Below are positions 1 through 64,000 of a DNA stretch of 64,000 nt, in pieces (position 1 is the first letter of the stretch; every line of letters begins with the position of its first letter). Location: assembly GCA_963713975.1 (NCBI GenBank), contig OY970218.1, positions 768,001 through 832,000 on the forward strand, given 5' to 3'. Made by a program: the position numbers and the translations under genes. The notes under the pieces are model-generated. The model was not told the origin of the DNA, searched no databases, and saw nothing but the letters and a program-made list of their open reading frames with translations. Source of the stretch: an uncultured Chloroflexia bacterium (GTDB lineage: Bacteria; Chloroflexota; Limnocylindria; Limnocylindrales; CSP1-4).

Positions 1-1
1 G

Positions 2-307
2 GTGACGCCGACCGAGATCGAGGCGGCCCTTGCGCGTGGCCTGAGCCTCGTGAAGTTCTTCCCGGCGGAGGCAGTCGGCGGCACGCGCTACCTCAAGGCC
101 GTCGCCGCCCCGTATCGCTCGGTCCGGTTCATGCCGACGGGTGGCGTGAGCCCTGCCAACCTGGCGGAGTACCTCGCGCTGCCGTCCGTGACCGCCTGCG
201 GAGGCAGCTGGATTGCGACCGCCGAGGCGATCGCCGCGAACCGCTGGGACGAGATCAGCCGGCTCGCCGCGGAGGCGGTCACGATCGCCAGTGAGGTTGC
301 ACGGTAG
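2..307 (+). CDS. eda: KHG/KDPG aldolase, 5'-truncated by the window edge
   Basis: TPTEI..A...G...VKFFPA..GG..YLKA..PY..VRFMPTGGV...N..YL..V.ACGGSW motifs of the Eda C-terminal half. Confidence 0.92.
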   Translation: MTPTEIEAALARGLSLVKFFPAEAVGGTRYLKAVAAPYRSVRFMPTGGVSPANLAEYLALPSVTACGGSWIATAEAIAANRWDEISRLAAEAVTIASEVAR

Positions 308-695
308 CCGTCGCGTGCGGTCTGCCCCTGGCCCGCGGCGCCGCCCCCTCGCGCCGGGCAGCGGTCCAGGGCCGCCGGCCATTGTCACCTGGCCGCCAGG
401 GGGACCATCTGGCGAACGCGTTCGCTGTTCGGTCCGATGATGGCGAGCAGGACTTGGCCTTGCGACGGCCCGGAGGCAGGCCGGACCCCGATTGGGCCGC
501 GTAGCGGACCAACCGAAGATCGCGTTCGCTGAATGGTCCGCCCCGCGGACAGGCCGGCACCGTCGAAGGCCCTCCGCACCCGGGCCGCCCGGTCCAACGG
601 CCCCGGCCCCGACAGGCCGCCAACCGATCCGGGGTTATCCTTCCCCGCGCCACACCGTGGGGCCGGAGCGCCCGACATCATCACCGGAGGCACAC

Positions 696-1031
696 GTGTT
701 CTCGTTCCTGCGCCGCCTCGGCGGTCCCCAGATCGACGTCGTGGAGCTCGACGCCCTGCTGAAGCAGGGGGCGATCCGCGTCCTCGACGTCCGCGAGGAC
801 TCGGAGTTCCGGAGCGGGCACCTGCCGGGTGCGATCCACATCCCGGTGAAGAAGCTGCCCGACAAGGTCGCCAGGCTCAAGCACGACAAGCCCTACGCGG
901 TCATCTGCGCCTCCGGCAACCGGAGCAGGGGCGCCACCAACCTCCTGCTCGACGAAGGGTTCGAGGGCACCGTGTCGGTCCGCGGCGGGACGAGCGCCTG
1001 GGCGCGCAGCGGGCGGCCGATCATCCGCTGA
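696..1031 (+). CDS. Rhodanese-like domain protein
   Basis: GGAGG RBS then GTG at 696; LDVRE..EF..GHLPGA, active-site loop ICASGNRS, GG..AW. Confidence 0.9.
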   Translation: MFSFLRRLGGPQIDVVELDALLKQGAIRVLDVREDSEFRSGHLPGAIHIPVKKLPDKVARLKHDKPYAVICASGNRSRGATNLLLDEGFEGTVSVRGGTSAWARSGRPIIR

Positions 1032-1079
1032 CCAGACGGCGCGGGGCACCGCGCGGTCTTTGCGCCGCGGTGCTCCGCC

Positions 1080-1493
1080 TCACTGGCGCGGCGTGAGGTC
1101 CTCCGCACTCGGGTTCGCGCCCGCGCCCTGGCCAGAGGCCGCAGCCGTCTCGAGCGCCCGGCGACGCCACGGCACGACGCCGTCCAGCTCGATCTCGAGC
1201 GAGAAGCTGAGGAATGTCCGGACGAGGACGATGATCCCCAACGCCACCGCGCTCTCGACGGTCGTTTCGATCGCCACGGTGAGCACGATGTCCGCGACGA
1301 TGAGGACCTCGAGGCCAAGCAGGATCGTCCGTCCAATGTTGCCGCGCAGCCGGACGTAGGCCAGCTTCGGGTCCATCTGCCGGAGATCACGCACATATCC
1401 GGCCAGCCCCAGGACCGAGCCACCGATCAGGATCGCCACGCCCAGGGCCTCGAACGCCTGGACGGCGAGGCTCAGGATCTCCTCGAAGGTCAT
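1080..1493 (-). CDS. DUF1622 family membrane protein
   Basis: R..IGR.ILLGLE.LI.ADIV.TV and LGIIVLVRTFLSFSLEIE signature; ATG at 1493 overlaps the upstream stop. Confidence 0.88.
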   Translation of the reverse strand: MTFEEILSLAVQAFEALGVAILIGGSVLGLAGYVRDLRQMDPKLAYVRLRGNIGRTILLGLEVLIVADIVLTVAIETTVESAVALGIIVLVRTFLSFSLEIELDGVVPWRRRALETAAASGQGAGANPSAEDLTPRQ

Positions 1494-2086
1494 GTGCTGC
1501 TCTCCGCATCGGTGCCGGGCGCGTCGGTGGCGCTCGCCGCCGGACCCTGCCGGCCGGCGATCCACGACTCGAGGACCTTGCGGTGCCTGTCCTCCAGCTT
1601 GACCAGCTTGCGCTTCGACGTCAGCAACTCGTCCACGTCGTCGAAGCTCATCCCCTCGGCCTGCATCAGGTAGGCCGCCAGGACCGTGGCGGAGCGGCCC
1701 CGGCCCTTCGCGCAGTGGATGAGGACCGTCCGCCCCTCCGCGACCCGATCCGAGATCCAGGGCACGGCGTCATCGAGGACGTCGGCACCGGGCACGGTCA
1801 CGTCGGGCACGCGGTACTGCCGCAGCGCCACGTCGTGCTCCGCGAACCACGCCGGCTCGGACGTCCGCTCCGCGCGCATGTCGACGACGGCGGTGATCTC
1901 GAACGCCAGCAGAGCGTTGAAGTCGCGCTCGTAGGTCGGCGCTCCACCCAGCCACAGGTTGGGCGTGATCTCCGTGAACCAGACGTGGCCCTGGACCCGT
2001 TCGTAGGTGAACCGGATCGCCGGGTACAGCTTGTCGAACCCCCGGTGGAACAGGCTGAGCCCCTCCGCCGGCTCAGGGGATGGCAA
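1490..2086 (-). CDS. Dual-specificity (PTPMT1-like) phosphatase
   Basis: EITPNLWLGG, VPD acid loop, CX5R loop VLIHCAKGRGRSAT. Confidence 0.88.
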   Translation of the reverse strand: MPSPEPAEGLSLFHRGFDKLYPAIRFTYERVQGHVWFTEITPNLWLGGAPTYERDFNALLAFEITAVVDMRAERTSEPAWFAEHDVALRQYRVPDVTVPGADVLDDAVPWISDRVAEGRTVLIHCAKGRGRSATVLAAYLMQAEGMSFDDVDELLTSKRKLVKLEDRHRKVLESWIAGRQGPAASATDAPGTDAESST

Positions 2087-2993
2087 CGGTCAGCGCCTTG
2101 GGCATGACGTCCACGGTGATCGGCGTCCGCCCGATGTACTCGCCGTCCGTCCATACCGGCTGGTCCGGCTCAACTTCGAGGGTGATCACGCTGGCCTGCC
2201 GGAAGTGGCTCAGCGCGCCATCCATCTGGACGCCGAGGAACCGCTTGGACGCCGCCTTGATCGTGTCCAGATCGTGCTTGTCCACGACGAAGCAGTCGAG
2301 CAGCCCGTCGTCGATGGAATAGGTCTGCGTGATCTTGAGACCGGTGCCCATCATCCCCGAGTTCACCAGGTAGACCTTGGTGCCCTCGAACTCCCCGACC
2401 TCCCCGTCGACCGTGGCGCGGTACCGGTGGCGTTCATCACCACGACCCCGGGAGGCCATCGAGATCGCGTAGGCGAAGACCCCGTACTTGTCCTTCATCT
2501 CGCGGCTGGTCTGCTCCTCGGGCTCCACGCCGACGTAGAGCCGCTGGATGAAGTACCGGTCGTCGACCTTCGCCTCGCCAACAGCACGCAGCCGGCCCAC
2601 GTCGATGGCACGGGTCCTCGTGCTCGTGCACAGGGCGACCACGGCCTCACGCAACTTGCCCGGCACGCCGAGCTCGTGACCAAAGCCGTTGCCGGTGCCG
2701 CCCGGCAGCACGCCCATCACCGTCTGCTTGCCGGTCTCGACCGCGGCGGTCACGACGGCATTGGCGATCTCGTGCTGGGTGCCGTCACCGCCGTACCCGG
2801 CGACGAGGTCGACGCCGTCTGCGATGGCCGCGCGAGTCTGCGCCTTCGCGTCGCCGTACTTGTGGGTGACGCTGATGTCCCAGGCGACCTCGTACTGGCG
2901 GAAGACGTCGTTCAGCGTGTTCAGGATGGCCCCGTCCTTCCCGGACGCCGGGTTGACCACCACGTGGACCCTGCCGTAGGGCGCAGCTGCCAT
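2073..2993 (-). CDS. Diacylglycerol/lipid kinase family protein (YegS/DagK-like)
   Basis: VVNPASG, GGDGT, LPGGTGN and DGE motifs. Confidence 0.92.
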   Translation of the reverse strand: MAAAPYGRVHVVVNPASGKDGAILNTLNDVFRQYEVAWDISVTHKYGDAKAQTRAAIADGVDLVAGYGGDGTQHEIANAVVTAAVETGKQTVMGVLPGGTGNGFGHELGVPGKLREAVVALCTSTRTRAIDVGRLRAVGEAKVDDRYFIQRLYVGVEPEEQTSREMKDKYGVFAYAISMASRGRGDERHRYRATVDGEVGEFEGTKVYLVNSGMMGTGLKITQTYSIDDGLLDCFVVDKHDLDTIKAASKRFLGVQMDGALSHFRQASVITLEVEPDQPVWTDGEYIGRTPITVDVMPKALTVAIP

Positions 2994-3197
2994 CGAATCC
3001 TCCGACCCTGGGCGCTCCTCGGATGCTCGAGCCCCATCGATCCCAACAGACTACGCCACGCAGGACCGCGCGAGAGGCGGCGACCGGCGCTCGCCTGTCG
3101 ACCCGCCCAGTGGTGCGCGGTTGCCCTTGACGATCCCCGGCGGGTGGGGCAAGAATCGGCGTGTAATCGATTTCTGGTCTTGTACTCGGAGTAGGCG

Positions 3198-4229
3198 ATG
3201 AGCGGCTTCACCCTCAGGGACCCGGACAACATCGGCGTCGCGGTGCTCGGCGCCGGCAGGATGGGAAGGGTCCACGTTCGCAACCTGGGTGCCATCCCCA
3301 ACGCGAACGTCGTCGTGGTCGCGGACCCGGACGCCGCGGCGGCGGAGGCCGGCCGCGTCCTCGCGGGCGCCCGGCGGGCGACAGCCAACCCGCTCGACGC
3401 CATCAACGACCCCGATGTCGAGGCCGTCGTCATCAACACCCCGACCACAACCCACGCCACCTACATCGAGGCAGCTCTGCGGGCAGGCAAGGCCGTCTGG
3501 ACCGAGAAGCCGATCGCGCAGGAGCTTGCCGACACGGCCAGGATCGTCGACCTGTGGCGCGAGACCGGGCTCCCGGTCCAGGTCGGCTTCATGCGCCGCT
3601 TCGATCCCGGCTACGTCCGGGCCAAGGAGCTGATCGACTCCGGCGAGCTCGGCCGCATCGAGCAGTTCCGTGCCCTCTCGCGGGACACCAACCCGCCGCC
3701 CCTCGAGTTCCTGCTGACCTGCGGCGGTTCGTTCCTGGACATGTCCGTCCACGACCTGGACGTGGCCCGGTTCCTGGTCGGCGAGGTGGAGGAGGTCCAT
3801 GCCTGGGCCTCGGTCCTGTTCGACGACCGCTTCGCCAAGGCCGACGACTGGGACACCTCCGTGATCATGATGAAGTTCCGCAACGGGGCGCTGGGCGTCA
3901 TCGAGACCGCCCGCCACTCCAAGTGGGGCTATGACATCCGGGCCGAGGTCGCAGGGGCCGTGGGCAAGGTCGTCGTGGACGGCGGCCAGAAGACACCGGC
4001 AGTCCACTTCCGCAACGTGGCCACGGAGAGCGACCTCTACGGCGACTTCATGGATCGTTTCGAGATCGCCTACCGGCGCGAGCTGGAGGTGTTCTTCGAC
4101 GACCTTGGCGCAGGCCGGCCGGTGGGTCCGGGTCCGGACGACGCCCTCGAGACGCTCCGCCTCGCCGTGGCCTGCACCCGCAGCTGGCGCGAGAACCGGC
4201 CCGTCCGCCTCGACGAGGTCACCGCGTAG
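3198..4229 (+). CDS. iolG: Inositol 2-dehydrogenase (Gfo/Idh/MocA)
   Basis: GAGRMG, EKP, GFMRRFDP, DMSVHDLD, GYDIRAEV motifs; near iolD. Confidence 0.85.
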   Translation: MSGFTLRDPDNIGVAVLGAGRMGRVHVRNLGAIPNANVVVVADPDAAAAEAGRVLAGARRATANPLDAINDPDVEAVVINTPTTTHATYIEAALRAGKAVWTEKPIAQELADTARIVDLWRETGLPVQVGFMRRFDPGYVRAKELIDSGELGRIEQFRALSRDTNPPPLEFLLTCGGSFLDMSVHDLDVARFLVGEVEEVHAWASVLFDDRFAKADDWDTSVIMMKFRNGALGVIETARHSKWGYDIRAEVAGAVGKVVVDGGQKTPAVHFRNVATESDLYGDFMDRFEIAYRRELEVFFDDLGAGRPVGPGPDDALETLRLAVACTRSWRENRPVRLDEVTA

Positions 4230-4272
4230 TAGTCCACTTGGCTGGGTCGCGGCGGCCCCAGCCCGGGGATGA

Positions 4273-4412
4273 GCCGCTGGGCGGTTCTACCGTCGGGTGT
4301 AGTGCCGTCTGCGCCGTCTGGCGGCACGCCTGTCGGACGAGGGGCGCCCGCGAGGCGACGAACGTGCCGCCCAGCGACCGGATCGCGGGCTGACCCGACC
4401 ATACAACCGCTG
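4273..4412. repeat. Dispersed ~140-bp structured repeat, copy 1
   Basis: 4273-4336 matches 29256-29319 at 54/64 positions without gaps; similarity continues to 4412/29395; nested inverted repeats. Confidence 0.8.
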
Positions 4413-4699
4413 CGCGGCGCAGGTGGGGCACCTGCCGGGGCGCGGAGAATGGACCAACTGCCGGAGCAGCGGGCCCAACACGGGTTGGCTGGTTGCGGTC
4501 CCGCGCGACCGTGCGTGCGGATCGGCGTCGACTGCGGCGGGCGTTGACGAGCCCGACTCCCCTATCGAGCCACTCACCGGCCGGCAGGCTCGAGCAGGAA
4601 CCGCTCAAGGCCGATCCCGTCGCCACCAACGAGGAGCGGCCGGATCGGGCCCAGGCCGGCTGGACCGCGGCGACCACGCCAACCGGGTCGGACCTGACT

Positions 4700-5080
4700 G
4701 GGCAGGGCCGGGTCCTCGCGTCGAGAGCCTTCACCAAGGTCATCAGCAAGGTGACCCATGCGGGCGGGTGGTTGCGCGGCCTGTTGCCGCCATGGTCTGC
4801 CGCGGCGTCTATGCTGGCGAGTACGTGGGCATCATTGGCAACGGGATCGTGGCGCGCTTCTGCCTGCCCACTGGCCAAGGCATGGATGCCATCCGGTTCA
4901 TTGGTTTCATGAGCCCCTGATGCGGACGCCATCCGCGATACCGACTACGGGGTGGACCTTCGGCTTGCGGATGCCATCATCGGCATCCAGACGAGGCACG
5001 TATATGCCCTGGAGGTCGCTGGCGTCTCGGTTGCGTCGCGACATCCCACGGCCATCAGCGTCGCGGGATCAGGTGTAGCA
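4700..5080 (+). pseudogene. Possible degraded coding remnant of unknown family
   Basis: Protein-like fragments in shifting frames (AFTKVISKV / YVGIIGNGIVARFCLPTGQGMDAIRFIGF / YGVDLRLADAIIGIQTRHVYALEVAG) in a 1.1-kb gap, visibly lower GC. Confidence 0.3.
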
Positions 5081-5269
5081 CCGTGGGCCGCAGCGGTGGG
5101 AAGCCCACTGCTCGGCATCCGGACTGCGGCCGCACTGTCGTCGGGTGAGCCCTGGCTCCTTCAGTTGCGCTTCGCCACAACCACCGTGCATGTGGCTGCG
5201 GCGACTCTGCTGCCCGGTGAGGGGCGACTGCTCCCCGGGGCCGTCGGACGCCCGACGCACGCGCCAGAG

Positions 5270-5321
5270 ATGCACATTACGCATCTTGACACCATGGTGG
5301 TTGCGCATTACGCTACCGCCG
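5270..5321 (+). promoter_or_regulatory. Sigma70 promoter of the IclR gene with two candidate operators; probably leaderless
   Basis: TTGACA 5286-5291, 17 nt, TACGCT 5309-5314, ATG 7 nt later with no SD; ATGCACATTACGCAT (5270-5284) and TTGCGCATTACGCTA (5301-5315). Confidence 0.7.
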
Positions 5322-6095
5322 ATGGAGACCATCCAGTCACTCGAACGGGGCCTGCGCATCCTGGACGCGCTGGCAGAAGCGGACGCGGATCCGATGCGCC
5401 GGGGCAGGGGCATCCCGATCTCCGCCCTCGCAGCGGAGCTCGCGGTCCACAAGACGACCGCCCTCCGCCTGGTCCAGACGCTCGTGACCATGGGCTACGC
5501 GACACCCGCGGAACCACACGGCTACGTGCTGGGCGGTGCGATGCGCCGGGACGCCGGGCTCACGATCGGGACCCAGCGCCTCCGGCGGGCCGCCCGGCCG
5601 TTCCTCGAGCAGCTGGTGGACCTCACGGGCGAGTGCGCCCACGTCGCGGTCGCTGACGCGGATCGGGCGCTGGTGATCGACGACGTGGAGACGGACCATC
5701 CGCTGCGCGTCGTTGCGGTCCGGGGGCGCCACGTCGCGCTCCACTGCACGTCGGCCGGCAAGTGCCTGCTCGCGTACGGCCTCGCCGAGCCGCCGGCCTC
5801 ACTCCCGGCCCGGACCCCGAACACGATCACGACGCCGGGCGCCCTCCAGGCGCACCTCGCCCGGATCCGCGACCTCGGGTATGCGTTCGACGACGAGGAG
5901 AACGACGCCTACACGCGCTGCATCTCGGCCCCGGTGTATGGGCCGGACGGGGCGGCCATCGGCTGCATCGGGATCGACGCACCGAGCGTCCGCCTCACCA
6001 CAGACAGGATCGAGCAAACCGCGGCACACGTCGTCGACGTCGCCCGCAGGCTTTCGGCAGCACTGGCAACGGCAACAACGGCAAGGTCGGCCTGA
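5322..6095 (+). CDS. IclR family transcriptional regulator
   Basis: IQSLERGLRIL, HTH, LHCTSAGK, GYAFDDEE, CISAPV. Confidence 0.95.
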   Translation: METIQSLERGLRILDALAEADADPMRRGRGIPISALAAELAVHKTTALRLVQTLVTMGYATPAEPHGYVLGGAMRRDAGLTIGTQRLRRAARPFLEQLVDLTGECAHVAVADADRALVIDDVETDHPLRVVAVRGRHVALHCTSAGKCLLAYGLAEPPASLPARTPNTITTPGALQAHLARIRDLGYAFDDEENDAYTRCISAPVYGPDGAAIGCIGIDAPSVRLTTDRIEQTAAHVVDVARRLSAALATATTARSA

Positions 6096-6135
6096 CGGCC
6101 CGCCGGCACCCCGCAACATCTCGGAGGAATTGGGC

Positions 6136-8046
6136 GTGGCAACGATTCGACTCACCACCGGGCAGGCGGTCATCAACTACCTGGCCAACCAGTACGTCGA
6201 GCGGGATGGTGTCGAGCATCGCTTCTTCGGCGGCCTGTGGGGGATCTTCGGGCACGGCAACATCGGTGGCGTCGCCCAGGCGATCCAGCAGGCGGAAGCG
6301 GGGTTCCCGTACTACCTGTGCCGCAACGAGCAGGCGATGGTCCACACGGCCGTCGGCTACGCCAAGCTCAAGAACCGCCTCGGCGCATTCGCCTGCCTGA
6401 CCTCCATCGGGCCGGGCGCCACCAACATGGTCACGGGCGCGGCATCCGCGACGATCAACCACGTCCCGGTGCTGCTGCTCGCGGGTGACGCCTTCGCGGA
6501 GCGGGTCCAGTCGCCGGTCCTCCAGCAGCTGGAGCACCCGGCGTCGCAGGACACGAGCGCGAACGACACCTTCCGCCCGGTGGTCCGCTACTGGGACCGC
6601 ATCAATCGTCCGGAGCAGGTGATCACGGCGCTGCCCGAGGTCATGCGTGTCCTCACCTCGCCCGCCGACACGGGCGCCGTCTTCCTGGGCCTGCCCCAGG
6701 ACATCCAGACCTACGCGTTCGACTTCCCCGAGGAGATGTTCGTCAAGCGGGTCTGGTCGATCCCGCGCAACCGTCCGGACCGGAGCCTCGTGGAGGCCGC
6801 GGCCCGATGGATCCGTGAAAGCCGGCGCCCGGTGATCTTCGCCGGCGGTGGCGTCCGCTACAGCGAGGCCACCGATGCCCTGCGCGCCTTTGCCGAGCAG
6901 ACGGGTATCCCGGTTGCCGAGACGCACGCCGGGAAGGGCTCCCTCCCGTACGACCACCCCCTGAGCCTCGGCGGTGCCGGCGTCTCCGGGACGCTCGCGG
7001 CCAACAACATCGCGCCCGAGGCCGACCTGGTGATCGGCATCGGCACGAGGTTCACCGACTTCCCGACCGCGTCCAAGACCGCGTTCCAGGACCCGGGCGT
7101 CCGGTTCATCAACATCAACGTGGCCGAGTTCGACGCCTTCAAGCACGCAGCGGTGCCGCTCGTGGGCGATGCCCGTGCCACGCTGGAGGAGCTCTCGCTC
7201 GCCGTCGGCGACTTCTCGACCGCGCCCGAGTACCGCGCCCGCGTGACCGAGCTCAACCGCGAGTGGGACGCCGAGGTGGACCGGGTGTATGCCCACAGCG
7301 TGGGCGACATCCTCACCCAGGGCGAGGTCATCGGCGCCGTGGAGGCATCGTCCGGCCCCCGCGACGTGGTCGTGACCTCGGCCGGCAGCCTTCCGGGCGA
7401 CCTGCTCAAGCTGTGGCGCTCGCGCGACGCCGCCAGCTACCAGGTGGAGTACGGCTACTCGACCATGGGCTACGAGATCGCGGGCGGCCTCGGAGCCAAG
7501 CAGGCAGCACCCGACCGAGAGGTCTACGTGATGGTCGGCGACGGCTCGTTCCAGATGATGAGCAACGAGATCACCACCGCAGTCCAGGAAGGCCTCAAGC
7601 TCATCGTCGTCATCGTCGACAACAAGGGGTTCTCAAGCGTCGGGCGCGTGTCGGAGCAGGTCGGGGCCGAGGGCTTCGGCTGCCACTACCGGCTCCGCGG
7701 GCCGTCCGGGGCGTACGACGGACCCGTGATCCAGCTCGATTTCGTCAGGATCTGCCAGGGGATGGGTGCCAAGGCCCTCGAGGTCAGGACGCTCCCCGAG
7801 CTCCGGGCAGCTCTCCAGGATGCCCGCGCCGGCACCGAAACGGTCTGCATCGTGGTCCAGACGGACTGGGACGAGCGAGTCGGTGGCTATGCCAACTCCT
7901 GGTGGGAGATGGCGACGCCGCAGGTGTCGGAGATGCCCGCCGTCAACGCCGCGCGCGAGGAGTTCGACCGCAACAAGGGCCGCCAGCGGTACCTGATGAT
8001 CCCGGGTGCGCCGTTCCAGCAGGCCGGCCCCGAGAGCGACTCGTAG
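6136..8046 (+). CDS. iolD: 3D-(3,5/4)-trihydroxycyclohexane-1,2-dione acylhydrolase (ThDP-dependent)
   Basis: GGAGG RBS; TIRLTTGQA, GIFGHGN, LQQLE, SAGSLPGDL.KLW, EYGYSTMGYEIAG, GDGS. Confidence 0.95.
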   Translation: MATIRLTTGQAVINYLANQYVERDGVEHRFFGGLWGIFGHGNIGGVAQAIQQAEAGFPYYLCRNEQAMVHTAVGYAKLKNRLGAFACLTSIGPGATNMVTGAASATINHVPVLLLAGDAFAERVQSPVLQQLEHPASQDTSANDTFRPVVRYWDRINRPEQVITALPEVMRVLTSPADTGAVFLGLPQDIQTYAFDFPEEMFVKRVWSIPRNRPDRSLVEAAARWIRESRRPVIFAGGGVRYSEATDALRAFAEQTGIPVAETHAGKGSLPYDHPLSLGGAGVSGTLAANNIAPEADLVIGIGTRFTDFPTASKTAFQDPGVRFININVAEFDAFKHAAVPLVGDARATLEELSLAVGDFSTAPEYRARVTELNREWDAEVDRVYAHSVGDILTQGEVIGAVEASSGPRDVVVTSAGSLPGDLLKLWRSRDAASYQVEYGYSTMGYEIAGGLGAKQAAPDREVYVMVGDGSFQMMSNEITTAVQEGLKLIVVIVDNKGFSSVGRVSEQVGAEGFGCHYRLRGPSGAYDGPVIQLDFVRICQGMGAKALEVRTLPELRAALQDARAGTETVCIVVQTDWDERVGGYANSWWEMATPQVSEMPAVNAAREEFDRNKGRQRYLMIPGAPFQQAGPESDS

Positions 8047-8053
8047 GCCGGCC

Positions 8054-9142
8054 ATGAACACCAGCAACGCCGAGGCCGGCACCCTCCTCCGGGTGGTCAC
8101 CTCCATGCCGACCGAGATCTGGGACGATTCCTGCGTGGCCGGGGAGCTCGAGTACGCCATCGCGAACGGCGCCACCGGCGCCACCTCCAACCCCAGCCTC
8201 GTGCTGGACGTGCTGCGCCAGGAGCCGGAGCCGTGGGCCCGCCGGGCACGCGAGCTGTACGCCGCGCTCCCGGCGGCGACGGAGGCGGACCTCGCGTGGC
8301 GGATCGCCGAGGAGATCGCGGTCAGGGGGGCCGCGCTCCTGGAGCCGGTCTTCCGGGAGACGGGGGGACGGCGCGGGCGCCTCTCGATCCAGGTCAGCCC
8401 CGTGCTCTACCGCGATGCCGCGGCGATGGTCGAGCAGGCCACCCACTTCGCGGGTCTCGCCCCCAACCTGCAGGTGAAGCTGCCGGTGACCACCGCCGGC
8501 CTGACGGCGATCGAGGAGACAACGGCCCGCGGGATCAACATCAACGCGACGGTCAACTTCACGGTGCCCGGCGCCATCGCGGTCGCGGATGCCGTGGAGC
8601 GAGGGCTGGCGCGCCGCGAGGCCGATGGCCACGACGTCACGGCGATGCACCCGGTCTGCACCCTGATGGTCGGGCGACTCGAGGACTGGATGAAGGTCGT
8701 GTGCGCGCGCGACGGCATCCTGCTCACGCCCGGCGTCGCGGACTGGGCGGGCGTGGCCGCCTTCAAGCGCGCTTATGGGATCTACCGCGAGCGCGGCTAC
8801 CGGACCCGCCTCCTGGGCGGCGCGTTCCGCAACCACCTTCCCTGGTCTCAGCTCATCGGCGGCGACATCGTCCTGACGATCCCGCCGGCCTGGCAGCGGC
8901 TGGTCAACGCATCCTCGCTCGAGGTGGTGTCCCGGATCGACGAGCCGGTCGACGATGCAATCATTGGCGAGCTGCTCGAGGCCATCCCGGACTTCCGCCG
9001 CGCCTATGAGCCCGACGGCCTCGCGCCGGAGGAGCTCGAGGGCTACGGTGCGGCAGTCCGGACCCTCCGCCAGTTCGTCACCGCCTATCACGACCTGCAG
9101 GGCCGCATCCGCGACATCGTCCTGCCCGATCCCGATCGATAA
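8054..9142 (+). CDS. Transaldolase-family protein (atypical active-site residues)
   Basis: WDDS, GATSNP, Schiff-base VKLP, INATVNFT, MVGRL. Confidence 0.85.
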   Translation: MNTSNAEAGTLLRVVTSMPTEIWDDSCVAGELEYAIANGATGATSNPSLVLDVLRQEPEPWARRARELYAALPAATEADLAWRIAEEIAVRGAALLEPVFRETGGRRGRLSIQVSPVLYRDAAAMVEQATHFAGLAPNLQVKLPVTTAGLTAIEETTARGININATVNFTVPGAIAVADAVERGLARREADGHDVTAMHPVCTLMVGRLEDWMKVVCARDGILLTPGVADWAGVAAFKRAYGIYRERGYRTRLLGGAFRNHLPWSQLIGGDIVLTIPPAWQRLVNASSLEVVSRIDEPVDDAIIGELLEAIPDFRRAYEPDGLAPEELEGYGAAVRTLRQFVTAYHDLQGRIRDIVLPDPDR

Positions 9143-9167
9143 CCGGACACAAGGAGACTTGGACGTC

Positions 9168-10289
9168 ATGAGCGACAAGGTCCGCATCGGGGTCCTGGGA
9201 ACCAGCTGGTGGGCCGACGCCATGTACCTGCCGGCCCTCGCCAGGCACCCGCTCGCAGACGTGCGCGCCATCGCCGGGGGGAGCCGCCCGGCGCACACCC
9301 GCGAGGTCGCCGCGACCTGGGGAATCCCGGGAGCCTACGACTCGCTGGATGAGATGCTCGATGCCGAGGCGCTGGACGCCCTGCTCGTGCTCACCCCGAA
9401 CGCGAACCACTTCCAGTCCGTGATGGCCGGCCTCGCTCGCGGACTCCATGTCCTGTGCGAGAAGCCCCTGGCGATGTCGGCGGGCCAGGCCCGTGAGATG
9501 GTCGAGGCGGCCGAGCGGGCCGGGGTCACCACCATGGTGCCCTTCACCTACCGCTTCATGCCCGTCAACCGGTACCTCAAGGAGTTGATCGAGGAGGGGT
9601 ACATCGGGCGTCCGCATCACCTCAACCTGCGCTACTACACGGGCTACGGCATGTCCGGGGCCTACGCCTGGCGCTTCGATGCCGGCGAGGCGGGATCGGG
9701 CGTCTCGGGCGACCTCGGAGCGCACTGGGCCTACCTCGCCCGCTGGTTCTTCGGCGAGATCGAGGCCGTCACCGCCGTGTTCTCGCACACCGTTCCCCGG
9801 GCGCCTCGCCCCGATGGCGCCCCGTTCGAGGCGGCCGACGACACGGCCATGATCCTGCTCGAGTTCGAGAGCGGCGCCACCGGCTCGCTCCACGTCTCGT
9901 CGCTGGCTTACGAGCCCGGACCCTTCGGACAGCGCCACGAGGCGGACCTCCACGGCAGCGAGGGCACCCTGCATGCGATGACCGACTGGATCCGGACGCA
10001 GCGGGTGGAGGGCTGCCGCGTAGGCGATACGGAGATCGTCGAGCTCCCGATCCCCGACTCAGTGTTCGGAGATGCCCGGCGGGACACCGTCCACAACACG
10101 TACCGCGACACCTTCCGCGAGCACGACCACATGACCCGGGGCTTCGTCACCGCGATCGCGAGTGGCGAGGCCGCCTCGCCCGACTTCGGCGACGGACTGG
10201 CGGTCCAGCGGGTGCTCGAGGCCGCCGACCGCAGCGCCAGGCAGGGCCGCCGGGTCCGGATCGCGGAGATCGTGGCGGACGGCGGCTGA
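9168..10289 (+). CDS. Gfo/Idh/MocA family oxidoreductase
   Basis: AAGGAG RBS; RIGVLGT, HVLCEKP, GDLGAH. Confidence 0.92.
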   Translation: MSDKVRIGVLGTSWWADAMYLPALARHPLADVRAIAGGSRPAHTREVAATWGIPGAYDSLDEMLDAEALDALLVLTPNANHFQSVMAGLARGLHVLCEKPLAMSAGQAREMVEAAERAGVTTMVPFTYRFMPVNRYLKELIEEGYIGRPHHLNLRYYTGYGMSGAYAWRFDAGEAGSGVSGDLGAHWAYLARWFFGEIEAVTAVFSHTVPRAPRPDGAPFEAADDTAMILLEFESGATGSLHVSSLAYEPGPFGQRHEADLHGSEGTLHAMTDWIRTQRVEGCRVGDTEIVELPIPDSVFGDARRDTVHNTYRDTFREHDHMTRGFVTAIASGEAASPDFGDGLAVQRVLEAADRSARQGRRVRIAEIVADGG

Positions 10290-10502
10290 CGGCGTGATCC
10301 GCCGCCCGCAGGCCAATGCATCGTTTCCTGACGCCCGCACGGGCCGCCCGGCCCCCCGGTCGCGCCATTGGCAGGACCTTCCCCGTCCTGATAGCCCTTA
10401 TCCGGAGGATCGCCGGAACCTAGGCTGACGCCATCGCCGTGCTTCATGTGGGCCACGTCACTGCACCGGCCCGCGAAGTGCGGCCTTCCCTTGGAGGGCT
10501 CG

Positions 10503-11036
10503 ATGGCCATGGGACTGGTGTCGGCGCTGCCGCGCATTGAGGATCAGGACCTGATCGACCGGATCATCGGCGACCAGGCCGGACGACCCGGCGCCCTGCT
10601 GGGCATCCTCGAGAAGCTCCAGGAGAACCACCGCCACAAGTACCTTCCAATGGAGACGCTGGAGTACGTGGCCGCGCGCACGGGCGTCCCGCAGTCGCAG
10701 GTCTACGGCGTCGCGACGTTCTATGCGCTGTTCAACCTCGACCCCCAGGGCACGCACACCGTGGCCATCTGCCGGGGGACGGCCTGCCACACGCGCGGAT
10801 CGCGGGCACTGCTCGAGCGCGTGAAGCTCCAGCTCGGCCTGCAGGAGACCCGCGACGGCGCGGACAAGCTGACGCTCACCACGCCCGACCGGCGATTCAC
10901 GATCCGCACCGTGGCCTGCTTCGGACAGTGCGCGCTCGCCCCCGTGGTCGAGGTCGACCACGCGATCCGCGGGCACGTGAAGGAGCAGGCGCTGATGCGC
11001 GAGGTGGACGGCCTGCGCAAGGAGAGCGCGCGATGA
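10503..11036 (+). CDS. hoxE: Bidirectional hydrogenase diaphorase subunit HoxE (NuoE-like, 2Fe-2S)
   Basis: VYGVATFYALF, ICRGTACH, VACFGQCALAP. Confidence 0.88.
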   Translation: MAMGLVSALPRIEDQDLIDRIIGDQAGRPGALLGILEKLQENHRHKYLPMETLEYVAARTGVPQSQVYGVATFYALFNLDPQGTHTVAICRGTACHTRGSRALLERVKLQLGLQETRDGADKLTLTTPDRRFTIRTVACFGQCALAPVVEVDHAIRGHVKEQALMREVDGLRKESAR

Positions 11037-14000
11037 GGATCCAGGACATCGCCGCATTCGCGACCGTGCGCGAGGCGGGTCTCGCGAAGCTCCTGCCCGA
11101 CAGGCCCCGGATCGCCGTCGGCATGGGCACCTGCGGCTCGGGCAACGGCGCCGAGGGCGTCTACAACGCCTTCTCGTCCGAGATCGACGCCCGCGGGCTT
11201 GCCGTGCAGCTGGCGCCGGTCGGCTGCTTCGGGTTCTGCGCCGAGGAGCCGCTCGTCAACGTCTGGGTGCCCGGCCGCCCCCTGCTGATCCTGCACCGCG
11301 TCCAGCCCAACCACGTGGACGCGATCCTGAACAGCCTGGGCCATGGCGAACCGCCGCCCGCCGAGATCGTGCTGTGCAAGATCGAGGAATGGGACCACCT
11401 CACCGGCCACATCAAGTACGGCTCGGGCTACCCGGACGTGCCCGCCTGGAACGAGGTCCCGTTCTTCGACGGCCAAGTCAAGATCGTCCTGCGGAACTGC
11501 GGCCTCATCAACCCCGACGACATCGAGGAGTACATCGCGATCGGCGGGTACCAGGCCCTGTACAAGGTGCTCATCGACCAGAACCCCGCCGGCGTGATCG
11601 AGCAGGTCAAGGCGGCGAAGCTGCGTGGCCGTGGCGGTGCCGGCTACCTGACCGGGAACAAGTGGGACTTCCTGTACAAGGCACCGGGCCCCGAGAAGTA
11701 CCTGATCTGCAATGCGGATGAGGGCGACCCGGGCGCCTACATGAATCGCAACGAGATCGAGTCGGACCCCCATGCCCTGCTCGAGGGGATGCTCATCGCC
11801 GGGTACGTCACCGGCGCGCCAAAGGGGATCATCTACGTCCGCGCCGAGTATCCGCTCGCGGTCATGCGTCTCGAGCGCGCGATCGAGCAGGCGCGTGCCT
11901 ACGGCGTCCTGGGCGTGAACGTGCTCGGGCGCGGCTTCGACTTCGAGATCGAGACGGTCGAGGGCGCCGGCGCCTTCGTGTGCGGTGAGGAGACGGCGCT
12001 GATCGCCTCGCTCGAGGGCCACTCCGGCCGACCGCGCTCACGCCCGCCGTTCCCGGCCCAGAAGGGCCTCTATGGCAAGCCGACCAACATCAACAACGTC
12101 GAGACCTGGTACAACATCGCGCCGATCGTCTCCAAGGGGCCGGCCTGGTTCACCGAGACCGGCAGCGCCAAGAGCGCCGGGACGAAGGTCTTCTCCCTGG
12201 TCGGCAAGGTGCGCAGCACCGGGCTCGTCGAGATGCCGCTCGGCACGCCGCTCGCGAAGTTCATCTACGACATCGGCGGTGGCAGCAGCGACGGCCGCGA
12301 GATCAAGGCCGTGCAGACGGGCGGACCGTCCGGCGGCTGCATCCCGGCGGACATGCTGGACACGCCGGTCGACTACGAGACGCTCGCCCAGCTCGGCTCG
12401 ATCATGGGCTCCGGCGGCATGGTGGTCATGGACGCCGACAACTGCATGGTCGACGTCGCCCGCTACTTCATCGAGTTCACGCACTCGGAGAGCTGCGGCA
12501 AGTGCGTCCCGTGCCGCGTGGGCCTCGACAAGGCGCTGCGCATGCTCAACCGGTTCACGGACGGCAGCGCCAGCACGGACGACCTCGCGACCCTCGACGA
12601 GCTGTGCCGCATGGTCCGTGACACGTCGCTGTGCGGACTGGGCCAGAGCGCGCCGAACCCCGTGCTGACGAGTCTGCGCCACTTCCGCCACGAGTTCGAG
12701 GACCACATCGTGGCCAAGCGCTGCCGGGCCGGCGTGTGCGAGGACCTGGCGCTCTCGCCGTGCGAGAACTCGTGCCCGTTGCACATGAACATCCCGCGCT
12801 TCCTGCAGCTGTACAAGGAGGGTCGCCTGGAGGACGCGTTCCTGTCGGTGATCCTCGACAACCCGCTACCGGCCTCGACCGGTCGCGTATGCCAGCACCC
12901 CTGCGACAACCGCTGCCGCCGGGCCGCCCTGGACGAGTCCGTGAACATGCGCGACGTCCATCGCCTGATCGCCGACGAGGTCCTGCTGTCCGATCGGTTC
13001 GACACGGTCGTCGAGCGGGTCCGCGAGCGGAGGCTCGAGCCCACCGGCCGCGAGGTCGCGATCGTGGGTTCCGGGCCGACCGGGCTGGCCTGCGCCTACT
13101 ACCTGGCGCTCTTCGGCCACAGCGTGGTGGTGTACGACTCGCGTCCGGCGGCGGGCGGCATGCTCCGCTATGCGCTCCCCGAGTACCGGCTCCCCAAGGC
13201 GGTGCTCGACAAGGAGGTCGAGCTGATCGAGCGCATGGGCGTCCGCTTCGAGTTCAACGTCAGCGTCGGCGACGACATCACCCTCAACGACCTGGCCCAC
13301 CAGTACGACGCGGTGTTCCTCGCGATCGGCACCTGGAAGGAGGCGTGGGTCTACCTGCCCGGCACCGAGCTCACGGGCGTGATCCCCGCCCTGCCGTTCC
13401 TGGAGGCAGTATCGCGCGACGAGGAGGTCCCGGTCAGGAAGCAGGTCGTGGTCATCGGCGGCGGCAACGCCGCCATCGACTCCGCGCGCACGGCGCGCCG
13501 GCTGGGTGCCGACGTGACGGTGGTCTACCGCCGCGAGCGCAAGGACATGCCGGCGATCCCCGAGGAGATCGAGGCGGCCGAGCACGAGGGTGTGACCATC
13601 ACCTACCTCGCCGCCCCGCACCGCATCGTCGGCGACGGGAACGGCCAGGTGCGCGCACTCGAGGCCGTCAGGACCCGGCTCGGCGAGTTCGACACGTCGG
13701 GCCGGCGCCGGCCGGTACTCACCGACGAGGTCATCCGCATCGAGTGCGACACCGTGATCCTCGCCGTGGGCGAGAAGGTCGATCCCGACTTCTGCCGGGC
13801 CTCGGGCCTGACCCTGAAGGAGGAGGGCACCATCGAGGTGGACCGCTACACGCTCGAGACGAGCCGGGAGCGGTTCTACGCCGGTGGCGACCTGATCAGC
13901 GGCTCGTCGAACGTCTCGAACGCCATGGGCTACGGCAAGAAGGCGGCACGGAATATCGACAAGAAGCTGATGGGCCAGAAGCGCTTCGCGAGCCTGTTCC

Positions 14001-14188
14001 CGGAGTTCAACTACCAGATGGAGCCGCCGGAGAAGCCCAGTGAGCTTGGCCGCCACGTGCCCGGCGAGACGGCCCCGGCAGAACGGATGGGCACCTACGC
14101 GGAGGTCTCACTCGGCCTCACGACGATGGCGGCAGCCGCTGAGACATCCCGCTGCCTGCGCTGCGACGTCCGAAGCGTCGAGAGCTAG
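11033..14188 (+). CDS. hoxF: HoxF/NuoF-like diaphorase fused to a GltD/NfnB-like Fe-S/FAD/NADPH oxidoreductase module
   Basis: Thioredoxin-like 2Fe-2S N-terminus, GRGGAG, NADEGDPG, CGEETAL, ESCGKCVPCR/CGLG; then PCENSCP, GRVCQHPC...C, GSGPTG, GGGNAA..YRR, RCLRCD. Confidence 0.88.
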   Translation: MRIQDIAAFATVREAGLAKLLPDRPRIAVGMGTCGSGNGAEGVYNAFSSEIDARGLAVQLAPVGCFGFCAEEPLVNVWVPGRPLLILHRVQPNHVDAILNSLGHGEPPPAEIVLCKIEEWDHLTGHIKYGSGYPDVPAWNEVPFFDGQVKIVLRNCGLINPDDIEEYIAIGGYQALYKVLIDQNPAGVIEQVKAAKLRGRGGAGYLTGNKWDFLYKAPGPEKYLICNADEGDPGAYMNRNEIESDPHALLEGMLIAGYVTGAPKGIIYVRAEYPLAVMRLERAIEQARAYGVLGVNVLGRGFDFEIETVEGAGAFVCGEETALIASLEGHSGRPRSRPPFPAQKGLYGKPTNINNVETWYNIAPIVSKGPAWFTETGSAKSAGTKVFSLVGKVRSTGLVEMPLGTPLAKFIYDIGGGSSDGREIKAVQTGGPSGGCIPADMLDTPVDYETLAQLGSIMGSGGMVVMDADNCMVDVARYFIEFTHSESCGKCVPCRVGLDKALRMLNRFTDGSASTDDLATLDELCRMVRDTSLCGLGQSAPNPVLTSLRHFRHEFEDHIVAKRCRAGVCEDLALSPCENSCPLHMNIPRFLQLYKEGRLEDAFLSVILDNPLPASTGRVCQHPCDNRCRRAALDESVNMRDVHRLIADEVLLSDRFDTVVERVRERRLEPTGREVAIVGSGPTGLACAYYLALFGHSVVVYDSRPAAGGMLRYALPEYRLPKAVLDKEVELIERMGVRFEFNVSVGDDITLNDLAHQYDAVFLAIGTWKEAWVYLPGTELTGVIPALPFLEAVSRDEEVPVRKQVVVIGGGNAAIDSARTARRLGADVTVVYRRERKDMPAIPEEIEAAEHEGVTITYLAAPHRIVGDGNGQVRALEAVRTRLGEFDTSGRRRPVLTDEVIRIECDTVILAVGEKVDPDFCRASGLTLKEEGTIEVDRYTLETSRERFYAGGDLISGSSNVSNAMGYGKKAARNIDKKLMGQKRFASLFPEFNYQMEPPEKPSELGRHVPGETAPAERMGTYAEVSLGLTTMAAAAETSRCLRCDVRSVES

Positions 14189-14199
14189 GGAGGATCGCC

Positions 14200-14907
14200 T
14201 TGACCGAGAAGGTGAAGGTCCGCATCGACGGAGAGGTGATCGCGGCCATGCCCGGCCAGACGATCCTCGAGGTCGCGCGAGCCAACAACAAGTACATCCC
14301 CGCCCTCTGCTACATGGAGGGCCTGAGCACTGTCGGTGCCTGCCGGCTGTGCATGGTCGAGGTGTCCGGCGTGGCGCGCCTGCTGCCTGCCTGTACCACG
14401 CCGGTGCAGGAGGGCCAGGCGGTCGTGACCACCTCGGCACAGATCGAGGACTACCGGCGGATCACGCTCGAGCTGCTGTTCGCCGAGCGCAATCACGTGT
14501 GCGCCGTGTGTGTCTCTTCGGGTCACTGCGAGCTGCAGACGCTGGCCCAGGACCACGGGGTCACGCACGTCCGCTACCCGTACAGCTGTCCGCGGCTCCC
14601 CGTCGACACGACGCACCCGCGCTACGTGCTCGACCACAACCGCTGCGTGCTCTGCTCCCGTTGCGTCCGGACCTGCGCCGAGATCGAGGGTGCTCACGTG
14701 TGGGACGTGGCCGGGCGCGGCATCGGCTCCCGCCTCGTCTCCGAGCTCCAGCGGCCATGGGGCGAGGCGACGACCTGCACCAGCTGCGGCAAGTGCGTCC
14801 AGGCCTGCCCGACAGGTGCGATGGCCGAGAAGGGCTGGGGGGTCGAGGAGATGACCAAGCAGCGGACCGTGGTCAGCCAGCTGACCACGATGCGTGAGGG
14901 CTCGTGA
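14200..14907 (+). CDS. hoxU: Bidirectional hydrogenase Fe-S subunit HoxU
   Basis: GGAGG RBS and TTG start; GACRLC, ERNHVCAVC..GHCELQ, CVLCSRCVRTC, CTSCGKCVQACP. Confidence 0.93.
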   Translation: MTEKVKVRIDGEVIAAMPGQTILEVARANNKYIPALCYMEGLSTVGACRLCMVEVSGVARLLPACTTPVQEGQAVVTTSAQIEDYRRITLELLFAERNHVCAVCVSSGHCELQTLAQDHGVTHVRYPYSCPRLPVDTTHPRYVLDHNRCVLCSRCVRTCAEIEGAHVWDVAGRGIGSRLVSELQRPWGEATTCTSCGKCVQACPTGAMAEKGWGVEEMTKQRTVVSQLTTMREGS

Positions 14908-15437
14908 TGGACAAGCCCAGGATCGGGACCTGCTGGCTCGACGGCTGCTCGGGCTGCCACATGTCACTGCTCGACATCGACGAGGCGATCATCGGCGTGC
15001 TGCGCAAGGCGGACATCGTGTTCGGCCCGCTGGTCGATGCGCAGGAGTGGCCGGAAGGTGTCGACGTGGCCATCGTGGAGGGCGCGGTCAGCAGCCAGGA
15101 CGACCTCAGGCTCGTCCAGACGGTTCGGGCGCGGAGCAAGGTCGTGGTGGCGCTGGGCGACTGTGCAGTGACGGGCAACGTGCCGTCGATGCGCAACGGC
15201 ATCTCGACCCGCAGGCTGCTCGAGCGCATCTACGTCGAGGGAGCCGACGAGACCCCAGGCGTGCCGACGGACGGCGTGCCCGGGCTGCTCAAGCAGGCCG
15301 AGCCGCTGCGCTCGACGATCAAGGTCGATGTCCACGTCCCGGGCTGTCCCCCCAAGCCCAACGCGATCCTCATGGTGCTGAGCGAGCTGCTCGAGGGCCG
15401 CGAACCTGACCTTGGATCCAAGGTCAGGTTCGGGTAG
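14907..15437 (+). CDS. hoxY: [NiFe] hydrogenase small subunit HoxY
   Basis: WLDGCSGCHMS, VEGA, GDCA..GNV, PGCPP; short single-cluster form. Confidence 0.93.
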   Translation: MDKPRIGTCWLDGCSGCHMSLLDIDEAIIGVLRKADIVFGPLVDAQEWPEGVDVAIVEGAVSSQDDLRLVQTVRARSKVVVALGDCAVTGNVPSMRNGISTRRLLERIYVEGADETPGVPTDGVPGLLKQAEPLRSTIKVDVHVPGCPPKPNAILMVLSELLEGREPDLGSKVRFG

Positions 15438-15558
15438 GCGTGACGTGGCTGCCCGGAGGACGACACCGAAGACGACGGGGCGCGGGCGACGCGCCCCCGA
15501 GGGCCTCGAGCCCGTCGCTGCCCCGGCGGGGCAACCGGCCGAGGCCAGGAGACCATCG

Positions 15559-16980
15559 ATGAACACGGTCACCATCCCCCACGTGTCGCGCATCGAGGGG
15601 CACGCCAAGATCACGATCAGGCTCGACGATTCGGGCCAGGTGACCGACACGCAGTTCCACGTGACTCAGGTTCGCGGGTTCGAGAAGTTCATCGAGGGCC
15701 GGCCGTACTACGAGATGCCGTCGATCACGGCGCGCATCTGTGGCATCTGCCCGGTCAGCCACCTGCTCGCCTCGTCCAAGGCCTGTGACGAGATCATGGC
15801 CGTGCGCATCCCGGCACCCGCGGCCAAGCTGCGTGAGCTCATCCACTGCGCGCAGTTCGTGCAGTCGCACGCGCTGTCCTTCTTCCACCTCTCGGCGCCG
15901 GACCTGCTGCTGGGCATGGACTTCGATCCGGCACGGCGCAACGTCGCGGGACTGCTCGAGCAGCACCCCGACGCCCTGCGCGACGGGATCGCGTTGCGCA
16001 AGTTCGGCCAGCAGGTGATCGAGCGCCTGGGCAAGGAGCGCGTGCACCCCTCGTGGACCGTGCCGGGCGGCGTGAACGCCCCGCTCGACCCGCACGCACG
16101 AGAGAAGACCCTGGCGGAGCTGCCGGCGGCCATGGCGATCGTGCGTCGCACCCTGGCGCTCTGGAAGGCGACGCTCGATGGCTTCCCGGACGAGATCGAG
16201 TCCTTCTCCAACATCCCCACGATGTACTGCGGCCTCGTTGGGCCGGACGGCTCGCTGCGGCTCTACGACGGCAACCTGCGCTTCGTGGCACCCGACGGCG
16301 CAATCCTCGCCGACCAGGTGAGGCCCGCCGACTACGCGACCTGGATCGGCGAGGCGAGCCTCTCGGACTCCTACCTCAAGGCGCCGTACTACAAGCCGGT
16401 GGGCTACCCCGATGGCGTCTATCGGGTCGGGCCGCTCGCCCGCCTGAACGTCGCCGACCGCTGCGGCACGCCGGAGGCCGATGCCGAGCTCGCGGAATAC
16501 CGGGAGCGCCTGGGCCGCATCGTCCAGAGTGGCTTCCACTACCACTACGCACGCCTGATCGAGGCGCTGTACGGCCTGGAGCGCATGGCCGAGCTGCTCG
16601 ATGACCCGGCCATCCTGGCGACCAAGGTCCGTGCCCACGCAGGTGTCAACGAGCTCGAGGGGACCGGGATCATCGAGGCCCCGCGTGGCACGCTCATCCA
16701 CCACTACAAGGTGAACGAGCATGGCGCCATGACCTGGGCCAACCTGATCGTGGCGACCGGCCACAACAACCTCGCGATGGGCCAGGGCATCCTCCAGGTG
16801 GCCAGGCGGTTCGTCGATGGCAACCGGATCCAGGAGGGAGCGCTCAACCGCGTCTCCGCGCTCGTCCGCGCCTATGATCCGTGCCTCAGCTGCTCCACCC
16901 ACGTCCTGGGCATGGCGGCGGTGGTGCTCCAGCTGCGCGGGCCGAACGGTGAGCTGCTGGACGAGGTGGCGAACGGGTAG
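15559..16980 (+). CDS. hoxH: Group 3d [NiFe] hydrogenase large subunit HoxH
   Basis: RIEGH, L1 RICGICPVSH, EAPRG, L2 DPCLSCSTH followed by a cleavable C-terminal extension. Confidence 0.95.
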   Translation: MNTVTIPHVSRIEGHAKITIRLDDSGQVTDTQFHVTQVRGFEKFIEGRPYYEMPSITARICGICPVSHLLASSKACDEIMAVRIPAPAAKLRELIHCAQFVQSHALSFFHLSAPDLLLGMDFDPARRNVAGLLEQHPDALRDGIALRKFGQQVIERLGKERVHPSWTVPGGVNAPLDPHAREKTLAELPAAMAIVRRTLALWKATLDGFPDEIESFSNIPTMYCGLVGPDGSLRLYDGNLRFVAPDGAILADQVRPADYATWIGEASLSDSYLKAPYYKPVGYPDGVYRVGPLARLNVADRCGTPEADAELAEYRERLGRIVQSGFHYHYARLIEALYGLERMAELLDDPAILATKVRAHAGVNELEGTGIIEAPRGTLIHHYKVNEHGAMTWANLIVATGHNNLAMGQGILQVARRFVDGNRIQEGALNRVSALVRAYDPCLSCSTHVLGMAAVVLQLRGPNGELLDEVANG

Positions 16981-17006
16981 CCGGCGGCAACGATGGAGGT
17001 TGAGGG

Positions 17007-17723
17007 ATGAAGCACGCCGTGATTACCGGGGGCGCGAAGGGGATCGGCGGCGGCGTCGCCCGGGAGCTGACCGCGGATGGCTGGCACTGCACGATCCTGG
17101 ACGTGGATCCCGCCGGAGCCGCCATCGCGGAGGAGCTCGGCGGTGGGTTCGTCCTTGCCGACGTCACCCGGCCCGAGGAGCTGCGTGAGGCGTTCGCGGA
17201 GCTCGCTGCACGCGTCGGTCCACTCCATGGCCTGGTGAACTGCGCCGGGATCAACCGGACCGGAGCGTCGGCGGAGCTCGGCATCGAAGACTGGCAGCGG
17301 GTGATCGACATCGACCTGTCCGGCACCTTCTACGCCTGCCAGGCGGCCTACCCGCACCTAGTGGCCGGTGCGGCCATCGTCAACCTCGCCTCCGTGTTCG
17401 CCATGCGCGCGCTCCCGGGGCGCGTCGCCTATGCCGCGGCCAAGCATGGCGTGGTGGGGATCACCCGCGTGCTCGCCGTCGAGTGGGCGGACCGGCCGAT
17501 CCGGGTGAATGCCGTCGCACCGTCGTGGACGGACACGCCGCTGATCCGCGACCAGGTGGCGGCCGGCACGATCGATCTCGGTGTGCTCGAGCATGTCCCT
17601 TTCCGGCGCCTCGCACGGGTGGAGGACATCACCGGGGCCATCGCCTTCCTCCTCGGCGACAAGGCCTCCTTCATCACCGGCCAGACGCTGTACGTGGACG
17701 GCGGCTACACCTGGGCCGGATAG
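17007..17723 (+). CDS. SDR family oxidoreductase
   Basis: TGGAKGIG, NCAG, YAAAK, VNAVAP, ITGQTLYVDGG. Confidence 0.93.
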   Translation: MKHAVITGGAKGIGGGVARELTADGWHCTILDVDPAGAAIAEELGGGFVLADVTRPEELREAFAELAARVGPLHGLVNCAGINRTGASAELGIEDWQRVIDIDLSGTFYACQAAYPHLVAGAAIVNLASVFAMRALPGRVAYAAAKHGVVGITRVLAVEWADRPIRVNAVAPSWTDTPLIRDQVAAGTIDLGVLEHVPFRRLARVEDITGAIAFLLGDKASFITGQTLYVDGGYTWAG

Positions 17724-17776
17724 CGGCGGCGACTGACCGATTGCGCTTGGCGGGCGAGGTCCCCACAATCGCGTCC

Positions 17777-18103
17777 ATGAACACCAGCGCTGCGTGGGTC
17801 GCCGTGGACGAGAGCGGCAACCCACTCCCCAGTCCATGCCTCCACGTCACGGGCCTCCCGGCGTTCGAGTCGCAGCCGCCGCCGCAGTGCGTGGACTGCA
17901 TCCGCGAGGGCAGCCGCTGGGTGCACCTACGCCAGTGCCTCGTCTGCGGCGAGGTCCGCTGCTGCGACAACTCGCCGCGCCGCCATGCGACCGCGCACTG
18001 GCACGCCTCCGCGCACGCGGTCATCCGCTCCTATGAGCCCGGTGAGACCTGGGGCTGGTGCTACGCGGAGGACCTCTCGCTGACGCCGGCGGAAGCCGGC
18101 TGA
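17777..18103 (+). CDS. UBP-type zinc finger protein
   Basis: C.H...CxxC...WVHLRQCxxCG..CCD.S..RHATAH..H...S.EPGE.W.WC. Confidence 0.9.
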   Translation: MNTSAAWVAVDESGNPLPSPCLHVTGLPAFESQPPPQCVDCIREGSRWVHLRQCLVCGEVRCCDNSPRRHATAHWHASAHAVIRSYEPGETWGWCYAEDLSLTPAEAG

Positions 18104-18176
18104 ACGGGGTTGAGGCCGGCTGAACGGCGCCAGCCGAGCGCATCCGGCGCGCCATCAGCCGAGCGGCTACCGGCGG

Positions 18177-19056
18177 TCAGACGGGCGGGTGGAGCACGAT
18201 CCGCGTCAGGCCGGGCTCTCCCCGGTGAAGTGCCTCGAACGCCGCCGCGCCGTCCTCGAGCGGCTGCACGCGGCTGATCAGCTCTGCCACGCGCAGGCGC
18301 CCGTCGGCGATCAGCTCGATGCACTCGGGGTACTCGCCGGCGCTGGCGGACGAGCCGCGGATGGTGAGCTCGCCCGAGACGATCCCCTGGAGATCCTGCT
18401 CGACCCGCGGCTGGACGTTGCCGGTGAACGTCAGGCTGCCGCCGGGACGCGTCAGCGCCATCGCCAGGTCGATCGTCGCCTGGATGCCCACCGCCTCCAG
18501 GACGACGTCGGCCGTACGGCGCCCCGTGGCCAGCTCGAGGTCCGTGGCAGGGTCGCCGCCCGCCGAGTCGATCGTGACGTCCGCGCCCAGGTGCCTCGCG
18601 AGCTCCAGGCGCTGGGGCTGGATGTCACGGGACCGGGTCCGGCAGGCGGTGGAGGAGCCGCTGCGGCACGACGAGGAACTCGGCCATCGCCCCGTCACGG
18701 CGGAACGCCGGCGTGGACACGCCGAACGCCTGGCGGGTCTCGCACAGGTTCGTGTGCCCGGAGCTGCACGGCCGGCAGGCGCCGCACCACACGATGGAGT
18801 CGAACGTGACGCGCGTCCCCGGTGCCCACGCCTCCGGTTCCACACCCGCGCCAACGGTCTCGATGACGCCCGCCGCCTCGTGACCCATGATCACGGGCGG
18901 GTTCCGACGCCCGGTGGTCCCCGTGTAGCCAAGGACGTCCGAGCCACAGATGGCGACGGCGCGGACGCGGACCAGGACCTCCCCGGCGCCGGGCGCGGGA
19001 TCGGGACGGTCCATGTGCTCCAGCCGCAGGGGGCCCGTGTACACGAGTGCCTTCAC
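18177..19056 (-). pseudogene. Zn-dependent sugar-alcohol dehydrogenase with an internal deletion and frameshift
   Basis: N-half (ICGSD, GHE, CGACRPC..C) stops at 18625; C-half (DIQPQRLELA..LEAVG..RIVLHP) is in another frame; the EP..H/GxGxxG segment is missing. Confidence 0.82.
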
Positions 19057-20099
19057 CGAGTCCCTCCGGTCCGCGGGTCGACGTGGATCTTCGGGGCGTC
19101 GCCCCACTCGGGCCGGCGGCGGCCGGCAAGGACCCCGTCGGCATCGTCCAGGGAGACCGTGGCGCAGATGAGCGGCCGCGGGTCGACGGCGTTCGAGGCA
19201 TACAGGTCGATGATCCCCTCCAGGCCCCCGGAGGCACTGAGCACGCCGACCGCCGTCACGTCCTTGAGCGCCATCGTGCGGGTGTCGATCAGGCTGGGCT
19301 GGCCGGCCAGGCCGATGTAGACCACGCGGCGTCCCGGCTCCACGAGGTCGAGGGCAAGGACGGGCGGCCCGACCGAGTTGGAGGCATCGACGACCGCGTC
19401 CCAGCGCAGATCGGGCAGCGTCTCCGTCGTCCAGACGTCGTCGAACCCGAGCGTCCGGGCGAAGCTCCGGGACCGCTCGCTGCGGCCGGCCAGGTGGACC
19501 TCGACGCCCTGCGCCGTGGCGACCTGGGCGACCAGGAGCCCGATCGTCCCGGGCCCGATCACCAGCAGCCGCTCGCCGGCCTCGAGCGCGGCCCCACGCA
19601 CGGCGCGCAGCGCGTTGCCACCCGGTTCGACCATCGCCCCCAACGCGGGTCCCACCGATTCGGGCAGCGGCACGAGCGCTCGGACGGGCACCGGCAGCTG
19701 CTCCGCAAGTGCGCCGGGCCAGCCGTTGCGGACGCCGATCTCGTAGCGGTCCGCACACAGGTGCTGGCGCCCGGCCGTGCACCGCCCGCAGGTCCCGCAG
19801 CCCAGCATCGTGTCGCCCGTCACCCGGCGCCCCACCCACGACGAATCCACGCCGTCTCCGACCGACGCGACCACCCCGGCCCATTCGTGGCCGATGCGGA
19901 TCGGGTACTCGGCCTCGCCGGTGTGCAGGTAGGCCATCTCGCCGGTGTAGAGCTCGACGTCGGTGCCGCAAACGCCCGCCCGTTCGACGTCGACGATGAC
20001 CTCACCCGCCCGGGGTTCCGGGCGCGGAAGGTCACGCACCTCGGCCACGCCCGGCCCAACGATCACGAACGCCCGCATGGTCGCGGCCTGGTCACCCAT
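19053..20099 (-). CDS. Zn-dependent alcohol dehydrogenase (MDR family)
   Basis: GVCGTD, GHE, CGTCGRC..C, VEP, GPGTIG. Confidence 0.92.
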   Translation of the reverse strand: MGDQAATMRAFVIVGPGVAEVRDLPRPEPRAGEVIVDVERAGVCGTDVELYTGEMAYLHTGEAEYPIRIGHEWAGVVASVGDGVDSSWVGRRVTGDTMLGCGTCGRCTAGRQHLCADRYEIGVRNGWPGALAEQLPVPVRALVPLPESVGPALGAMVEPGGNALRAVRGAALEAGERLLVIGPGTIGLLVAQVATAQGVEVHLAGRSERSRSFARTLGFDDVWTTETLPDLRWDAVVDASNSVGPPVLALDLVEPGRRVVYIGLAGQPSLIDTRTMALKDVTAVGVLSASGGLEGIIDLYASNAVDPRPLICATVSLDDADGVLAGRRRPEWGDAPKIHVDPRTGGTR

Positions 20100-20171
20100 G
20101 CCGATCATGATGTCATCCCTCGGGGCACGAGGCGGGCTCACGGGACGATCGCCGGTGGCAGACTTCGGCGC

Positions 20172-20750
20172 ATGACCGTGTTCGACCGCGCCTACGAGGC
20201 GACGCCGAGCTGGGACATCGGCCGCGCCCAGCCGGCGGTGATCCGGCTCGCCGATCGCGGTCTCGTCCAGGGCGGCGTCCTCGATGTCGGGTGCGGCACC
20301 GGCGAGAACGCGCTCGAGCTCGAGCGGCGTGGGTTGCAGGTCACGGGGATCGACATCGCTGCCCGCGCGGTGGAGCGGGCTCGTGCGACCGCCGCAGAGC
20401 GCGGGCTCGCCGCGCAGTTCCTGGTCCATGACGCATTCCGCCTCGCCGCCCTCGGGCGCACCTTCGACACGCTCCTCGACGTCGGACTGTTCCACGTCCT
20501 CCAGCCGGAGGAACGCGGGCCCTATGCCGCGAGTCTGCGGGGCGTCCTCCGGCCCGGGGGTGCTTGTCTCCTGGTCTGCTGGAGCGACCGGAACCCGTTC
20601 GGGATCGGTCCCGCGCGAATTCGCCGAACCGACATCCGGACGTCGTTCCGGGACGGGTGGCGGGTCGAGTCGATCGAGCGCGAGACGCTCGACACCAGGC
20701 TCGAGATGGGGGTGGCCCACGCCTGGCTGGCGTGGATCGTGGCGGCCTGA
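20172..20750 (+). CDS. Class I SAM-dependent methyltransferase (TPMT-like)
   Basis: PSWDIGRAQP, VLDVGCGTGENA, FDTLLDVGLFH. Confidence 0.9.
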   Translation: MTVFDRAYEATPSWDIGRAQPAVIRLADRGLVQGGVLDVGCGTGENALELERRGLQVTGIDIAARAVERARATAAERGLAAQFLVHDAFRLAALGRTFDTLLDVGLFHVLQPEERGPYAASLRGVLRPGGACLLVCWSDRNPFGIGPARIRRTDIRTSFRDGWRVESIERETLDTRLEMGVAHAWLAWIVAA

Positions 20751-20810
20751 GGGACCTGATCCAGCCGCGAGCGCCGCCGGTAGACTCGTGGCCTGACAGA
20801 GGAGCAGCCG

Positions 20811-21728
20811 ATGACACCACGACATGCCGCCCTGCGGGAAGCCCTCGGTTCCGTGGGGATCTGGAGCTTCGCCCTCCAGACGAAGCCCGCGGCCGAAGAG
20901 CAGGCCGCCGTCACCGCCTACGAGGCGCTGGGCTACCCTGCGGCCTGGTTCCCGGAGAGCCTGGGCAGCAAGGAGGCGCTGGCCCACGCTGCGATCCTCC
21001 TTGCCGGCAGCTCGCGAATCCGCGTCGCGACTGGGATCGCCAACATCTACGCCCGCGACGCGGCGGCGATGATCAACGGGGCCCGCACGCTCGCCGAGGC
21101 GCATCCGGGCCGCTTCGTACTGGGGATCGGCGTCAGCCACGCGCCGTCGGTGGCGGCCCGCGGGGGTACATACGGCCCGCCGGTCACCACCATGGCGGCG
21201 TACCTGGACGCGATGGACGCGACGGACTACGCGGGGCCACCGCCCCCGGTCCAACCGCCCGTGCTCCTCGCGGCGCTGGGGCCGCGGATGCTGGATCTCG
21301 CCGCCGAGCGCACAGATGGCGCCCACCCGTACTTCGTCCCGGTCGAGCACACGCGCATCGCCCGCGAGCGGCTGGGTCCGGATCCCGTACTGGCGGTGGA
21401 GATGACCGCCGTCATCGACACGGATCCGGGGCGTGCCCGCGACGTCGCGCGGGGCTTCGCCGGCCGTTACCTCGGCCTGGCCAACTACGCCAACAACCTC
21501 CGCCGCCTGGGCTGGTCCGACGAGGACCTGTCGGGCGGCGGGAGCGACCGGGTGCTCGACGCCGTCGTACCACAGGGGGACGTGGCCAGGATCGCCGGCC
21601 GGGTCCGGGAGCACCTCGACGCCGGTGCCGACCACGTGTGCGTCCAGCTGCGGGCCTCGGACCCGACGGACCTGGGGCTCAGTGCCTACGCGGAGCTGCG
21701 GGACGCCCTGGCCGACCTCTTAGCCTGA
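20811..21728 (+). CDS. F420-dependent LLM-class oxidoreductase (TIGR03620-like)
   Basis: VATGIANIYAR, GRFVLGIGVSH, LAALGPRML, DGAHPY, AGADHV. Confidence 0.88.
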   Translation: MTPRHAALREALGSVGIWSFALQTKPAAEEQAAVTAYEALGYPAAWFPESLGSKEALAHAAILLAGSSRIRVATGIANIYARDAAAMINGARTLAEAHPGRFVLGIGVSHAPSVAARGGTYGPPVTTMAAYLDAMDATDYAGPPPPVQPPVLLAALGPRMLDLAAERTDGAHPYFVPVEHTRIARERLGPDPVLAVEMTAVIDTDPGRARDVARGFAGRYLGLANYANNLRRLGWSDEDLSGGGSDRVLDAVVPQGDVARIAGRVREHLDAGADHVCVQLRASDPTDLGLSAYAELRDALADLLA

Positions 21729-22706
21729 GGCCTGACCCGCGCGGCCGCCACGCCACCTGCGGGCCCGGTTTGGCCAGTGCCGGACCAAGTAGTACGCCAC
21801 GTAGGCGTAGGCCGCGCCGGCGATGATGTCCAGCACCCAGTGGTCGGCCGTGTAGACCACCGAGAAGGCGACGATCCCCGCATATCCCAGGGCGAGCCAT
21901 CCGATCCGCCCGAACGCCCGCCGCAGCACGAGGAACGTCAGGACCGGGTAGGCAACGTGGAGCGACGGGAACGCCGCCACTGGGTTCGGATTGACGCTGC
22001 CAAACGCGAGCGAGTAGAGGTAGCGGCCATCGAAGCCGAGCGCCGCCGCCAGCTCCTCGAAGGCGCCGGGCTTGAGGTAGGCGATCACCGGCTGCCCGTC
22101 CGGACCATTGAGCAGTCCCTGGTTCGCCACGTACCACGGCGGCGCGGCCGGCAGCAGCAGGTAGGTGACGAACCCGGCGACCGACAGCAGGATCAGGGAG
22201 GCCACGAAGTCGTAGAACTGGGGCCGCCGCCAGAGCCAGAGGACGAACCCCGTCACCAGCGGCAGGGCGAAGTGGAGCATGTAGACGACGGTCGCCCCGA
22301 TGGCGATCGGGTCGGGACCGGTGACCGGGCGCAGGGCGTCCTGGAGGACCTGGGTGGGGATGCTCCCGAACGCGATCAGCCGCTCGGCCACGAGCAGGTC
22401 GCCGGCGTGGAGCGGCATGCCCGCGTCGTCGGCGATGCCCCGCATCAGCTCGTAGGCCAGCAGCAGGACGATGAACGGGATCCAGTCCCTGAAGAACAGC
22501 CGGCCACGGCCGAGCAGCAGCGCGACCAGGCCGAACGAGACGGCGAGGACGTCTGGCGTGAGCGCGACGCCACCCGCGACCATGAGGACGACCACGAGCA
22601 TCGCGTAGGCGAGCACCCCAACCACCATGTAGCGGTCGTTGCGGCGGGCGAGGGCGCCAATCGGCTCCGTGGACGCGGGCGTGTCGGTGGAGGAGGTTGT
22701 CGCCAT
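21720..22706 (-). CDS. PAP2-family membrane protein (Aur1/IPC-synthase-like)
   Basis: Multiple TM helices; Y..H, PAAPPW, AAFPSLH, HWVLD motifs. Confidence 0.85.
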   Translation of the reverse strand: MATTSSTDTPASTEPIGALARRNDRYMVVGVLAYAMLVVVLMVAGGVALTPDVLAVSFGLVALLLGRGRLFFRDWIPFIVLLLAYELMRGIADDAGMPLHAGDLLVAERLIAFGSIPTQVLQDALRPVTGPDPIAIGATVVYMLHFALPLVTGFVLWLWRRPQFYDFVASLILLSVAGFVTYLLLPAAPPWYVANQGLLNGPDGQPVIAYLKPGAFEELAAALGFDGRYLYSLAFGSVNPNPVAAFPSLHVAYPVLTFLVLRRAFGRIGWLALGYAGIVAFSVVYTADHWVLDIIAGAAYAYVAYYLVRHWPNRARRWRGGRAGQASG

Positions 22707-22780
22707 GGGCACGATGACTCTACGCTGAGAGGCCGTCGCCCGACGTGGCCAGTCGAGCGCGCACCGCAAGGAGGCGTCCC

Positions 22781-23125
22781 GTGCAGATCCCCAAGCCGAC
22801 CGATGCCGACAAGGACCGCTTCCGCTCGATCGTGCCCGACGACCCCAGGGTCGTGGTCAAGCCGATGTTCGGCAACCTCGGCGCGTTCGTTCAGGGGAAC
22901 ATGTTCATGGGCCTGTTCGGCGCCGACATCGGGGTGAAGCTGGCACCCGCCGATGCCGAGGCGCTGCGGGCGATCGAGGGCGCCGGTCCGTTCGGGCCGT
23001 CCGAGCGGCCGATGGGCGGCTATGTCACGCTGCCGGCCACGCTCGTCGGGACGCCGGGCGGGGCGCGCTGGGTCGCGGCCGCCCTGGGTCACGTCGCCTC
23101 CCTGCCGCCAAAGGTCCCGAAGTAA
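22781..23125 (+). CDS. TfoX N-terminal domain protein
   Basis: AAGGAGG RBS; KPMFGNLGAFVQGNMF, RPMGGYV.LP. Confidence 0.85.
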   Translation: MQIPKPTDADKDRFRSIVPDDPRVVVKPMFGNLGAFVQGNMFMGLFGADIGVKLAPADAEALRAIEGAGPFGPSERPMGGYVTLPATLVGTPGGARWVAAALGHVASLPPKVPK

Positions 23126-23254
23126 GCCGTTGGGCCTGCGAAGGCCCGGGCACCACGCACCGCGAACACGCTTCCGGTTGTAGCATCCCGCCATGTGGCG
23201 CGTCCCCTCGCACTGGCCCATGACCCCGGCTGATGATCCCCACGCGGCTTCGCG

Positions 23255-26122
23255 ATGACGGGGTCGTCCGGACCCCTGACGGCGCTGCCCGCTCCCGGGG
23301 TGGGATCACCCCCATCGGCGGCCGACCCGGGCTCCCTGTCCACGTTCCTGTTCACGGACATCGAGGGCAGCACGCGCCTGTGGGAGGAGCACGCGGGGCC
23401 CATGGGCGGGGCGCTCGCCCAACACGACCGGCTCCTGCGGGCGGCCATCGAGAACGCCGGGGGCACGCTGATCAAGACGACCGGCGATGGGATGCTGGCC
23501 ATCTTTGGCGACCCGTGCGGGGCCGTCGACGCGGCGTTGGCAGGACAGCGGGCGCTTCGCGACGCACCCTGGGGCGAGACCGGCCAGCTGCGGGTCAGGA
23601 TGGCGCTCCACGCCGGCGTCGCCGAGGCTCGCGACGGGGACTACTTCGGGCCTGCGCTCAACCGCGTCGCGCGCATCCTCGCCATCGGTCACGGCGGCCA
23701 GGTGATCTGCTCTGCGGTGGCGGCGGTCCTCGCCCGAGATCGGCTCGCGTCGTCGATCGGGCTCGTAGACCTCGGCTCCCACCGCCTCCGTGATATCGAC
23801 CGGCCCGAGCAGGTGTTCCAGGTGGTTGTTGACGACCTGCCGCGGGCCTTCCCGCCGCTGCGATCCCTGAGCACGCACCGCTCCAACCTGCCCGTCCAGC
23901 TGACCAGCTTCGTGGGCAGGGAGCGGGAGGTCGACGAGGTGGCGTCGCTGATCGGCCGTCACCGCCTGGTCACGCTCATCGGAACCGGTGGCACCGGCAA
24001 GACCCGCCTCATGCTCGAGGCAGCCGGCCATCTCCTCGATCGCTACCCCGACGGGGTATGGCTGGCGGAGCTGGCGTCCCTGGGCGATCCGTCTCAGATC
24101 CCGTCCGAGGTCGCGCGGGCGCTCGGGGCGCCAGAGGTCCCCGGGATCCCGGCGATCACGACGATCACCGCGTTCGTGGCTGAGAAGGAGCTCCTGCTCC
24201 TGCTCGACAACGCGGAGCACCTGGTCGACGGCACGGCCCGCCTTGCCAAGCGTCTGCTCGGGGGCGCGTCCGGCCTCCGCATCCTGACCACGAGCCGGGA
24301 GGCGCTCGCCGTGACGGGCGAGGCGGTCCTCCAGCTCCAGTCGCTCTCCTGCCCTGCGGCGGCCGGAAGGTCGGGCGGGTTCGCCGATCCAGGCTTCGAC
24401 CTCGCAGACGCCTCGTCGACCGAGGCCGTCCGGTTGTTCGTCGAGCGCGCAGCGGCCGTGGACCCATCCTTCGTCCTCAGCCAGGCGAATGTGGCCTCGG
24501 TCGTGGAGATCTGCCGGCGCCTCGACGGGATCCCGCTCGCCATCGAGCTGGCGGCGGCACGGGTGTCGGCCATGTCGCCGGACGACATCGCGAGGCGCCT
24601 GGGCGACCGGTTCCGACTGCTTGCCGGCGGCCGGCGGACGGCTGTCCCGCGCCAGCAGACGCTCCATGCCCTCATCGATTGGAGTTGGGACCTGCTGACC
24701 GAGGAGGACCGTCGCCTCCTCCGGCGCCTGTCGGTGTTCACGGGCGGCTGGGATGTGCCGATGGCCGCCCGCATCGTCGGTGACGGCCCCGACGAGATGG
24801 ACACGCTGGACCTCGTGGACGGCCTCACGCGGCTCGTCGATCGCTCGCTGGTGATCGTGGATCGTGGCGCGACGACGCGCTACCGGATGCTCGAGACGAT
24901 CCGCCAGTACGCCCGCGAGCAGCTCATCGCGGCCGGCGAGGCGGCCACCGTCTCGGACCGGCACCTGGCCGTGTTCGCCGACCTGGCCATCGGGGCCGAG
25001 CGTCCGCTCCGGGGCCCGGCGATGGTGGACTGGCTCGATCGCCTCGACGCCGAACTGGACAACCTGGGCGCCGCCCTGGAGTGGGCCCTCGAGGCTGCTC
25101 CGTGGGCGGCCGTCCAGATGGCGACCGCGCTGCTCGGCTACTGGGCGGTCCGGGTCATGTCCCAGGACAACGACGCAAGGATCGAGGCGGCCGTCACGAT
25201 CGCGAGGGACCGCGTCGCCGACCCGGCCGGGGTCGATCCGGCCGACCAGGCGCTGACCGCGAGGCTCCTCGGCGAGGCTGCGAGGCTGTGGGCGATGTCG
25301 GGACGCGCGTCCACGGGACTGTCCTGGGCAGAGGAGGCGGTCGTCCTCGCCGACGCGAGCGGGGATGCCACGGCCCGCCTGTATGCCGTCGTCGGCCTCG
25401 CCGTCTCGACCGTGTTCTCGGGACGGTCCGGCGAGCAAGGCGCGCGTGTGCGACCCGTCTTCGAGACGGTCATGGGTCTGGCCGACCAGACCGGCGAGTG
25501 GTGGCTCCTGGCGTTCGCCGCGGGCTTCGCCGGTACCAGCCTGGGCGGCTTCGACCCGGAGACCGGCGCGGCCCTGCTCGAGCGCGGTGTGGCGGCGGCC
25601 TACCGGTCCGGGAGCCCGTACGCGATCGGGGCGACGTCGATGGCACAGGGCCGGACGTTCGGCCGTGAAGGGCGGACGGACGACGCCGTCGTCGCGTTTG
25701 GCGTGGCGATCCAGCGCTTCATGGAGCTCGGCGACGAGCGGTTCGTCCTCGCATCACGGAGCGACCTCGCCCATGCGCTTCGCCGAGGGGGCCGCCTTGA
25801 CGAGGCACTCCCGCTGTACCACGAGACCATCGGCGGCTGGGTCTACCTCGGGCACAGGGGCGCGATCGCGAACCAGCTGGAGAACATCGCGTACATCGAT
25901 ATCGAGCGGGGCAACGCGCACCGGGCCGTCCGCCTGCTCGGCGCCTCGGACGCGATGCGGGAGGATGCGGGGGCACGCATGGCCTTCGACGAAGAGCCCG
26001 AGCATGTCACCGAGCTGGAGCGGCTGCGCGCCGCCCTGACCCCAGGTGAGTTCGAGTCCGGGTGGGCGGCCGGCCGGGCGCTCTCGCAGTCCGATGCGGT
26101 GGCGCTCGCGACCAGCAGCTGA
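23255..26122 (+). CDS. Class III nucleotide cyclase - STAND (NB-ARC) ATPase - TPR protein
   Basis: FLFTDIEGST, GDG, GDYFGPALNR; NLP..TSFVGRE, GTGGTGKT, LLLLDN.EH, GIPLAIELAA. Confidence 0.93.
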   Translation: MTGSSGPLTALPAPGVGSPPSAADPGSLSTFLFTDIEGSTRLWEEHAGPMGGALAQHDRLLRAAIENAGGTLIKTTGDGMLAIFGDPCGAVDAALAGQRALRDAPWGETGQLRVRMALHAGVAEARDGDYFGPALNRVARILAIGHGGQVICSAVAAVLARDRLASSIGLVDLGSHRLRDIDRPEQVFQVVVDDLPRAFPPLRSLSTHRSNLPVQLTSFVGREREVDEVASLIGRHRLVTLIGTGGTGKTRLMLEAAGHLLDRYPDGVWLAELASLGDPSQIPSEVARALGAPEVPGIPAITTITAFVAEKELLLLLDNAEHLVDGTARLAKRLLGGASGLRILTTSREALAVTGEAVLQLQSLSCPAAAGRSGGFADPGFDLADASSTEAVRLFVERAAAVDPSFVLSQANVASVVEICRRLDGIPLAIELAAARVSAMSPDDIARRLGDRFRLLAGGRRTAVPRQQTLHALIDWSWDLLTEEDRRLLRRLSVFTGGWDVPMAARIVGDGPDEMDTLDLVDGLTRLVDRSLVIVDRGATTRYRMLETIRQYAREQLIAAGEAATVSDRHLAVFADLAIGAERPLRGPAMVDWLDRLDAELDNLGAALEWALEAAPWAAVQMATALLGYWAVRVMSQDNDARIEAAVTIARDRVADPAGVDPADQALTARLLGEAARLWAMSGRASTGLSWAEEAVVLADASGDATARLYAVVGLAVSTVFSGRSGEQGARVRPVFETVMGLADQTGEWWLLAFAAGFAGTSLGGFDPETGAALLERGVAAAYRSGSPYAIGATSMAQGRTFGREGRTDDAVVAFGVAIQRFMELGDERFVLASRSDLAHALRRGGRLDEALPLYHETIGGWVYLGHRGAIANQLENIAYIDIERGNAHRAVRLLGASDAMREDAGARMAFDEEPEHVTELERLRAALTPGEFESGWAAGRALSQSDAVALATSS

Positions 26123-26147
26123 CGCCGGCCGGTGGACGGGCCGGGGA

Positions 26148-26954
26148 TCAGCCGGCCGGTTGCTCCGGCGTGACGGGGTCTGTCACCGGCGAGACCAGCG
26201 AGCCGAGCTCATCGGGATCCACGGGACTGTCCTCGGCCTGGGCGTCGACGGGTTGCACGGGCGGCGGCGGGGGCTCGGCCGGCGGCGGGGGCGGCGGCGG
26301 CGTGCCCGCTGGCGGCGGCGGCGTGCCCGCTGGCGGCGGCGGCGTGCCCGCTGGCGGCGGCGGCGTGCCCGCTGGCGGCGGCGGCGTGCCCGGCGGCGGC
26401 GGCGTGCCCGCTGGCGGCGGGCCGCCTCGCGAGCGCAGCCACGCATAGGCAAGAAGCCCTCCGCCGACGGCGGCGAGGATCACGAGCAGCAGGAGGCCGA
26501 GTCCGCCGCTGCCCGTGTCGTCCGAGCCCGAGCCAGGCGCCGCGCTCGCGGTGGGCGTGGGCTCGACGGTAGAGGTGGCGGTTGGTTTCGCGGTCGGCTC
26601 TTGTGTCGGCTCGGCGGTCGGCTCCGGCGTCGGCTCCGGCGTCGGCTTCGGGGTCGGCTTCTCGGTTGGTTCCGGCGTCGGCTCCGCGGTTGGTTCCGGC
26701 GTCGGCTCCGCGGTTGGTTCCGGGGTCGGCTTCTCGGTGGGCTCGGGCGTGGGTTCCGCCGTTGGCTCCGGCGGCCTGGTGGGAATCTCGATCGACGGCA
26801 GCGCGATCGACGGCAGCGCGCCTGACGGCAGCGCGCCAGACGGCAGCTCGATCGGAGGGAGGGTCCCATCGCACGCTCCGAGAAGGACGGCGAGTGCGGC
26901 CACAAGGGCTACTACGCCACCCACGCGACCTCGACGCTTCGAGTTGGCAGCCAT
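26148..26954 (-). CDS. Pro/Thr-rich lipoprotein-like protein with a C-proximal TM helix and poly-Pro tail
   Basis: Basic N-terminus, LLGAC lipobox, LPSGA repeats, PT(A/P)E repeats, TM helix, PPPAGT repeats. Confidence 0.72.
26290..26412. repeat. 21-nt tandem repeat (~6 copies, one 18-nt variant) encoding PPPPAGT
   Basis: GGCGGCGGCGGCGTGCCCGCT units seen directly. Confidence 0.92.
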
Positions 26955-27211
26955 CAGGAGAAGCCTCGCTACAGCGGGGCGCCGGGACAGCCACCCGCGG
27001 GGTTTGGGAACGCCGATCAGGGACGGAATCGTACCCCGGACCCGCGGACGCGGCACCTGGCGAGCAGGTGCCAGGCCCGGCGGGTACCCGCACGGCTGGT
27101 GCTGGTCGACGATGCCGGCTTCGGCAACCCGAGCGCGTTCGACGGCCCGATCCAGACCACGGACTACACCGCGGCTCCCGGGAACGCGACCATGATCCGA
27201 CCCGCGAGCGG

Positions 27212-28687
27212 CTACGCCTCCAGCACCGCGCCGCGGACCCGCCGGGGACCGGCGACCCAGAGGGCGACCGACCACAGGACGAGCGCGGCGAGCACCACGG
27301 GGATGAGCGGCGCGTACGACCCGGTCGAATCCAGCGCGATTGCCCCGAGGTAGACGGCGAACGTCCCCCCGATCGGGTAGGCCACGGCGAGGAGCCCAAA
27401 GATCGTCCCGAAGTTGGGGCCACCGAACACGTCCCCGAAGGCCGCCGAACGGACGGCAATGGTCGCCCCGGTGCCGATCCCGTGGACGATGATCCCGACG
27501 ACTGCGATCGTCGGGGCCGCTCCAACCATGCCGAGCGCCGCGATCACGCCACCGCCGACGGCCGCCGCCGCAGTGACCCCGACAATCCGGCGGCCGACGT
27601 GGTCGGACAGCCAGCCGCCGACGATCTGGCCGCCGACGTAGGCGAGCGACTGGAGGCCGAGCGCCGTCGCAGCCCACCCGACCCCGAGCCCGCTCTGCAC
27701 GGCGCCCGGGATGAACGCCTGGAGGACGCCCTCGTCGAAGACCCCGATCGCCGCCGCGCCGGCGAACAGGATCCAGAAGCGGCGCGTCCGCACCACGCGC
27801 CTGATGCCCCTGGGGTGCTCGCCGCTCCCGACCGGCTGGATCTCGCGGGCGGCCGACACCGCTCCCGGCGCCGAGACCTCGTGGAGGCCGGTGGCGTGGG
27901 CCGCCTGGGCCGACTCCGTCTCCCGGACGTCGAGCTGGCCCGCGCTCAGGGGTTCGCCGATGGCCAGGGACGGCCCGGCGGTCGACCGCGACCGTCCGAC
28001 GGGGATCGCAGCGGGCGCGCCAAGGGCGGCGGTCGACGGGGCGGCACTTCGCACGTCGGCAGGGGCCGTCACCCGTCGGCGGTTCGCCCGGCGACCCGGC
28101 ACGATGATCGCGGGGCCGCTCGTCATGAGCCACACGAACACCACGCCGACGAGGCAGGACGCGATGAACACCAGCGACGTGGAGCGCCATCCGGCGGTGG
28201 CGATCAGGCCGGCCGCCACGGGCAGCGCGATCGCCACTCCGATCCCGGGGCCCGCATACGCGATCCCCAGGGCGAGTCCCGACATCCCCTCGTAGCGGCG
28301 GGCGATCGCCGTCGACGTTCCGATGAACGAGAGTTGCAGCCCGAGCGCCATGAACACGGCGTAGGCGAGGATGACGAGCGAGATGTCCCGGGCGAGATAG
28401 ATCGCGAGCCACCCCGCCGCCAGCAGCACCATCGACGCCGTGAGCAGGTCCCGATCCGCCCATTCGTCATAGGCGCGGCCCAGGAGCGGGCTCGCGACGG
28501 CCGTCACCACCAGGAACATCGTCCACGGGGTCACGGCCAGGGTGCGGCTGATCCCGAACTCCTCGGCGAACGCGACCGACAGGGCCGGGAACGTGTACAG
28601 GCCGCCGTACGCGATCGCGCCCACCACGAAGGCGCCGATGAGCGGGAGTGACACGCGGGTTGCCCGGCGGGCGATCGGGAGGGCCAT
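27212..28687 (-). CDS. MFS transporter with a long central loop
   Basis: About 12 hydrophobic segments; [10 protein letters not shown] and [10 protein letters not shown] motifs. Confidence 0.9.
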
Positions 28688-28983
28688 CACCACCATCGTA
28701 CGGGGCGCCGGTCGTTGCGGCCTGGGTCGAACTTGGACTAGTCCGCTATCTCAAGCGCAACCGAACCGGTACCCCTCCCGTGCTTGTCCGAAACGACGAG
28801 CTGAACGAGGATGTGACCACGGTCGGCTTCGTCCCCCAGACCTGGTGGGCGGCCGTCCGGGCTGTGGATCCTGCGCCAGGTGCGCACAGTTGGGCCACGG
28901 CGGTCCGCTCCTGGCGGATTGACCTCGCTCGCGCCACCGGCCGGGCTTCGGCAGTCCAGGGGCCAGGGGCCGAGGTACATGCC

Positions 28984-29232
28984 ATGCACGACGATTCCGT
29001 CCTGGTCGCCATCGACGCGGCCCTCCGTTCCCCCGCCTTCTGCGCCTGTGGGAACAACCTCACTATCGCCCTCCACGACGACGCAGCGTGGCTCGAGTGC
29101 GCGTCGCTCTCCGAGCCGACCCGCCTGCCGGCGCCACTCGCGAAGGTGGTGCGCACGATGCTGCACGACCGCCGGTACGTCATCGAGGTGCCGCCCATGG
29201 TCGCACCTGCCGAGCCGCGCCTGGCCGCCTGA
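28984..29232 (+). CDS. Small hypothetical protein (CxC...C...H, possible Zn ribbon)
   Basis: GAGG RBS, 82 aa, FCACG...WLEC...H. Confidence 0.6.
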   Translation: MHDDSVLVAIDAALRSPAFCACGNNLTIALHDDAAWLECASLSEPTRLPAPLAKVVRTMLHDRRYVIEVPPMVAPAEPRLAA

Positions 29233-29255
29233 GCCGCCGGGGCGGGCGATGGCGC

Positions 29256-29395
29256 GCCGCTGGGCGGCTGAACCGTCGGGTGTGGTGCGGTTTGCGCCCC
29301 TTGGCGTCACGCCTGTCGGGTGGGAGGGGCACGGGAGCCGATGATCGTGCCGCTCAGCGGCTAGAACCGCGGTTGAACCGACCGTTGAACCGCTG
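29256..29395. repeat. Dispersed ~140-bp structured repeat, copy 2
   Basis: Homologous to 4273-4412; GCCGCTGGGCGGC pairs with GCCGCTCAGCGGC (29349-29361). Confidence 0.8.
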
Positions 29396-29533
29396 GGAGG
29401 CACCGATCGCCTAGCGGGTTCGGGACGGCGGCGGGGCGTTGGGCCACCGAGCCGGGGGCGGAGCCTCGTTTGCCGCGCCGCGCCGTCTGGCCGCCTGACC
29501 TCTCCGCGTTGGTCCCGTCCTGAGGTAGCCTGA

Positions 29534-30943
<1,410 letters not shown>

Positions 30944-31007
30944 GCCGGCGGTGTCGGTCCCTCGCGCGCCGGCGGCGCCCGGTCGACGTCGCGTGGTCGA
31001 CCCGGGG

Positions 31008-31445
31008 TCAGGCGAGGCGCTCCAGCACCACGACCGGGATCACCCGGGTCGTCCGCTCCTGGTAGTCGCCGAAGGCCGGATACCCGGCGGCGTGCGCCGC
31101 GTACAGCCGGTCGCGCTCTGAGCCCTCGACCACCGAGGCGCGTGCCCGGACCGTCTCGGTCCCGATCTCAACGGTGACGACCGGGTCCGCCAGGAGATTG
31201 AGGTACCAGGCCGGGTGCTCCGGCGCCCCGCCCTTGGACGCGACGATGACGATCCGGTCGCCGTCCCGGGTGTAGACGAGCGGAGCAAGGCGAGGGTCGC
31301 CGCTCCTGGCACCGGTCGTCGTGAGCAGCAGGAGGTCACGGCCCAGGAACGGTCCTGACGTGACCTTGCCGCCGTTGGCGCGGAAGTCGGCGACGAGGGC
31401 GCTGGTGAAGTCCGCGTAGGCGGCTCGAGGGTCGATAGTTGTCAT
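31008..31445 (-). CDS. Deazaflavin (F420)-dependent nitroreductase family protein
   Basis: LLLTTTGARSG..R..PL, VASKGGAP.HPAWYLNL, YQERTTRVIPV. Confidence 0.93.
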   Translation of the reverse strand: MTTIDPRAAYADFTSALVADFRANGGKVTSGPFLGRDLLLLTTTGARSGDPRLAPLVYTRDGDRIVIVASKGGAPEHPAWYLNLLADPVVTVEIGTETVRARASVVEGSERDRLYAAHAAGYPAFGDYQERTTRVIPVVVLERLA

Positions 31446-31550
31446 GGCAACTATCGTACGCCCTGACCGGCACTCACGGCCATGCGGAGCCCGCAGGTGC
31501 GGATGCTCCTCCGCGATGGTGACCGTCCGTGCCCCGCGCAAGCGGGGCGA

Positions 31551-31976
31551 TCAGAAGCCGTTTGCGAAGCTGTCCGAGTCGATGAGCTTGAGGACGTCAG
31601 TCCGGACGTCGGGGCAGGAGGCCCCTGTCAGTGTGTCCATTGCGGCCGCGTCCGGCAGCATCTGGGCCGGGTTGGCGTCGAGCCAGTTCGCGTAGTCCAT
31701 GGCAAGTTGCGCGACGGCCCCGCCGGCTGATCCGGCCGCCGCCATAAGCGGGACCTCTGACGTGAGGAAGGCGCAGAGAGCCGCCCCGTCCCCGACGGCG
31801 GCGGCCGACGGCTCGGCGGCGGCGATCGACGGACCGGCCGACGCAATTGGCGTGGGCGCAGCTGGCGACGAAGTGTCAAGGGTCGAGTCGGCGGCGGCGC
31901 CGCCGCAGGCGGCGATCAACACGCTCGCGCAGACAACAAGTGCGGCTGCCGCTGTCCTTCGCGTAGCAGCCACCAT
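31551..31976 (-). CDS. Hypothetical lipoprotein
   Basis: Signal peptide with IAAC lipobox, Ala/Pro linker, Cys pair. Confidence 0.7.
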   Translation of the reverse strand: MVAATRRTAAAALVVCASVLIAACGGAAADSTLDTSSPAAPTPIASAGPSIAAAEPSAAAVGDGAALCAFLTSEVPLMAAAGSAGGAVAQLAMDYANWLDANPAQMLPDAAAMDTLTGASCPDVRTDVLKLIDSDSFANGF

Positions 31977-32128
31977 GGGACCGGCCATCGACACCTCGAC
32001 ACACCCTGTGACCGACGCACCAAGGGATCTGGAGCGAACCGGTCACGAACGATCCGGGCGTGTCGGACGTCCGTCGCGGGTTCGCGACATCACAAAGCCG
32101 ACGGCGAGCCCGTTGCGCAGGTCGGGCC

Positions 32129-32190
32129 ACGGTGCAGGTCGGGGCGCGCGCTGTCAAGACCCTGGACTTCGTCATGTATTTTGGACTTCG
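32129..32190 (-). promoter_or_regulatory. Candidate promoter with upstream direct repeat
   Basis: TTGACA on the minus strand (32152-32157), weak -10 CACCGT at 17 nt; TGGACTTCG at 32163 and 32182. Confidence 0.4.
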
Positions 32191-32279
32191 CGAGCGGTGA
32201 AGGAGATTGTCTGGGCGCGAGGTCGTGGTTCCGCAGTATCGTCGTCATCCGCCTCGACGCTGCGGCCGGCGAGCGGTGT

Positions 32280-33317
32280 CTACTGGGTATCGGCCCCGAT
32301 ACGGACGACTCGACCCTGGATGGCGCTGGCCCGAGCGGCGTCGAGCACCTCGAGCGTGCGGATGGCCTCCGCGGCGGGCACGGGGTAAGCGCCCTCGCCT
32401 CGGAACGCGGCGGCGAACTGCGAGTAGTAGTCCTGGTAGGCGCCGCGCTCGGACGGCACACGGACTGCGCCGTTCGCGGTGTGCAGCGTGCCCCAGTGTG
32501 ACTCGGGCTCGTATCCCCAGGCCTCGCCCTCGATGGCCGGTCGGCGCCCCGCGAAGATCGCCGCGGTCTGGGCATCGGAGCTCCGACCGACGTACGACCC
32601 GGCGCTGCCATACGCGCGCAGCTCCTTCTCTACGTTGCGGTTGAGCTTGGTCGCGCTCGCCCGTGAGCGCACGCCGCTCTCGTGGACCAGCGCGATGCCA
32701 AGGCCGACGTCGGTCCGACCCTCGGACAGGTCCACCCAGTCGAGGTCGGCGTACACGGTGCGGATGGGACCCAGCAGCCATAGCAGCTGGTCCACGAGGT
32801 GGGCCCCGAGGTCGCGTAGCAGCCCGCCGTGCGGCCCGGCGTCCAACCCGCCCGGTTGGTCCAGGTCGAACCGCGACTCGACACGCCAGATGTCCCCGAG
32901 GTCGCCCCGTCCGAGGATGGCCGCCAGCGTGCGGATGTCCGCGTCCCAACGGCGGTTCTGGTACGCGCAGAGCGCGACGCCGGCGGCGCGGGCGGCGTCG
33001 TCGAGCTCGCGCCCACCGGCCGCATCCGGTGCGAAGGGCTTGTCGGCGATGACGTTGACCCCTGCAGCGACGGCGGCCAGGACGAGCTCACGGCGCGTCG
33101 CGGGCGGCGTGGTGATCGTGACCGCATCGACCCCCGAGGCCAGGAGGTCGTCCAGGGAATCGAAGGCGGGCAGGCCGGGATAGTCGCTCGCCAGCTCAGC
33201 CCGCCGTCCGGCAGACCGCGTGACGACACCGACGAGCTCGACATCGCGGGCAGCGCTGATGTACGGGGCGTGGAAGTTGCGTCCACCGTTGCCATACCCC
33301 ACGAGGCCGAGTCGCAT
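32280..33317 (-). CDS. Gfo/Idh/MocA oxidoreductase (YdgJ/IolW-like)
   Basis: GLVGYG..G..FHAP, DKPFA, YQNRRWDAD, DLGAHLVDQ. Confidence 0.92.
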   Translation of the reverse strand: MRLGLVGYGNGGRNFHAPYISAARDVELVGVVTRSAGRRAELASDYPGLPAFDSLDDLLASGVDAVTITTPPATRRELVLAAVAAGVNVIADKPFAPDAAGGRELDDAARAAGVALCAYQNRRWDADIRTLAAILGRGDLGDIWRVESRFDLDQPGGLDAGPHGGLLRDLGAHLVDQLLWLLGPIRTVYADLDWVDLSEGRTDVGLGIALVHESGVRSRASATKLNRNVEKELRAYGSAGSYVGRSSDAQTAAIFAGRRPAIEGEAWGYEPESHWGTLHTANGAVRVPSERGAYQDYYSQFAAAFRGEGAYPVPAAEAIRTLEVLDAARASAIQGRVVRIGADTQ

Positions 33318-33581
33318 CGTCGCGTCCCTCCAGTCCGGCGATCGAGGCCCGGCCGTCAGCCCGCACCCTGCCGTCATGGCGAGCCTACGTCAGGCACGAG
33401 ATCGCGGCCCGTGTGCGTCGGACGCACGCCGCGCGCGGCAGAGGTCACGGAGAGGTCAACCGCCATGTCCACGGAGCCTTCACGCCGTGTCCATCGACGC
33501 TCCACGCCGACAAGGTCAACTCGGACGTGATCAATTCGCCAACGAGCGGATCGCCGCTCGACGCTGAAGGATGCTCGTCCC

Positions 33582-34448
33582 ATGTCTGCTCAGGCTTCCA
33601 CCCGGTCCTCGCTCACCAGAAGCGGCAGGCGCACGGTCGTCCTGCTTGCCGCCGGTCTTGCCACGTCCCTTGCCCTGGGTGCCTGCTCGCCCGGAGCGGT
33701 CACAAGCGACGCCGACGCCGCCCTGACCGGCGGCGGGCACGGGCTCGCGGGTGACGGGTCCGGTGACGGCAACGGCGGGAACGGGACCGGCTACGGCGGC
33801 GGCGGCCGATACGGCGGCGATGGCGGTGGCGGCAATGGCGGCTACGGCAGCGGGTCCGGGGGCATCGAGGCGCGGGGCTCAGGTGAGAGCGGCGACATCT
33901 CGCTCCGCATCGCCGACATGCCGGTCGCCACGCTGACCGCCGAGGAGATCGACGGCCTCGTGTGGATGCGCGAAGAGGAGAAGCTGGCTCACGACGTGTA
34001 CGTGGCACTCGGGGAGACCTGGGGCAGCCGCGTCTTCGAGAACATCGCCGGCGCTGAGACAACCCACACGGAGGCCGTCAAGACCCTCCTTGATCGCTAC
34101 GGGATCACCGACCCGGCCGCGGGCCGGCCGGCCGGGGAGTTCACGAACCCGGACCTCCAGGCGCTGTACACCGACCTCGTGGCCCGTGGGCGGACGTCGC
34201 TTGTCGACGCCTTCACGGTGGGGGCCCTGATCGAGGACCTCGACATCAGTGACCTGCGCACGCGGGCGACCGGCACCGCCGACATCGCCCTGGTCTATGC
34301 GGACCTGGAGCACGGGTCGGAGAACCACCTGCGCGCCTTCACCAGGAACCTGGACCGCCAGGGAGTCTCGTACACGCCGACTTACATCTCGGCAGACGAG
34401 TTCGAGACGATCATCGGCTCGCCGATCGGGCAGGGCCGGTCCGGCTGA
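33582..34448 (+). CDS. DUF2202 ferritin-like lipoprotein with Gly-rich linker
   Basis: LGAC lipobox; MREEEKLAHDVY, E..H, IEDLDI.DL, GSENHLRAF. Confidence 0.88.
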   Translation: MSAQASTRSSLTRSGRRTVVLLAAGLATSLALGACSPGAVTSDADAALTGGGHGLAGDGSGDGNGGNGTGYGGGGRYGGDGGGGNGGYGSGSGGIEARGSGESGDISLRIADMPVATLTAEEIDGLVWMREEEKLAHDVYVALGETWGSRVFENIAGAETTHTEAVKTLLDRYGITDPAAGRPAGEFTNPDLQALYTDLVARGRTSLVDAFTVGALIEDLDISDLRTRATGTADIALVYADLEHGSENHLRAFTRNLDRQGVSYTPTYISADEFETIIGSPIGQGRSG

Positions 34449-34491
34449 CGTCGGACGCCACGTCGGTCACCAGTACTCCGGAGCAACGACC

Positions 34492-35133
34492 ATGACAGCG
34501 ATCCCGTTCACCACCTCCCCGCCTCCCACGACCCCTCGGGCGAAGACGATTTACTACGTGCGATCGGTCGTCGCCCTGGCGATGATCACCAGCTGGACCG
34601 TGGCCGGCCTCAGCGGCCTCGCCCTCTGGTCGGCGGCGGATGGATGGCGCGCAGACCTGCTGCCCGCACTCGTCGGGCTGACCAAGCACGCCTGGTCCGA
34701 CATCCACGTCGTGGCCTCGTTCCTCGCGATCGCCCTCACGATCACCCACGTGACGGTGATGCGACGCGGGGTCATCTCCTACGCGCGGCTGGCCCTGACC
34801 GGGCGCCGCAGCCCCGGCCGGAGCGTGAGCCGGCGCCCGAAGGCGATCGTCTACATCCGAGCGTTTGCCGTGGTGGCGATGGTCGTCCTCGTCCCGGTGG
34901 TCATGGCCAGCGGCGTCATCCCGTGGCTTGCGGCCGACGGCCGGCGTGCCGGCCAGCAGGTCCTGCTCTTTGCCGTGACGAAGCACGAGTGGTCGGACAT
35001 CCACACCGCCGTCGCGGCGGCCGTGGCCCTGATCGCGGTGACCCACGTCGTCGTCGTCCGGGCCGGACTCGTGGCCGACGTTCGCCTGCTCGCCACGGGC
35101 CGGCGCAGCGCTCCCCGGGCTGCGCGCCGCTGA
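34492..35133 (+). CDS. Membrane protein with two DUF4405 (cytochrome b-like) repeats
   Basis: Internal duplication SG..W.AADG.RA...TKH.WSDIH..H, twice. Confidence 0.75.
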   Translation: MTAIPFTTSPPPTTPRAKTIYYVRSVVALAMITSWTVAGLSGLALWSAADGWRADLLPALVGLTKHAWSDIHVVASFLAIALTITHVTVMRRGVISYARLALTGRRSPGRSVSRRPKAIVYIRAFAVVAMVVLVPVVMASGVIPWLAADGRRAGQQVLLFAVTKHEWSDIHTAVAAAVALIAVTHVVVVRAGLVADVRLLATGRRSAPRAARR

Positions 35134-35207
35134 CCGCGGCGGCCGCAGGACAAATGCCCCGATCGTCTGACCGACCGACGACGATCGAGCCCTGGGCCGC
35201 CTCTGCC

Positions 35208-35681
35208 CTACCCCTCCTCGGCCAGGAGGACAACGAGGCGGTCGATGAAGGCGGCCTGTGGGGCCTTGATCCTGATCCGGGCCGCAGCGGGATCGAACCA
35301 GCCCACCCGGTCCACCTCGGGGGCTTCGACCATCCGGCCGGAACCCACGGGCCACTCCGCGACGAAGGTGTTGCTCGTCGCCCCGGCGGGATCGAGATCA
35401 CCGTCGGCGGCCCAGCCATGGACGTGCTTGCCGCCCTTCTGGACGATCTCGCCGAGCGGGATCAGCTCCGTGGAGCCAAGGCGGTGGCCGGTCTCCTCCT
35501 CGAGCTCGCGTCGCGCCACGGCCTCGAGCACCTCGCCCGGTTCGACCTCGCCCTTGGGGATGGACCAGTAGCCCGCGTCCCTGGTCGCGAACCGCGGGCC
35601 GCCAGGGTGGGCAAGGAGCACCTCCAGGCCGCCGCCAGTCCGGCGAAACAGGAGGATCCCGGCGCTAGTGCGTTCGGTCAT
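35208..35681 (-). CDS. NUDIX hydrolase
   Basis: SAGILLFR, HPGGP, WSIPKGE..ARRELEEETG, PEVDR. Confidence 0.93.
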   Translation of the reverse strand: MTERTSAGILLFRRTGGGLEVLLAHPGGPRFATRDAGYWSIPKGEVEPGEVLEAVARRELEEETGHRLGSTELIPLGEIVQKGGKHVHGWAADGDLDPAGATSNTFVAEWPVGSGRMVEAPEVDRVGWFDPAAARIRIKAPQAAFIDRLVVLLAEEG

Positions 35682-35889
35682 CGTCCCGATGAGGCGCCGG
35701 GTCCGCCGCTCGCGGTTCGGGCGTCTCGAGCCGCCGGGCGGCCCCGCCATCGGCGAGCGCGAACTCGCAGTCGTCCGGGCGGAGGAGACACGTCCCTCGC
35801 TCGCGGTCGTAGCCGGGGCAGTCCTCGGTCATGAGGCACTCGTCCAGCCTGGTCAAACGATCCACTCGAGCGATCTCCAGCGACAACAT
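35665..35889 (-). CDS. Small Cys-rich hypothetical protein
   Basis: ECLMTEDCPGYDRERGTCLLRPDDCEF; start uncertain (35889 or 35832). Confidence 0.45.
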   Translation of the reverse strand: MLSLEIARVDRLTRLDECLMTEDCPGYDRERGTCLLRPDDCEFALADGGAARRLETPEPRAADPAPHRDDDRTH

Positions 35890-35918
35890 GGAGCGGGCCG
35901 CGGGCCCGCCTGGTGGGC

Positions 35919-36152
35919 TCAGTCTGCCTCGCCGGTCCGCCACCGGTGGCCGCAGAACCCGCAGGACGGCTTGCCGGGCGCCTGGGCCACGCCGCACATG
36001 GCGCACGTGTGCCAGTCGGCCCTCGGCTCGGGCAGGCAGTTGCAGGGGCCGCTGGCAAGCGTGCTCGCCTCGGGCGTCGGCTCGGGAGAGCACGGGCCGT
36101 CGCCATGTGGCTCCTCACCACAGGACCGGCAGGTTCCCGGTTGGACGGTCAT
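35919..36152 (-). CDS. Small multi-Cys zinc-finger-like protein
   Basis: AGGAG RBS; CRSC..H..C, CNC, CAMC, CGFCGH. Confidence 0.65.
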   Translation of the reverse strand: MTVQPGTCRSCGEEPHGDGPCSPEPTPEASTLASGPCNCLPEPRADWHTCAMCGVAQAPGKPSCGFCGHRWRTGEAD

Positions 36153-36450
36153 CGCTCTATCTCCTGGCAGGCCGGCACCAGCACCCCTGCCGTCCGCTCA
36201 CCCCGTGGAAGGGGTGCCCCCCGGTGCCTCCAGCATAGCCCCGGGCCACGAGGCGCCGCGCCGCCCGGGTGGCACGTAGGCCTATCGACGCCTCCGGATG
36301 GGCGAATCGGGCGGTGGACGGACGGGGCCATTGCGCCGAGGGTGAGAGGGATCCCCGGACCCCCGGGGCATCACCATGGCGCGCGGGCGTGCGCCGTCAC
36401 CACGGACCCCCCAGCCGCAGGTCGCCCGCCGCGGCCACGACCAGGACTCC

Positions 36451-38451
36451 ATGACCGCTGTCCATCGTCCGCGCATCGTGCGGGCCATCCTCGCCGCCGC
36501 GATCCTGATCAGCCTTGTCGCCGGCACGACGAATGCCGGTGTGCCGCATGCGAGGCGCTACCACCCCGGCGGCAAGATCACGCTGGACACCAACCTGCGG
36601 TCGAGGAGCGGGGTCTCGGCCTGGGCCATCGACGAGTATCTCAAGGCGCATACGCCGCTGCCGCCGCTCGGGACCGCCTTCCTCGCTGCGGAGCGGAAGT
36701 ACAAGGTGAACGCGCGGTTCCTCCTGGCGGCCGCGCTCCACGAGTCGGGCTGGGGCTCCAGCTACATCTCGCGCGTCAAGCACAACCTGTTCGGCCTCAA
36801 CGCCTACGACCGCGACCCGTTCCGCTATGCCAGTGCCCACGCCTCGTACGCCGCGGGCATCAAGGCGACAGCGAAGTTCATCAGGGATTCGTACCTGACG
36901 CCGGGTGGCCGCTGGTGGGGCGGCCAGCCGACGCTCCGGAGCATGCAGCAGTACTGGTCTTCGTCCGGGCGCTGGGGGGAGGCCGTGAGCCGGATCGCGA
37001 GCTCGCTGCGCCTCGGCTCCCTGGCCCGTCGGAAGATCGACTTCGCTGCCCCCGTCGCGACCGGCCTGGTGCACGGCGCCGAGCGGACTTCGGTCCGGCT
37101 CGCATGGTCCGGCGGCGCCATCCCCGCAGGGATCTCGTTCGTCGCGACCTGGCGCCCGATCGAGTTGGACTCGGCGCTCACCCCCGCCACGATGTCGAGT
37201 CCGGCCAGCCTGGACCCGGGCGTCGCCGGCGCCATGGCGGCCTCGGCGTCACGCGCAACCGTTGGAAGCGGGTCGTCCGCCACGCCGCCATCCGTGACCG
37301 TCCCGGGGACGAGCGCACCCAGGACCGTCGTGGCACGCAGGATCCGGACCGGCGCCCACTCCATCACCCTCGCGGTGACAGCACCGCGTGAACCGGGGCG
37401 GTACGCGCTTCACGTCGAGATGAGAGACACCGGGCGGGGCACGCTGCCGGCTCGCGAGCGAGTCCGCATCCCGGGTGTCGAGGTCCGCGTCTTTGGCAAG
37501 CGTGCGGTGAGCTTCGACGTGGAGCCCAGCGCCGACGGCACCGGCGCCATCGTCCGGATCACGAACGCCGGGCTGGTCACGATCCCGGGGATCCCGAGCC
37601 TGGGCCTGTCCGCAGCCAGCTACGCCGCGGAGGCCGCGCGTTCGATCGTCACCGTGACCGCGTCGACCGGCGATCCGGCCGACCGGTCGCCGGTCGACCT
37701 CATCGCCTCGCCGCTGGCCGCCGACCTGAAGCCGGGGGCATCGATCACGGTCAACGTTCCGGGCATCGAGACGACCACCGGTCGGAAGACGAACTGGCTG
37801 TCCGTCGGCTTGGCCGTGGCCGGCGACCACGGCTGGCTCCCGACTTCCTCGACGCGAGGGGTCTGGTTCTCCACACACTCCACACCGGGGGCGGGCACGG
37901 CCGCGATCGCAACGCCCGCGCCAACGACAAAGCCGACACCGGCGGCGACGCCGACTCCCACACCGAAGCCGACTCCTACGCCCGTGTCGAAGCCGAAGCC
38001 CACCCCAACGCCCAAGCCGGCGGCGACATCCACGCCGAAGCCGACTCCCAAGCCGACTCCAAAGCCCAAGCCGAAGAAGGTCACCAGGACCTACTCGGAG
38101 CACAGCGGCGCCATCATCTATCGCGGCGGCTGGGGCGACGCACCCTATCGCGGCTACATCGGCGGCAACGTCGCGTGGTCGACCACCCCCGGCGCGACGG
38201 CGACGTTGACGTTCACCGGCTCCTCGGTCCGCTGGATCGGTCCGAAGGGGCCCACGCGGGGAACCGTCCTCGTCCTCCTCGACGGGCGAGCCATCGCCCG
38301 CGTCAGCATGTGGGAATCGTCCTTCGTGCCGAGATCCGTGCTCTTCCAGCGCTCGTTCCGCGCGTCCGGACGGCACACCCTCACGATCAAGGTGCTCCGG
38401 TCTCCTGGGCGTCAGTACGTCGCCATCGACGGGTTCACCGTCAGGTCCTGA
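36451..38451 (+). CDS. Secreted GH73 glucosaminidase with PT linker and C-terminal beta-sandwich domain
   Basis: Signal peptide; LLAAALHESGWGSS..HNLFGLNAYD; PT repeats ~37910-38075; FTGSSVRWIG..G...V.LDG..HTLTI..IDGF. Confidence 0.88.
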   Translation: MTAVHRPRIVRAILAAAILISLVAGTTNAGVPHARRYHPGGKITLDTNLRSRSGVSAWAIDEYLKAHTPLPPLGTAFLAAERKYKVNARFLLAAALHESGWGSSYISRVKHNLFGLNAYDRDPFRYASAHASYAAGIKATAKFIRDSYLTPGGRWWGGQPTLRSMQQYWSSSGRWGEAVSRIASSLRLGSLARRKIDFAAPVATGLVHGAERTSVRLAWSGGAIPAGISFVATWRPIELDSALTPATMSSPASLDPGVAGAMAASASRATVGSGSSATPPSVTVPGTSAPRTVVARRIRTGAHSITLAVTAPREPGRYALHVEMRDTGRGTLPARERVRIPGVEVRVFGKRAVSFDVEPSADGTGAIVRITNAGLVTIPGIPSLGLSAASYAAEAARSIVTVTASTGDPADRSPVDLIASPLAADLKPGASITVNVPGIETTTGRKTNWLSVGLAVAGDHGWLPTSSTRGVWFSTHSTPGAGTAAIATPAPTTKPTPAATPTPTPKPTPTPVSKPKPTPTPKPAATSTPKPTPKPTPKPKPKKVTRTYSEHSGAIIYRGGWGDAPYRGYIGGNVAWSTTPGATATLTFTGSSVRWIGPKGPTRGTVLVLLDGRAIARVSMWESSFVPRSVLFQRSFRASGRHTLTIKVLRSPGRQYVAIDGFTVRS

Positions 38452-38485
38452 ACCCAGGTTCGGGCCCGCATCGGCCAGCGAGACG

Positions 38486-39310
38486 CTACTCCGGCAGCGG
38501 TCCGATGACGGCCAGCCACGGGTGCACCAGCAGGTCGAAGGTTGGCGGCGGGATGAGCGTGCGGTAGCGCATCGCCATCCAGACGTTCCAGAGCGCGACC
38601 AGGCCGCGCCGCGCGGCCTCGCCACTGCGGTCGATCGCCTCCGCTGCCCGCGATTCCTCGGGTCGCGTCCTGGGCTTCCAGTCGCCAAGCCATGCGGCGA
38701 TGCCCTGCGGCTTCGGGACAGGCTCGCCCGTCCGCAGGTCTCGCCCGGCGAGGATGCCGCCGACCGTGATCTCGAGCTCCGCGAACTCCTCCAACATCGT
38801 CTCGAGCTCGGGGCGTGGTACGCGCACGCCATCGGTCCAGGTGATGCCGAAGCCGCGGCCGATGTCGGACGGCGAGCCCGCTGCAAGCATGTCCCCAACC
38901 ACCAGCCCTAGCCGCGAGATCTCGTCGGGCGCCAACCTGGCGGCCCACCCGAATACCACCTCCGGCCCTGCGGTCGTCCGCGCCGATGCCGACAGTGCCG
39001 CCGCCCGGGCGAGCAGCGCAGAGGAGACCGGGATCGAGCGTGTCCCTTGCGTGGGGTCGGCGCCGGCAGCGCTGTCACCGTCATCCTCGAGCGATCCCTG
39101 TGTGGCCTCCCGGGCCTCGATCATCGCGAGGAGGGTCCGTGCCCGTTCGGGACGCTCCAGGCCGAGCCGCATGCCGACGCTGAGCCAGCGAGAGTCAATC
39201 GCCTCAAGCCCGTCGGCTCGATTCCCGCCCGGGAGATCCTCGAGCGCCTCGGCCAGGGCGGCGTCGATCGCTCGTCCATCGTCAAGCCTGTCGCCGCCAT
39301 CGGTCGGCAT
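38486..39310 (-). CDS. Hypothetical protein
   Basis: Long ORF with globular composition filling the gap between genes. Confidence 0.65.
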   Translation of the reverse strand: MPTDGGDRLDDGRAIDAALAEALEDLPGGNRADGLEAIDSRWLSVGMRLGLERPERARTLLAMIEAREATQGSLEDDGDSAAGADPTQGTRSIPVSSALLARAAALSASARTTAGPEVVFGWAARLAPDEISRLGLVVGDMLAAGSPSDIGRGFGITWTDGVRVPRPELETMLEEFAELEITVGGILAGRDLRTGEPVPKPQGIAAWLGDWKPRTRPEESRAAEAIDRSGEAARRGLVALWNVWMAMRYRTLIPPPTFDLLVHPWLAVIGPLPE

Positions 39311-39509
39311 CGAACGCCTGCTCCTCTGGTCAGAGGTGGTCAGCACCGAGCATACGTCGATGCCGCCTGCGGTCGACCACCGATCGGAGCATCACGTCCG
39401 ACCGCCAGAGCCAGGCCAGGCATCGCGGTGACCGATCTGCCGAGGGCAACGAGGCTGAGCACCGGCAGCGGGTGCATCCCGGTGTGTGGTGGCGTGGCCA
39501 CGGTCCCAC

Positions 39510-40664
39510 TCAGCCGAGGATGGGCTCGACCGGGTACGGGAACAGGATCTCGCCCCCTTCGGGCGTCACCCGATACACGTCCTCGTGGCGGACTCCGCCA
39601 AAGCCCGGGATGGCCAGGATCGTGTGCCCGATCGTGACCGTCATGCCCTCCCGCAGCGGGATGTTCCGGTGCGGCGGGATGATCGTGGAGGCCGGCGTCT
39701 CCTCGAACCGGAGCCCGATCCCATGGCCGATCCCGTTGACGTGGTGCGAATCCAGCCCTCGTTCACGGAGGACCTCCTTCGATCGCGCGTCCAGCCTGGC
39801 GACGGTGGCGCCCGGTCGCATGGCTTCCCGCACGGCGGGGATCAGCGCCGCGTACGCGTCCAGCAGCGAGCGCTGCTGCACATCTGGCGTGCCCAGGACG
39901 AACGTCCGGGCCAGGTTCGCGCAGTAGCCGTCCACCATCGGCGTCAGGTCGATCACGACCAGGTCGCCGGTGCGCACGGGTTTCGGGCTCAGCCAGCCGT
40001 GGAGCATGCACGTCTCGCGGCCAACGTTCACGTAAACCGGGGTGCTGGTCCGCGCGGCGCCGGCGCGCATCATCACGTACAGCACCTCGGTAGCGATGTC
40101 GTGGGCCATCGCTCCATCGCCCAGAAGCTCGCGCGCACGGTCCATCCCGATGGTGGCGATCCGCTGGGCCTCGGTCATGGCGGCGATCTCAGCGGGCTCC
40201 TTCACGCCACGCAGCGGGTCCATGATCGGGTCCGAGGACACGAGCTCGACCCCCGGGTTGACCTTGCGGAACATGTCCACCAGGAATGCCGGTGTGTCGA
40301 ACCACTGCTGCATCGCAACCCGGAGGCGCGCGTCGGGACTCGCAGCGGCCTCGCCTCGCTCCGCAGCCATTGCACGCATCTGGGTGACCACGTCGTTGAT
40401 CTGGCCGCCGACCGACCCCCAGACCATGACCGGTCCGCCGCCCATGAGCTCCCGGAGCTCCGCCTCCTCCGCCCTGAACGCCACCAGGGCCGGGGCACCC
40501 GTCGCCGGGATGACTGCCCGGGGCTGCGCGCGGTCGAAGCCGAAGAACCAGCGGTAGTCGTCGTGGTTCATGACGACGATCGCGGCGATGCCCTGCTCGC
40601 GCATCAGCGCCTGGGCGCGCTCGATGCGGTCGACACGCACGGGGGAAGGCGCTGGATCGTTCAT
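39510..40664 (-). CDS. Xaa-Pro peptidase (M24) family protein
   Basis: Creatinase N-domain; R.VKEPAEI, IDL..GYCANLARTF, GHGIGL..E.P, GGVRHED. Confidence 0.88.
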   Translation of the reverse strand: MNDPAPSPVRVDRIERAQALMREQGIAAIVVMNHDDYRWFFGFDRAQPRAVIPATGAPALVAFRAEEAELRELMGGGPVMVWGSVGGQINDVVTQMRAMAAERGEAAASPDARLRVAMQQWFDTPAFLVDMFRKVNPGVELVSSDPIMDPLRGVKEPAEIAAMTEAQRIATIGMDRARELLGDGAMAHDIATEVLYVMMRAGAARTSTPVYVNVGRETCMLHGWLSPKPVRTGDLVVIDLTPMVDGYCANLARTFVLGTPDVQQRSLLDAYAALIPAVREAMRPGATVARLDARSKEVLRERGLDSHHVNGIGHGIGLRFEETPASTIIPPHRNIPLREGMTVTIGHTILAIPGFGGVRHEDVYRVTPEGGEILFPYPVEPILG

Positions 40665-40886
40665 GCGGTCATGGTGCCACGGGGCGGAGAACCGCACCTG
40701 CGGGGCGACATACCCGACCGGCACGCCGAACACATGCACCAGGCAGGTGCCTTTCGCCTTCATGGTCGCCCTGTCCGCGCCGGTCGTGGTCTGGCTGTCG
40801 CGTTGGAGCGGGCGCCACCGGGTCGGGCTCGCCTAGACTCCCGGCACGCCAGCGCCGGCAGCCGTCGCGGATCCAAGGAGGGACCG

Positions 40887-42053
40887 ATGTCGATGACACC
40901 TCGCGAGCGCGTGCTCGCGACCCTCGCCCACGAGGTCCCCGATCGCGTGCCGATCGTGCTGGGACCCAGCAACGCAACCGGCATCAAGATGGGCACCTAC
41001 CGGCGGGTCAAGGCCCTCGCGGGGATCGAGGCCCCCGACGAGTACCTGTACGACTGGCCGGAGCTGGGTACCGCAAAGCTCGACGAGGCGACGCACCAGC
41101 GGCTCCACGCCGATGTCGTCGGCGTCCTGGACCACCCCCCGGCCCACGTCCGCGAGCGCAATGCGAGACGCGAGCCCCTGTCCCCGATGATCGACGACTG
41201 GGGGAGCGGCCAGATCTACGCCGGCCCCGAGGACTGGTTCCCCGGCGTCCATCCCCTCGCCGACGCGTACACGCTCGAGGAGATCGAGGCGTATCCCTGG
41301 CCCGACATGACCGATCCGACCCGGTTCGAGGGCGTGCGCGCCAGGGCCCAGCGGCTGCGCGACGAGAACCGCTACGCGGTGATGGGCACGCCGTGGCTCG
41401 CATTCCCGCTCGAGCGCGCGTTCGCCATGCAGGGGACCGCCAACTTCCTGGCCAACCTCGCGGGCGAGCCCGAGTTCGCCGAGGCGCTGCTGTGGAAGAC
41501 GCAGTCGCTGTGCAAGACGCTCATGGACCGCTTCCTGCGCGAGTGCGGCGACCTCATCGACATGGTCAAGATCGGCGATGACCTCGGGTCCCAGGTGGGG
41601 TTGCTGATGTCACCTGCCATGTACAGGCGCATCCTCAAGCCGATCCACGCGGACCTGATCGCGTTCATCCGGGAGCGGACGAGGGCGCCGATCGTGTTCC
41701 ACACCGACGGCGACGTGTACGAGCTGCTGGGCGACTTCATCGAGATCGGGGTGGACGTGCTCAACCCAGTCCAGGCCTCGGCCGGCGGGATGAGCGACTT
41801 CGCGGGGCTCAAGCGCCGCTTCGGCGACAACCTGGTGTTCTGCGGCGGGATGGACACCCACCACGTCCTGCCCAACGGCACGCCCGATGACGTCCGGGCC
41901 GAGGTGAAGCGGGTCATCGGGACGCTGGGCGACGGCGGCGGCTACATGCTGGGCGCCGTCCACACGGTCATGAACGACGTGCCTCCCGAGAACGTGCTGG
42001 CGATGGTGGATGCGGTCGAGGAGTACGGGCACTATCCGCTCCGCACCGGGTGA
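40887..42053 (+). CDS. Uroporphyrinogen decarboxylase / MtaA-CmuA family protein
   Basis: AAGGAGG RBS; MTPRERV..PDRVP, GDDLG.Q, FHTDG, LNPVQ, GGMD, VPPEN. Confidence 0.88.
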   Translation: MSMTPRERVLATLAHEVPDRVPIVLGPSNATGIKMGTYRRVKALAGIEAPDEYLYDWPELGTAKLDEATHQRLHADVVGVLDHPPAHVRERNARREPLSPMIDDWGSGQIYAGPEDWFPGVHPLADAYTLEEIEAYPWPDMTDPTRFEGVRARAQRLRDENRYAVMGTPWLAFPLERAFAMQGTANFLANLAGEPEFAEALLWKTQSLCKTLMDRFLRECGDLIDMVKIGDDLGSQVGLLMSPAMYRRILKPIHADLIAFIRERTRAPIVFHTDGDVYELLGDFIEIGVDVLNPVQASAGGMSDFAGLKRRFGDNLVFCGGMDTHHVLPNGTPDDVRAEVKRVIGTLGDGGGYMLGAVHTVMNDVPPENVLAMVDAVEEYGHYPLRTG

Positions 42054-42119
42054 CGCCAACGTCGCCCGGCCGTGATGGCGCGGGCGGCGTTGGCGGAGGA
42101 GAGGAGACGCCTCTGCGGA

Positions 42120-42368
42120 CTACCGGGCGACGACCTCACGGTCGAGCGGTTCGCTCGTTGACAGCTTGGGATCCTGGAACGCGAGGCCGAGGTGATCTAC
42201 CCCGTCATCCGCGAGGTCCTGCTCGTAGGTGCAGATACACGGACCGCCGTGGGCGCAGCCGACGCAGCAGTAGGTCTCGTCCATCCGGTAGACGGGGCGG
42301 GCCGGGTCCGGGAGCAGGCTGTCACACGACGCGCAGTAGCCGCGCCGAGGGCTGGCGAAGACGTGCAT
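42120..42368 (-). CDS. Small Cys-rich metallothionein/TRASH-like protein
   Basis: GGAGG RBS; CASC-x18-CCVGCAHGGPCIC. Confidence 0.7.
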   Translation of the reverse strand: MHVFASPRRGYCASCDSLLPDPARPVYRMDETYCCVGCAHGGPCICTYEQDLADDGVDHLGLAFQDPKLSTSEPLDREVVAR

Positions 42369-42397
42369 GGGAACCTCCAGTTTCTTGTTGACGGAGC

Positions 42398-43675
42398 TCA
42401 GGGGTAGAGGCCTCGAAGGCTCGTGGCCGTGGCGACCCGCTCCACGGCAAGCGCATGCGCGGCGAGCCGTGGCGGGATCCCATCGGCCGCGGCGCGTTGC
42501 CACACCGCATCCGCGGCCGACAGGATGAGGCGACGGAGGCGGTCATTGACCTCATCGCGCGTCCACGCGAGGGCCGACCGGTTCTGCGCCCATTCGAAGT
42601 AGCTGACGATGACGCCGCCAGCGTTGCAGAGGATGTCGGGGATCACGGTCACCCCGTTCGCCCACAGGATGGGGTCCGCCGAGGGCTCGGTCGGGCCGTT
42701 GGCGCCCTCGGCCAGGATCCGTGCTCGGATGTTGCCGGCGTTGCGGGCCGTGATCTGGCCATCGAGCGCGGCGAGGACGAGGATGTCCACGTCGAGCCCG
42801 AAGAGGGTCTCGTTGTCGATGGGCGTCGAGCCCGGGGTGCCGGCCACGGTGCCGTGGGCCCGGAACCGCCGGGCGAGGTCCGGAATGTCGAGGCCGTCCG
42901 GATCGTAGGCCCCTCCACCCACGTCGGTGATCGCGACCACGCTCGCGCCGCTCTCGTGGAGCAGCCGGGCGGTCGCCTCCCCGACGTTGCCAAACCCCTG
43001 GACCGCGACGGTGGCATTCGCGATGTCAAGGCCGATCCGGCGGGCCGCGTCCTCGATCGTGTAGACGATGCCCTGGCCCGTCGCATCAGCGCGTCCGATG
43101 GAGCCCCCGATCGAGACCGGCTTGCCGGTGACGACGCCGGGCACCGAGTACCCCTTGTGCATCGACACCGTGTCCATGAACCAGGCCATGACCTGGGCGT
43201 TCGTGCCCACATCCGGGGCCGGGATGTCGGACTCCGGCCCGACGATCGGTTCCAGCTCCGTGGCGAAGCGCCGGGTGAGGGCCTCGAGCTCCTTGCTGCT
43301 CATCGCCAAGGGGTCACAGGTCACGCCACCCTTCGCCCCGCCGAACGGGACGCCCACGAGCGCGCACTTCCAGGTCATCCACATCGCGAGCGCGCGCACG
43401 TCATCGAGGTCAGTCTGGGGGTGGAAGCGAAGACCGCCCTTGGCGGGGCCACGCGAGACGTTGTGCTGGACGCGATAGCCGGAGAACATGCGGACCGAGC
43501 CGTCGTCCATGGTCACGGGGAAGTTGACCGTGTACTCGCGCTGCGGGACCCGCAGGACCGCGCGGAGGTCGAGGTGGATGGCGAGGTGGTCTGCGGCAGC
43601 ATCGAATTGCGCGAGCGCGGAAGCGAGGGCTTCCTGTCCGGCGGTGCCGCGCGGTGCGCTGGGTGCGATGGTCAT
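42398..43675 (-). CDS. gdhA: Glutamate dehydrogenase (Glu/Leu/Phe/Val family)
   Basis: GYRVQH..RGPAKGG, MTWK, GGAKGG, PAPDVGT, QGFGNVG, EGANGP, NAGGV.VSYFEW. Confidence 0.95.
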   Translation of the reverse strand: MTIAPSAPRGTAGQEALASALAQFDAAADHLAIHLDLRAVLRVPQREYTVNFPVTMDDGSVRMFSGYRVQHNVSRGPAKGGLRFHPQTDLDDVRALAMWMTWKCALVGVPFGGAKGGVTCDPLAMSSKELEALTRRFATELEPIVGPESDIPAPDVGTNAQVMAWFMDTVSMHKGYSVPGVVTGKPVSIGGSIGRADATGQGIVYTIEDAARRIGLDIANATVAVQGFGNVGEATARLLHESGASVVAITDVGGGAYDPDGLDIPDLARRFRAHGTVAGTPGSTPIDNETLFGLDVDILVLAALDGQITARNAGNIRARILAEGANGPTEPSADPILWANGVTVIPDILCNAGGVIVSYFEWAQNRSALAWTRDEVNDRLRRLILSAADAVWQRAAADGIPPRLAAHALAVERVATATSLRGLYP

Positions 43676-43758
43676 TGTGCGTCTCCGGGCAACTACTGGT
43701 GGCAATGCCGACTGGGACAGAGCGTCGCCCGGGCAGGGAAACGAAGGCATGGACGCAC

Positions 43759-43806
43759 GTGAACGACCCGTGAACGGCAGGCCTGCCGTATTCACGGCAC
43801 GTTCAC
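43759..43806. promoter_or_regulatory. Symmetric OmpR/PhoB-type operator: two head-to-head pairs of (G/A)TTCAC at 11-bp period
   Basis: GTGAAC at 43759 and 43770; ATTCAC at 43790; GTTCAC at 43801; central GGCAGGCCTGCC palindrome. Confidence 0.7.
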
Positions 43807-43892
43807 ACTGGTTCCCCGGATGCTTCAGGCACGACGTGGACGATGCAGTTGAAGGGCGGCGATCCGACGCGCCCGCCACGGAGGCACCGACC

Positions 43893-44345
43893 ATGGCCGA
43901 GCCCGCCTATTCCCTCGCGATCAGCCCCGGTCGCTGGCCGATGACGCTTGCCGCCCGTGAGTCGCTCGTGGCCGAGGCCGACCGTCTTGCCGACGACGTC
44001 GCGCACGACAAGCTGGCGCGGACCACCGATGACGAGGGCCTCGTGCACCTGCATGTCGCACACGCCGCACGCAAGCTCAACGCCATCCGTGCGGTCCTGG
44101 AAGCATCGGTCGTCGTCACGGACCCGGACACGGTCCTGATCGGCCGCCGGGTGACGGTGTGCGATGCGAACGGGCAGGTCAGCACCTACGCGCTGGTCGC
44201 TCCCGGCGACGGCGACCCGTCACTGGGCTGGATCTCCGCGGGCTCCCCGCTCGGCGCCGCCGTCCTTGGCCGACGGCCCGGCGACCGTGTCGAGGTCGCC
44301 GCGCCTGCCGGGAGCTGGACAGTCGCGATCATCGCCGCCGAGTGA
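43893..44345 (+). CDS. GreA/GreB family protein with shortened N-terminal coil (Rnk/Gfh-like)
   Basis: V.IG..V, Y.LV.P..GDP..GWIS..SPLGAA.LG..GD.V.V.AP.G. Confidence 0.85.
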   Translation: MAEPAYSLAISPGRWPMTLAARESLVAEADRLADDVAHDKLARTTDDEGLVHLHVAHAARKLNAIRAVLEASVVVTDPDTVLIGRRVTVCDANGQVSTYALVAPGDGDPSLGWISAGSPLGAAVLGRRPGDRVEVAAPAGSWTVAIIAAE

Positions 44346-44406
44346 TGGACGACTATGCTCAATGCATGTCCGCCAGCGTTTCGCGTGAGTCAGCGCTTCG
44401 AGAGCA

Positions 44407-45381
44407 ATGAGCACCTCGCCGTTGCTCCGCGCCGCACTTGCCCTCCTCCCGCCGTCGGCGACCGCCAGCGAGCTTGATCAGCGGTTCGCGGCCGCGGGTG
44501 CTGATCTCCAGCCCGGGACAGCCGCCCAGGTGCTGGGGAAGCTCGCCAACCTCGGGCTCATTCGAGCCAGCCGGCAGACACGCGATGGCGTCCGCTACGT
44601 GGCGACCACGCTCGGCACGAGCTCCATGGATGCGAGCCTCCGCGGTGAGGCGGGGAGCTCGCTCGCCGACCTCGAGCGCCTGCGGACGGACCTGCTCTCG
44701 ACCATTGCCCATGAGCTGCGGACGCCGCTCACGGCCGTGCGCACGAGCGTCGGCCTGCTGCTGGAGCCGACCGCAGAACCAACCGAGGATCAGCACCGGG
44801 CGTTGCTTGAGGCCATCGAGCGCAACGCCGAGCGGATGCAACGGCTCGTGGGCGACATCCTGGAGCTGTCCCGGTTCCGCTCCGGCAGTGTGAGCCTCCA
44901 ACTCCGCCGGTTCAGCGCGGTCGAGCTGGCGGACTCCGTCATCGCCGTCATCGCACCATTGGCCCTCCAGCGCGGCCAGAACCTCGAGCGGCTTGCACCT
45001 CTCTCCGGCGACCATCGGGTCTACGGTGACCACCGGCGGCTGGAGCGGGCCCTGCTCAACCTGGTCTCCAATGCGCAGCGCTTCACGCCCGACGGCGGGG
45101 CGATCTCGGTGGCCGTGGACGTGCGCGAGTACCTCACCTGCTGGACGGTGAGCGACGAAGGGCCCGGGATCTCCGACGCAGACCAGGCCCGGCTCTTCGA
45201 GCGCTTCTTCGTGGGCCGCAACGACACGTCCGGCCCGCATGATGGCGTGGGCCTGGGGCTGCCGACGGCACTCGCCATCGCCCAGGCGCACGGAGGGACG
45301 ATCGAGGTCCGCAGCGAGCCTGGCCGTGGAAGCACGTTCTCGCTGGTCGTCCCGACGGCCGGCCCGGATGAGGAGCCGTGA
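44407..45381 (+). CDS. Soluble sensor histidine kinase with a winged-helix-like N-terminus
   Basis: IAHELRTPL, NLVSNA, DEGPGI, FERF, GVGLGL; no TM segment. Confidence 0.92.
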   Translation: MSTSPLLRAALALLPPSATASELDQRFAAAGADLQPGTAAQVLGKLANLGLIRASRQTRDGVRYVATTLGTSSMDASLRGEAGSSLADLERLRTDLLSTIAHELRTPLTAVRTSVGLLLEPTAEPTEDQHRALLEAIERNAERMQRLVGDILELSRFRSGSVSLQLRRFSAVELADSVIAVIAPLALQRGQNLERLAPLSGDHRVYGDHRRLERALLNLVSNAQRFTPDGGAISVAVDVREYLTCWTVSDEGPGISDADQARLFERFFVGRNDTSGPHDGVGLGLPTALAIAQAHGGTIEVRSEPGRGSTFSLVVPTAGPDEEP

Positions 45382-46073
45382 TGCGCATCCTCGTCGTGGA
45401 TGACGAGCCGGACGTGATCGAGTCCGTGCGACTCGGCTTCATGCTCCAGTGGCGCGAGGTCGAGGTGCTGGGCATCGGCGACGGCGACGCGGCCCTGGAC
45501 ATCGTCGAGCGGCAGTCGCCGGACATCGTCCTGCTGGACGTGGGCCTGCCCGATCGAGACGGGTTCGACGTCCTACGCGAGCTCCGCTCCTTCTCGGACG
45601 TCCCCGTCGTGATGCTGACCGCCCGCGATGACGCGATGGACAAGGTCAAGGGCCTTGAGCTGGGCGCCGACGACTACGTGACGAAGCCGTTCAACCATCT
45701 CGAGCTGATGGCGCGGGTCAAGGCGGTGCTCCGCCGGTTGGACATGCCCGCTCCCGCCAGCCGAGCACCGTCCTTCCGGTCGGGCGACCTCGAGGTTGAC
45801 TTTGCGAAACAGGAGGCGCGGCTGTGTGGCGAGCGGATCGACCTCACGCCGACCGAGTACAAGCTGCTCTACCACCTCGTCCGCAACGTCGGCCATGTGC
45901 TGCAGCACGGGACGCTGCTGGCGAAGGTCTGGGGCCGCGAGTACATCGACGAGACCGACTATGTCCGCGTCTACATCCGTCGGCTGCGCGACAAGCTTGG
46001 TGACGATCCGGACCACCCGCGCTACATCAAGACGGAGCGCAGGCTCGGCTACCGATTCCTCGCGCCGGGTTGA
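45378..46073 (+). CDS. OmpR/KdpE-family response regulator
   Basis: VVDDE, LLDVGLP, LTA, GADDYVTKPF; LTPTEY, YIRRLR.KL, GYRF. Confidence 0.95.
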   Translation: MMRILVVDDEPDVIESVRLGFMLQWREVEVLGIGDGDAALDIVERQSPDIVLLDVGLPDRDGFDVLRELRSFSDVPVVMLTARDDAMDKVKGLELGADDYVTKPFNHLELMARVKAVLRRLDMPAPASRAPSFRSGDLEVDFAKQEARLCGERIDLTPTEYKLLYHLVRNVGHVLQHGTLLAKVWGREYIDETDYVRVYIRRLRDKLGDDPDHPRYIKTERRLGYRFLAPG

Positions 46074-46167
46074 AGGAACCCGTGGGCCCAGCCGGCGGCG
46101 GCGTGATGCGGCCACGTGGTGCGCCTGACCCGCCTCCAGCGGCAGCAGACCAGAAGAGGAGTGACCA

Positions 46168-46425
46168 ATGACAGACGAGCATGTTCTCGACATACGCAGT
46201 GAGCCGCCTTCTCGCCGCCACGCCGTGATCTTCGAGACATTCGAGGCGTTGGCACCGGGCGACGGGTTCGAGCTGGTCAATGACCATGACCCGAAGCCGC
46301 TCTACTACCAACTCGCGGCCGAGCAGCCGGGGGCGTTCACGTGGGACTATCTCGAGACCGGGCCCATCGTGTGGCGTGTGCGGATCGGTCGCGCCGAGAC
46401 CGTGGTCCCGACCACGGGCGCCTGA
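46168..46425 (+). CDS. DUF2249 domain protein
   Basis: GAGGAG RBS; LDIR..P..RH..IF..F..L.PG..LVNDHDPKPL.YQ, GP..WRV.I. Confidence 0.92.
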   Translation: MTDEHVLDIRSEPPSRRHAVIFETFEALAPGDGFELVNDHDPKPLYYQLAAEQPGAFTWDYLETGPIVWRVRIGRAETVVPTTGA

Positions 46426-46440
46426 TCACCACACGTGCAG

Positions 46441-47241
46441 ATGCCATCCCGGCCTGACGGCCCCCCGCTCGGCATCGCGTCGGTGCCCAATCTCCGTGAC
46501 GTCGGTGGCAGCGCGACGCGTGACGGACGCATCGTCCGAACGGGCCTGCTCTACCGGTCCGGTGCTCTCCGGCGGCTCGACGAAGCGGACGAGGAGGCGT
46601 TCGGGCGGCTCGGGCTCCGCCGCGTGTACGACCTGCGTGGGTCGAGGGAGCGGGAGGTCGCGCCCGACCTGCAGCCGCCCGGGACGGAGTACGTGCCCCT
46701 CGACGTGCTCGCGGACTGGGGCGAGGGCGGCCCCGACCGCATCTTCGCGTTGTTCGAGGACCCGGAGGCCGCCCGCAGGGAGCTTGGCGGCGGCGGGGCG
46801 GAGGCGCTGTGGGTCGAGCAGTACCGCAGGCTCGTCACGCTCCCGAGCGCCCACGCCGCCTACGGACGCATCTTCCGCGACCTCGCCCGCGCTGACGGCC
46901 CACCGGCGCTGGTCCACTGCTCCGGGGGCAAGGATCGGACCGGATGGGCGGCCGCGTCGCTCCTGCTGCTGCTCGATGTCGCTCCGGACCTAGTGATGGC
47001 CGACTACCTGCGGGGCGGCTGGGGCGAGCACGCGTCCGCGAGCCCGTTGATGCGGGCCCTGGTCGAGCGTGGCGGCGACCCGGATCTGTGGCAGCCGATC
47101 TTCACCGCCGAGCCCCGCTACCTGGAGGCCGCGCTCGACGAGGTCCACCACTCGTTCGGGTCGATCAGTGCCTACTTCGCCGATGGCCTGAACGTCGATG
47201 CCGCCGCGCAGGACGGGCTCCGGGCCGCCTTCACCGGCTGA
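46441..47241 (+). CDS. Tyrosine-protein phosphatase (Y_phosphatase3/IphP-like)
   Basis: NLRDVGG, LYRS, DLR...E, HCSGGKDRTG. Confidence 0.93.
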   Translation: MPSRPDGPPLGIASVPNLRDVGGSATRDGRIVRTGLLYRSGALRRLDEADEEAFGRLGLRRVYDLRGSREREVAPDLQPPGTEYVPLDVLADWGEGGPDRIFALFEDPEAARRELGGGGAEALWVEQYRRLVTLPSAHAAYGRIFRDLARADGPPALVHCSGGKDRTGWAAASLLLLLDVAPDLVMADYLRGGWGEHASASPLMRALVERGGDPDLWQPIFTAEPRYLEAALDEVHHSFGSISAYFADGLNVDAAAQDGLRAAFTG

Positions 47242-47359
47242 GGCTCGACGGCCGGCGGTGAGTCTGGGTGAACGCCGTCGCCGGGCCCAGACGGCGTCGC
47301 TCAGTCCACGAGGCGGACGCGTACGCCGAGTGCCTCGGTCGTGGCATGAGTCGCGCCAC

Positions 47360-47467
47360 TCAGCGACGGCGGGCCCACAGCAGGAGCGCCATGCCCACGA
47401 GCGCAGCGGTGGCCGCTCCGGGGTCGTGGCCATGCTCGTGCGGGTGATCGGGATGGTCCGTCGTCAC
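47360..47467 (-). CDS. 35-aa His-rich membrane peptide (below the ORF-track cutoff)
   Basis: GAGG RBS and GTG start; MTTDHPDHPHEHGHDPGAATAALVGMALLLWARRR. Confidence 0.5.
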   Translation of the reverse strand: MTTDHPDHPHEHGHDPGAATAALVGMALLLWARRR

Positions 47468-47569
47468 GATTGCCTCAGTCGGGCCGACCGGAGATGGGAT
47501 CGGCCGCCACCTATTGTCGACCATGCCTTGAAGGCTCGCGTGTCCGGACGCAGCGACGCCAGGGACCGT

Positions 47570-48352
47570 TCAGCCCTTCGGCGGCCCGATCTCCTCGATG
47601 ACGTCGATCAGTGGCTGCTGGCTCACCTGGAGGAACCCGCGGCGAGGACGGTCGAGGTCCACGATGAGCGTGATCAACGCCCCGAGGACGATGACGAGGA
47701 TGACGGCACCGACGCTGCTCCGACGCCGGGTCAGGCCAGCGTGGAACCCCACCATGCCGAGGATCAGCGCTGATCCGGCGAACACCAGCAGCACGACCGT
47801 CTCCGGCACCCGGGCGTACTCGATCGCCGTCTGGCGGGCCTCGCCGACGTCGAACATGTCATTCAGCGCGGAGCTGTAGAGCGCGAGCGCCTGCGAGTCG
47901 GGCGACTCGCGCACGAGGGGCTCGGCGATCGCCCACAGCCGGTCCTGGATCTCGCCCGAACGGGCGAACTGCACCTGGAGCTGGGCCTCATCTGCCGTAT
48001 CGACACGCTGCGGCGCGTAGTCCCGGAGAAGCTCACGTGTCTGGTCGGACGCCGGTTGCGGCAGGAATCCGGCGCGAAGGTAGACCGTGCCGATGGCATT
48101 TGCCTCCTCGAGCACCAGTTGCCGACGCATGTCGAACCGGTCCGAGGCCATGCCCATGGTGACCGCGAGCAGAAACGCCATCAGCGCGAGCAACGAGCCG
48201 ACCAGGATGCCGCTCGGTCCCTGGACCTCGTCGGGGGTGCGCTCCTGCCACCAGCGACCGACCCGGTATCCGATCTCGTAGGTGACAAGCGCCACGAGCG
48301 CGAACAGGAGGTACACGCCGAGGACGGGAATGGGGTCGAGCAGCTGGTGCGT
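47570..48352 (-). CDS. DUF4239/bestrophin-like membrane protein (start codon anomalous)
   Basis: LLAVT..MA..RFD.RR..V..EANAIGT.YLRA, LDRPRRG..VSQQPL; AAGGA RBS precedes ACG at 48352. Confidence 0.82.
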   Translation of the reverse strand, partial: THQLLDPIPVLGVYLLFALVALVTYEIGYRVGRWWQERTPDEVQGPSGILVGSLLALMAFLLAVTMGMASDRFDMRRQLVLEEANAIGTVYLRAGFLPQPASDQTRELLRDYAPQRVDTADEAQLQVQFARSGEIQDRLWAIAEPLVRESPDSQALALYSSALNDMFDVGEARQTAIEYARVPETVVLLVFAGSALILGMVGFHAGLTRRRSSVGAVILVIVLGALITLIVDLDRPRRGFLQVSQQPLIDVIEEIGPPKG

Positions 48353-48548
48353 GGCTGTGGTCCTTGGGCGGGATGACAAGGGGTCGGCGCGGTTCCGTCT
48401 CCCCGAGTGCAGCGTATCCCGACGCCGGGACTGGCGTGCGGCCTCCGACGCCGATCGCACGGCAGTTGCCCCGTCAGCGCGCGACGCCCTGGCTCGCATG
48501 GTCGACGCTGCACGGTGGTGCCGGTCGTGCAACGCCATCGGCGACGGA

Positions 48549-48564
48549 TGGTCGGGGCGAGAGG
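48549..48564 (-). repeat. att core copy A (tRNA-Pro 3' end CCTCTCGCCCCGACCA)
   Basis: TGGTCGGGGCGAGAGG on the + strand. Confidence 0.8.
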
Positions 48565-48652
48565 AGGCAAACCTCCACGACCGACCTTAGCGTCCCGCAA
48601 GTCCGGCGGCCTTCGTTCAGCGGTGACTCACGTGGCGCCCGGCGTCGTCCGC

Positions 48653-49828
48653 TCAGCCGCGACCGACGACCATCGCCTCGTAGTCCACGAGGAGGTCGAA
48701 CAGGTCCGTGGCGGCGTACTGGCGGTCGTAGGTCCCCTGGCTGATCTGTGTGAGGACCCCGGCCTCGGCAAGAGACTTGAGCGCCGCGAGCGTCTGTTGC
48801 TGGCTGGTGCCGATGGCCGTACGCGCGGTAGGCGCCGAGAGGACCGGCAGTGCCGGCAGGAGCGCGATCAACTTCGACGCCGCCGATCCGGACCTCGGGT
48901 TCCCGGCGAGGTCCATCCAGCCCCGCTGGAGGGCCGCCACCCGGTCCGCCAGCACCACCGACGCCGATGCCGCATCCCGGGTCGCGGCGGCGAATGAGCC
49001 GATCCACTCGGCAAGCCTGCCCTCCCGGAACCCGACGAGGCCGTCCACGTACGCGCCGGGCCGCGCGGCCAGCACGATGGACACCGGTGGCACGAAGCGC
49101 ACGGTGGCACCCCGACGGCGCAGGACGACATGCACCAGACACCGTCCGACGCGACCGTTGCCGTCGAGGAAGGGGTGGATCGTCTCGAACTGGGCGTGGG
49201 CGATCGCGGCCTGGGCAACGACCGGCAGGTCGTCGCGACCGAGGAAGGCGGCCAGGTCCTCCAGCAGGCCGGAGACGAGATCCTCGGGCGGCGGGATGTA
49301 CCGGGCATCGGACGGGTTGTCCAGTCGACCGCCGATCCAGTTCTGCTCCTCTCGTACGCACCCCGGCCGCGCCCGCTCGTCGCCGGCCATCAGTGTGCGG
49401 TGGATCGCGAGCAGGTGGTCGACGGAGACCCGCTCATCGCCTGCACCGATCGCAATCGCCTCCTCCATCGCGGACACGTTCGCCGCGACGATTCGCGCGC
49501 TCCCCTTGGCCGCACGGGGATCGACCAGGGCACGGGCGAGGTTGAGGGAGCTGACGTCGTAGCCCTCGAGGCGGGACGAGGCCACCGCCTCCGATCGCAG
49601 GAGCAGCGGTCCGATCGCCTCGAGCCCGCCGACCGACGCCCGGTCGTTCAGGGCCCGGATCGCGGTCGCGGCTGCGGCCGCGAGGTCGGCCGTCTCGAAC
49701 GGGACGACCGGTGCGAGGGTGGCGACCGGGTCAGGCACGAAGGCCCGATAGCGGAAGGTGGCCCGGGCGCGCCGCCCGCCGATCGTCCCCGGATCGCCTT
49801 CCCAAACGCGCTCGACCGACCGAGGCAT
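48653..49828 (-). CDS. Fic family protein with C-terminal HTH-like region
   Basis: HPFLDGNGRVGR Fic motif; EAVASSRLEG. Confidence 0.93.
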   Translation of the reverse strand: MPRSVERVWEGDPGTIGGRRARATFRYRAFVPDPVATLAPVVPFETADLAAAAATAIRALNDRASVGGLEAIGPLLLRSEAVASSRLEGYDVSSLNLARALVDPRAAKGSARIVAANVSAMEEAIAIGAGDERVSVDHLLAIHRTLMAGDERARPGCVREEQNWIGGRLDNPSDARYIPPPEDLVSGLLEDLAAFLGRDDLPVVAQAAIAHAQFETIHPFLDGNGRVGRCLVHVVLRRRGATVRFVPPVSIVLAARPGAYVDGLVGFREGRLAEWIGSFAAATRDAASASVVLADRVAALQRGWMDLAGNPRSGSAASKLIALLPALPVLSAPTARTAIGTSQQQTLAALKSLAEAGVLTQISQGTYDRQYAATDLFDLLVDYEAMVVGRG

Positions 49829-49875
49829 GACTGTGGCACCCTTCACCTGCCGTCCAACAGTGAACGGATGGGCAC

Positions 49876-49918
49876 ACACTAGCCATCTAAACCTTCAATG
49901 TCAACGAACGAATGAAGG
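49876..49918 (-). promoter_or_regulatory. Sigma70 promoter of the Fic gene with an overlapping inverted repeat
   Basis: Minus-strand TTGACA (49899-49904), 17 nt, TAGTGT (49876-49881); CCTTCA...TGAAGG flanks the -35. Confidence 0.7.
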
Positions 49919-50008
49919 GTTGGACGGCGACCCGGCTCAGCGCCGACGGCGGGAAGGTGCGCGGAGCACGGAGCCCCGTGACGTCCAGGGGTCTCGGGGC
50001 TGATGACC

Positions 50009-50024
50009 TGGTCGGGGCGAGGGG
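50009..50024 (-). repeat. att core copy B (1 mismatch)
   Basis: TGGTCGGGGCGAGGGG, followed in frame by GRGEGARASATRQIRGCTVAMGGRRPSVDETRIA*. Confidence 0.72.
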
Positions 50025-50339
50025 GCTCGGGCCTCCGCTACCCGGCAGATCCGCGGTTGCACCGTCGCCATGGGCGGCAGGCGCCCGTCAGTAGACGAGA
50101 CGCGCATCGCATGAGGCCGCGGCCGTCACGCCCCGCCGAGCGCGCCACGGACCGGGACGTCTCTGGCCGGCTCCGACTAGCTTGAAGGGGCGAACGAGCC
50201 GTTTGCCTCTGGTCATCTTGGGCCGCCCGTGCCGAGAATCGCCCCAGCGGGAGGCTGTGACGCGCGGCTCATGCAGCGGCCGCCCGGACCGCGCCGAGCC
50301 ACTGGCGAGACCGACCCGCTCGCGCAGGAGGGCGGCGCG

Positions 50340-51020
50340 ATGGGTCTGCGCAGATCGTTCTGGCTGCCGTTCTTCGGGGTGCCGCGCGGTCCGCTCGGGT
50401 GGGTCGGCGCTCGGCTGCTGCCGAAGGTCGCCCGGCCCCTCAATGCGATGGTGGCCGGGCAGCTGGCCCTCGGGCCCGACGATTCGTTGTTGGAGGTTGG
50501 CTGCGGCTCCGCAGGGTTGCTCGTCGAGCACGCCTCGCATGTCCGCCACGTCGCTGGCCTGGACGCATCGGAGATCCAGGTGGACATGGCCAGGAAGCGG
50601 CTGGCCGACCGCATCGCGGCAGGGACGGCCGAGATCGTCCTTGGCAACGCGATGGCCCTGCCGTGGGAGGACGGCCACTTCAGCGTCGTCGCCTTGGTCA
50701 ACTGCCTGAAATTCGTCCCTGATCCCCTGAAGGCCCTGAGCGAGATGCATCGGGTCCTCCGTCCCGACGGACGGCTGGTGCTCACGATCGACAAGCAGGT
50801 CGACAAGTGGGGTCGGTCGGGCAAGATCGACGCGTTCGGCCAGTGGCAGTGGAGCGTGGATGACATGCGGCGGATGATGGAGGAGGCCGGCTTCGCCGAC
50901 GTCTCCGTCGCCGATATGCCGACCAAGCTGGGCCTTCAGTTCGTGCGTGGCGCGAAGCGGGCGGCACTGCCTGTCGCGGAGGCCGCCGAGGCGCCGGCGC
51001 TCGTGGGGGCGGCCGGATGA
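50340..51020 (+). CDS. Class I SAM-dependent methyltransferase
   Basis: AGGAGG RBS; FG.PRG.LG, LLEVGCGS, RVLRPDG. Confidence 0.9.
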   Translation: MGLRRSFWLPFFGVPRGPLGWVGARLLPKVARPLNAMVAGQLALGPDDSLLEVGCGSAGLLVEHASHVRHVAGLDASEIQVDMARKRLADRIAAGTAEIVLGNAMALPWEDGHFSVVALVNCLKFVPDPLKALSEMHRVLRPDGRLVLTIDKQVDKWGRSGKIDAFGQWQWSVDDMRRMMEEAGFADVSVADMPTKLGLQFVRGAKRAALPVAEAAEAPALVGAAG

Positions 51021-51556
51021 GCACCCCGCTGACCGGGGACCGTCGCACCGGCACGCCGCACGCGACGCCCCACTGGCTGATCCGCCTCGTTGGGGTCGTC
51101 CACCTCGCCGGCTATCGGCTCAGGGGCGGGAGGCTCGGGCTCTCGCGTCCGACTCCCGCCCGCTGGGGCAACATGTGCATCACCACGACCGGACGCAGGA
51201 CAGGCAAGAAGCGGCGCGCGATGCTCGGCTACTTCGATGACGGCCGGAACCTAGTCGCGTTGGCCGTGAACGCTTGGGCGGATGCCGAGCCCGCCTGGTG
51301 GCTCAACCTTCAGGCGCATCCCGACGCCGTCGTCGAGCTCAAGGACGGGTCCCGGGCGGTCCATGCACAAGCGGCTGAAGGCGACGAACGGACGCGCCTC
51401 TGGGCGCGCTGGCGCGAGCTGGGAGAGCGGTCCGGCGAGGCCATGATCGCGAATTGCGACGCGTACGCCGCCGGGATGAACCGCCAGCCGGCGGTCGTGG
51501 TGTTGGAGCCTGCAAGTGCACCCCGGGATAGCCCGCCGGACAACCGTCGGGGATGA
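51017..51556 (+). CDS. Deazaflavin-dependent nitroreductase family protein
   Basis: TTTGRRTGK.R, N.W...EPAWWLNLQA.P, R..AVVVLEP. Confidence 0.85.
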   Translation: MSTPLTGDRRTGTPHATPHWLIRLVGVVHLAGYRLRGGRLGLSRPTPARWGNMCITTTGRRTGKKRRAMLGYFDDGRNLVALAVNAWADAEPAWWLNLQAHPDAVVELKDGSRAVHAQAAEGDERTRLWARWRELGERSGEAMIANCDAYAAGMNRQPAVVVLEPASAPRDSPPDNRRG

Positions 51557-51586
51557 GTCGCCGACGCTCACCGAGGAGGCAGAGAG

Positions 51587-51718
51587 ATGACCGCGTCGAG
51601 GCGCCCGGGCGGCATGTACGTGCGCGAGTCCGACCTGCCATCCGAGCTCCGCCGCGAGCCGGCACCGGAGGCGGAAGCGGTGGAGCGGATGCGACGGAAG
51701 GTGGCGGCGGCCGCCTGA
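51587..51718 (+). pseudogene. 43-codon ORF, possibly an alpha/beta hydrolase with its middle deleted
   Basis: Strong GAGGAGG RBS; MYVRES resembles hydrolase N-termini and is joined to LPSELRRE. Confidence 0.4.
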
Positions 51719-51736
51719 GCGCGGGAGGCTACAACG

Positions 51737-52440
51737 ATGCGACTCACCCCATCCCTGCACCGACTTGGTGAGGAGATCGTCGGCTGCTACCTCGTGGACC
51801 CGCCTATTGCGCCGACCTGGCGACCGAGCTCGCAGCCATGGGCCGCACGATCGATGACGTCCGGGCGCTCGTGTTGACCCACGGCCACGGCGACCACACC
51901 GGGTTCGCCGAGCGACTGCGAGCCGAGCATGGCGTGCCGGTCAGCATCCACCCGCTCGATCTGGCTCAGGCCCGGGGCACGGCCGGTAACCCGAGCGCGG
52001 GCATGGGCGAGCGCAGGCTCCGTTCGCTGCTGCACTACCTCCTGTGGCTCGCGCGTCACGGCGGGATGCGCGACAGGCCGGTGAGGGAGATCGGCACGTT
52101 CGAGCCAGGCACCACGCTCGACGTGCCTGGCGCGCTGCGCGTCATCCATGTGCCGGGACACACTCCCGGCAGCGTCGCCTTCCATTCCCCGGCACACGAC
52201 GCCCTGTTCGTGGGCGATGCGCTGGTGACGGACGCTGTCATCAACAACCGGCACGGTCCGCAGATCAGTCCCTTCGCCGCTGACCCTGACCAAGCCCTAG
52301 CCTCCTTGGAGAACTTCGAGCAGCTCGAGGCGCACTGGCTCCTGCCTGGACACGGGAGTCCTTGGACCGGCGGCGTCGCTGCCGCCGTGACAGCCGCGCG
52401 CGACGTCGGAATCGGGCACTTGGCCCGACCGAGGCGCTGA
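51737..52440 (+). pseudogene. MBL-fold metallo-hydrolase, frameshifted near the 5' end
   Basis: GGAGG RBS then MRLTPSLHRLGEEIVGCYLV; out of frame with THGHGDH, PGHTPG, GD, PGHG; the IDAG motif is missing. Confidence 0.8.
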
Positions 52441-52537
52441 CGACGCGTCGGATCGTCGCTCCCTGCCCGCCCGATCCCGAAGGCATGGCCCGAACGACCG
52501 AATAGAAACCTGGGCTCGCCGCCCGCACCCTCGAGGC

Positions 52538-53310
52538 ATGACTTCGGCCGTCCGCGCCACTCGCCGCACTCGCGACGGCCGGCCAGCCGTGGTCCGGCGC
52601 CCGTACGCCCTGACCATGCTCCACTGCGCCAGCTGCGGCCGGCACCTGATTGGCGACACGGGGCGGTACCGGCACCCGGACCCCTGCGAGGCGTTCACCG
52701 CCGTCCGACGCGAGCCACAGAAGCGAAGCCGGGGACAGCGCGTGGGGATGCCGGGCCACGGCGATCGCGCCGAGGAGTACGAGGCCATCGTTCGCGAGGT
52801 CCTCGCGCAGGTCTCCCTCGGGTCCGACGGGATCGCCGCGGTCGTCGAGGCCACGCGGGCGCCGGAGCCCGACCGCCTTGCGCTGGCCAGGATCGGCCGG
52901 GAGCGCGACGCTGCCGTGGCGCGCTACCGCCGCGACCGCGACCTACACGCGCTCGAGGCGTCCATGGCGGCGCTCGACGAGCAGGAAGCCGAGGCCCGCG
53001 ACCGCCAGCCGGCGCCCGAGCTCGCGGCGGTCGAGGTCGCGGCCTACCTGCGGGACCTGCAGCGACTGTGGGACGACGCGCCGGACTCGAGGCGTGGGCT
53101 CACGGAGTCGCTGTTCGAGCGGGTGGAGGTCCTCGGACTCCGGCGGATGCACCTGGAGCCGACGCCGGCCGCGGTCGCCGCGGGCCTCGTAGAGGCGTTC
53201 TCGTGCGCATCTGCTGGTTATGGTCGGGGCGAGAGGGATGGCCCGCCACCACGACCTTTCGATCACGATGCGCCTCGCGGAGCCGCCGGTGCCCTGCGAG
53301 CTGGACAGAC
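52538..53310 (+). pseudogene. Large serine recombinase C-terminal remnant (Zn ribbon, coiled coil, att core C)
   Basis: YAL.MLHCASCG..L.G..RYRH..PC, coiled coil, RR.L.ESLFERVEV, ending GRGER; no catalytic domain. Confidence 0.8.
53221..53236 (-). repeat. att core copy C
   Basis: TGGTCGGGGCGAGAGG; the following ~70 nt closely match those after copy D. Confidence 0.85.
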
Positions 53311-53449
53311 GGCGCAGCTGGTGTGCATCCTGGCATTGCGCCTCCTGGAACCCGACGGCCTTGTCCCAGCAGATGACGAGGGCCTGTTCCGGCCCGGAGG
53401 CGTCGATGTTGCCGACAGGATCGCGGGGAACGGCGCCATCAGCCGCCGA

Positions 53450-54910
53450 TCACGCGCCAGGCGTGTGGTAGAGCTTGAACGTGCCCGTCTCGATCATCCT
53501 TCCCGACTCCTTGATCCACTCCTTCTTGGCGTAGTACTCGTCGCCGAAGACCTCCCAGTCGATGGCGACATAGCCGCCGCCACTCGCGCCGTCGGTGTCG
53601 AGCTCCGCGATGTGGGTCGCGAGGAAGGTGTTCGTCCAGGCCGGGAACGGGGGAAGGGGCAGGCGTGGGCCCGATGACCCGCAGATCTTGATCTTCGCGC
53701 TCTCCGACGTGGGGCCGGGCATGTAGTTGAGGAGGAAGTCGATCTCCCGACTGTCGAACTGGTCCGGCCTGGCGCTCAGAATCCGCAGCCTGTTGACCAC
53801 GAAGTCGCCGTCGCCCGTGATGCTCGTCGCCCCGCACGGTGCCTTGAACTTGAAGGCCGTGTTCACCAGTAGCGCCTCACCGTAGATCCGGCTCTCGTCG
53901 GGATCGAACCGGAGCATGACCTCCGACGTCACCGTGGATTCATAGCCGCCGTCGGCCACGTCCAGGATCCCAGTCGACTCCACCTTCAATTGGAAGGTCA
54001 GGCACTTGACGGTGAGGTCGCGCGCCTCCCGCAGCGGCGCTTCGTCGAGCGCCTGCCCGAACATGCCAAACACCGCGAACTGGCGTTCCATGCTCCGCCA
54101 GACGAGGGCCATCCGGTGGATGACGTGCTCCTCGACGCACAGCTCGAACTCCTCGATGATGCAGACCCTGGCGGCCTTCTCCACGAGCCCCGGGTACCGC
54201 TCTAGTCCGCTCGCCGTCGAGGACAGGCCCAGCAGCTGCCGATGGCGCTCCAGGGTGATGACGGACTCGATTGCCAGCCTGCCCTTGGCACAGCTCTCGC
54301 CGGCGACAGCGACGCGGGGCACCACCACCTGCCGCTCGTACTCGAGCATGGTCGCCTCGTACGCGGCTGACAGGAAGGCGCCCTGGAACTCGCCGCCTTC
54401 CTGTCTGATCCGGATGACCTCGGCGTTGAGCGCGGCCGTCAGGCGCCGCTCGGCGTCGCCGCCGATGCGCCTGCGGTCTGGCTCGATGTCGGCCAGCAGG
54501 CCCCGCGTGACACCGTTGCCGCTGAAGTGGGGGACCGAGATCTGGATGTCCGTCGACCCGATGACCGGCTGGGCCAGGATCACGTCCCTGCCGTCCGCTT
54601 CGTAGCCGAACGGGAGCTGCTCGCCCGGCGGGATCGGCTGGGCCGGCGCGATCGTGAGGACGGCGGGGTTGTACAGGAAGAGGCCGTCCGGGCTGAGCTG
54701 GACCCCATAGGTCTGCTGGCCACCGAAGGGGAGGCCTCCGACGCTTGCGACCGGGGTCAGCCCGATCGACGTCTCGGTCAGGAGGGCGTTCGCGGGGATG
54801 TCGAGCGTGTAGACGGTGCCGTCGGCGCCGGTTGCGCTGACGCTGCCGCCCTCGATTGGAATGACGGCTTCGACGGCGCCCGCCGTTTCAAGCGTGAGGG
54901 CGAGGTCCAC
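53450..54910 (-). CDS. Large exported-type hypothetical protein, probably 5'-truncated
   Basis: GG.VSA..DGT..L.IP..AL..I.LTP (ZU5-like) N-terminus and paired Cys; no RBS or signal peptide, abuts the ATPase fragment. Confidence 0.6.
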   Translation of the reverse strand: MDLALTLETAGAVEAVIPIEGGSVSATGADGTVYTLDIPANALLTETSIGLTPVASVGGLPFGGQQTYGVQLSPDGLFLYNPAVLTIAPAQPIPPGEQLPFGYEADGRDVILAQPVIGSTDIQISVPHFSGNGVTRGLLADIEPDRRRIGGDAERRLTAALNAEVIRIRQEGGEFQGAFLSAAYEATMLEYERQVVVPRVAVAGESCAKGRLAIESVITLERHRQLLGLSSTASGLERYPGLVEKAARVCIIEEFELCVEEHVIHRMALVWRSMERQFAVFGMFGQALDEAPLREARDLTVKCLTFQLKVESTGILDVADGGYESTVTSEVMLRFDPDESRIYGEALLVNTAFKFKAPCGATSITGDGDFVVNRLRILSARPDQFDSREIDFLLNYMPGPTSESAKIKICGSSGPRLPLPPFPAWTNTFLATHIAELDTDGASGGGYVAIDWEVFGDEYYAKKEWIKESGRMIETGTFKLYHTPGA

Positions 54911-54929
54911 CGGGGCCGCCGCCGAGTCG

Positions 54930-55700
54930 AGGATCCAGGCTGTACAGCACGAGATCGCGGAGCTTGCGCGTTAGCCCTGACAAGCTCAGGGTCTTGTTGA
55001 GGCGCTTCATCGCGGCAGATCCGGAGGCCAGTAGGCGGAAGACGGAGCTGAGGAGCAAATTGGGGAGGTCACGTTCGCGGGTGGTCGACGCTGTGACGAA
55101 GGTCCAGGAAGCGCAGGCCCGGCTTTCCCGTCTCCCGGCGCTCGAGGAGCGACTCAAGCGCTACCAGAAGGCGGGAGTGGAAACTCGCCTCAAGGAGCGC
55201 AGCCAGCTCGTCACGGAGGAGCGGATCCTGACCTCCGCTGCAGATGCCGTCGCAGCAAGACGCTCGATCGTTGACAGCTTCGCGGCAGTCCTTCCGATCG
55301 ACCGCGGCTACCTTGACGCGACGAAGCTCAAGGACCTGAAGGGCCGCCCGATCCTCGAGGAGATCGAACCAGTCTTGGAGAAGCTCGAGCAGGATCTCGA
55401 GGCGGCACAGGCAGGTGCGGAGAAGGCAATCAATGCCGCAGCCCTCGCGGTTGAAGCGATCCGAGCAAAGTGGCAAGTGAGGCAGGCGGCGGTCCAGGAG
55501 GCATATGCGAAGGTCTTGCGAGAACTTCAGACGACACGCATCGACGCCAGGGAGTTCCTGAACCTTCGAAGAGACATCGAGGAACTCGTGCCGGTCCGCG
55601 ATCGCCTGCCGGAACTCGAGACCGAGCTCAAGGAGGCGCGCTCCGCTCGAGATGACCTCTTGGCGGATTGGGAGGACGCGAAGACTGCAACCATGCGACG
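54930..55700 (+). pseudogene. Internal fragment of a PHP/SMC-like ATPase (TrlF/Ppl-like)
   Basis: QHEIAELAR..PDKL..LL.RF and LP.LEE.LKRYQ.AG.E.RLKE.S.LV.EE coiled coil; lower GC; no start, Walker motifs or proper end. Confidence 0.55.
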
Positions 55701-56083
55701 CCCAGCCATAACGTCTTGCCGCTGACTCCGGACGCCGCTCCTGATCGTAGCCCGAGCGCTATCGCGGCACAGACGAGACCCGATCCATCGGTGCCCACGA
55801 CCGCACGAGCCGCAGCAGGGACCGGGCCTGCTTCATAGAGAGCCGACGGTCGCCGTAGGGTCTCCCTTGTGAGGACCGGGCGTCGGCGAACGAATGGGCA
55901 AGGGCTAGGAATGCGAGGTGGACGCCGGGCTCCACGTCTTCCGCAAGCTCGTCGAGCACGACCTGCAGGCACCGGGATCCGCCCCAATCCCGCGGTGTCC
56001 CCCCGCTCCGATTCCGCGCGCCCGGCGCGTCATCGGGCGGGCACGCCTTGTGACAGTCCTCACGATGCCCGACACTCCCGGCC

Positions 56084-58861
56084 ATGGAGGTCATCGGGCG
56101 TGACGCCGAGCTCCGCGGGGTGGACACGTTCCTCGACGCGGTGACCGGGTCGCTCGCGGTCCTGGCGATCCGGGGCGAAGCGGGCATCGGCAAGACCACG
56201 CTCTTCCGGGAGGCGGTGCGCCGGGCTGCCGAGCGCGGCTTCACCCTCCTGGTCGCCCAGGCCGCGGCCGCCGAGGCTCACCTGACGCTGACGACCCTCG
56301 CCGACATCGTGGAACCCGTGGTCGACGCGGCCGGTGACGCGCTCCCGCCGGTCCAGCGGGCGGCGCTCGACGCCGCGCTGCTCCGGACTGGACCATCCGA
56401 GCGACCACTCGAGCCGCGGCTCCTCGGCGCCGCCACCCGGTGTCTGCTCAACCACCTGGCGTCGACGAGCCCGGTGCTCGTCGCGATCGACGATGCGCAG
56501 TGGGCCGACACGGCCTCGGCGTCGACCCTCGCGTTCGCGCTCCGCCGCCTCCCATCCGCCCCGGTCGGCCTCCTCCTGGCGCTGCGGACCGGCGAGCCCG
56601 CTCCGCCCGCGCTCGCGTCGATCGCCGACTCCGAACGCACGACATCGATTGACATCGGCCCGCTCTCCGTGGCGGCGCTCCACCACCTCCTCAAGGCGCG
56701 GACCGGGCGTTCGCCCTCCCGCTCGGTACTCATCCGGATCAGGGAGGCGTCCGGGGGCAGCCCACTGTTCGCGCTGGAGATCCAGCGCGCCCTCGACGAG
56801 GGTGGCATGCCCCCGGCCGGTGAGCCACTGCCCGTCCCGCCGGACGTCCGCGCGCTCGTCCGGGACCGGATCCGCCGTCTGCCAGACGCGACCGCAGACC
56901 TGCTGCTGGTCGCGGCAACGGCCGGTCGCGCCCCGGTGGAGCTCATGGCTCGGGCGCTCGGGCGGCCCGTGGACGGGGACCTCGCGATCGCCGCGCACGA
57001 GGACATCGCCCGCGCCGAGCGTGGCGCCATCATGTTCGGACATCCCCTGTTCGCGGCAGCGGTCATGGCCGAGGCGACGCCCGACCATCGTCGCGCAGCG
57101 CACCGGCGCCTCGCCGATGTCGTCGCGGGAGTGGAGGAGCGCGCCCGACACCGGGCGCTGGGATCCGCCGGGCCCTCCGCCGACCACGCCGCGGAGCTCG
57201 ACAGGGTCGCGGCCCAGGCGAACGGCCGCGGGGCGCCGGCCTCCGCCGTCGAGCTCCTCGACCTCGCGATCGTCGTCACGCCCGAGGGCGACGGGGCCGG
57301 CCGCGACGCCCGCCGCCTGCTCGTCGGCGAGTACGCCCATCGTGCGGGGGACGCCGGCCGCGCCCAGGTGGCGCTGGAGCGCGTCATCACGGGGGCGGAT
57401 GATCCGAGGATGCGCGCGCGGGCCGGCCTCGCGCTCGCCGCGATCCGGTACGAGGCGGACGCGGCGAGCTCCGCGTTCGAACTTGCGAACGCGGCGTTGG
57501 ACGACGCCGAAGGCGACCCGCAGCTCATGGCGCGGGCGCACGCCACCCTGGCCGCTGTGGACTGGGAGGACTTCAGTCGGCCCGCCGCCCACGTCGCGGA
57601 GGCGCTCCGGCTCCTGGGGACGGTCGACGATCCGGATCCGGTCGTCCTAGGGCTCGCCCTCATGGGGCGCTGCGCCACGGATGTGGCCGCCGGCCGCACG
57701 CTGGATCCCGTGATCGTCGAGCGCGGGCTCGAACTCGAGCGCCGGGCCGCGCCGTCGAGCGTCGCCGACCGGTTCAGCGCCTCGCTCGGGGCCTGGCTCA
57801 AGACGCTCGACGACTTCGCCGGTGCCCGGCGCTGGCTGGAGGGGACCTACCTGGCGGCGATGGAGGAGGGCGATGAGGGGTCCCTTCCGTACGCGCTCAG
57901 CCACCTGCCGGAGCTTGAGCTCTGGACCGGCGACTGGCCGGCCGCCGAGTCGTACGCCCGCCGCCACCTCGAGATCGCGACCGACCGTGAGCTCGAGTCG
58001 CAGCGCCGGCAGGCCCTGTACAACCTCGCCCTGGTACACGTCCACCAGGGACGCGACGCCGAGGGCCGGGCCGAGATCGACGAGGCGCTCGCGGCGGCCG
58101 CCACGGACGGCGACAGCTGGACGGTCACGAGCGTCACGCCGCTCCTGGGCCTTCTCGAGCTCCTCGCGGGGAACGCGGCCGCGGCCGCCGGGCACCTCCT
58201 CCGGGCCACGGAGCAGCGCGAGGCGATGGGCCACGTTGCGCCGCGACGGCACGACCAGGACCTCGTCGAGAGTCTGGTCGCCGTGGGGGATCTCGACCGG
58301 GCGCGCGAGGCTGTGGATCAGATGGAAGCCCGCGCCGGGCGGTACCACCGGCACTCGGCACTCGCCAACGCCGCGCGCTCGCGGGCGCTCACCGTCGCGG
58401 CGTCCGGCGATCTCGACGGCGCGATCGCCGCGCTGGACCAGGCGCTGGGAGAGCATGACGCCGCGCTGATCGAGGTCGACCGGGCACGAACGCTGCTCAC
58501 GATCGGCCAGGTACGGCGGCGGCGGCGTGAGCGGCGCGCGGCCGGAGCCGCGTTCGAGGCGGCCCTGGTCACCTTCGAGCGGCTGGGCGCCGCGACCTGG
58601 GCCGAGCGGACCCGCGCCGAGCTCGCCCGGACGGGCATCCGGCGTTCGGCCGGGCCCGGCCTCACGGAGACGGAGTGGCGGGTCGCCGAGCTGGCCGCGT
58701 CGGGGATGACCAACCGCGCGGTGGCTGCGGCGCTGTTCCTCAGCCCCAAGACCGTGGAAGCGAACCTGTCGCGCGCCTACGCCAAGCTCGGGGTCGCGTC
58801 GCGAGCCGAGCTCGGGGCCCTGCTGGGCCGAGGCCGAGGGTCCGAGACCCTGCAACCGTAG
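56084..58861 (+). CDS. LuxR-family large STAND regulator (AAA-TPR-HTH)
   Basis: IGRDAEL, GEAGIGKT, IDDAQWAD, GGSPLFA; LTETEWRVA..GMTN..LFLSPKTVEANL. Confidence 0.94.
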   Translation: MEVIGRDAELRGVDTFLDAVTGSLAVLAIRGEAGIGKTTLFREAVRRAAERGFTLLVAQAAAAEAHLTLTTLADIVEPVVDAAGDALPPVQRAALDAALLRTGPSERPLEPRLLGAATRCLLNHLASTSPVLVAIDDAQWADTASASTLAFALRRLPSAPVGLLLALRTGEPAPPALASIADSERTTSIDIGPLSVAALHHLLKARTGRSPSRSVLIRIREASGGSPLFALEIQRALDEGGMPPAGEPLPVPPDVRALVRDRIRRLPDATADLLLVAATAGRAPVELMARALGRPVDGDLAIAAHEDIARAERGAIMFGHPLFAAAVMAEATPDHRRAAHRRLADVVAGVEERARHRALGSAGPSADHAAELDRVAAQANGRGAPASAVELLDLAIVVTPEGDGAGRDARRLLVGEYAHRAGDAGRAQVALERVITGADDPRMRARAGLALAAIRYEADAASSAFELANAALDDAEGDPQLMARAHATLAAVDWEDFSRPAAHVAEALRLLGTVDDPDPVVLGLALMGRCATDVAAGRTLDPVIVERGLELERRAAPSSVADRFSASLGAWLKTLDDFAGARRWLEGTYLAAMEEGDEGSLPYALSHLPELELWTGDWPAAESYARRHLEIATDRELESQRRQALYNLALVHVHQGRDAEGRAEIDEALAAAATDGDSWTVTSVTPLLGLLELLAGNAAAAAGHLLRATEQREAMGHVAPRRHDQDLVESLVAVGDLDRAREAVDQMEARAGRYHRHSALANAARSRALTVAASGDLDGAIAALDQALGEHDAALIEVDRARTLLTIGQVRRRRRERRAAGAAFEAALVTFERLGAATWAERTRAELARTGIRRSAGPGLTETEWRVAELAASGMTNRAVAAALFLSPKTVEANLSRAYAKLGVASRAELGALLGRGRGSETLQP

Positions 58862-58955
58862 GGAATCCCCCGATGCAGCGTCGGTGCCCGGAACCCAAAG
58901 TCGGGGTTGGGCAAGCCCCGACCGGCGCGGGCTCCCGGAGAGCCGAGGTCAGCCG

Positions 58956-59546
58956 ATGCGTCCCGCGTCCCCCTTCCAAGCGCTTGCCGGGCTCGCCTGT
59001 CTCCTCCTCGTGGCTGCCTGCTCCGCGTCACCCGCGTCACGCGCGACAACCGCCTCGACCGCTCCGTCGGCATCCGAGGCGGCAGCGGCCACATCGGGAG
59101 CGGGCGATCCCTCGCCCTCCGGGTCACAGGAAGGCACCGGGCGACCCGCCGGCGAGACCGACGACTACACCCTGTTCACGACCGATCGCCTCGCCGCGCT
59201 CGTCGGCCAGCCGGTCCACGTCGGCGACACGAGCCTGCTGTTCGGGATGGGCTGCCGATGGGACACGGCCGACGGCCGGGGCGGCGTCGTCATCCAGCAC
59301 CAGCCGGTCCACCTCGGGTGCGGGGATATCGCCGCGCAGGACGGGCAGCACCCCGTGACCGGGGTCGGCGACGAGGCGACCATCGGCCCGGCTGCGTTCT
59401 ACGGGACCAATGGCGACGGGCCGTTCGACGCTACGATCGCCGCCGCGATCGTGGGCGAGGGCTTCGTCTCGGTCGTGATGGCACCGGCGCCGTCCGACGA
59501 CACCGTCGTGGGGCTACTCCGCGACCTCGCCGGCGCGGTGCGCTGA
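58956..59546 (+). CDS. Lipoprotein (DUF3558-like)
   Basis: LVAAC lipobox, S/A-rich linker, C.W, V.GVGDEA. Confidence 0.72.
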   Translation: MRPASPFQALAGLACLLLVAACSASPASRATTASTAPSASEAAAATSGAGDPSPSGSQEGTGRPAGETDDYTLFTTDRLAALVGQPVHVGDTSLLFGMGCRWDTADGRGGVVIQHQPVHLGCGDIAAQDGQHPVTGVGDEATIGPAAFYGTNGDGPFDATIAAAIVGEGFVSVVMAPAPSDDTVVGLLRDLAGAVR

Positions 59547-59547
59547 G

Positions 59548-61101
59548 ATGGCAGGATCCGTGCGCCGCGGCGCCAGGCCGATCAGCGCGCTCCTCGCGAT
59601 CGCGCTGCTGGCCGGCCTGGTGGCGGGATGCGCCGCGTCCCCGTCACCGGCCGGATCGCCCGCCGGGTCCGCCACGAGCCGCCCGTCGAGCCCAGCGGCG
59701 ACCGAGAGCCTGAGCCTCGAGGACGCCGTTCTGGCCTACGGCCAGGGCCCCACGCGCGATCCCTCGATCACGTACCAGCCCGATGTCGTGTTCGTCGAGG
59801 GCGGTCCATCGAGCATCCGGTGGGCTAGCGCCGACGGGCTGACCTGGGCCATCGACCGCAACGCGCCCGGCGCGGCGGACCTCCGGACCGGGTCCGTCAT
59901 GTTCGCCACCACGGTTGCCCTCGGTCGCGTGACGGCGATGGAGGACCAGGGCGACGACCGGATCGTGCACCTCGCGCCAGTTGACCTGACGGACCTCGTG
60001 AGAGACGGAACGATCGAGTTCGACCAGGACCTGGACCTCGCCGACGCCACCTATCGCCAGCTTCCCGACGACATGCCCGCCGTCCTGACCGACGCCGACT
60101 CGCCGCCCTCACCCAGCCCCGGCGCGGATCTCGCACCGACGGACGGCACCGGGGTGGTCACGATGCCGCCGATCCGGCTGGCTGCGGCCCGCACCGGGCT
60201 CCCGGCGATCGAGCCTGCCGCCGTCGGCAAGCTGACGGTCCCAAGCAAGGTCTGCCCCAAGCTCGGGATCAGCGACTGGAGCGTGGAGTACTGCATCCAG
60301 GGCCCGGGCCTGTCCCTGGCGATCGACCGCAAGCTTGGCGGCCACCTCAAGGTGGGGGTCGGGCTCAAGCTGCTGACCAGCAAGCTGCGTTTCCACGCCG
60401 GCACGGTCATCAAGGGCGGCCAGATGATCGACTCCGGCGGCCTGCTCGACGGCCTGGATGGCTTCGAGCTGGACCTCGCCGGGGGCGTCGAGGACGGCGC
60501 CCAGGACAACGTCAAGATCAAGATCGAGGTGCCGGTCGAGATCGAGACCGGCTCCATCGTGGTCGGCGGGATCCCGCTCAAGATGTACATCGAAGCCAAG
60601 TTCACGATCGAGACCGCGTTCTCGGGGAAGAACTCGACGCTCAGCGGGACGGGCGAATACCACTTGAGCGGCCCGATCGGGATCCAGGGCGGGAAGCCCG
60701 TCGTGCCCCAGCTCACGGTCGTCCGGAGCCTCCTCGACAGCCTCAAGGGCATCACCGTGGGGCCCAGCGGCGTGGTCATCGCGGTGAAGTGGAAATTCCA
60801 GGGCGGCGTGGGGCTCTACGGCTTCGTCGCGGGTCCGTACCTGACGGTCACCTTCGCGATGGGCATCGGCCGCGGGTCCGTGATCGGGGCGCCGCTCGCC
60901 GTGTGCCACGGGGCCACGCTGGGGATCTGGGTGGGCGCCGGGGGCGGGTTCAACCTCAACGCGTCGAAGCTGGGCTGGCTGCTGGGCAAGGACAGCCTGG
61001 TCGCGAAGTACCTCAAGGCCAAGATCGATATCGACCTTCTCCAGTTCGAGGTCGTCAACAAGAAGGCGGTGACCCCCGATGTCCCCCTCTGTCGTGGCTG
61101 A
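59548..61101 (+). CDS. Large beta-rich lipoprotein
   Basis: VAGC lipobox; Gly/Val-rich beta-strand C-terminal half. Confidence 0.78.
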   Translation: MAGSVRRGARPISALLAIALLAGLVAGCAASPSPAGSPAGSATSRPSSPAATESLSLEDAVLAYGQGPTRDPSITYQPDVVFVEGGPSSIRWASADGLTWAIDRNAPGAADLRTGSVMFATTVALGRVTAMEDQGDDRIVHLAPVDLTDLVRDGTIEFDQDLDLADATYRQLPDDMPAVLTDADSPPSPSPGADLAPTDGTGVVTMPPIRLAAARTGLPAIEPAAVGKLTVPSKVCPKLGISDWSVEYCIQGPGLSLAIDRKLGGHLKVGVGLKLLTSKLRFHAGTVIKGGQMIDSGGLLDGLDGFELDLAGGVEDGAQDNVKIKIEVPVEIETGSIVVGGIPLKMYIEAKFTIETAFSGKNSTLSGTGEYHLSGPIGIQGGKPVVPQLTVVRSLLDSLKGITVGPSGVVIAVKWKFQGGVGLYGFVAGPYLTVTFAMGIGRGSVIGAPLAVCHGATLGIWVGAGGGFNLNASKLGWLLGKDSLVAKYLKAKIDIDLLQFEVVNKKAVTPDVPLCRG

Positions 61102-61135
61102 GCAGCGTGGCCCGTGGCGGTCTCGCGGATGGCTC

Positions 61136-61681
61136 GTGGCCCGCCGGGCCGCCGGCGCGGTGGCGCTGGCGCTCCTGGTCGCATGTTGCTCGGGCGCGCC
61201 CGTCCCAGCGGCCACCGCGACACCGCTCGCGATCACGGCCGAGCCGGCAACGCCCACGCCCAGCCAGGTCCCGGCCTCCGACACCCCGCCCCCGCCGACG
61301 CCCGCCGCGATCGACCCCTGCGGGCTGATCACGCACGACGAGGCCAACGCCCTCGCGGGGGTCACGGTGCAGGATCCCGAGCCGGCTGGCGAGCCGCCCG
61401 TCCGCTGCGTCTGGGCGACCCCGGTGACGGGCGCGATCGGCCAGGTGGAGATCGATGTCGGGGACGGGGCGAAGAAGGCCTACGACATCGACGCCACCGT
61501 CCTGGGCCACACGTTCGCTCCGGTCGCGGATGTTGGCGACGAAGCCTACGCGGAGGACGGCGCGATCTTCTTTCGCACGAGCGACACCTGGGTCGCGATC
61601 CGCGTCATCCGTCTCGATGACCCCGCCAGGAGCTCGGGACCTCTCGAGCAGCTGGCCCGCGTGGTCGTCGGGCGGATCTGA
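61136..61681 (+). CDS. Lipoprotein (DUF3558-like)
   Basis: LVAC lipobox, DPCGLIT..EA, C.W, V.DVGDEA; start uncertain. Confidence 0.72.
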   Translation: MARRAAGAVALALLVACCSGAPVPAATATPLAITAEPATPTPSQVPASDTPPPPTPAAIDPCGLITHDEANALAGVTVQDPEPAGEPPVRCVWATPVTGAIGQVEIDVGDGAKKAYDIDATVLGHTFAPVADVGDEAYAEDGAIFFRTSDTWVAIRVIRLDDPARSSGPLEQLARVVVGRI

Positions 61682-61683
61682 CG

Positions 61684-62031
61684 ATGTCCGGGTCGGTGCG
61701 CACGTTCCTCGCCGAGTGCTACATCCCGGGGATCGAGGAGTCCTCCGTGGCCGCCGCGGCGACGCGGGCACGCGCGGCCGTCCGCGCCCTTGTCGCCGCG
61801 GGCGAGCGCATCGAGTACCTGGGTGCCGTCCTTGTCGCGGGCGATGAGGTCGTGTTCCACACGTTCGGGGCGCAGGATCCTGTGCTCGTCGAACGGGCGA
61901 GCCGGAACGCGGGCCTGGCGTTCGAGCGCATCGTCGAGTCCGTGGCCGTGGACGGGGCCGACCCGGGCCTCGCCGGGCAGCGGCTAGCTACGGCGCCGGG
62001 GTTGCGTCGACGGGCGAGCCGCAGTCGGTGA
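61684..62031 (+). CDS. Small DUF4242/SCO4226-like protein
   Basis: FLAECY.PG, YLG..V..DE.VF..F.A..V.RA..AGL.FERI.E. Confidence 0.65.
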   Translation: MSGSVRTFLAECYIPGIEESSVAAAATRARAAVRALVAAGERIEYLGAVLVAGDEVVFHTFGAQDPVLVERASRNAGLAFERIVESVAVDGADPGLAGQRLATAPGLRRRASRSR

Positions 62032-62079
62032 ACCACAGGACCGCGCCGCCGCCAGCGACCACAAGGAGCACCCGGCGTA

Positions 62080-62330
62080 CCGGGTGATGCTGGCAGGATC
62101 GCGGAGGCCGTGTTCGAGCGGATCGATGTCCTGGGGGTGACCGACTTCACGTTCACGCTGACCGCTCACGCCAAGGCGCGAGGCTGGGACGCGGCCTTCG
62201 GGGCCGGCGCCGTCCGCGTGAAAGAAGGTCGATCTGGTCGGGGCGAGAGGGGTAGCCCCGCCACCACCGACCTTCCGATCACGTTGCGCCTCGCCGAGCC
62301 GCCGGAGCCCTTCGACTGGGCCGATGCACG
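62080..62330 (+). pseudogene. Second serine recombinase C-terminal remnant with att core D (62235-62250)
   Basis: IAEAVFERIDVLG is homologous to LTESLFERVEVLG of the 52538 remnant; continues GRGERGSPATTDLPITLRLAEPP. Confidence 0.75.
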
Positions 62331-62606
62331 GCGTCCTCGCTGCCACCGAATCTGCCGTTCGTCGTCTTCACCTTCAGGTTTGCGCCGGATCCGCCGGCGG
62401 TCGAGGCGGTGAGACGCCGCCGGCGGCGCCGCTGGGCGAGTTGGCGACGTGGGACAGCGGCCGGAGCTACCGAACGTCGCCGACCCAGGTGGATCCGCGG
62501 TCGGCAGCCCGCCTGAGTCGCACGACCGATTGCCCGCGGTCAATACGACTCGACCGACCGTTTCCGAGCGACCACTGGTTATGCGCGACTCACAACGGCC
62601 ACGGGC

Positions 62607-64000
62607 CTATCCATCGGCCGGCGGCAGCAGCCCGAGGCGGGTGGCCGCGGCGGCCGCGTCGTAGCGACTCAGCGCTCCGAGCTTGTCCATCGCGTGCGTC
62701 ACGTGAACGGACGCGGTCTTCTCCGAGATGAAGAGCCGAGCGCCGATCTCGCGGTTCGTGTGTCCCGCTGCGACGAGCGCGAGGACCTCCCGCTCGCGCG
62801 TCGTCAAGGGCGTCTCGCCTGACGCTTCGGCGGTCGCGGCGTCGGCCGCCATGTCCAGTCGGATCCTCGCTCGAGATGCCAGGGCCTCTGTCGCGCGCTG
62901 CAGCGGCACCGCACCGAGGTCGGTGGCCACCGCGTGCGCCTCGCGCAGGGGTATGGCTGCGTCCGCCGCCGACCCGCCGCTCGCGAGGATCGCCTCGGCA
63001 TGGCGGTATCGGACGGATGCCGACTCCCACGGCTGCTGCAGCACGCTTCTCGCCTGGACGGCGACCGCCCAGCGAGCGGGGTCCGCGCGACCCTCGAGGC
63101 GCTCCGCTTCGGCGTCCATGCGCAGGACCTCCGCTCGGACCAGCGGGCCGCCACCGTCGGCGTCGATCGCCCGCCGGGCACTTCGGCGGAACAGGTCGAT
63201 GAACCGCCGACCGGCGATCACCGCTTCGTCAGCTTCGGTGCGCCGGCGTCGACGGCGGGCGGCGCCGGCGTGATTCGCTTCGCCCTCGGTCGCCTTGACG
63301 AGCGACCACCACAGGGTCGCGTCGTGCTCGGGCTCAGGCACGGCCTCGATCGAGGCATCCATCAACCGGCGGCCATCGGCGTGCCGCCCGGTCGCGTACG
63401 CCACGAAGATCTGGTCCTCGAGCTGCCAGACCCGGTGCGGTCCGACGGTCGGTATCCGAGCACCCTGCTCGATCTCCCGCTCGGCGTCCTGGGTCCGGCC
63501 CAAGTACGTGTTCAACCGGGCGAGCGACATATGGATATAAACCATCTCGAACGAGAAGGCCACGAGGGTCATGATCTGGTCCGCGGTCGCAAACGCCTCC
63601 GGCCATCGGCCGAGCTCGACGAGGTTCTCGAGGACGCCGTGGAGCAGGTGCGCGCCGTACCGACCGTCGGCGCCGTCGCGTCGCGCGATCTCGAAGCCGT
63701 GACGGTCGTGGGCAAGGCTCCCCTCGAAGTCGCCTTGGATGAAGCCGGTCGACCCTCGCCAGTGATGCGACCGAGCCCGGATGTCGGGGTCCAGCACGAC
63801 GTCGAGGAGTCGTCCGGCCTCCGCGAGCACCGCTTCGGCACGGCTGGTCTCGCCGAGGTGGGTATAGACCTGACCGAGGACCGTCAGCGCCCGGACGAGT
63901 TCACGGGGCGCATCGACAGCGCGGGCCACGTCGATCGCCACGGCACCCGCCTGGAGTGCGGTCGAATACCGACCGTAGTGCCAGTGCAGCAATGCCTCGG
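62607..64000 (-). CDS. LuxR-family large regulator, C-terminal TPR plus HTH (5' end outside the window)
   Basis: LTTREREVLALVAAGHTNREIG..LFISEKTASVHV. Confidence 0.92.
   Translation of the reverse strand, partial: EALLHWHYGRYSTALQAGAVAIDVARAVDAPRELVRALTVLGQVYTHLGETSRAEAVLAEAGRLLDVVLDPDIRARSHHWRGSTGFIQGDFEGSLAHDRHGFEIARRDGADGRYGAHLLHGVLENLVELGRWPEAFATADQIMTLVAFSFEMVYIHMSLARLNTYLGRTQDAEREIEQGARIPTVGPHRVWQLEDQIFVAYATGRHADGRRLMDASIEAVPEPEHDATLWWSLVKATEGEANHAGAARRRRRRTEADEAVIAGRRFIDLFRRSARRAIDADGGGPLVRAEVLRMDAEAERLEGRADPARWAVAVQARSVLQQPWESASVRYRHAEAILASGGSAADAAIPLREAHAVATDLGAVPLQRATEALASRARIRLDMAADAATAEASGETPLTTREREVLALVAAGHTNREIGARLFISEKTASVHVTHAMDKLGALSRYDAAAAATRLGLLPPADG

Follow-up and report, generated by a model that had tools for sequence, protein, structure and literature searches.

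The locus lies in a 64,000-nucleotide stretch of contig OY970218.1 (the window) and comprises five genes on the forward strand in the order hoxE-F::gltD-U-Y-H, which bears out the hox operon context given by a first-pass annotation. The first gene, hoxE/hydC (BfuC-like; 10446..11036, 196 aa; Pfam PF01257, 2.9e-37), encodes an N-terminal helical part followed by a thioredoxin-like [2Fe-2S] domain. The four ligand cysteines of that domain (C109, C114, C158, and C162) were invariant among 63 aligned sequences; the match to the NCBIfam HoxE model scored 125.5 bits, under its 224-bit cut-off. Downstream of hoxF::gltD, hoxU/short hydA (BfuA-like; 14200..14907, 235 aa) was recognized by Pfam, by NCBIfam, where it passed the equivalog cut-off (344.8 versus 333 bits), and by its match to 7t2r_A (residues 3-209 of 692, 2.5e-70). 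It has motifs for a [2Fe-2S] cluster, a His-ligated [4Fe-4S] cluster, and two further [4Fe-4S] clusters. The small subunit gene, hoxY/hydS (14904..15437, 177 aa; Pfam Oxidored_q6, 6.8e-31), has a cysteine pattern that fits a single predicted [4Fe-4S] cluster, and A. mobile HydS also has one cluster (PMC8880783).

The [NiFe] large subunit, HoxH/HydL (15559..16980, 473 aa), has the motifs RICGICPVSH and DPCLSCSTH and matched 7t2r_D (2.4e-162), 5xf9_D (3.9e-119), and 5odc_F (5.7e-107) in a PDB search. By these values we rejected the classical NAD-reducing hydrogenase (5xf9) as the nearest solved enzyme. The ATG of hoxH at 15559 is preceded by AGGAGA; a mechanically called start at TTG 15412 was rejected because the 49 extra residues had no homology.

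The second gene, hoxF::gltD (11033..14188, forward strand), starts at an ATG that shares the sequence ATGA with the hoxE stop codon and translates into 1,051 residues plus a stop, with no internal stop codons. Its product joins a HydB/BfuB-type NuoF core (residues 1-572) to a complete GltD/NfnL-type module of 479 residues (573-1051). Pfam placed Complex1_51K at residues 192-363 (1.2e-41), SLBB at 387-435, and NADH_4Fe-4S at 474-558 (3.2e-32), followed by Fer4_20 at 561-650 (5.7e-19) and Pyr_redox_2 at 674-966 (9.2e-34). The single fused gene and the domain order described by the first-pass annotation were thus confirmed, and all of the motifs it listed (DNCMVD, HIVAKRCRAGVC, GSGPTG, GGGNAA, and YRR) were found in the translation. 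The predicted model had a mean pLDDT of 89.4, with pLDDT high throughout, and a pTM of 0.79.

The gene was compared with 80 related loci taken from other assemblies. In 69 of the 80 the frame runs unbroken for 900 aa or more; seven of the remaining 11 were cut at contig ends and four were interrupted. All four neighboring genes were kept in 65 loci, the other 15 stopping at a contig edge, and homologs of 1,049 to 1,056 aa aligned from residue 1. A sequencing error joining two genes, or a decaying gene, would accord with the four interrupted frames and with one genome of the same family, G012, in which the match is split over two adjoining frames. We give such an artifact practically no weight: the open frame recurs in 69 independent loci with its ligands conserved, the best 120 homolog clusters are 1,049 to 1,056 aa long, bar one of 989 aa, and the frame in the window runs without a stop, also near position 12750, where the first-pass annotation had considered a stop or misassembly. 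The NuoF-GltD fusion is therefore a real and widespread design.

The N-terminal thioredoxin-like domain (residues about 25-110; 11105..11362), the "B5" site of HydB, was recognized by the fold of the model (pLDDT 90-96) and by alignment to 7t2r_B (residues 6-90), 9bov_B, and 9n5u_B, whereas the Pfam search of the fused protein called no such 2Fe-2S domain there. Just three cysteines are conserved at this site (C34, C65, and C69; 66 to 67 of 69 relatives), with Gly30 replacing the first Cys of a pair in A. mobile HydB; a single Cys in this region is also found in NfnB of C. saccharolyticus and T. sibiricus. The fold annotated earlier thus stands, but its [2Fe-2S] assignment is less secure: the three-Cys site may hold either a cluster or a metal ion.

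The NuoF-type FMN/NADH core (residues about 140-572; 11450..12748; assigned by Pfam and alignment to 7t2r_B) carries the Bfu-type motifs GDPGAYMNR and GGPSGG. Its ligands were assigned by residue-by-residue alignment to 7t2r_B, read against the ligand list of PMC8880783, and the FMN-site motif residues A202/M204 were taken from PMC9304861. The [4Fe-4S] B1 site has C488, C491, C494, and C534, and the B2/Zn site, of the C..H-x5-C-x4-C type, has C471, T509, H558, C564, and C569. These ligands and GDPGA-x-M are unchanged in all 69 relatives, apart from T509, which 65 of the 69 keep. The GDPGA-x-M motif and B2 ligands C, T, H, C, and C are marks of bifurcating BfuB proteins (PMC8880783, PMC9304861), and GGPSGG is among the motifs given in a preprint (10.64898/2026.06.25.734504).

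The cassette begins 8 residues past the last B2 ligand (C569 to C577). Alignments to solved HydB/NfnB chains end at residue 572, where the ferredoxin-like domain of those chains begins, so the GltD module is not simply appended but occupies the place that the B3/B4 domain has in HydB. This point was absent from the earlier annotation. In T. kivui HydABC, bifurcation needs B3/B4 and ferredoxin docks beside that domain (PMC11829005; PMC12018979), and the swap should therefore alter the low-potential partner.

The cassette itself is complete, with seven cysteines and His643 for two clusters, an FAD GxGxxG motif, and an NADPH-type GGGNAA..YRR. Its DPD_II/Fer4_20 domain (residues 573-650; 12749..12982; Pfam and alignments), assigned two [4Fe-4S] clusters, has the ligand positions C577, C581, C620, C624, and C628 and the non-Cys ligand H643, all of them invariant in 69 of 69 relatives. 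It was aligned to 9bov_A, 9n5u_A, 5jca_L, and 8oh5_C, and H643 lines up with K170 of StnC and a Glu of NfnL (alignment and PMC10482914). The FAD and NADPH-type Rossmann domains follow (residues 651-980; 12983..13972; Pfam Pyr_redox_2 and Pyr_redox), with GSGPTG at 679-684, R719, GGGNAA at 809-814, and YRR at 832-834. Foldseek superposed the fusion model on 5jca_L with an rmsd of 1.7 and a TM(target) of 0.83. Every one of the 69 relatives has GGGNAA..YRR, and in alignment this motif agrees with the modules of NfnL, StnC, and NfnA, which use NADPH; the second nicotinamide site thus looks NADPH-type, as annotated earlier, a specificity that we infer purely from motif likeness.

The remaining tail (residues 981-1051; 13973..14185; defined by alignment and conservation) ends in RC1041-L-R-C1044. 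It aligns with 9bov_A as far as residue 567 and with 8oh5_C as far as residue 568, and matches NfnL residues 12-48 weakly (i-E 9.9); pLDDT is 85-94 over residues 981-1040, and C1041 and C1044 were found in 68 of 69 relatives. Because this CxxC is supplied by the C-terminal tail and is N-terminal in NfnL, the cassette is a circular permutation of the NfnL arrangement, a feature it shares with StnC and NfnA.

The activities put forward in the first-pass annotation (H2 coupling to both NAD+ and NADP+, transhydrogenation, or electron bifurcation) are reasonable possibilities. Our best reading, to which we assign a probability of roughly 45%, is that NADP+ stands in for ferredoxin as the low-potential partner of a soluble [NiFe] hydrogenase that has five subunits and belongs to the HydABCSL/Hox (Bfu-like) type. 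H2 would be split at the [NiFe] site, and electrons would travel by way of the clusters in HoxY and HoxU to the B1 [4Fe-4S] cluster and FMN. There the high-potential share would be taken by NAD+ as hydride, while the low-potential share would exit through the mobile HoxE [2Fe-2S] domain and go to the cassette's pair of [4Fe-4S] clusters instead of to B3/B4 and ferredoxin. Two such electrons gathered on the cassette FAD would reduce NADP+. We infer this route and its coupling, for which the net, reversible reaction would be 2 H2 + NAD+ + NADP+ <-> NADH + NADPH + 2 H+; if true, this would make it a bifurcating/confurcating hydrogenase that does not depend on ferredoxin. With physiological potentials of −280 mV for NAD, −380 mV for NADP, and −414 mV for H2 at 1 atm (PMC9304861 Table 1), we calculated that the H2 potential falls between the two nicotinamide couples when pH2 lies between about 3e-5 and 0.07 atm and that coupled turnover reaches equilibrium near 1.4e-3 atm. 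Wiring and thermodynamics agree with the coupled model, which is further favored by the closeness of the subunits to the bifurcating A. mobile enzyme, by the conserved BfuB marks, by the position and completeness of the cassette, and by the presence of other NAD- or NADP-linked hydrogenases in the genome. The NADH/NADPH gap of about 100 mV is far below the NADH/ferredoxin gap, so the benefit of coupling would be modest. Also counting against the model are the N-terminal site, where no more than three cysteines are conserved, and PntB and a group-3b-like hydrogenase, which are encoded in the genome and already connect the NAD and NADP pools.

Electrons from H2 might instead reach FMN (NAD+) or FAD (NADP+) independently, with no energetic coupling, making the enzyme an NAD(P)+-reducing hydrogenase with a soluble transhydrogenase side activity. 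Both nicotinamide sites look intact from their motifs, and the potential gap between the couples is small. Group 3b enzymes are a precedent for a [NiFe] hydrogenase that works with a GltD-like subunit and does not bifurcate, and this genome encodes a group-3b-like large subunit. We nevertheless consider independent ports unlikely, while taking them seriously: the relatives strictly keep all Bfu-specific features (AxM motif, B2 site, N-terminal domain, and [2Fe-2S] domain of HoxE), an ungated short circuit from NADPH to NAD+ would deplete NADPH, and the cassette is joined at the low-potential exit, not to the HoxU chain. A module that serves some other acceptor (for example a disulfide or a sulfur compound) or is mainly structural is very improbable, given that the enzymes invoked for such a role also use NADPH at the same site and that no variation is seen in either Rossmann motif, in YRR, or in the cluster ligands, with high pLDDT throughout.

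Ferredoxin could also still be a partner, as Synechocystis Hox bifurcates with ferredoxin though it has no B3/B4. Docking would then occur near HoxE and the HoxF N-terminal clusters, as proposed for cyanobacterial Hox, and the FAD cassette would serve either as an additional port for NADPH or as a second bifurcating flavin resembling that of NfnL, giving four substrates or two bifurcation centers. A possible second "FAD" center has been proposed for the sub-type I BfuB of the [FeFe] form (Zheng and Huang, PMC11406978), and three PFOR-type matches in the genome could produce reduced ferredoxin. R719, which corresponds to R201 of NfnL, does not vary among the relatives, but it is not diagnostic of a bifurcating FAD, since StnC keeps the same Arg and its FAD does not bifurcate (PMC10482914). 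Nor does the operon encode an NfnS-like protein that could act as high-potential partner to the FAD, and the N-terminal site has three cysteines only; we regard a role for ferredoxin as doubtful.

"Group 3d HoxF," the label used in the first-pass annotation, is not the best address: by sequence, each of the five subunits has its nearest solved relative in the electron-bifurcating A. mobile NiFe-HydABCSL (NiFe-Bfu; 7T2R/7T30, PMC8880783). HydB was the best solved match to the fusion core (4e-184), and HoxH was likewise nearer to 7t2r (2.4e-162) than to 5xf9 (3.9e-119). The two enzymes have in common the five-subunit set, the FMN-site motif, the B2 ligands, and the one-cluster small subunit. They differ in that HydB has a ferredoxin-like B3/B4 domain where the fusion has its 479-residue FAD/NADPH cassette, and in that HoxU (235 aa) lacks the 480-residue C-terminal part of HydA (692 aa). 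The B2 site has Thr here and Cys476 in A. mobile, and the three-Cys N-terminal site is unlike that of HydB. A. mobile is a strict anaerobe, whereas the host here, a Chloroflexota bacterium from soil, has a haem-copper oxidase.

Synechocystis PCC 6803 HoxEFUYH (group 3d) has the same gene set and order and shares AFM-type and GGPSG FMN-site motifs, but cyanobacterial HoxF, unlike the fusion, has nothing C-terminal of the core. Synechocystis Hox is reported to bifurcate and confurcate with ferredoxin and NAD(H), NADPH supporting neither direction, and the proposed docking place of ferredoxin is near the clusters of HoxE and the HoxF N-terminus (preprint 10.64898/2026.06.25.734504). The genome studied here also encodes a tail-less paralogous hoxEFUYH and the group-3b-like hydrogenase, so the fusion is not simply the cell's sole NAD- or NADP-linked hydrogenase.

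Both halves of the fusion have their best or second-best solved match in the NfnABC/StnABC transhydrogenases (C. saccharolyticus 9BOV, T. sibiricus 9N5U, and S. ovata 8OH5), the core in NfnB/StnB (about 1e-180) and the cassette in the GltD module inserted in NfnA/StnC (9bov_A, 4.5e-115, permuted C-terminal CxxC tail included). In those enzymes, however, the cassette is inserted in BfuA, NADPH electrons enter as a mid-potential donor, and BfuB retains B3/B4 for ferredoxin, whereas here the cassette sits on BfuB and replaces B3/B4. The non-Cys cluster ligand is His643 here and Lys170, reported to be strictly conserved, in StnC (PMC10482914). The large subunit of P. furiosus NfnSL (NfnI; 5JCA) shares the FAD/NADPH/two-cluster fold, YRR, and the Arg201 equivalent, but NfnL has an N-terminal CxxC and a Glu ligand, and it works with NfnS, its FAD being the bifurcation site, while this operon has no NfnS homolog.

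The same swap has been described in words by Zheng and Huang (2024) for sub-type I BfuB of group A3 [FeFe] hydrogenases, in which DPD_II and a C-terminal FAD/NAD(P)-binding domain replace B3/B4 (PMC11406978). In that paper the group 3d [NiFe] enzymes of the phylum it covers are taken to be without the two clusters and are considered unlikely to bifurcate. Our literature search found no paper on a [NiFe] form of the swap, nor biochemistry for it. The catalytic partner is [FeFe] HydA in sub-type I and the [NiFe] HoxYH pair here.

The hoxF::gltD gene (nucleotides 11033 to 14188, + strand) is a single open frame of 1,051 codons with no internal stops, and its start codon, an ATG, shares bases with the stop of the hoxE-like gene upstream. 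Pfam placed in its product, in order, the Nuo51 FMN-binding domain (residues 192 to 363), SLBB (387 to 435), the NuoF iron-sulfur region (474 to 558), Fer4_20, or DPD domain II (561 to 650), and Pyr_redox_2 (674 to 966). The translation and domain order confirmed the first-pass annotation, which had read this stretch as one 1,051-residue fusion and had set it against a HoxF of half that length with one nicotinamide site; the second Rossmann site was recognized by Pfam, and all the motifs quoted in that annotation were found in the protein. It had also named a stop or misassembly near 12750 as fatal to the reading. We found no stop in the frame, and 69 of the 80 related loci that we examined keep the frame open.

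Those 80 loci were the best from a one-genome-per-species scan that gave at least 711 matching stretches, at least 697 of which encode a relative. They come from metagenome-assembled genomes (MAGs) labelled Chloroflexota/Candidatus Limnocylindrales, Vicinamibacteria, Bryobacterales/Solibacteraceae and, in one case, Thermoleophilia. The frame was uninterrupted over at least 900 residues in 69 loci, cut by a contig end in 7 and interrupted without N runs in 4. The survey of fusions beside hoxUYH that had been proposed from the sequence found 65 of the 80 to have all of hoxE, hoxU, hoxY and hoxH in an unchanged order; in each of the other 15, a contig edge lay on the side without genes. In a word-indexed search, the best 120 clusters were 83 to 100% identical and 1,049 to 1,056 residues long, with a lone exception of 989. 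The 69 uninterrupted frames and the homologue lengths rule out misassembly as the origin of the fusion. A selenocysteine or otherwise recoded gene was dismissed because there are no in-frame stops, as was origin from a mobile element, since no such gene was among the window genes scanned. Searches of sequencing runs gave a best word share of 0.14; the window's own sequence was in none of the runs examined, and short contigs of relatives were 85 to 99% alike. RNA-library contigs fall on both halves of the gene, and since none of the records listed spans the junction at 12749, we do not count them as evidence for transcription or for the junction.

The distribution of the fused gene within the order is patchy. 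Among 61 genomes sampled from the order, a full-length orthologue (at least 78% identity) was present in 4 of the 31 from the window's family, including the window's own genome, and in none of the 30 from its sister family. In a fifth genome of the window's family, the orthologue was split over two adjoining frames. A genome of the same genus without an orthologue (G036:C1:2527203-2529242) had a 51% match to residues 22 to 718 within a 1,513-residue open frame, perhaps a further way in which the BfuB core has been fused. Fused genes from Vicinamibacteria (Acidobacteriota)-labelled MAGs (loci L004, L012, L022 and L069) were 84 to 88% identical to Chloroflexota ones (among loci L001 to L026); those from Bryobacterales were only 71 to 75% identical to the latter. 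An identity of 83 to 88% across the Chloroflexota and Vicinamibacteria labels points to recent horizontal transfer or binning errors.

The N-terminal half is a Bfu-type core. Residues 25 to 572 matched the B subunits of solved electron-bifurcating enzymes: NiFe-HydABCSL from Acetomicrobium mobile (7t2r_B, 4e-184), the Nfn enzymes of C. saccharolyticus (9bov_B, 9e-181) and T. sibiricus (9n5u_B, 8e-180), and likewise S. ovata StnB and the HydB chains of [FeFe] enzymes. Matches to the NuoF of complex I and to the beta subunits of formate dehydrogenase were far weaker (about 1e-100). The Bfu FMN/NAD(H) site is present as GDPGAYMNR (residues 231 to 239), which aligns with GDPGAFMDR of 7t2r_B and is invariant in all 69 full-length relatives. 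A202 and M204 of A. mobile BfuB, described in PMC9304861 as absent in nonbifurcating relatives, have equivalents in the GDPGA-x-M motif of the fused protein by alignment to 7t2r_B; for the third residue named there, F182, the deposited 7t2r_B chain has Lys at position 182 by alignment count. The B1 [4Fe-4S] cluster has the ligands C488, C491, C494 and C534. Those of the B2 site are C471, T509, H558, C564 and C569, in keeping with the ligand list in PMC8880783, where the position of T509 is a "semi-conserved Cys or Thr." At the N terminus, the place of B5 in BfuB, the thioredoxin-like [2Fe-2S] domain of the first-pass annotation stood as a fold, recovered by alignment to solved HydB and NfnB chains and in a model, but it had no Pfam match and has just three conserved cysteines. 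T. sibiricus NfnB, which carries Zn at this site according to PMC12018979, has the same cysteine pattern in the alignment.

The core differs from solved BfuB chains in what follows it. The nine best alignments to those chains all end at residues 570 to 577, where the solved chains continue into a ferredoxin-like domain of about 55 residues that holds clusters B3 and B4, described in PMC9304861 as two CX2CX2CX3CP motifs. The fused protein has Fer4_20 and Pyr_redox_2 there instead, the new module beginning 8 residues beyond the last B2 ligand.

This C-terminal half is a complete, permuted cassette of the StnC/NfnA kind. Residues 575 to 1047 matched the GltD insert of C. saccharolyticus NfnA (4.5e-115), T. 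sibiricus NfnA (1.7e-102), the P. furiosus NfnI large subunit (6e-93) and S. ovata StnC (3e-92). Whereas NfnL has a CxxC pair at its N terminus, the fused protein, like StnC and NfnA, has the equivalent segment in its C-terminal tail (RC1041LRC1044); direct alignment of the tail to NfnL is weak (i-E 9.9). Alignment to NfnL, StnC and NfnA predicts eight ligands for two [4Fe-4S] clusters (C1041, C1044, C577, C581, C620, C624, C628 and H643), each kept in 68 or 69 of the 69 relatives, with the tail cysteines in 68. Which cysteine binds which cluster we take to be as in the structures of dihydropyrimidine dehydrogenase and NfnL. The FAD motif GSGPTG (679 to 684) and the second Rossmann motifs GGGNAA (809 to 814) and YRR (832 to 834) are all in place; the FAD glycines, GGGNAA and YRR are invariant in the 69 relatives, as are the DPD_II cysteines, His643 and R719. 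The arginine pair of YRR presumably binds the 2'-phosphate of NADPH, and motif likeness suggests NADPH, not NADH, at the second nicotinamide site. An AlphaFold2 model built from 57 sequences had a mean pLDDT of 89.4 and a pTM of 0.79, with the tail (981 to 1040) at 85 to 94. Foldseek laid its N-terminal half on 9bov_B (rmsd 1.6, TM 0.97 of target) and its C-terminal half on 9bov_A and on P. furiosus Nfn, 5jca_L (rmsd 1.7).

Residue 643 (codon at 12959 to 12961) is the position of the noncysteine ligand of the FAD-proximal [4Fe-4S] cluster. It is His in all 69 relatives, in contrast to Lys in StnC (Lys170) and NfnA and Glu in NfnL. PMC10482914 reports that Lys170 binds a cluster and is strictly conserved among StnC sequences. 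In nine full-length NuoF-GltD fusions that are more distant (32 to 52% identity), the residue was His once, Lys five times and Glu three times. His643 may tune the cluster potential for a new electron partner. The check for bifurcating-FAD residues proposed in the first-pass annotation was positive for the equivalent of NfnL R201 (R719), but the residue failed as a marker: the nonbifurcating FAD of StnC has the same Arg, as reported in PMC10482914, and R719 therefore decides nothing about bifurcation.

The other subunits place the enzyme, by their likeness to solved chains, as a Hox-like/NiFe-Bfu-like hydrogenase. HoxE (10446 to 11036) is a NuoE/HydC-type [2Fe-2S] protein (PF01257, 2.9e-37) whose four cysteines, invariant in 63 sequences, correspond to the C1 [2Fe-2S] site on the thioredoxin-like C-terminal domain of BfuC; its score lies under the NCBIfam HoxE cutoff (125.5 versus 224). 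HoxU (14200 to 14907) corresponds to residues 3 to 209 of the 692-residue A. mobile HydA and passes its NCBIfam equivalog cutoff (344.8 versus 333), and HoxY (14904 to 15437) has, from its sequence, cysteines enough for one cluster. HoxH matched A. mobile HydL best (7t2r_D, 2.4e-162, 544.6 bits), followed by the NAD-reducing hydrogenase of H. thermoluteolus (5xf9_D, 3.9e-119, 402 bits), an Mvh subunit (5odc_F, 5.7e-107, 362 bits) and a sulfhydrogenase (9nez_D, about 1e-32, 114 bits). The gene set hoxE, F, U, Y and H and the [NiFe] CxxC pairs of HoxH (RICGIC and DPCLSC) are those of group 3d, in which HoxF is expected to match NuoF in size and to carry one nicotinamide site; here HoxF has 1,051 residues and a second Rossmann site. 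The likeliest start codon of hoxH is ATG 15559, preceded by AGGAGA; it leaves a 121-nt spacer after hoxY (15438 to 15558). The mechanical open frame from TTG 15412 would add 49 Arg/Pro-rich residues without homology. By HSP coordinates, relatives have hoxY-hoxH gaps of as few as about a dozen nucleotides and as many as several hundred, mostly 15 to 150 in Chloroflexota-labelled loci.

The window's genome, a single 3.62-Mb contig that is 92% complete by marker genes, holds four [NiFe] large-subunit genes and one NuoD-like gene. One of the four is group 1-like (2.706 Mb) and adjoins the sole HycI-type endopeptidase found in the genome; another is group 3b-like, or sulfhydrogenase-like (G000:C1:2307253-2312707), with a pyruvate:ferredoxin-oxidoreductase-type gene about 3.6 kb away on the other strand. 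The remaining two belong to the fused operon and to a second, tail-less hoxEFUYH operon (G000:C1:2663090-2668031, + strand; L099:3090-8031), its open frames, in high-GC loci, being assigned with the guidance of search hits. The HoxF of this second operon shares 50% identity with the fused core, has both GDPGAFMDR and the B2 C..H-x5-C-x4-C site and ends 10 residues after the latter; between the two HoxH proteins, identity is 56%. As a naturally occurring "minus-cassette" counterpart, the operon can serve as a control for the fused enzyme. Past DPCLSCSTH, both HoxH proteins continue for about 24 residues, a C-terminal extension that aligns with deposited A. mobile HydL, and the genome scan found no maturation endopeptidase near either Hox-type operon (one HycI-type for four large subunits). 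The genome also encodes HypD, a haem-copper oxidase, PntB and three PFOR-type matches; RuBisCO was not found in it at 92% completeness. The other genes of the window are ordinary oxidoreductases and housekeeping genes, with no hyp genes or protease among them. Elsewhere in the genome (G000:C1:1107350-1114950, - strand; L100:1350-8950), NuoK- and NuoL-like membrane subunits are preceded immediately by a NuoE-like gene, NuoF and a protein that combines [2Fe-2S], a GltD cassette and two 4Fe-4S motifs. A GltD-half match at 37 to 41%, often beside a NuoF-like match, occurs in nearly all 61 genomes sampled from the order. The L100 genes may encode an enzyme akin to complex I that has an NADPH port.

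In solved Bfu enzymes, the third substrate supplies electrons to cluster B1 and the FMN, and NAD+ receives hydride at the FMN. The low-potential electron goes out through the C subunit's mobile [2Fe-2S] domain, then to B3/B4 and finally to ferredoxin. In PMC12018979, bound ferredoxin was seen with that mobile domain on one side and the B3/B4 domain on the other, and deletion of B3/B4 from T. kivui HydABC abolished bifurcation, as cited in PMC11829005. The grafted cassette, by its position, would take the low-potential electrons, which would reach NADP+ by way of its two clusters and FAD. On the physiological potentials listed in Table 1 of PMC9304861, the H2 potential lies between those of NADH and NADPH at a pH2 of about 3e-5 to 0.07 atm, with the coupled reaction at balance near 1.4e-3 atm. 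Lying between the two nicotinamide couples, H2 would be a mid-potential donor, as the wiring requires. By analogy with the solved enzymes, we put the probability of a coupled mechanism with NADP+, via the cassette, as the low-potential route at roughly 0.45.

The same two nicotinamide sites could instead serve an uncoupled two-port enzyme, which we think unlikely. Continued use of ferredoxin, or a second bifurcating flavin, we rate as less likely again; it draws its plausibility from Synechocystis HoxEFUYH, which bifurcates with ferredoxin without B3/B4 and does not use NADPH, according to a preprint (10.64898/2026.06.25.734504). On the coupled reading, we suggest tentatively that this could be the first ferredoxin-free bifurcating or confurcating hydrogenase, splitting H2 electron pairs between NAD+ and NADP+ or merging NADH and NADPH into H2, and widespread in oxygen-respiring soil Chloroflexota and Acidobacteriota.

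To our knowledge, all Bfu-type bifurcating enzymes studied so far have ferredoxin as the low-potential partner, and the domain through which it is served is reported to be essential. If the coupled reading is true, the Bfu mechanism reaches beyond ferredoxin-based anaerobic metabolism, and H2 at 0.003 to 7% could be a direct control on the NADPH/NADH balance in soil bacteria. The swap sits in a [NiFe] hydrogenase of many species in abundant soil and wetland phyla (at least 697 stretches). Coupled nicotinamide sites would amount to a new chemistry of bifurcation and would link H2 directly to NADPH in soils; uncoupled ones would make a compact H2-driven NAD(P)H-regenerating enzyme, of interest to biocatalysis. 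Either way, the family is a natural experiment on the role of the B3/B4 domain, and the five-gene enzyme is a defined target, open to expression and assay, for which the sequence offers a clear and testable prediction.

Among known systems, the fused protein resembles the "sub-type I" BfuB of [FeFe] hydrogenases, in which B3/B4 is swapped for DPD_II and an FAD/NAD(P) domain and which PMC11406978 describes as never characterized. The likeness, drawn from Pfam domains and that description, is in the swap itself. The partner of sub-type I is a group A3 [FeFe] HydA, whereas those of the fused protein are HoxU, HoxY and the [NiFe] HoxH. StnABC and NfnABC carry their GltD cassette inside BfuA, with a Lys ligand (K170) at the FAD-proximal cluster; here it is on BfuB, with His643, and HoxU is uninterrupted. 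In the literature searched by full text we found no description of the [NiFe] form of the fusion, on which the supplements of PMC11406978 and PMC9304861 may bear; PMC4758237 and PMC6018796 treat GltD or group 3 hydrogenases in general terms only. The Bfu survey in PMC9304861 selected by an architecture that includes a 4Fe-4S ferredoxin-type domain and excluded metagenomic data; it would have missed the NuoF-GltD family. In design the enzyme is a [NiFe] hydrogenase of Bfu/Hox type that carries the BfuB swap published for [FeFe] hydrogenases, and this design is real, conserved and widespread.

What the first reader, a model, noticed from the sequence alone, without database searches (positions are those of the whole stretch)
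48549..62330. Integron-like tandem islet array built on a tRNA-Pro 3'-end att core embedded in serine recombinase genes
Seen: TGGTCGGGGCGAGAGG recurs in the same orientation at 48549, 50009 (1 mismatch), 53221 and 62235, and I did not find it in the left 48 kb. Its reverse complement CCTCT-CGCCCCG-A-CCA has the form of the T-stem 3' strand, acceptor strand, A73 and CCA of tRNA-Pro (C1:G72, A73). Copies C and D directly follow two different large-serine-recombinase C-terminal remnants. All four copies read GRGE(R/G) into related tails (RQTSTTDL, ARASATRQ, DG/PAT/DLSITMRLAEPP, GSPATTDLPITLRLAEPP). Inference: attP lies inside the 3' end of the recombinase gene, and repeated integration at one tRNA gave body-core-tail junctions. 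These separate units of 1.46 kb (Fic), 3.2 kb, 9.0 kb and more than 1.7 kb. Most units lack an intact recombinase, so they may have been captured or moved in trans like cassettes. tRNA targeting is better known for tyrosine integrases.
Basis: partly seen in the sequence, partly recalled or inferred. Interest (0 to 1): 0.88.

Follow-up and report, generated by a model that had tools for sequence, protein, structure and literature searches.

The report
Decayed serine-recombinase island array at tRNA-Pro
The repeats mark the joints of four small gene islands that serine-recombinase mobile elements inserted one after another into the end of a proline tRNA gene and that have since lost their recombinases; related uncultured soil bacteria carry the same kind of array in working form.

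Summary
TGGTCGGGGCGAGAGG stands at 48549, 50009 (1 mismatch), 53221 and 62235, all on the + strand.

Left of copies C and D lie C-terminal remnants of two large serine recombinases (LSRs). They are 78% and 85% identical to full-length LSRs of same-genus genomes. Copies B and the tRNA copy carry shorter traces.

In relatives, intact LSR genes read through this same 16-mer into tRNA-Pro(CGG) or into the next unit. They form tandem arrays of up to 7 to 10 cores. The joints have two-fold symmetry centred on core positions 15|16, which is the likely crossover.

The window therefore holds a fossil array. No matching LSR is left in this genome. It is not an integron.

The closest precedents are the Dehalococcoides ssrA islands (LSR DsiB, tandem, with recombinase-less units; PMC3146451) and SCC/ECC elements. 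Verdict: real, well explained, and a new member of a known kind in an uncultured Chloroflexota lineage.

The parts
48549..48564 (+). Core A: the left end of the array (host arm - core - element arm, attL-type).
   Evidence: Exact 16-mer. The left flank shows no LSR-like reading in either frame. The right arm AGGCAAACCTCCACGACCGACCTT is of the P' type with a CGACCTT motif. Upstream histidine-kinase/response-regulator synteny is kept in same-genus G058.
48653..49879 (-). Unit 1 cargo: a Fic/DOC-domain protein (408 aa).
   Evidence: Pfam PF02661, 67.4 bits. NCBIfam Fic adenylyltransferase model at 52.9 bits, far under its cut-off of 550.
50009..50024 (+). Core B (1 mismatch): the joint between units 1 and 2.
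   Evidence: Its left flank ...ggggctgatgacc resembles the ...cctgatgaggtcgaaa end of the MVGARG-type LSRs. This similarity is weak.
50229..52440 (+). Unit 2 cargo: SAM methyltransferase (50229-51020), F420H2-dependent quinone reductase family (51017-51556), metallo-beta-lactamase-fold protein (51838-52440).
   Evidence: Pfam PF08241 74.9 bits, PF04075 66.6 bits, PF00753 80.5 bits.
52505..53236 (+). LSR remnant C: only the part after the Recombinase domain (CxxC zinc-ribbon-like stretch, coiled-coil region, ERVEVLG...GYGRGER end). The catalytic and Recombinase domains are gone.
   Evidence: tblastn E 7e-81 and 79% identity to aa 329-539 of the 540-aa G098 LSR. 78% identity over 231 aa. That homologue has PF00239 at 41 bits and PF07508 at 26.5 bits. 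Colinear with the genome's own LSR SR1, E 8e-5. The remnant itself has 0 Pfam families at E up to 1.
53221..53236 (+). Core C: the joint between units 2 and 3.
   Evidence: Exact 16-mer. Metagenome contigs at 90% or more likeness stop at 53236. One (run X4) goes on for 255 nt with a different right arm.
53450..62031 (.). Unit 3 cargo: unknown 486-aa ORF (53450-54910, -), LuxR-type AAA_16/TPR/GerE regulator (56084-58861, +), two DUF3558 proteins (58884-59546, 61079-61681), unknown 517-aa ORF (59548-61101), SCO4226-like protein (61684-62031).
   Evidence: Pfam. No Pfam or NCBIfam family for the 486-aa and 517-aa ORFs. ORFs were chosen by third-position GC.
62083..62250 (+). LSR remnant D: the last ~55 aa of a second LSR type (...AVFERIDVLGVTDFTFTLTAHAKARGWDAAFGAGAVRVKEGRSGRGER).
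   Evidence: 85% identity (58 of 68), E 2e-38, to the C-terminal end of the intact LSR frame in same-genus G058, locus L060. tblastn E 1e-7 to a G134 LSR.
62235..62250 (+). Core D: the joint between units 3 and 4. With its arms it forms a complete attP-like site with two-fold symmetry.
   Evidence: Exact 16-mer. 17 of 26 symmetric positions about core 15|16, with GCTGGAAG at positions 19-26 on both arms and CGGGGC at 6-11.
62607..64000 (-). Unit 4 cargo: a second LuxR-type AAA_16/TPR/GerE regulator (991 aa). It runs on to window-equivalent 65582. Beyond it lie an LSR end trace (about 66106-66205) and the intact tRNA-Pro(CGG) at 66206-66282 (-), all outside the window (locus L009).
   Evidence: Pfam PF13191 98.7 bits and PF00196 63.6 bits. 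tRNA by ARAGORN. Trace ...ARSVTIHSTSGADAHGW...RMVGARGFEPP compared with LSR ends ...ARKVKLHPSASAKAQGW...VMVGARGFEPP.

Best explanation
The window holds the left 15.5 kb of a 17.7-kb fossil array of four integrative elements (1.46, 3.2, 9.0 and 4.0 kb). They inserted one after another into the 3' end of tRNA-Pro(CGG), each through its own large serine recombinase.

In the working form, seen in relatives, each element carries its LSR gene at the end nearest the tRNA. The gene reads through the attachment core. The circular element's attP is a roughly 50-bp site with two-fold symmetry centred on core positions 15|16.

I infer the following. Crossover at that GG puts the element's own copy of the last 14-16 nt of the tRNA (T-stem 3' strand, acceptor 3' strand, ACCA) onto the gene. 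The tRNA therefore stays intact, and the displaced original end is left at the far side as a direct repeat. Because nearly all of the left half of the target site is this 16-nt core, which every element re-supplies, the tRNA is again a target after each insertion. Elements therefore pile up, with the newest next to the tRNA.

Insertion or excision also changes the recombinase's C-terminal tail, for example ...GRGERI* at the tRNA against a tail of 30 or more aa at an element-element joint.

In this genome every recombinase has since been deleted from its 5' side. Remnants of about 700, 170, about 100 and about 20 nt abut the cores, and no cognate LSR is left. The units are now fixed cargo: Fic, a methyltransferase, an F420 reductase, two LuxR-type regulators and others.

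Shown: the repeats, the tRNA, the remnants, the intact arrays in relatives and the site symmetry. Inferred: the crossover position, regeneration of the target, and the order of insertion.
For: (1) There are four + strand copies in the window (0 of 100 shuffles reach 4). A fifth is the 3' end of the intact tRNA-Pro(CGG) at c[834206..834282].

(2) Remnant C is 78-79% identical to the C-terminal 230 aa of a 540-aa G098 frame with Resolvase (41 bits) and Recombinase (26.5 bits) domains. Remnant D is 85% identical to the end of the G058 LSR. There are traces at B and at the tRNA copy. The left flank of A has none, as expected for the host arm.

(3) Remnant C finds relatives in 143 of 401 genomes of the order sample, G000 included, and in 142 of 358 of its own family. 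Of the 29 best loci, 27 carry the exact 16-mer at the LSR 3' end, and 12 of those run into tRNA-Pro(CGG). Of 60 of the 80 loci from named records that I scanned, 19 have tRNA-Pro(CGG) antisense at the LSR end.

(4) Relatives carry tandem arrays at the same tRNA:
- G085: 7 cores over 81 kb with 4 LSRs.
- G107: 5 cores, each behind an LSR.
- G369: 4 cores with 3 LSRs.
- G134: 4 cores plus 1 inverted, with 3 LSRs.
- G187: 3 cores with 3 LSRs.
- G114: 4 cores.
- G095: 10 cores over 34 kb.

(5) LSR frames cross the core in two frames, GRGER and VGARG, and end 19-139 nt after the core start in most cases.

(6) Among 91 distinct non-tRNA joints, the best symmetry centre is core 15|16 in 40 and 16|17 in 8. 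The mean is 10.6 of 26 matches there against 4.4-8.8 at other centres. Identity with the tRNA drops from 100% at position 16 to 59% at +17 and 16% at +18.

(7) The genome has only three Resolvase/Recombinase-domain genes, all elsewhere. Two of them end inside antisense tRNA-Arg genes. The three tyrosine recombinases are all over 1.4 Mb away.

(8) A metagenome contig keeps unit 2 up to 53236 and then continues with another right arm.
Against: - No recombination was observed. No public run holds half or more of the stretch, and only assembled contigs could be laid, so excised circles or empty sites could not be seen.
- Remnant C has no Pfam hit of its own. Its assignment rests on homologues.
- The traces at B and at the tRNA copy are weak. 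The E-values are carried by the tRNA antisense part.
- Studied serine integrases do not recombine attP with a hybrid attR (recalled). Repeated insertion therefore needs my untested assumption that P-core-B' still works as attB.
- Three or four copies of the core lie away from tRNA-Pro, inside tRNA-Arg arrays and in inverted orientation. Simple insertion at tRNA-Pro does not explain them.
- 51 of 91 joints do not have their best symmetry centre at 15|16. The joints are related sequences, not independent samples.
- The outer motif sits 6 nt closer to the centre in the tRNA arm than in P'. The corresponding shift on the left arm came out as 9, so the attP/attB half-site picture is only partly consistent.
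Confidence: 0.85

Rival explanations
1. Cassette platform. Units without a recombinase are not wrecks. They are mobilisable cassettes that keep complete P-core-P' sites and are excised, captured and reshuffled in trans by LSRs of other units or incoming elements. This would resemble an integron in logic, and cis-mobilisable elements or pseudo-SCC in mechanism.
For: - Same-genus G095 has 10 cores in 34 kb with cargo-only units of 0.5-8 kb and no LSR gene. These include a 1.6-kb unit with a single MFS transporter gene.
- Five of its left arms share only about 11-16 nt, (G)G(A/T)GCGTAAGAC, next to the core. The sequence further out differs. That is what selection on a half-site would leave.
- The right arms in G095 also share TTGnCCCCGCGGAACC.
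- The 27-mer arm plus core occurs in 9 of 201 family genomes.
- Unit 2 is joined to a different neighbour in a metagenome contig.
- The same idea was raised for 15 module-less Dehalococcoides ssrA islands (PMC3146451).
Against: - In the window, all four arms that should hold a recombinase end hold one at different stages of 5' deletion. This points to decay.
- The GCGTAAGAC arm is simply the 3' end of another LSR subfamily (...GEFGVEVRKTGRGER, a 507-aa frame in G321).
- Surviving cores are seen only because deletions spared them, which is an ascertainment effect.
- G000 has no cognate LSR to act in trans.
- Internal joints are attP-like on both sides, a pairing that studied serine integrases do not recombine (recalled).
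- No circles or population variants were seen.
Confidence: 0.12
2. Classical tRNA islands made by tyrosine integrases. On this view the serine-recombinase fragments are unrelated passengers.
For: Most known islands at tRNA 3' ends use tyrosine integrases. Examples are the actinomycete elements in tRNA genes (abstract of PMC2440964 seen in the listing) and 910 of 937 tycheposon-type elements.
Against: - PF00589 has only 3 matches in the genome, at 2.27, 2.87 and 2.93 Mb, and none near 0.82-0.83 Mb.
- In relatives the gene abutting the core is an LSR in 27 of 29 loci.
- The LSR frame runs through the core.
Confidence: 0.02
3. A dispersed tRNA-derived repeat (pseudo-tRNA, SINE/MITE-like), or a segmental duplication or assembly artefact, with no site-specific recombination involved.
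For: - Some right arms keep a T-arm-like hairpin (AGAGG-7 nt-CCTCC in copy A).
- Copies also occur elsewhere in the genome.
Against: - The shared block is exactly the last 16 nt of the tRNA. Identity ends at +17/+18.
- ARAGORN calls no tRNA or pseudo-tRNA in the window.
- The flanks are unrelated cargo, not duplicated segments (mean column identity 62% over short arms only).
- The same layout recurs in many independently assembled genomes.
Confidence: 0.01

Closest known systems
[quoted passage not shown] 2011, PMC3146451; passages read, not the whole text or its supplements).
   Same: - Same phylum (Chloroflexota).
- Multiple tandem islands bounded by a direct repeat of the 3' end of a tRNA-like gene (20 bp of ssrA).
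- A ~540-residue serine recombinase at the island edge.
- Inferred insertion point at the T-loop.
- 15 islands without an integration module, discussed as possible cis-mobilisable elements or as fixed remnants.
   Different: - The target here is a true tRNA (Pro-CGG; relatives of the LSR also sit at tRNA-Arg-CCG), not tmRNA.
- The repeat is 16 nt.
- The predicted crossover is at the T-stem/T-loop border.
- The LSR frame itself runs through the core.
- No small second serine recombinase (DsiA-like) was seen. In G000 all 3 Resolvase-domain matches are the long genes.
- Homology to DsiB was not tested, because no DsiB sequence was available from a tool. The CcrB model scores only 19 bits against a cut-off of 900.
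SCCmec / Enterococcus cassette chromosome (CcrAB large serine recombinases; PMC6222049, passages read).
   Same: - LSR-driven islands with highly variable cargo, inserted at the 3' end of a conserved single-copy gene.
- Direct-repeat att sites.
- Multiple attR sites and remnants in many strains (16 of 32 ECCs).
- Recombinase-less remnants.
   Different: - The target there is the protein gene rlmH, and two recombinases (CcrA and CcrB) act together.
- Here the target is a tRNA, there is a single LSR per unit, and its reading frame overlaps the site.
- The sequence relation is negligible.
Tycheposons of Prochlorococcus (Hackl et al., bioRxiv 10.1101/2020.12.28.424599; passages read).
   Same: - Cargo elements inserted at a few tRNA genes.
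- Neighbouring elements separated only by a partial tRNA.
- Degenerate integrases and extra partial tRNAs as traces of older insertions.
- 27 of 937 elements carry a large serine recombinase.
   Different: - 910 of 937 use tyrosine recombinases.
- The passages I saw do not say which tRNAs the LSR-bearing ones use, or whether the LSR gene overlaps the site. The supplements are closed and may bear on this.
- Many tycheposons carry replication genes. None was seen in the window's units.
Integrons (recalled knowledge; no call).
   Same: - A one-directional row of short gene units separated by a recurring recombination site.
- Most units have no recombinase of their own.
   Different: - There is no IntI tyrosine recombinase, attI or Pc promoter.
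- The sites are a tRNA 3' end with double-strand two-fold symmetry, not folded single-strand attC.
- Genes lie on both strands.
- Every unit once had its own recombinase.
Tandem accretion and cis-mobilisable elements at ICESt1/ICESt3 (Pavlovic et al. 2004; seen only as reference 54 and in the discussion passage of PMC3146451).
   Same: - Site-specific accretion gives tandem elements.
- Units flanked by att sites that encode no recombinase.
   Different: - Those use a tyrosine integrase and the 3' end of a protein gene. Mobilisation there was shown experimentally (recalled).
- Here nothing has been tested.

Membership tests
Large serine recombinase (serine integrase) | N-terminal Resolvase catalytic domain with the nucleophilic serine. 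| tested here: met
   Met for the family, not for the window's copies. G098 homologue: PF00239 at 41 bits (cut-off 23.3). R-E-S-T-x-G-Q is invariant in 6 of 6 aligned LSRs. Reading S as the nucleophile is by analogy (recalled). In the window this domain is deleted: no PF00239 match at E up to 1 in 816-834 kb.
Large serine recombinase (serine integrase) | Recombinase domain (PF07508) followed by a zinc ribbon and coiled coil. | tested here: inconclusive
   PF07508 scores 26.5 bits (cut-off 21.1) in the G098 homologue. Remnant C keeps CxxC...H..C and a Glu/Arg/Ala-rich stretch and aligns colinearly with SR1 aa 334-479. No Zn_ribbon_recom hit was reported, and no solved structure matched at E up to 1e-3. 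No fold was predicted.
Large serine recombinase (serine integrase) | Short (~40-50 bp) att sites with imperfect two-fold symmetry around a central dinucleotide. | tested here: met
   The best symmetry centre is at core 15|16 in 40 of 91 distinct joints (16|17 in 8). Copy D and the G058 site have 17 of 26 symmetric positions. This is in silico only.
Large serine recombinase (serine integrase) | Catalyses attP x attB recombination. | not testable with these tools
   No read-level evidence was obtainable.
tRNA-anchored tandem genomic islands (accretion) | An intact tRNA at one end and same-orientation direct repeats of its 3' end between units. | tested here: met
   five copies over 17.7 kb, all on the + strand, the last one being the tRNA.
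tRNA-anchored tandem genomic islands (accretion) | Each unit carries, or carried, its own integrase next to an att site. | tested here: met
   Remnants lie at C and D, with weaker traces at B and at the tRNA copy. Intact LSRs sit at the same place in relatives.
tRNA-anchored tandem genomic islands (accretion) | Content varies between related genomes, or an empty site exists. | tested here: inconclusive
   Arrays differ in number and size of units among species-level relatives. One metagenome contig joins unit 2 to another arm. No same-species genome was available. No truly empty site was found: all 5 same-family genomes checked had 2 or more cores.
Integron | An IntI-type tyrosine recombinase with attI next to the array. 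| tested here: not met
   PF00589 has 3 matches in the genome, all over 1.4 Mb away.
Integron | attC sites, and promoterless cassettes in one orientation behind Pc. | tested here: not met
   The repeats are the tRNA 3' end. Genes lie on both strands: Fic and the 486-aa and 991-aa ORFs on -, the others on +. I did not fold the sites as single strands.
SCC / ssrA-GI type (CcrB/DsiB clade) | Sequence membership in the CcrB/DsiB clade and a paired small serine recombinase. | tested here: not met
   The NCBIfam CcrB model scores 19 bits against a cut-off of 900. No small Resolvase-only gene is present in G000 (3 matches, all long genes). DsiB itself was not compared.

The most novel reading that the evidence does not exclude
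In this uncultured Chloroflexota lineage (relatives' record titles read Candidatus Limnocylindrales), serine recombinases rather than tyrosine integrases own the tRNA 3' ends.

At least five LSR subfamilies, 30-60% identical to one another, have converged on one 16-nt core of tRNA-Pro(CGG). Sister LSRs use tRNA-Arg. The target is rebuilt at each insertion, so arrays grow without limit: 10 units in G095, and core repeats spread over 131 kb at tRNA-Arg(CCG) in this genome.

Units that have lost their recombinase but keep a full ~50-bp P-core-P' joint would still be moved in trans. That would make a serine-recombinase counterpart of an integron-like gene-capture platform. The tail swap of the recombinase on insertion might act as a switch.
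Probability: 0.18. Interest if true: 0.7.

Novelty: new member of a known kind. Interest (0 to 1): 0.42.

Why it matters
The repeats are explained, which removes a seeming oddity.

Beyond this window, the relatives reveal a large and apparently undescribed LSR clade:
- 0 matches in 50,697 phage records and 2 weak matches in 72,556 plasmids.
- No solved relative.
- 0 papers in the library hold both 'Limnocylindr' and 'recombinase'.

The natural target of the clade is a defined 16-nt core in a tRNA gene, and its attP can be read straight off the genomes. Such enzyme-site pairs are the raw material for integrase tools.

The arrays also show how genome plasticity is organised in a widespread, uncultured soil, peat and sediment lineage, in parallel with the Dehalococcoides ssrA islands.

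The array in this window is itself a fossil of limited interest.

Tried and rejected
- Pfam on the two remnants gave nothing for 52538-53677 or 52538-53245. I turned to homologues instead.
- Whole-genome tblastn with 25 stop-to-stop LSR frames timed out twice. I repeated it with 11 of the 25 queries on six chosen regions only. LSR traces elsewhere in the genome may therefore have been missed.
- Half-site shift idea. The CGACCT/GCTGGA motif lies about 6 nt nearer the centre in the tRNA arm than in P' arms, as in the published attP/attB model (recalled). The left arm gave 9, not 6, so I keep it only as a hint.
- The recombinase tail swap as a consistent switch: rejected as a rule. The GRGER type is short at the tRNA and long at joints, while the VGARG type is the reverse.
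- Left boundary by synteny. The bestrophin-like gene is not syntenic (8 of 40 same-genus genomes, on other contigs). The histidine-kinase/response-regulator pair is syntenic in G058 and lies about 20 kb from the array in G114.
- Empty site: not found. All 5 genomes checked that lacked a remnant-C match still had cores.
- Sequencing runs. No run holds half or more of the words; shares were at most 0.12 and all were contigs. The joints listed have sides of 20-32 nt at 90% likeness and are likely other organisms, so I did not use them. The very high depth at 50207-50807 comes from a short conserved methyltransferase segment.
- Literature. 'serine recombinase' + 'integrates into tRNA' gave 0 papers, and 'Limnocylindr' + 'recombinase' gave 0. 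The searches gave no paper describing LSRs whose gene overlaps a tRNA att core. The phiRSM papers listed were not opened; that a small serine recombinase there targets a tRNA-Ser gene is recalled only.
- Not used: the search of protein representatives, structure prediction, fold search, complex prediction, the search for homologous proteins and the atlas.
- Supplements were not consulted (closed). The tycheposon tables and the ssrA-GI additional files may bear on the comparison.

Full report
**1. The observation**

A search with up to two mismatches on both strands finds TGGTCGGGGCGAGAGG exactly four times in the 64-kb window. The copies are at 48549, 50009 (one mismatch), 53221 and 62235, all on the + strand, and none lies left of 48549. 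Shuffles give 0.29 expected, and 0 of 100 reach four. ARAGORN finds no tRNA in the window.

The window is G000:C1:768001-832000 of a single 3.62-Mb contig. Genome-wide, with up to one mismatch, there are nine copies and none of the backwards control. The fifth + strand copy, at 834206 (window-equivalent 66206), is the first 16 nt of a 77-nt tRNA-Pro(CGG) on the minus strand, c[834206..834282].

From the sequence printed, the tRNA reads acceptor CGGGGCG ... T arm GGAGG-TTCAAAT-CCTCT, then CGCCCCG-A-CCA.

**2. What lies between the copies**

I chose ORFs by third-position GC and scanned them against Pfam. The order is:

- a bestrophin-like gene (47570-48538, -)
- core A
- Fic/DOC protein (48653-49879, -)
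- core B
- methyltransferase, F420H2-dependent reductase family, metallo-beta-lactamase fold (50229-52440, +), then an ORF from 52538 that runs through core C
- an unknown 486-aa ORF (-), a 925-aa AAA_16/TPR/GerE regulator, DUF3558, an unknown 517-aa ORF, DUF3558, an SCO4226-like protein, then a short ORF piece running through core D
- a 991-aa AAA_16/TPR/GerE regulator (-, ends at 65582)
- about 620 bp
- the tRNA
- an HTH gene and glutamine synthetase type III

**3. The remnants are serine recombinase ends**

The whole genome has three matches each to Resolvase (PF00239) and Recombinase (PF07508). They are the same three genes, SR1-SR3, and all lie elsewhere. It also has three tyrosine recombinases, all over 1.4 Mb away.

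The 52538 ORF has no Pfam hit. It does align colinearly with SR1 aa 334-479 (E 8e-5) and with the zinc-ribbon entry of SR2 and SR3.

Used as a query on 401 genomes of the order, its first 236 aa find relatives in 143 genomes. That is 142 of 358 in its own family and 0 of 42 in the other. Most hits lie in open frames of 450-650 aa.

The best same-genus frame (G098, 540 aa, 78% identical over the shared 231 aa) carries Resolvase (41 bits) and Recombinase (26.5 bits) above the Pfam cut-offs. The motif R-E-S-T-x-G-Q is invariant in six aligned members. So 52505-53236 is the C-terminal 40% of a large serine recombinase whose catalytic half is deleted.

The piece before core D (about 62083-62250) is 85% identical (58 of 68) to the end of an intact LSR in same-genus G058, including the tail beyond the core.

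The flank of the tRNA copy reads ...ARSVTIHSTSGADAHGW...RMVGARGFEPP, against ...ARKVKLHPSASAKAQGW...VMVGARGFEPP in intact LSRs. The flank of B keeps ...ctgatga.., like the ...cctgatgaggtcgaaa ends. Both are weak traces. The flank of A shows nothing of the kind, as expected for the original host side.

**4. The working form in relatives**

Of the 29 best loci, 27 contain the exact 16-mer at the 3' end of the LSR match. In 12 of these the 16-mer is the end of a tRNA-Pro(CGG) antisense to the LSR. In 15 it is followed by other sequence.

A scan of named records with an alignment of six LSRs gave 224 relatives among 326 candidate stretches. Nearly all titles read Chloroflexota or Candidatus Limnocylindrales. 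I ran 60 of the 80 loci kept through ARAGORN, with this result:

| tRNA at the LSR end | Loci (of 60) |
|---|---|
| tRNA-Pro(CGG), antisense at the LSR end | 19 |
| tRNA-Pro(GGG) | 1 |
| tRNA-Arg(CCG), with ~40%-identical LSRs | 2 |
| tRNA-Pro on the other strand | 1 |
| none | 37 |

Longer stretches from eleven contigs show tandem arrays:

| Genome | Cores | LSRs | Notes |
|---|---|---|---|
| G085 | 7 | 4 | spans 81 kb, ends at the tRNA |
| G107 | 5 | 5 | each core behind an LSR |
| G134 | 4 + 1 inverted | 3 | |
| G369 | 4 | 3 | |
| G187 | 3 | 3 | |
| G114 | 4 | not counted | |
| G393 | 3 | not counted | |

Within one array the LSRs may be near-identical (93-94% in G085, 92% for two in G107) or only 30-60% alike. 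Several subfamilies therefore use one core.

The LSR frames cross the core in two frames. One type reads ...GRGER and stops at the tRNA's T-loop (GRGERI*). The other reads ...MVGARG and runs on through the antisense tRNA (FEPPTSSSRTMRATKLRHAPTE...). At element-element joints the tails differ.

The genome's own SR1 and SR3 do the same at tRNA-Arg(CCG) and tRNA-Arg(CCT). SR1 is 39% identical to a tRNA-Pro LSR.

**5. How it probably works**

I collected 132 distinct core contexts from all loci. Of these, 91 are followed by non-tRNA sequence and 41 by the tRNA.

For the 91, the best centre of two-fold symmetry is between core positions 15 and 16 in 40 cases and between 16 and 17 in 8. The mean is 10.6 of 26 symmetric positions at 15|16, against 4.4-8.8 at other centres. 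For the tRNA contexts the best centre is the T-loop, as expected of a hairpin.

Copy D and the G058 site are symmetric at 17 of 26 positions, with CGGGGC at positions 6-11 and GCTGGAAG at 19-26 on both arms.

Identity between the right arms and the tRNA falls from 100% at position 16 to 59% at +17 and 16% at +18. A few inner positions stay tRNA-like (+19 T 91%, +24 C 84%, +25 C 97%).

From this I infer an LSR-type attP of about 50 bp with the crossover at the GG of core positions 15-16. The element's left arm then supplies the last 14-16 nt of the tRNA, which explains why exactly this block must be identical. The left half of the target is almost wholly this block, so every insertion rebuilds a usable target and elements accrete.

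This last step is an inference. It runs against what is known of studied serine integrases, which do not use hybrid sites (recalled). It needs a test.

**6. Decay or cassettes?**

Same-genus G095 has ten cores (eight exact) in 34 kb ending at the tRNA, and no LSR gene. Its units hold only cargo: two MFS transporters, PadR, PAS and HD-GerE proteins. One unit is 1.6 kb with a single gene.

Five of its left arms share (G)G(A/T)GCGTAAGAC next to the core. This arm plus core occurs in 9 of 201 family genomes. It is the 3' end of a further LSR subfamily (...GEFGVEVRKTGRGER, a 507-aa frame in G321).

The sharp loss of similarity beyond about 16 nt in several copies could mean that half-sites are kept by selection, which would favour trans-mobilisable cassettes. 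It could equally reflect subfamily divergence, together with the fact that only units whose cores survived can be recognised.

In the window the graded remnants (about 700, 170, about 100 and about 20 nt) fit decay, and no cognate LSR remains. I put the cassette reading at about 0.12-0.18.

**7. Variation**

No run holds half or more of the stretch. Contigs of four metagenome runs at 90% or more likeness cover unit 2 and stop at 53236, the last base of core C. One contig continues for 255 nt with a different right arm. This is weak support for joints being exchange points. No circles or deletions could be assessed from contigs.

**8. Comparison with what is known**

The closest described system is in the same phylum. 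In Dehalococcoides, multiple tandem islands downstream of ssrA are bounded by a 20-bp repeat of its 3' end. They carry a 540-residue serine recombinase (DsiB, a CcrB homologue) at the edge and an inferred insertion point in the T-loop. Fifteen of the islands lack the integration module and were discussed as cis-mobilisable or fixed (PMC3146451, passages).

SCCmec and ECC are the LSR analogue at rlmH, with multiple attR sites and remnants (PMC6222049, passages).

Tycheposons pile up at tRNAs with partial tRNAs and degenerate integrases between them. 27 of 937 have an LSR (bioRxiv 10.1101/2020.12.28.424599, passages).

Large surveys report that tyrosine integrases prefer RNA targets (PMC13626063, passages). 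In Mycobacterium abscessus, 16 of 23 tyrosine-integrase attB sites overlap tRNA or tmRNA genes, while the passages name no tRNA site for the six serine systems (PMC10654092, passages).

The present LSR clade is distant from known ones:
- CcrB model at 19 bits against a cut-off of 900.
- No solved relative at E up to 1e-3.
- No match in 50,697 phage records, and two weak partial matches in 72,556 plasmids.
- No paper in the library holds both 'Limnocylindr' and 'recombinase'.

It is not an integron. It has no IntI and no attC, and its genes lie on both strands.

**9. Verdict**

The 'integron-like' label and the predicted intact recombinase next to the tRNA are not.

The window holds a fossil member of a known kind of system: serine-recombinase islands accreted at the 3' end of a tRNA-like gene. 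The interesting part lies in the relatives, which hold a large, apparently undescribed LSR clade with readable att sites on tRNA-Pro(CGG) and tRNA-Arg.

Confidence in the main explanation is 0.85. Interest is 0.42.

Noticed in passing
G000:C1:1173586-1304954 (outside the window; L005 covers 1299077-1302092): The 3' 16-mer of tRNA-Arg(CCG) recurs in the same orientation at 1173586, 1196778, 1198546 and 1206339, upstream of the tRNA at 1304879. That is a 131-kb span. SR1-like C-terminal remnants lie just before two of these copies. The intact LSR SR1 ends 65 nt inside the antisense tRNA. It looks like a much larger array of the same kind.
   Followed up: partly
G000:C1:1668029-1757006 and 2958611-2967434 (outside the window): tRNA-Arg(TCG) has five same-orientation copies of its 3' 16-mer spread over 89 kb. 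tRNA-Arg(CCT) has one copy 8.7 kb away, with LSR SR3 ending inside the tRNA. tRNA-Gln(CTG) has a copy 5.5 kb away. SR2 (1746623-1748146) sits inside the Arg(TCG) span but abuts no core.
   Followed up: no
L005 (core at 1501-1516, -), L006, L007; G000 1300577, 1301658, 1731268, 1806165: tRNA-Pro cores with LSR-type arms lie away from tRNA-Pro. Two are inside the tRNA-Arg(CCG) array and one is inside the tRNA-Arg(TCG) array, in inverted orientation. One is an orphan at 1806165 with a GCGTGAGAC arm. They could be attP-bearing fragments carried as passengers or results of rearrangement. This is unexplained.
   Followed up: partly
L154-L156 (G095:C1:3954467-3988761): A same-genus genome has ten tRNA-Pro cores in 34 kb with cargo-only units and no recombinase gene. 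One unit is a single MFS transporter gene of 1.6 kb.
   Followed up: partly
window 56084-58861 (+) and 62607-64000 (-, runs to 65582): Two large paralogous-looking AAA_16/TPR/GerE (LuxR-type STAND) regulators sit in neighbouring units on opposite strands. There are two DUF3558 genes in unit 3.
   Followed up: no
window 53450-54910 (-) and 59548-61101 (+): Two long ORFs with strong third-position GC (0.91, 0.93) have no Pfam or NCBIfam family.
   Followed up: no
G000:C1:349217-349305 and 2322604-2322684 (outside the window): ARAGORN calls a second tRNA-Pro(CGG) of unusual length (89 nt), and a tRNA with a four-base anticodon (gatg). A tRNA-SeC is also present.
   Followed up: no
L139, L140, L077: LSRs about 40% identical to the tRNA-Pro clade abut tRNA-Arg(CCG); one is in a record titled Dormiibacterota. 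One closer LSR abuts tRNA-Pro(GGG). Targets therefore switch within the clade. A few hits lie in MAGs titled as other phyla, which may reflect binning errors or transfer.
   Followed up: no
window 50277-50319: Hundreds of metagenome contigs match only this ~42-nt piece of the methyltransferase gene, giving summed depths of 570-5661. It is a conserved motif, not a feature of the array.
   Followed up: no
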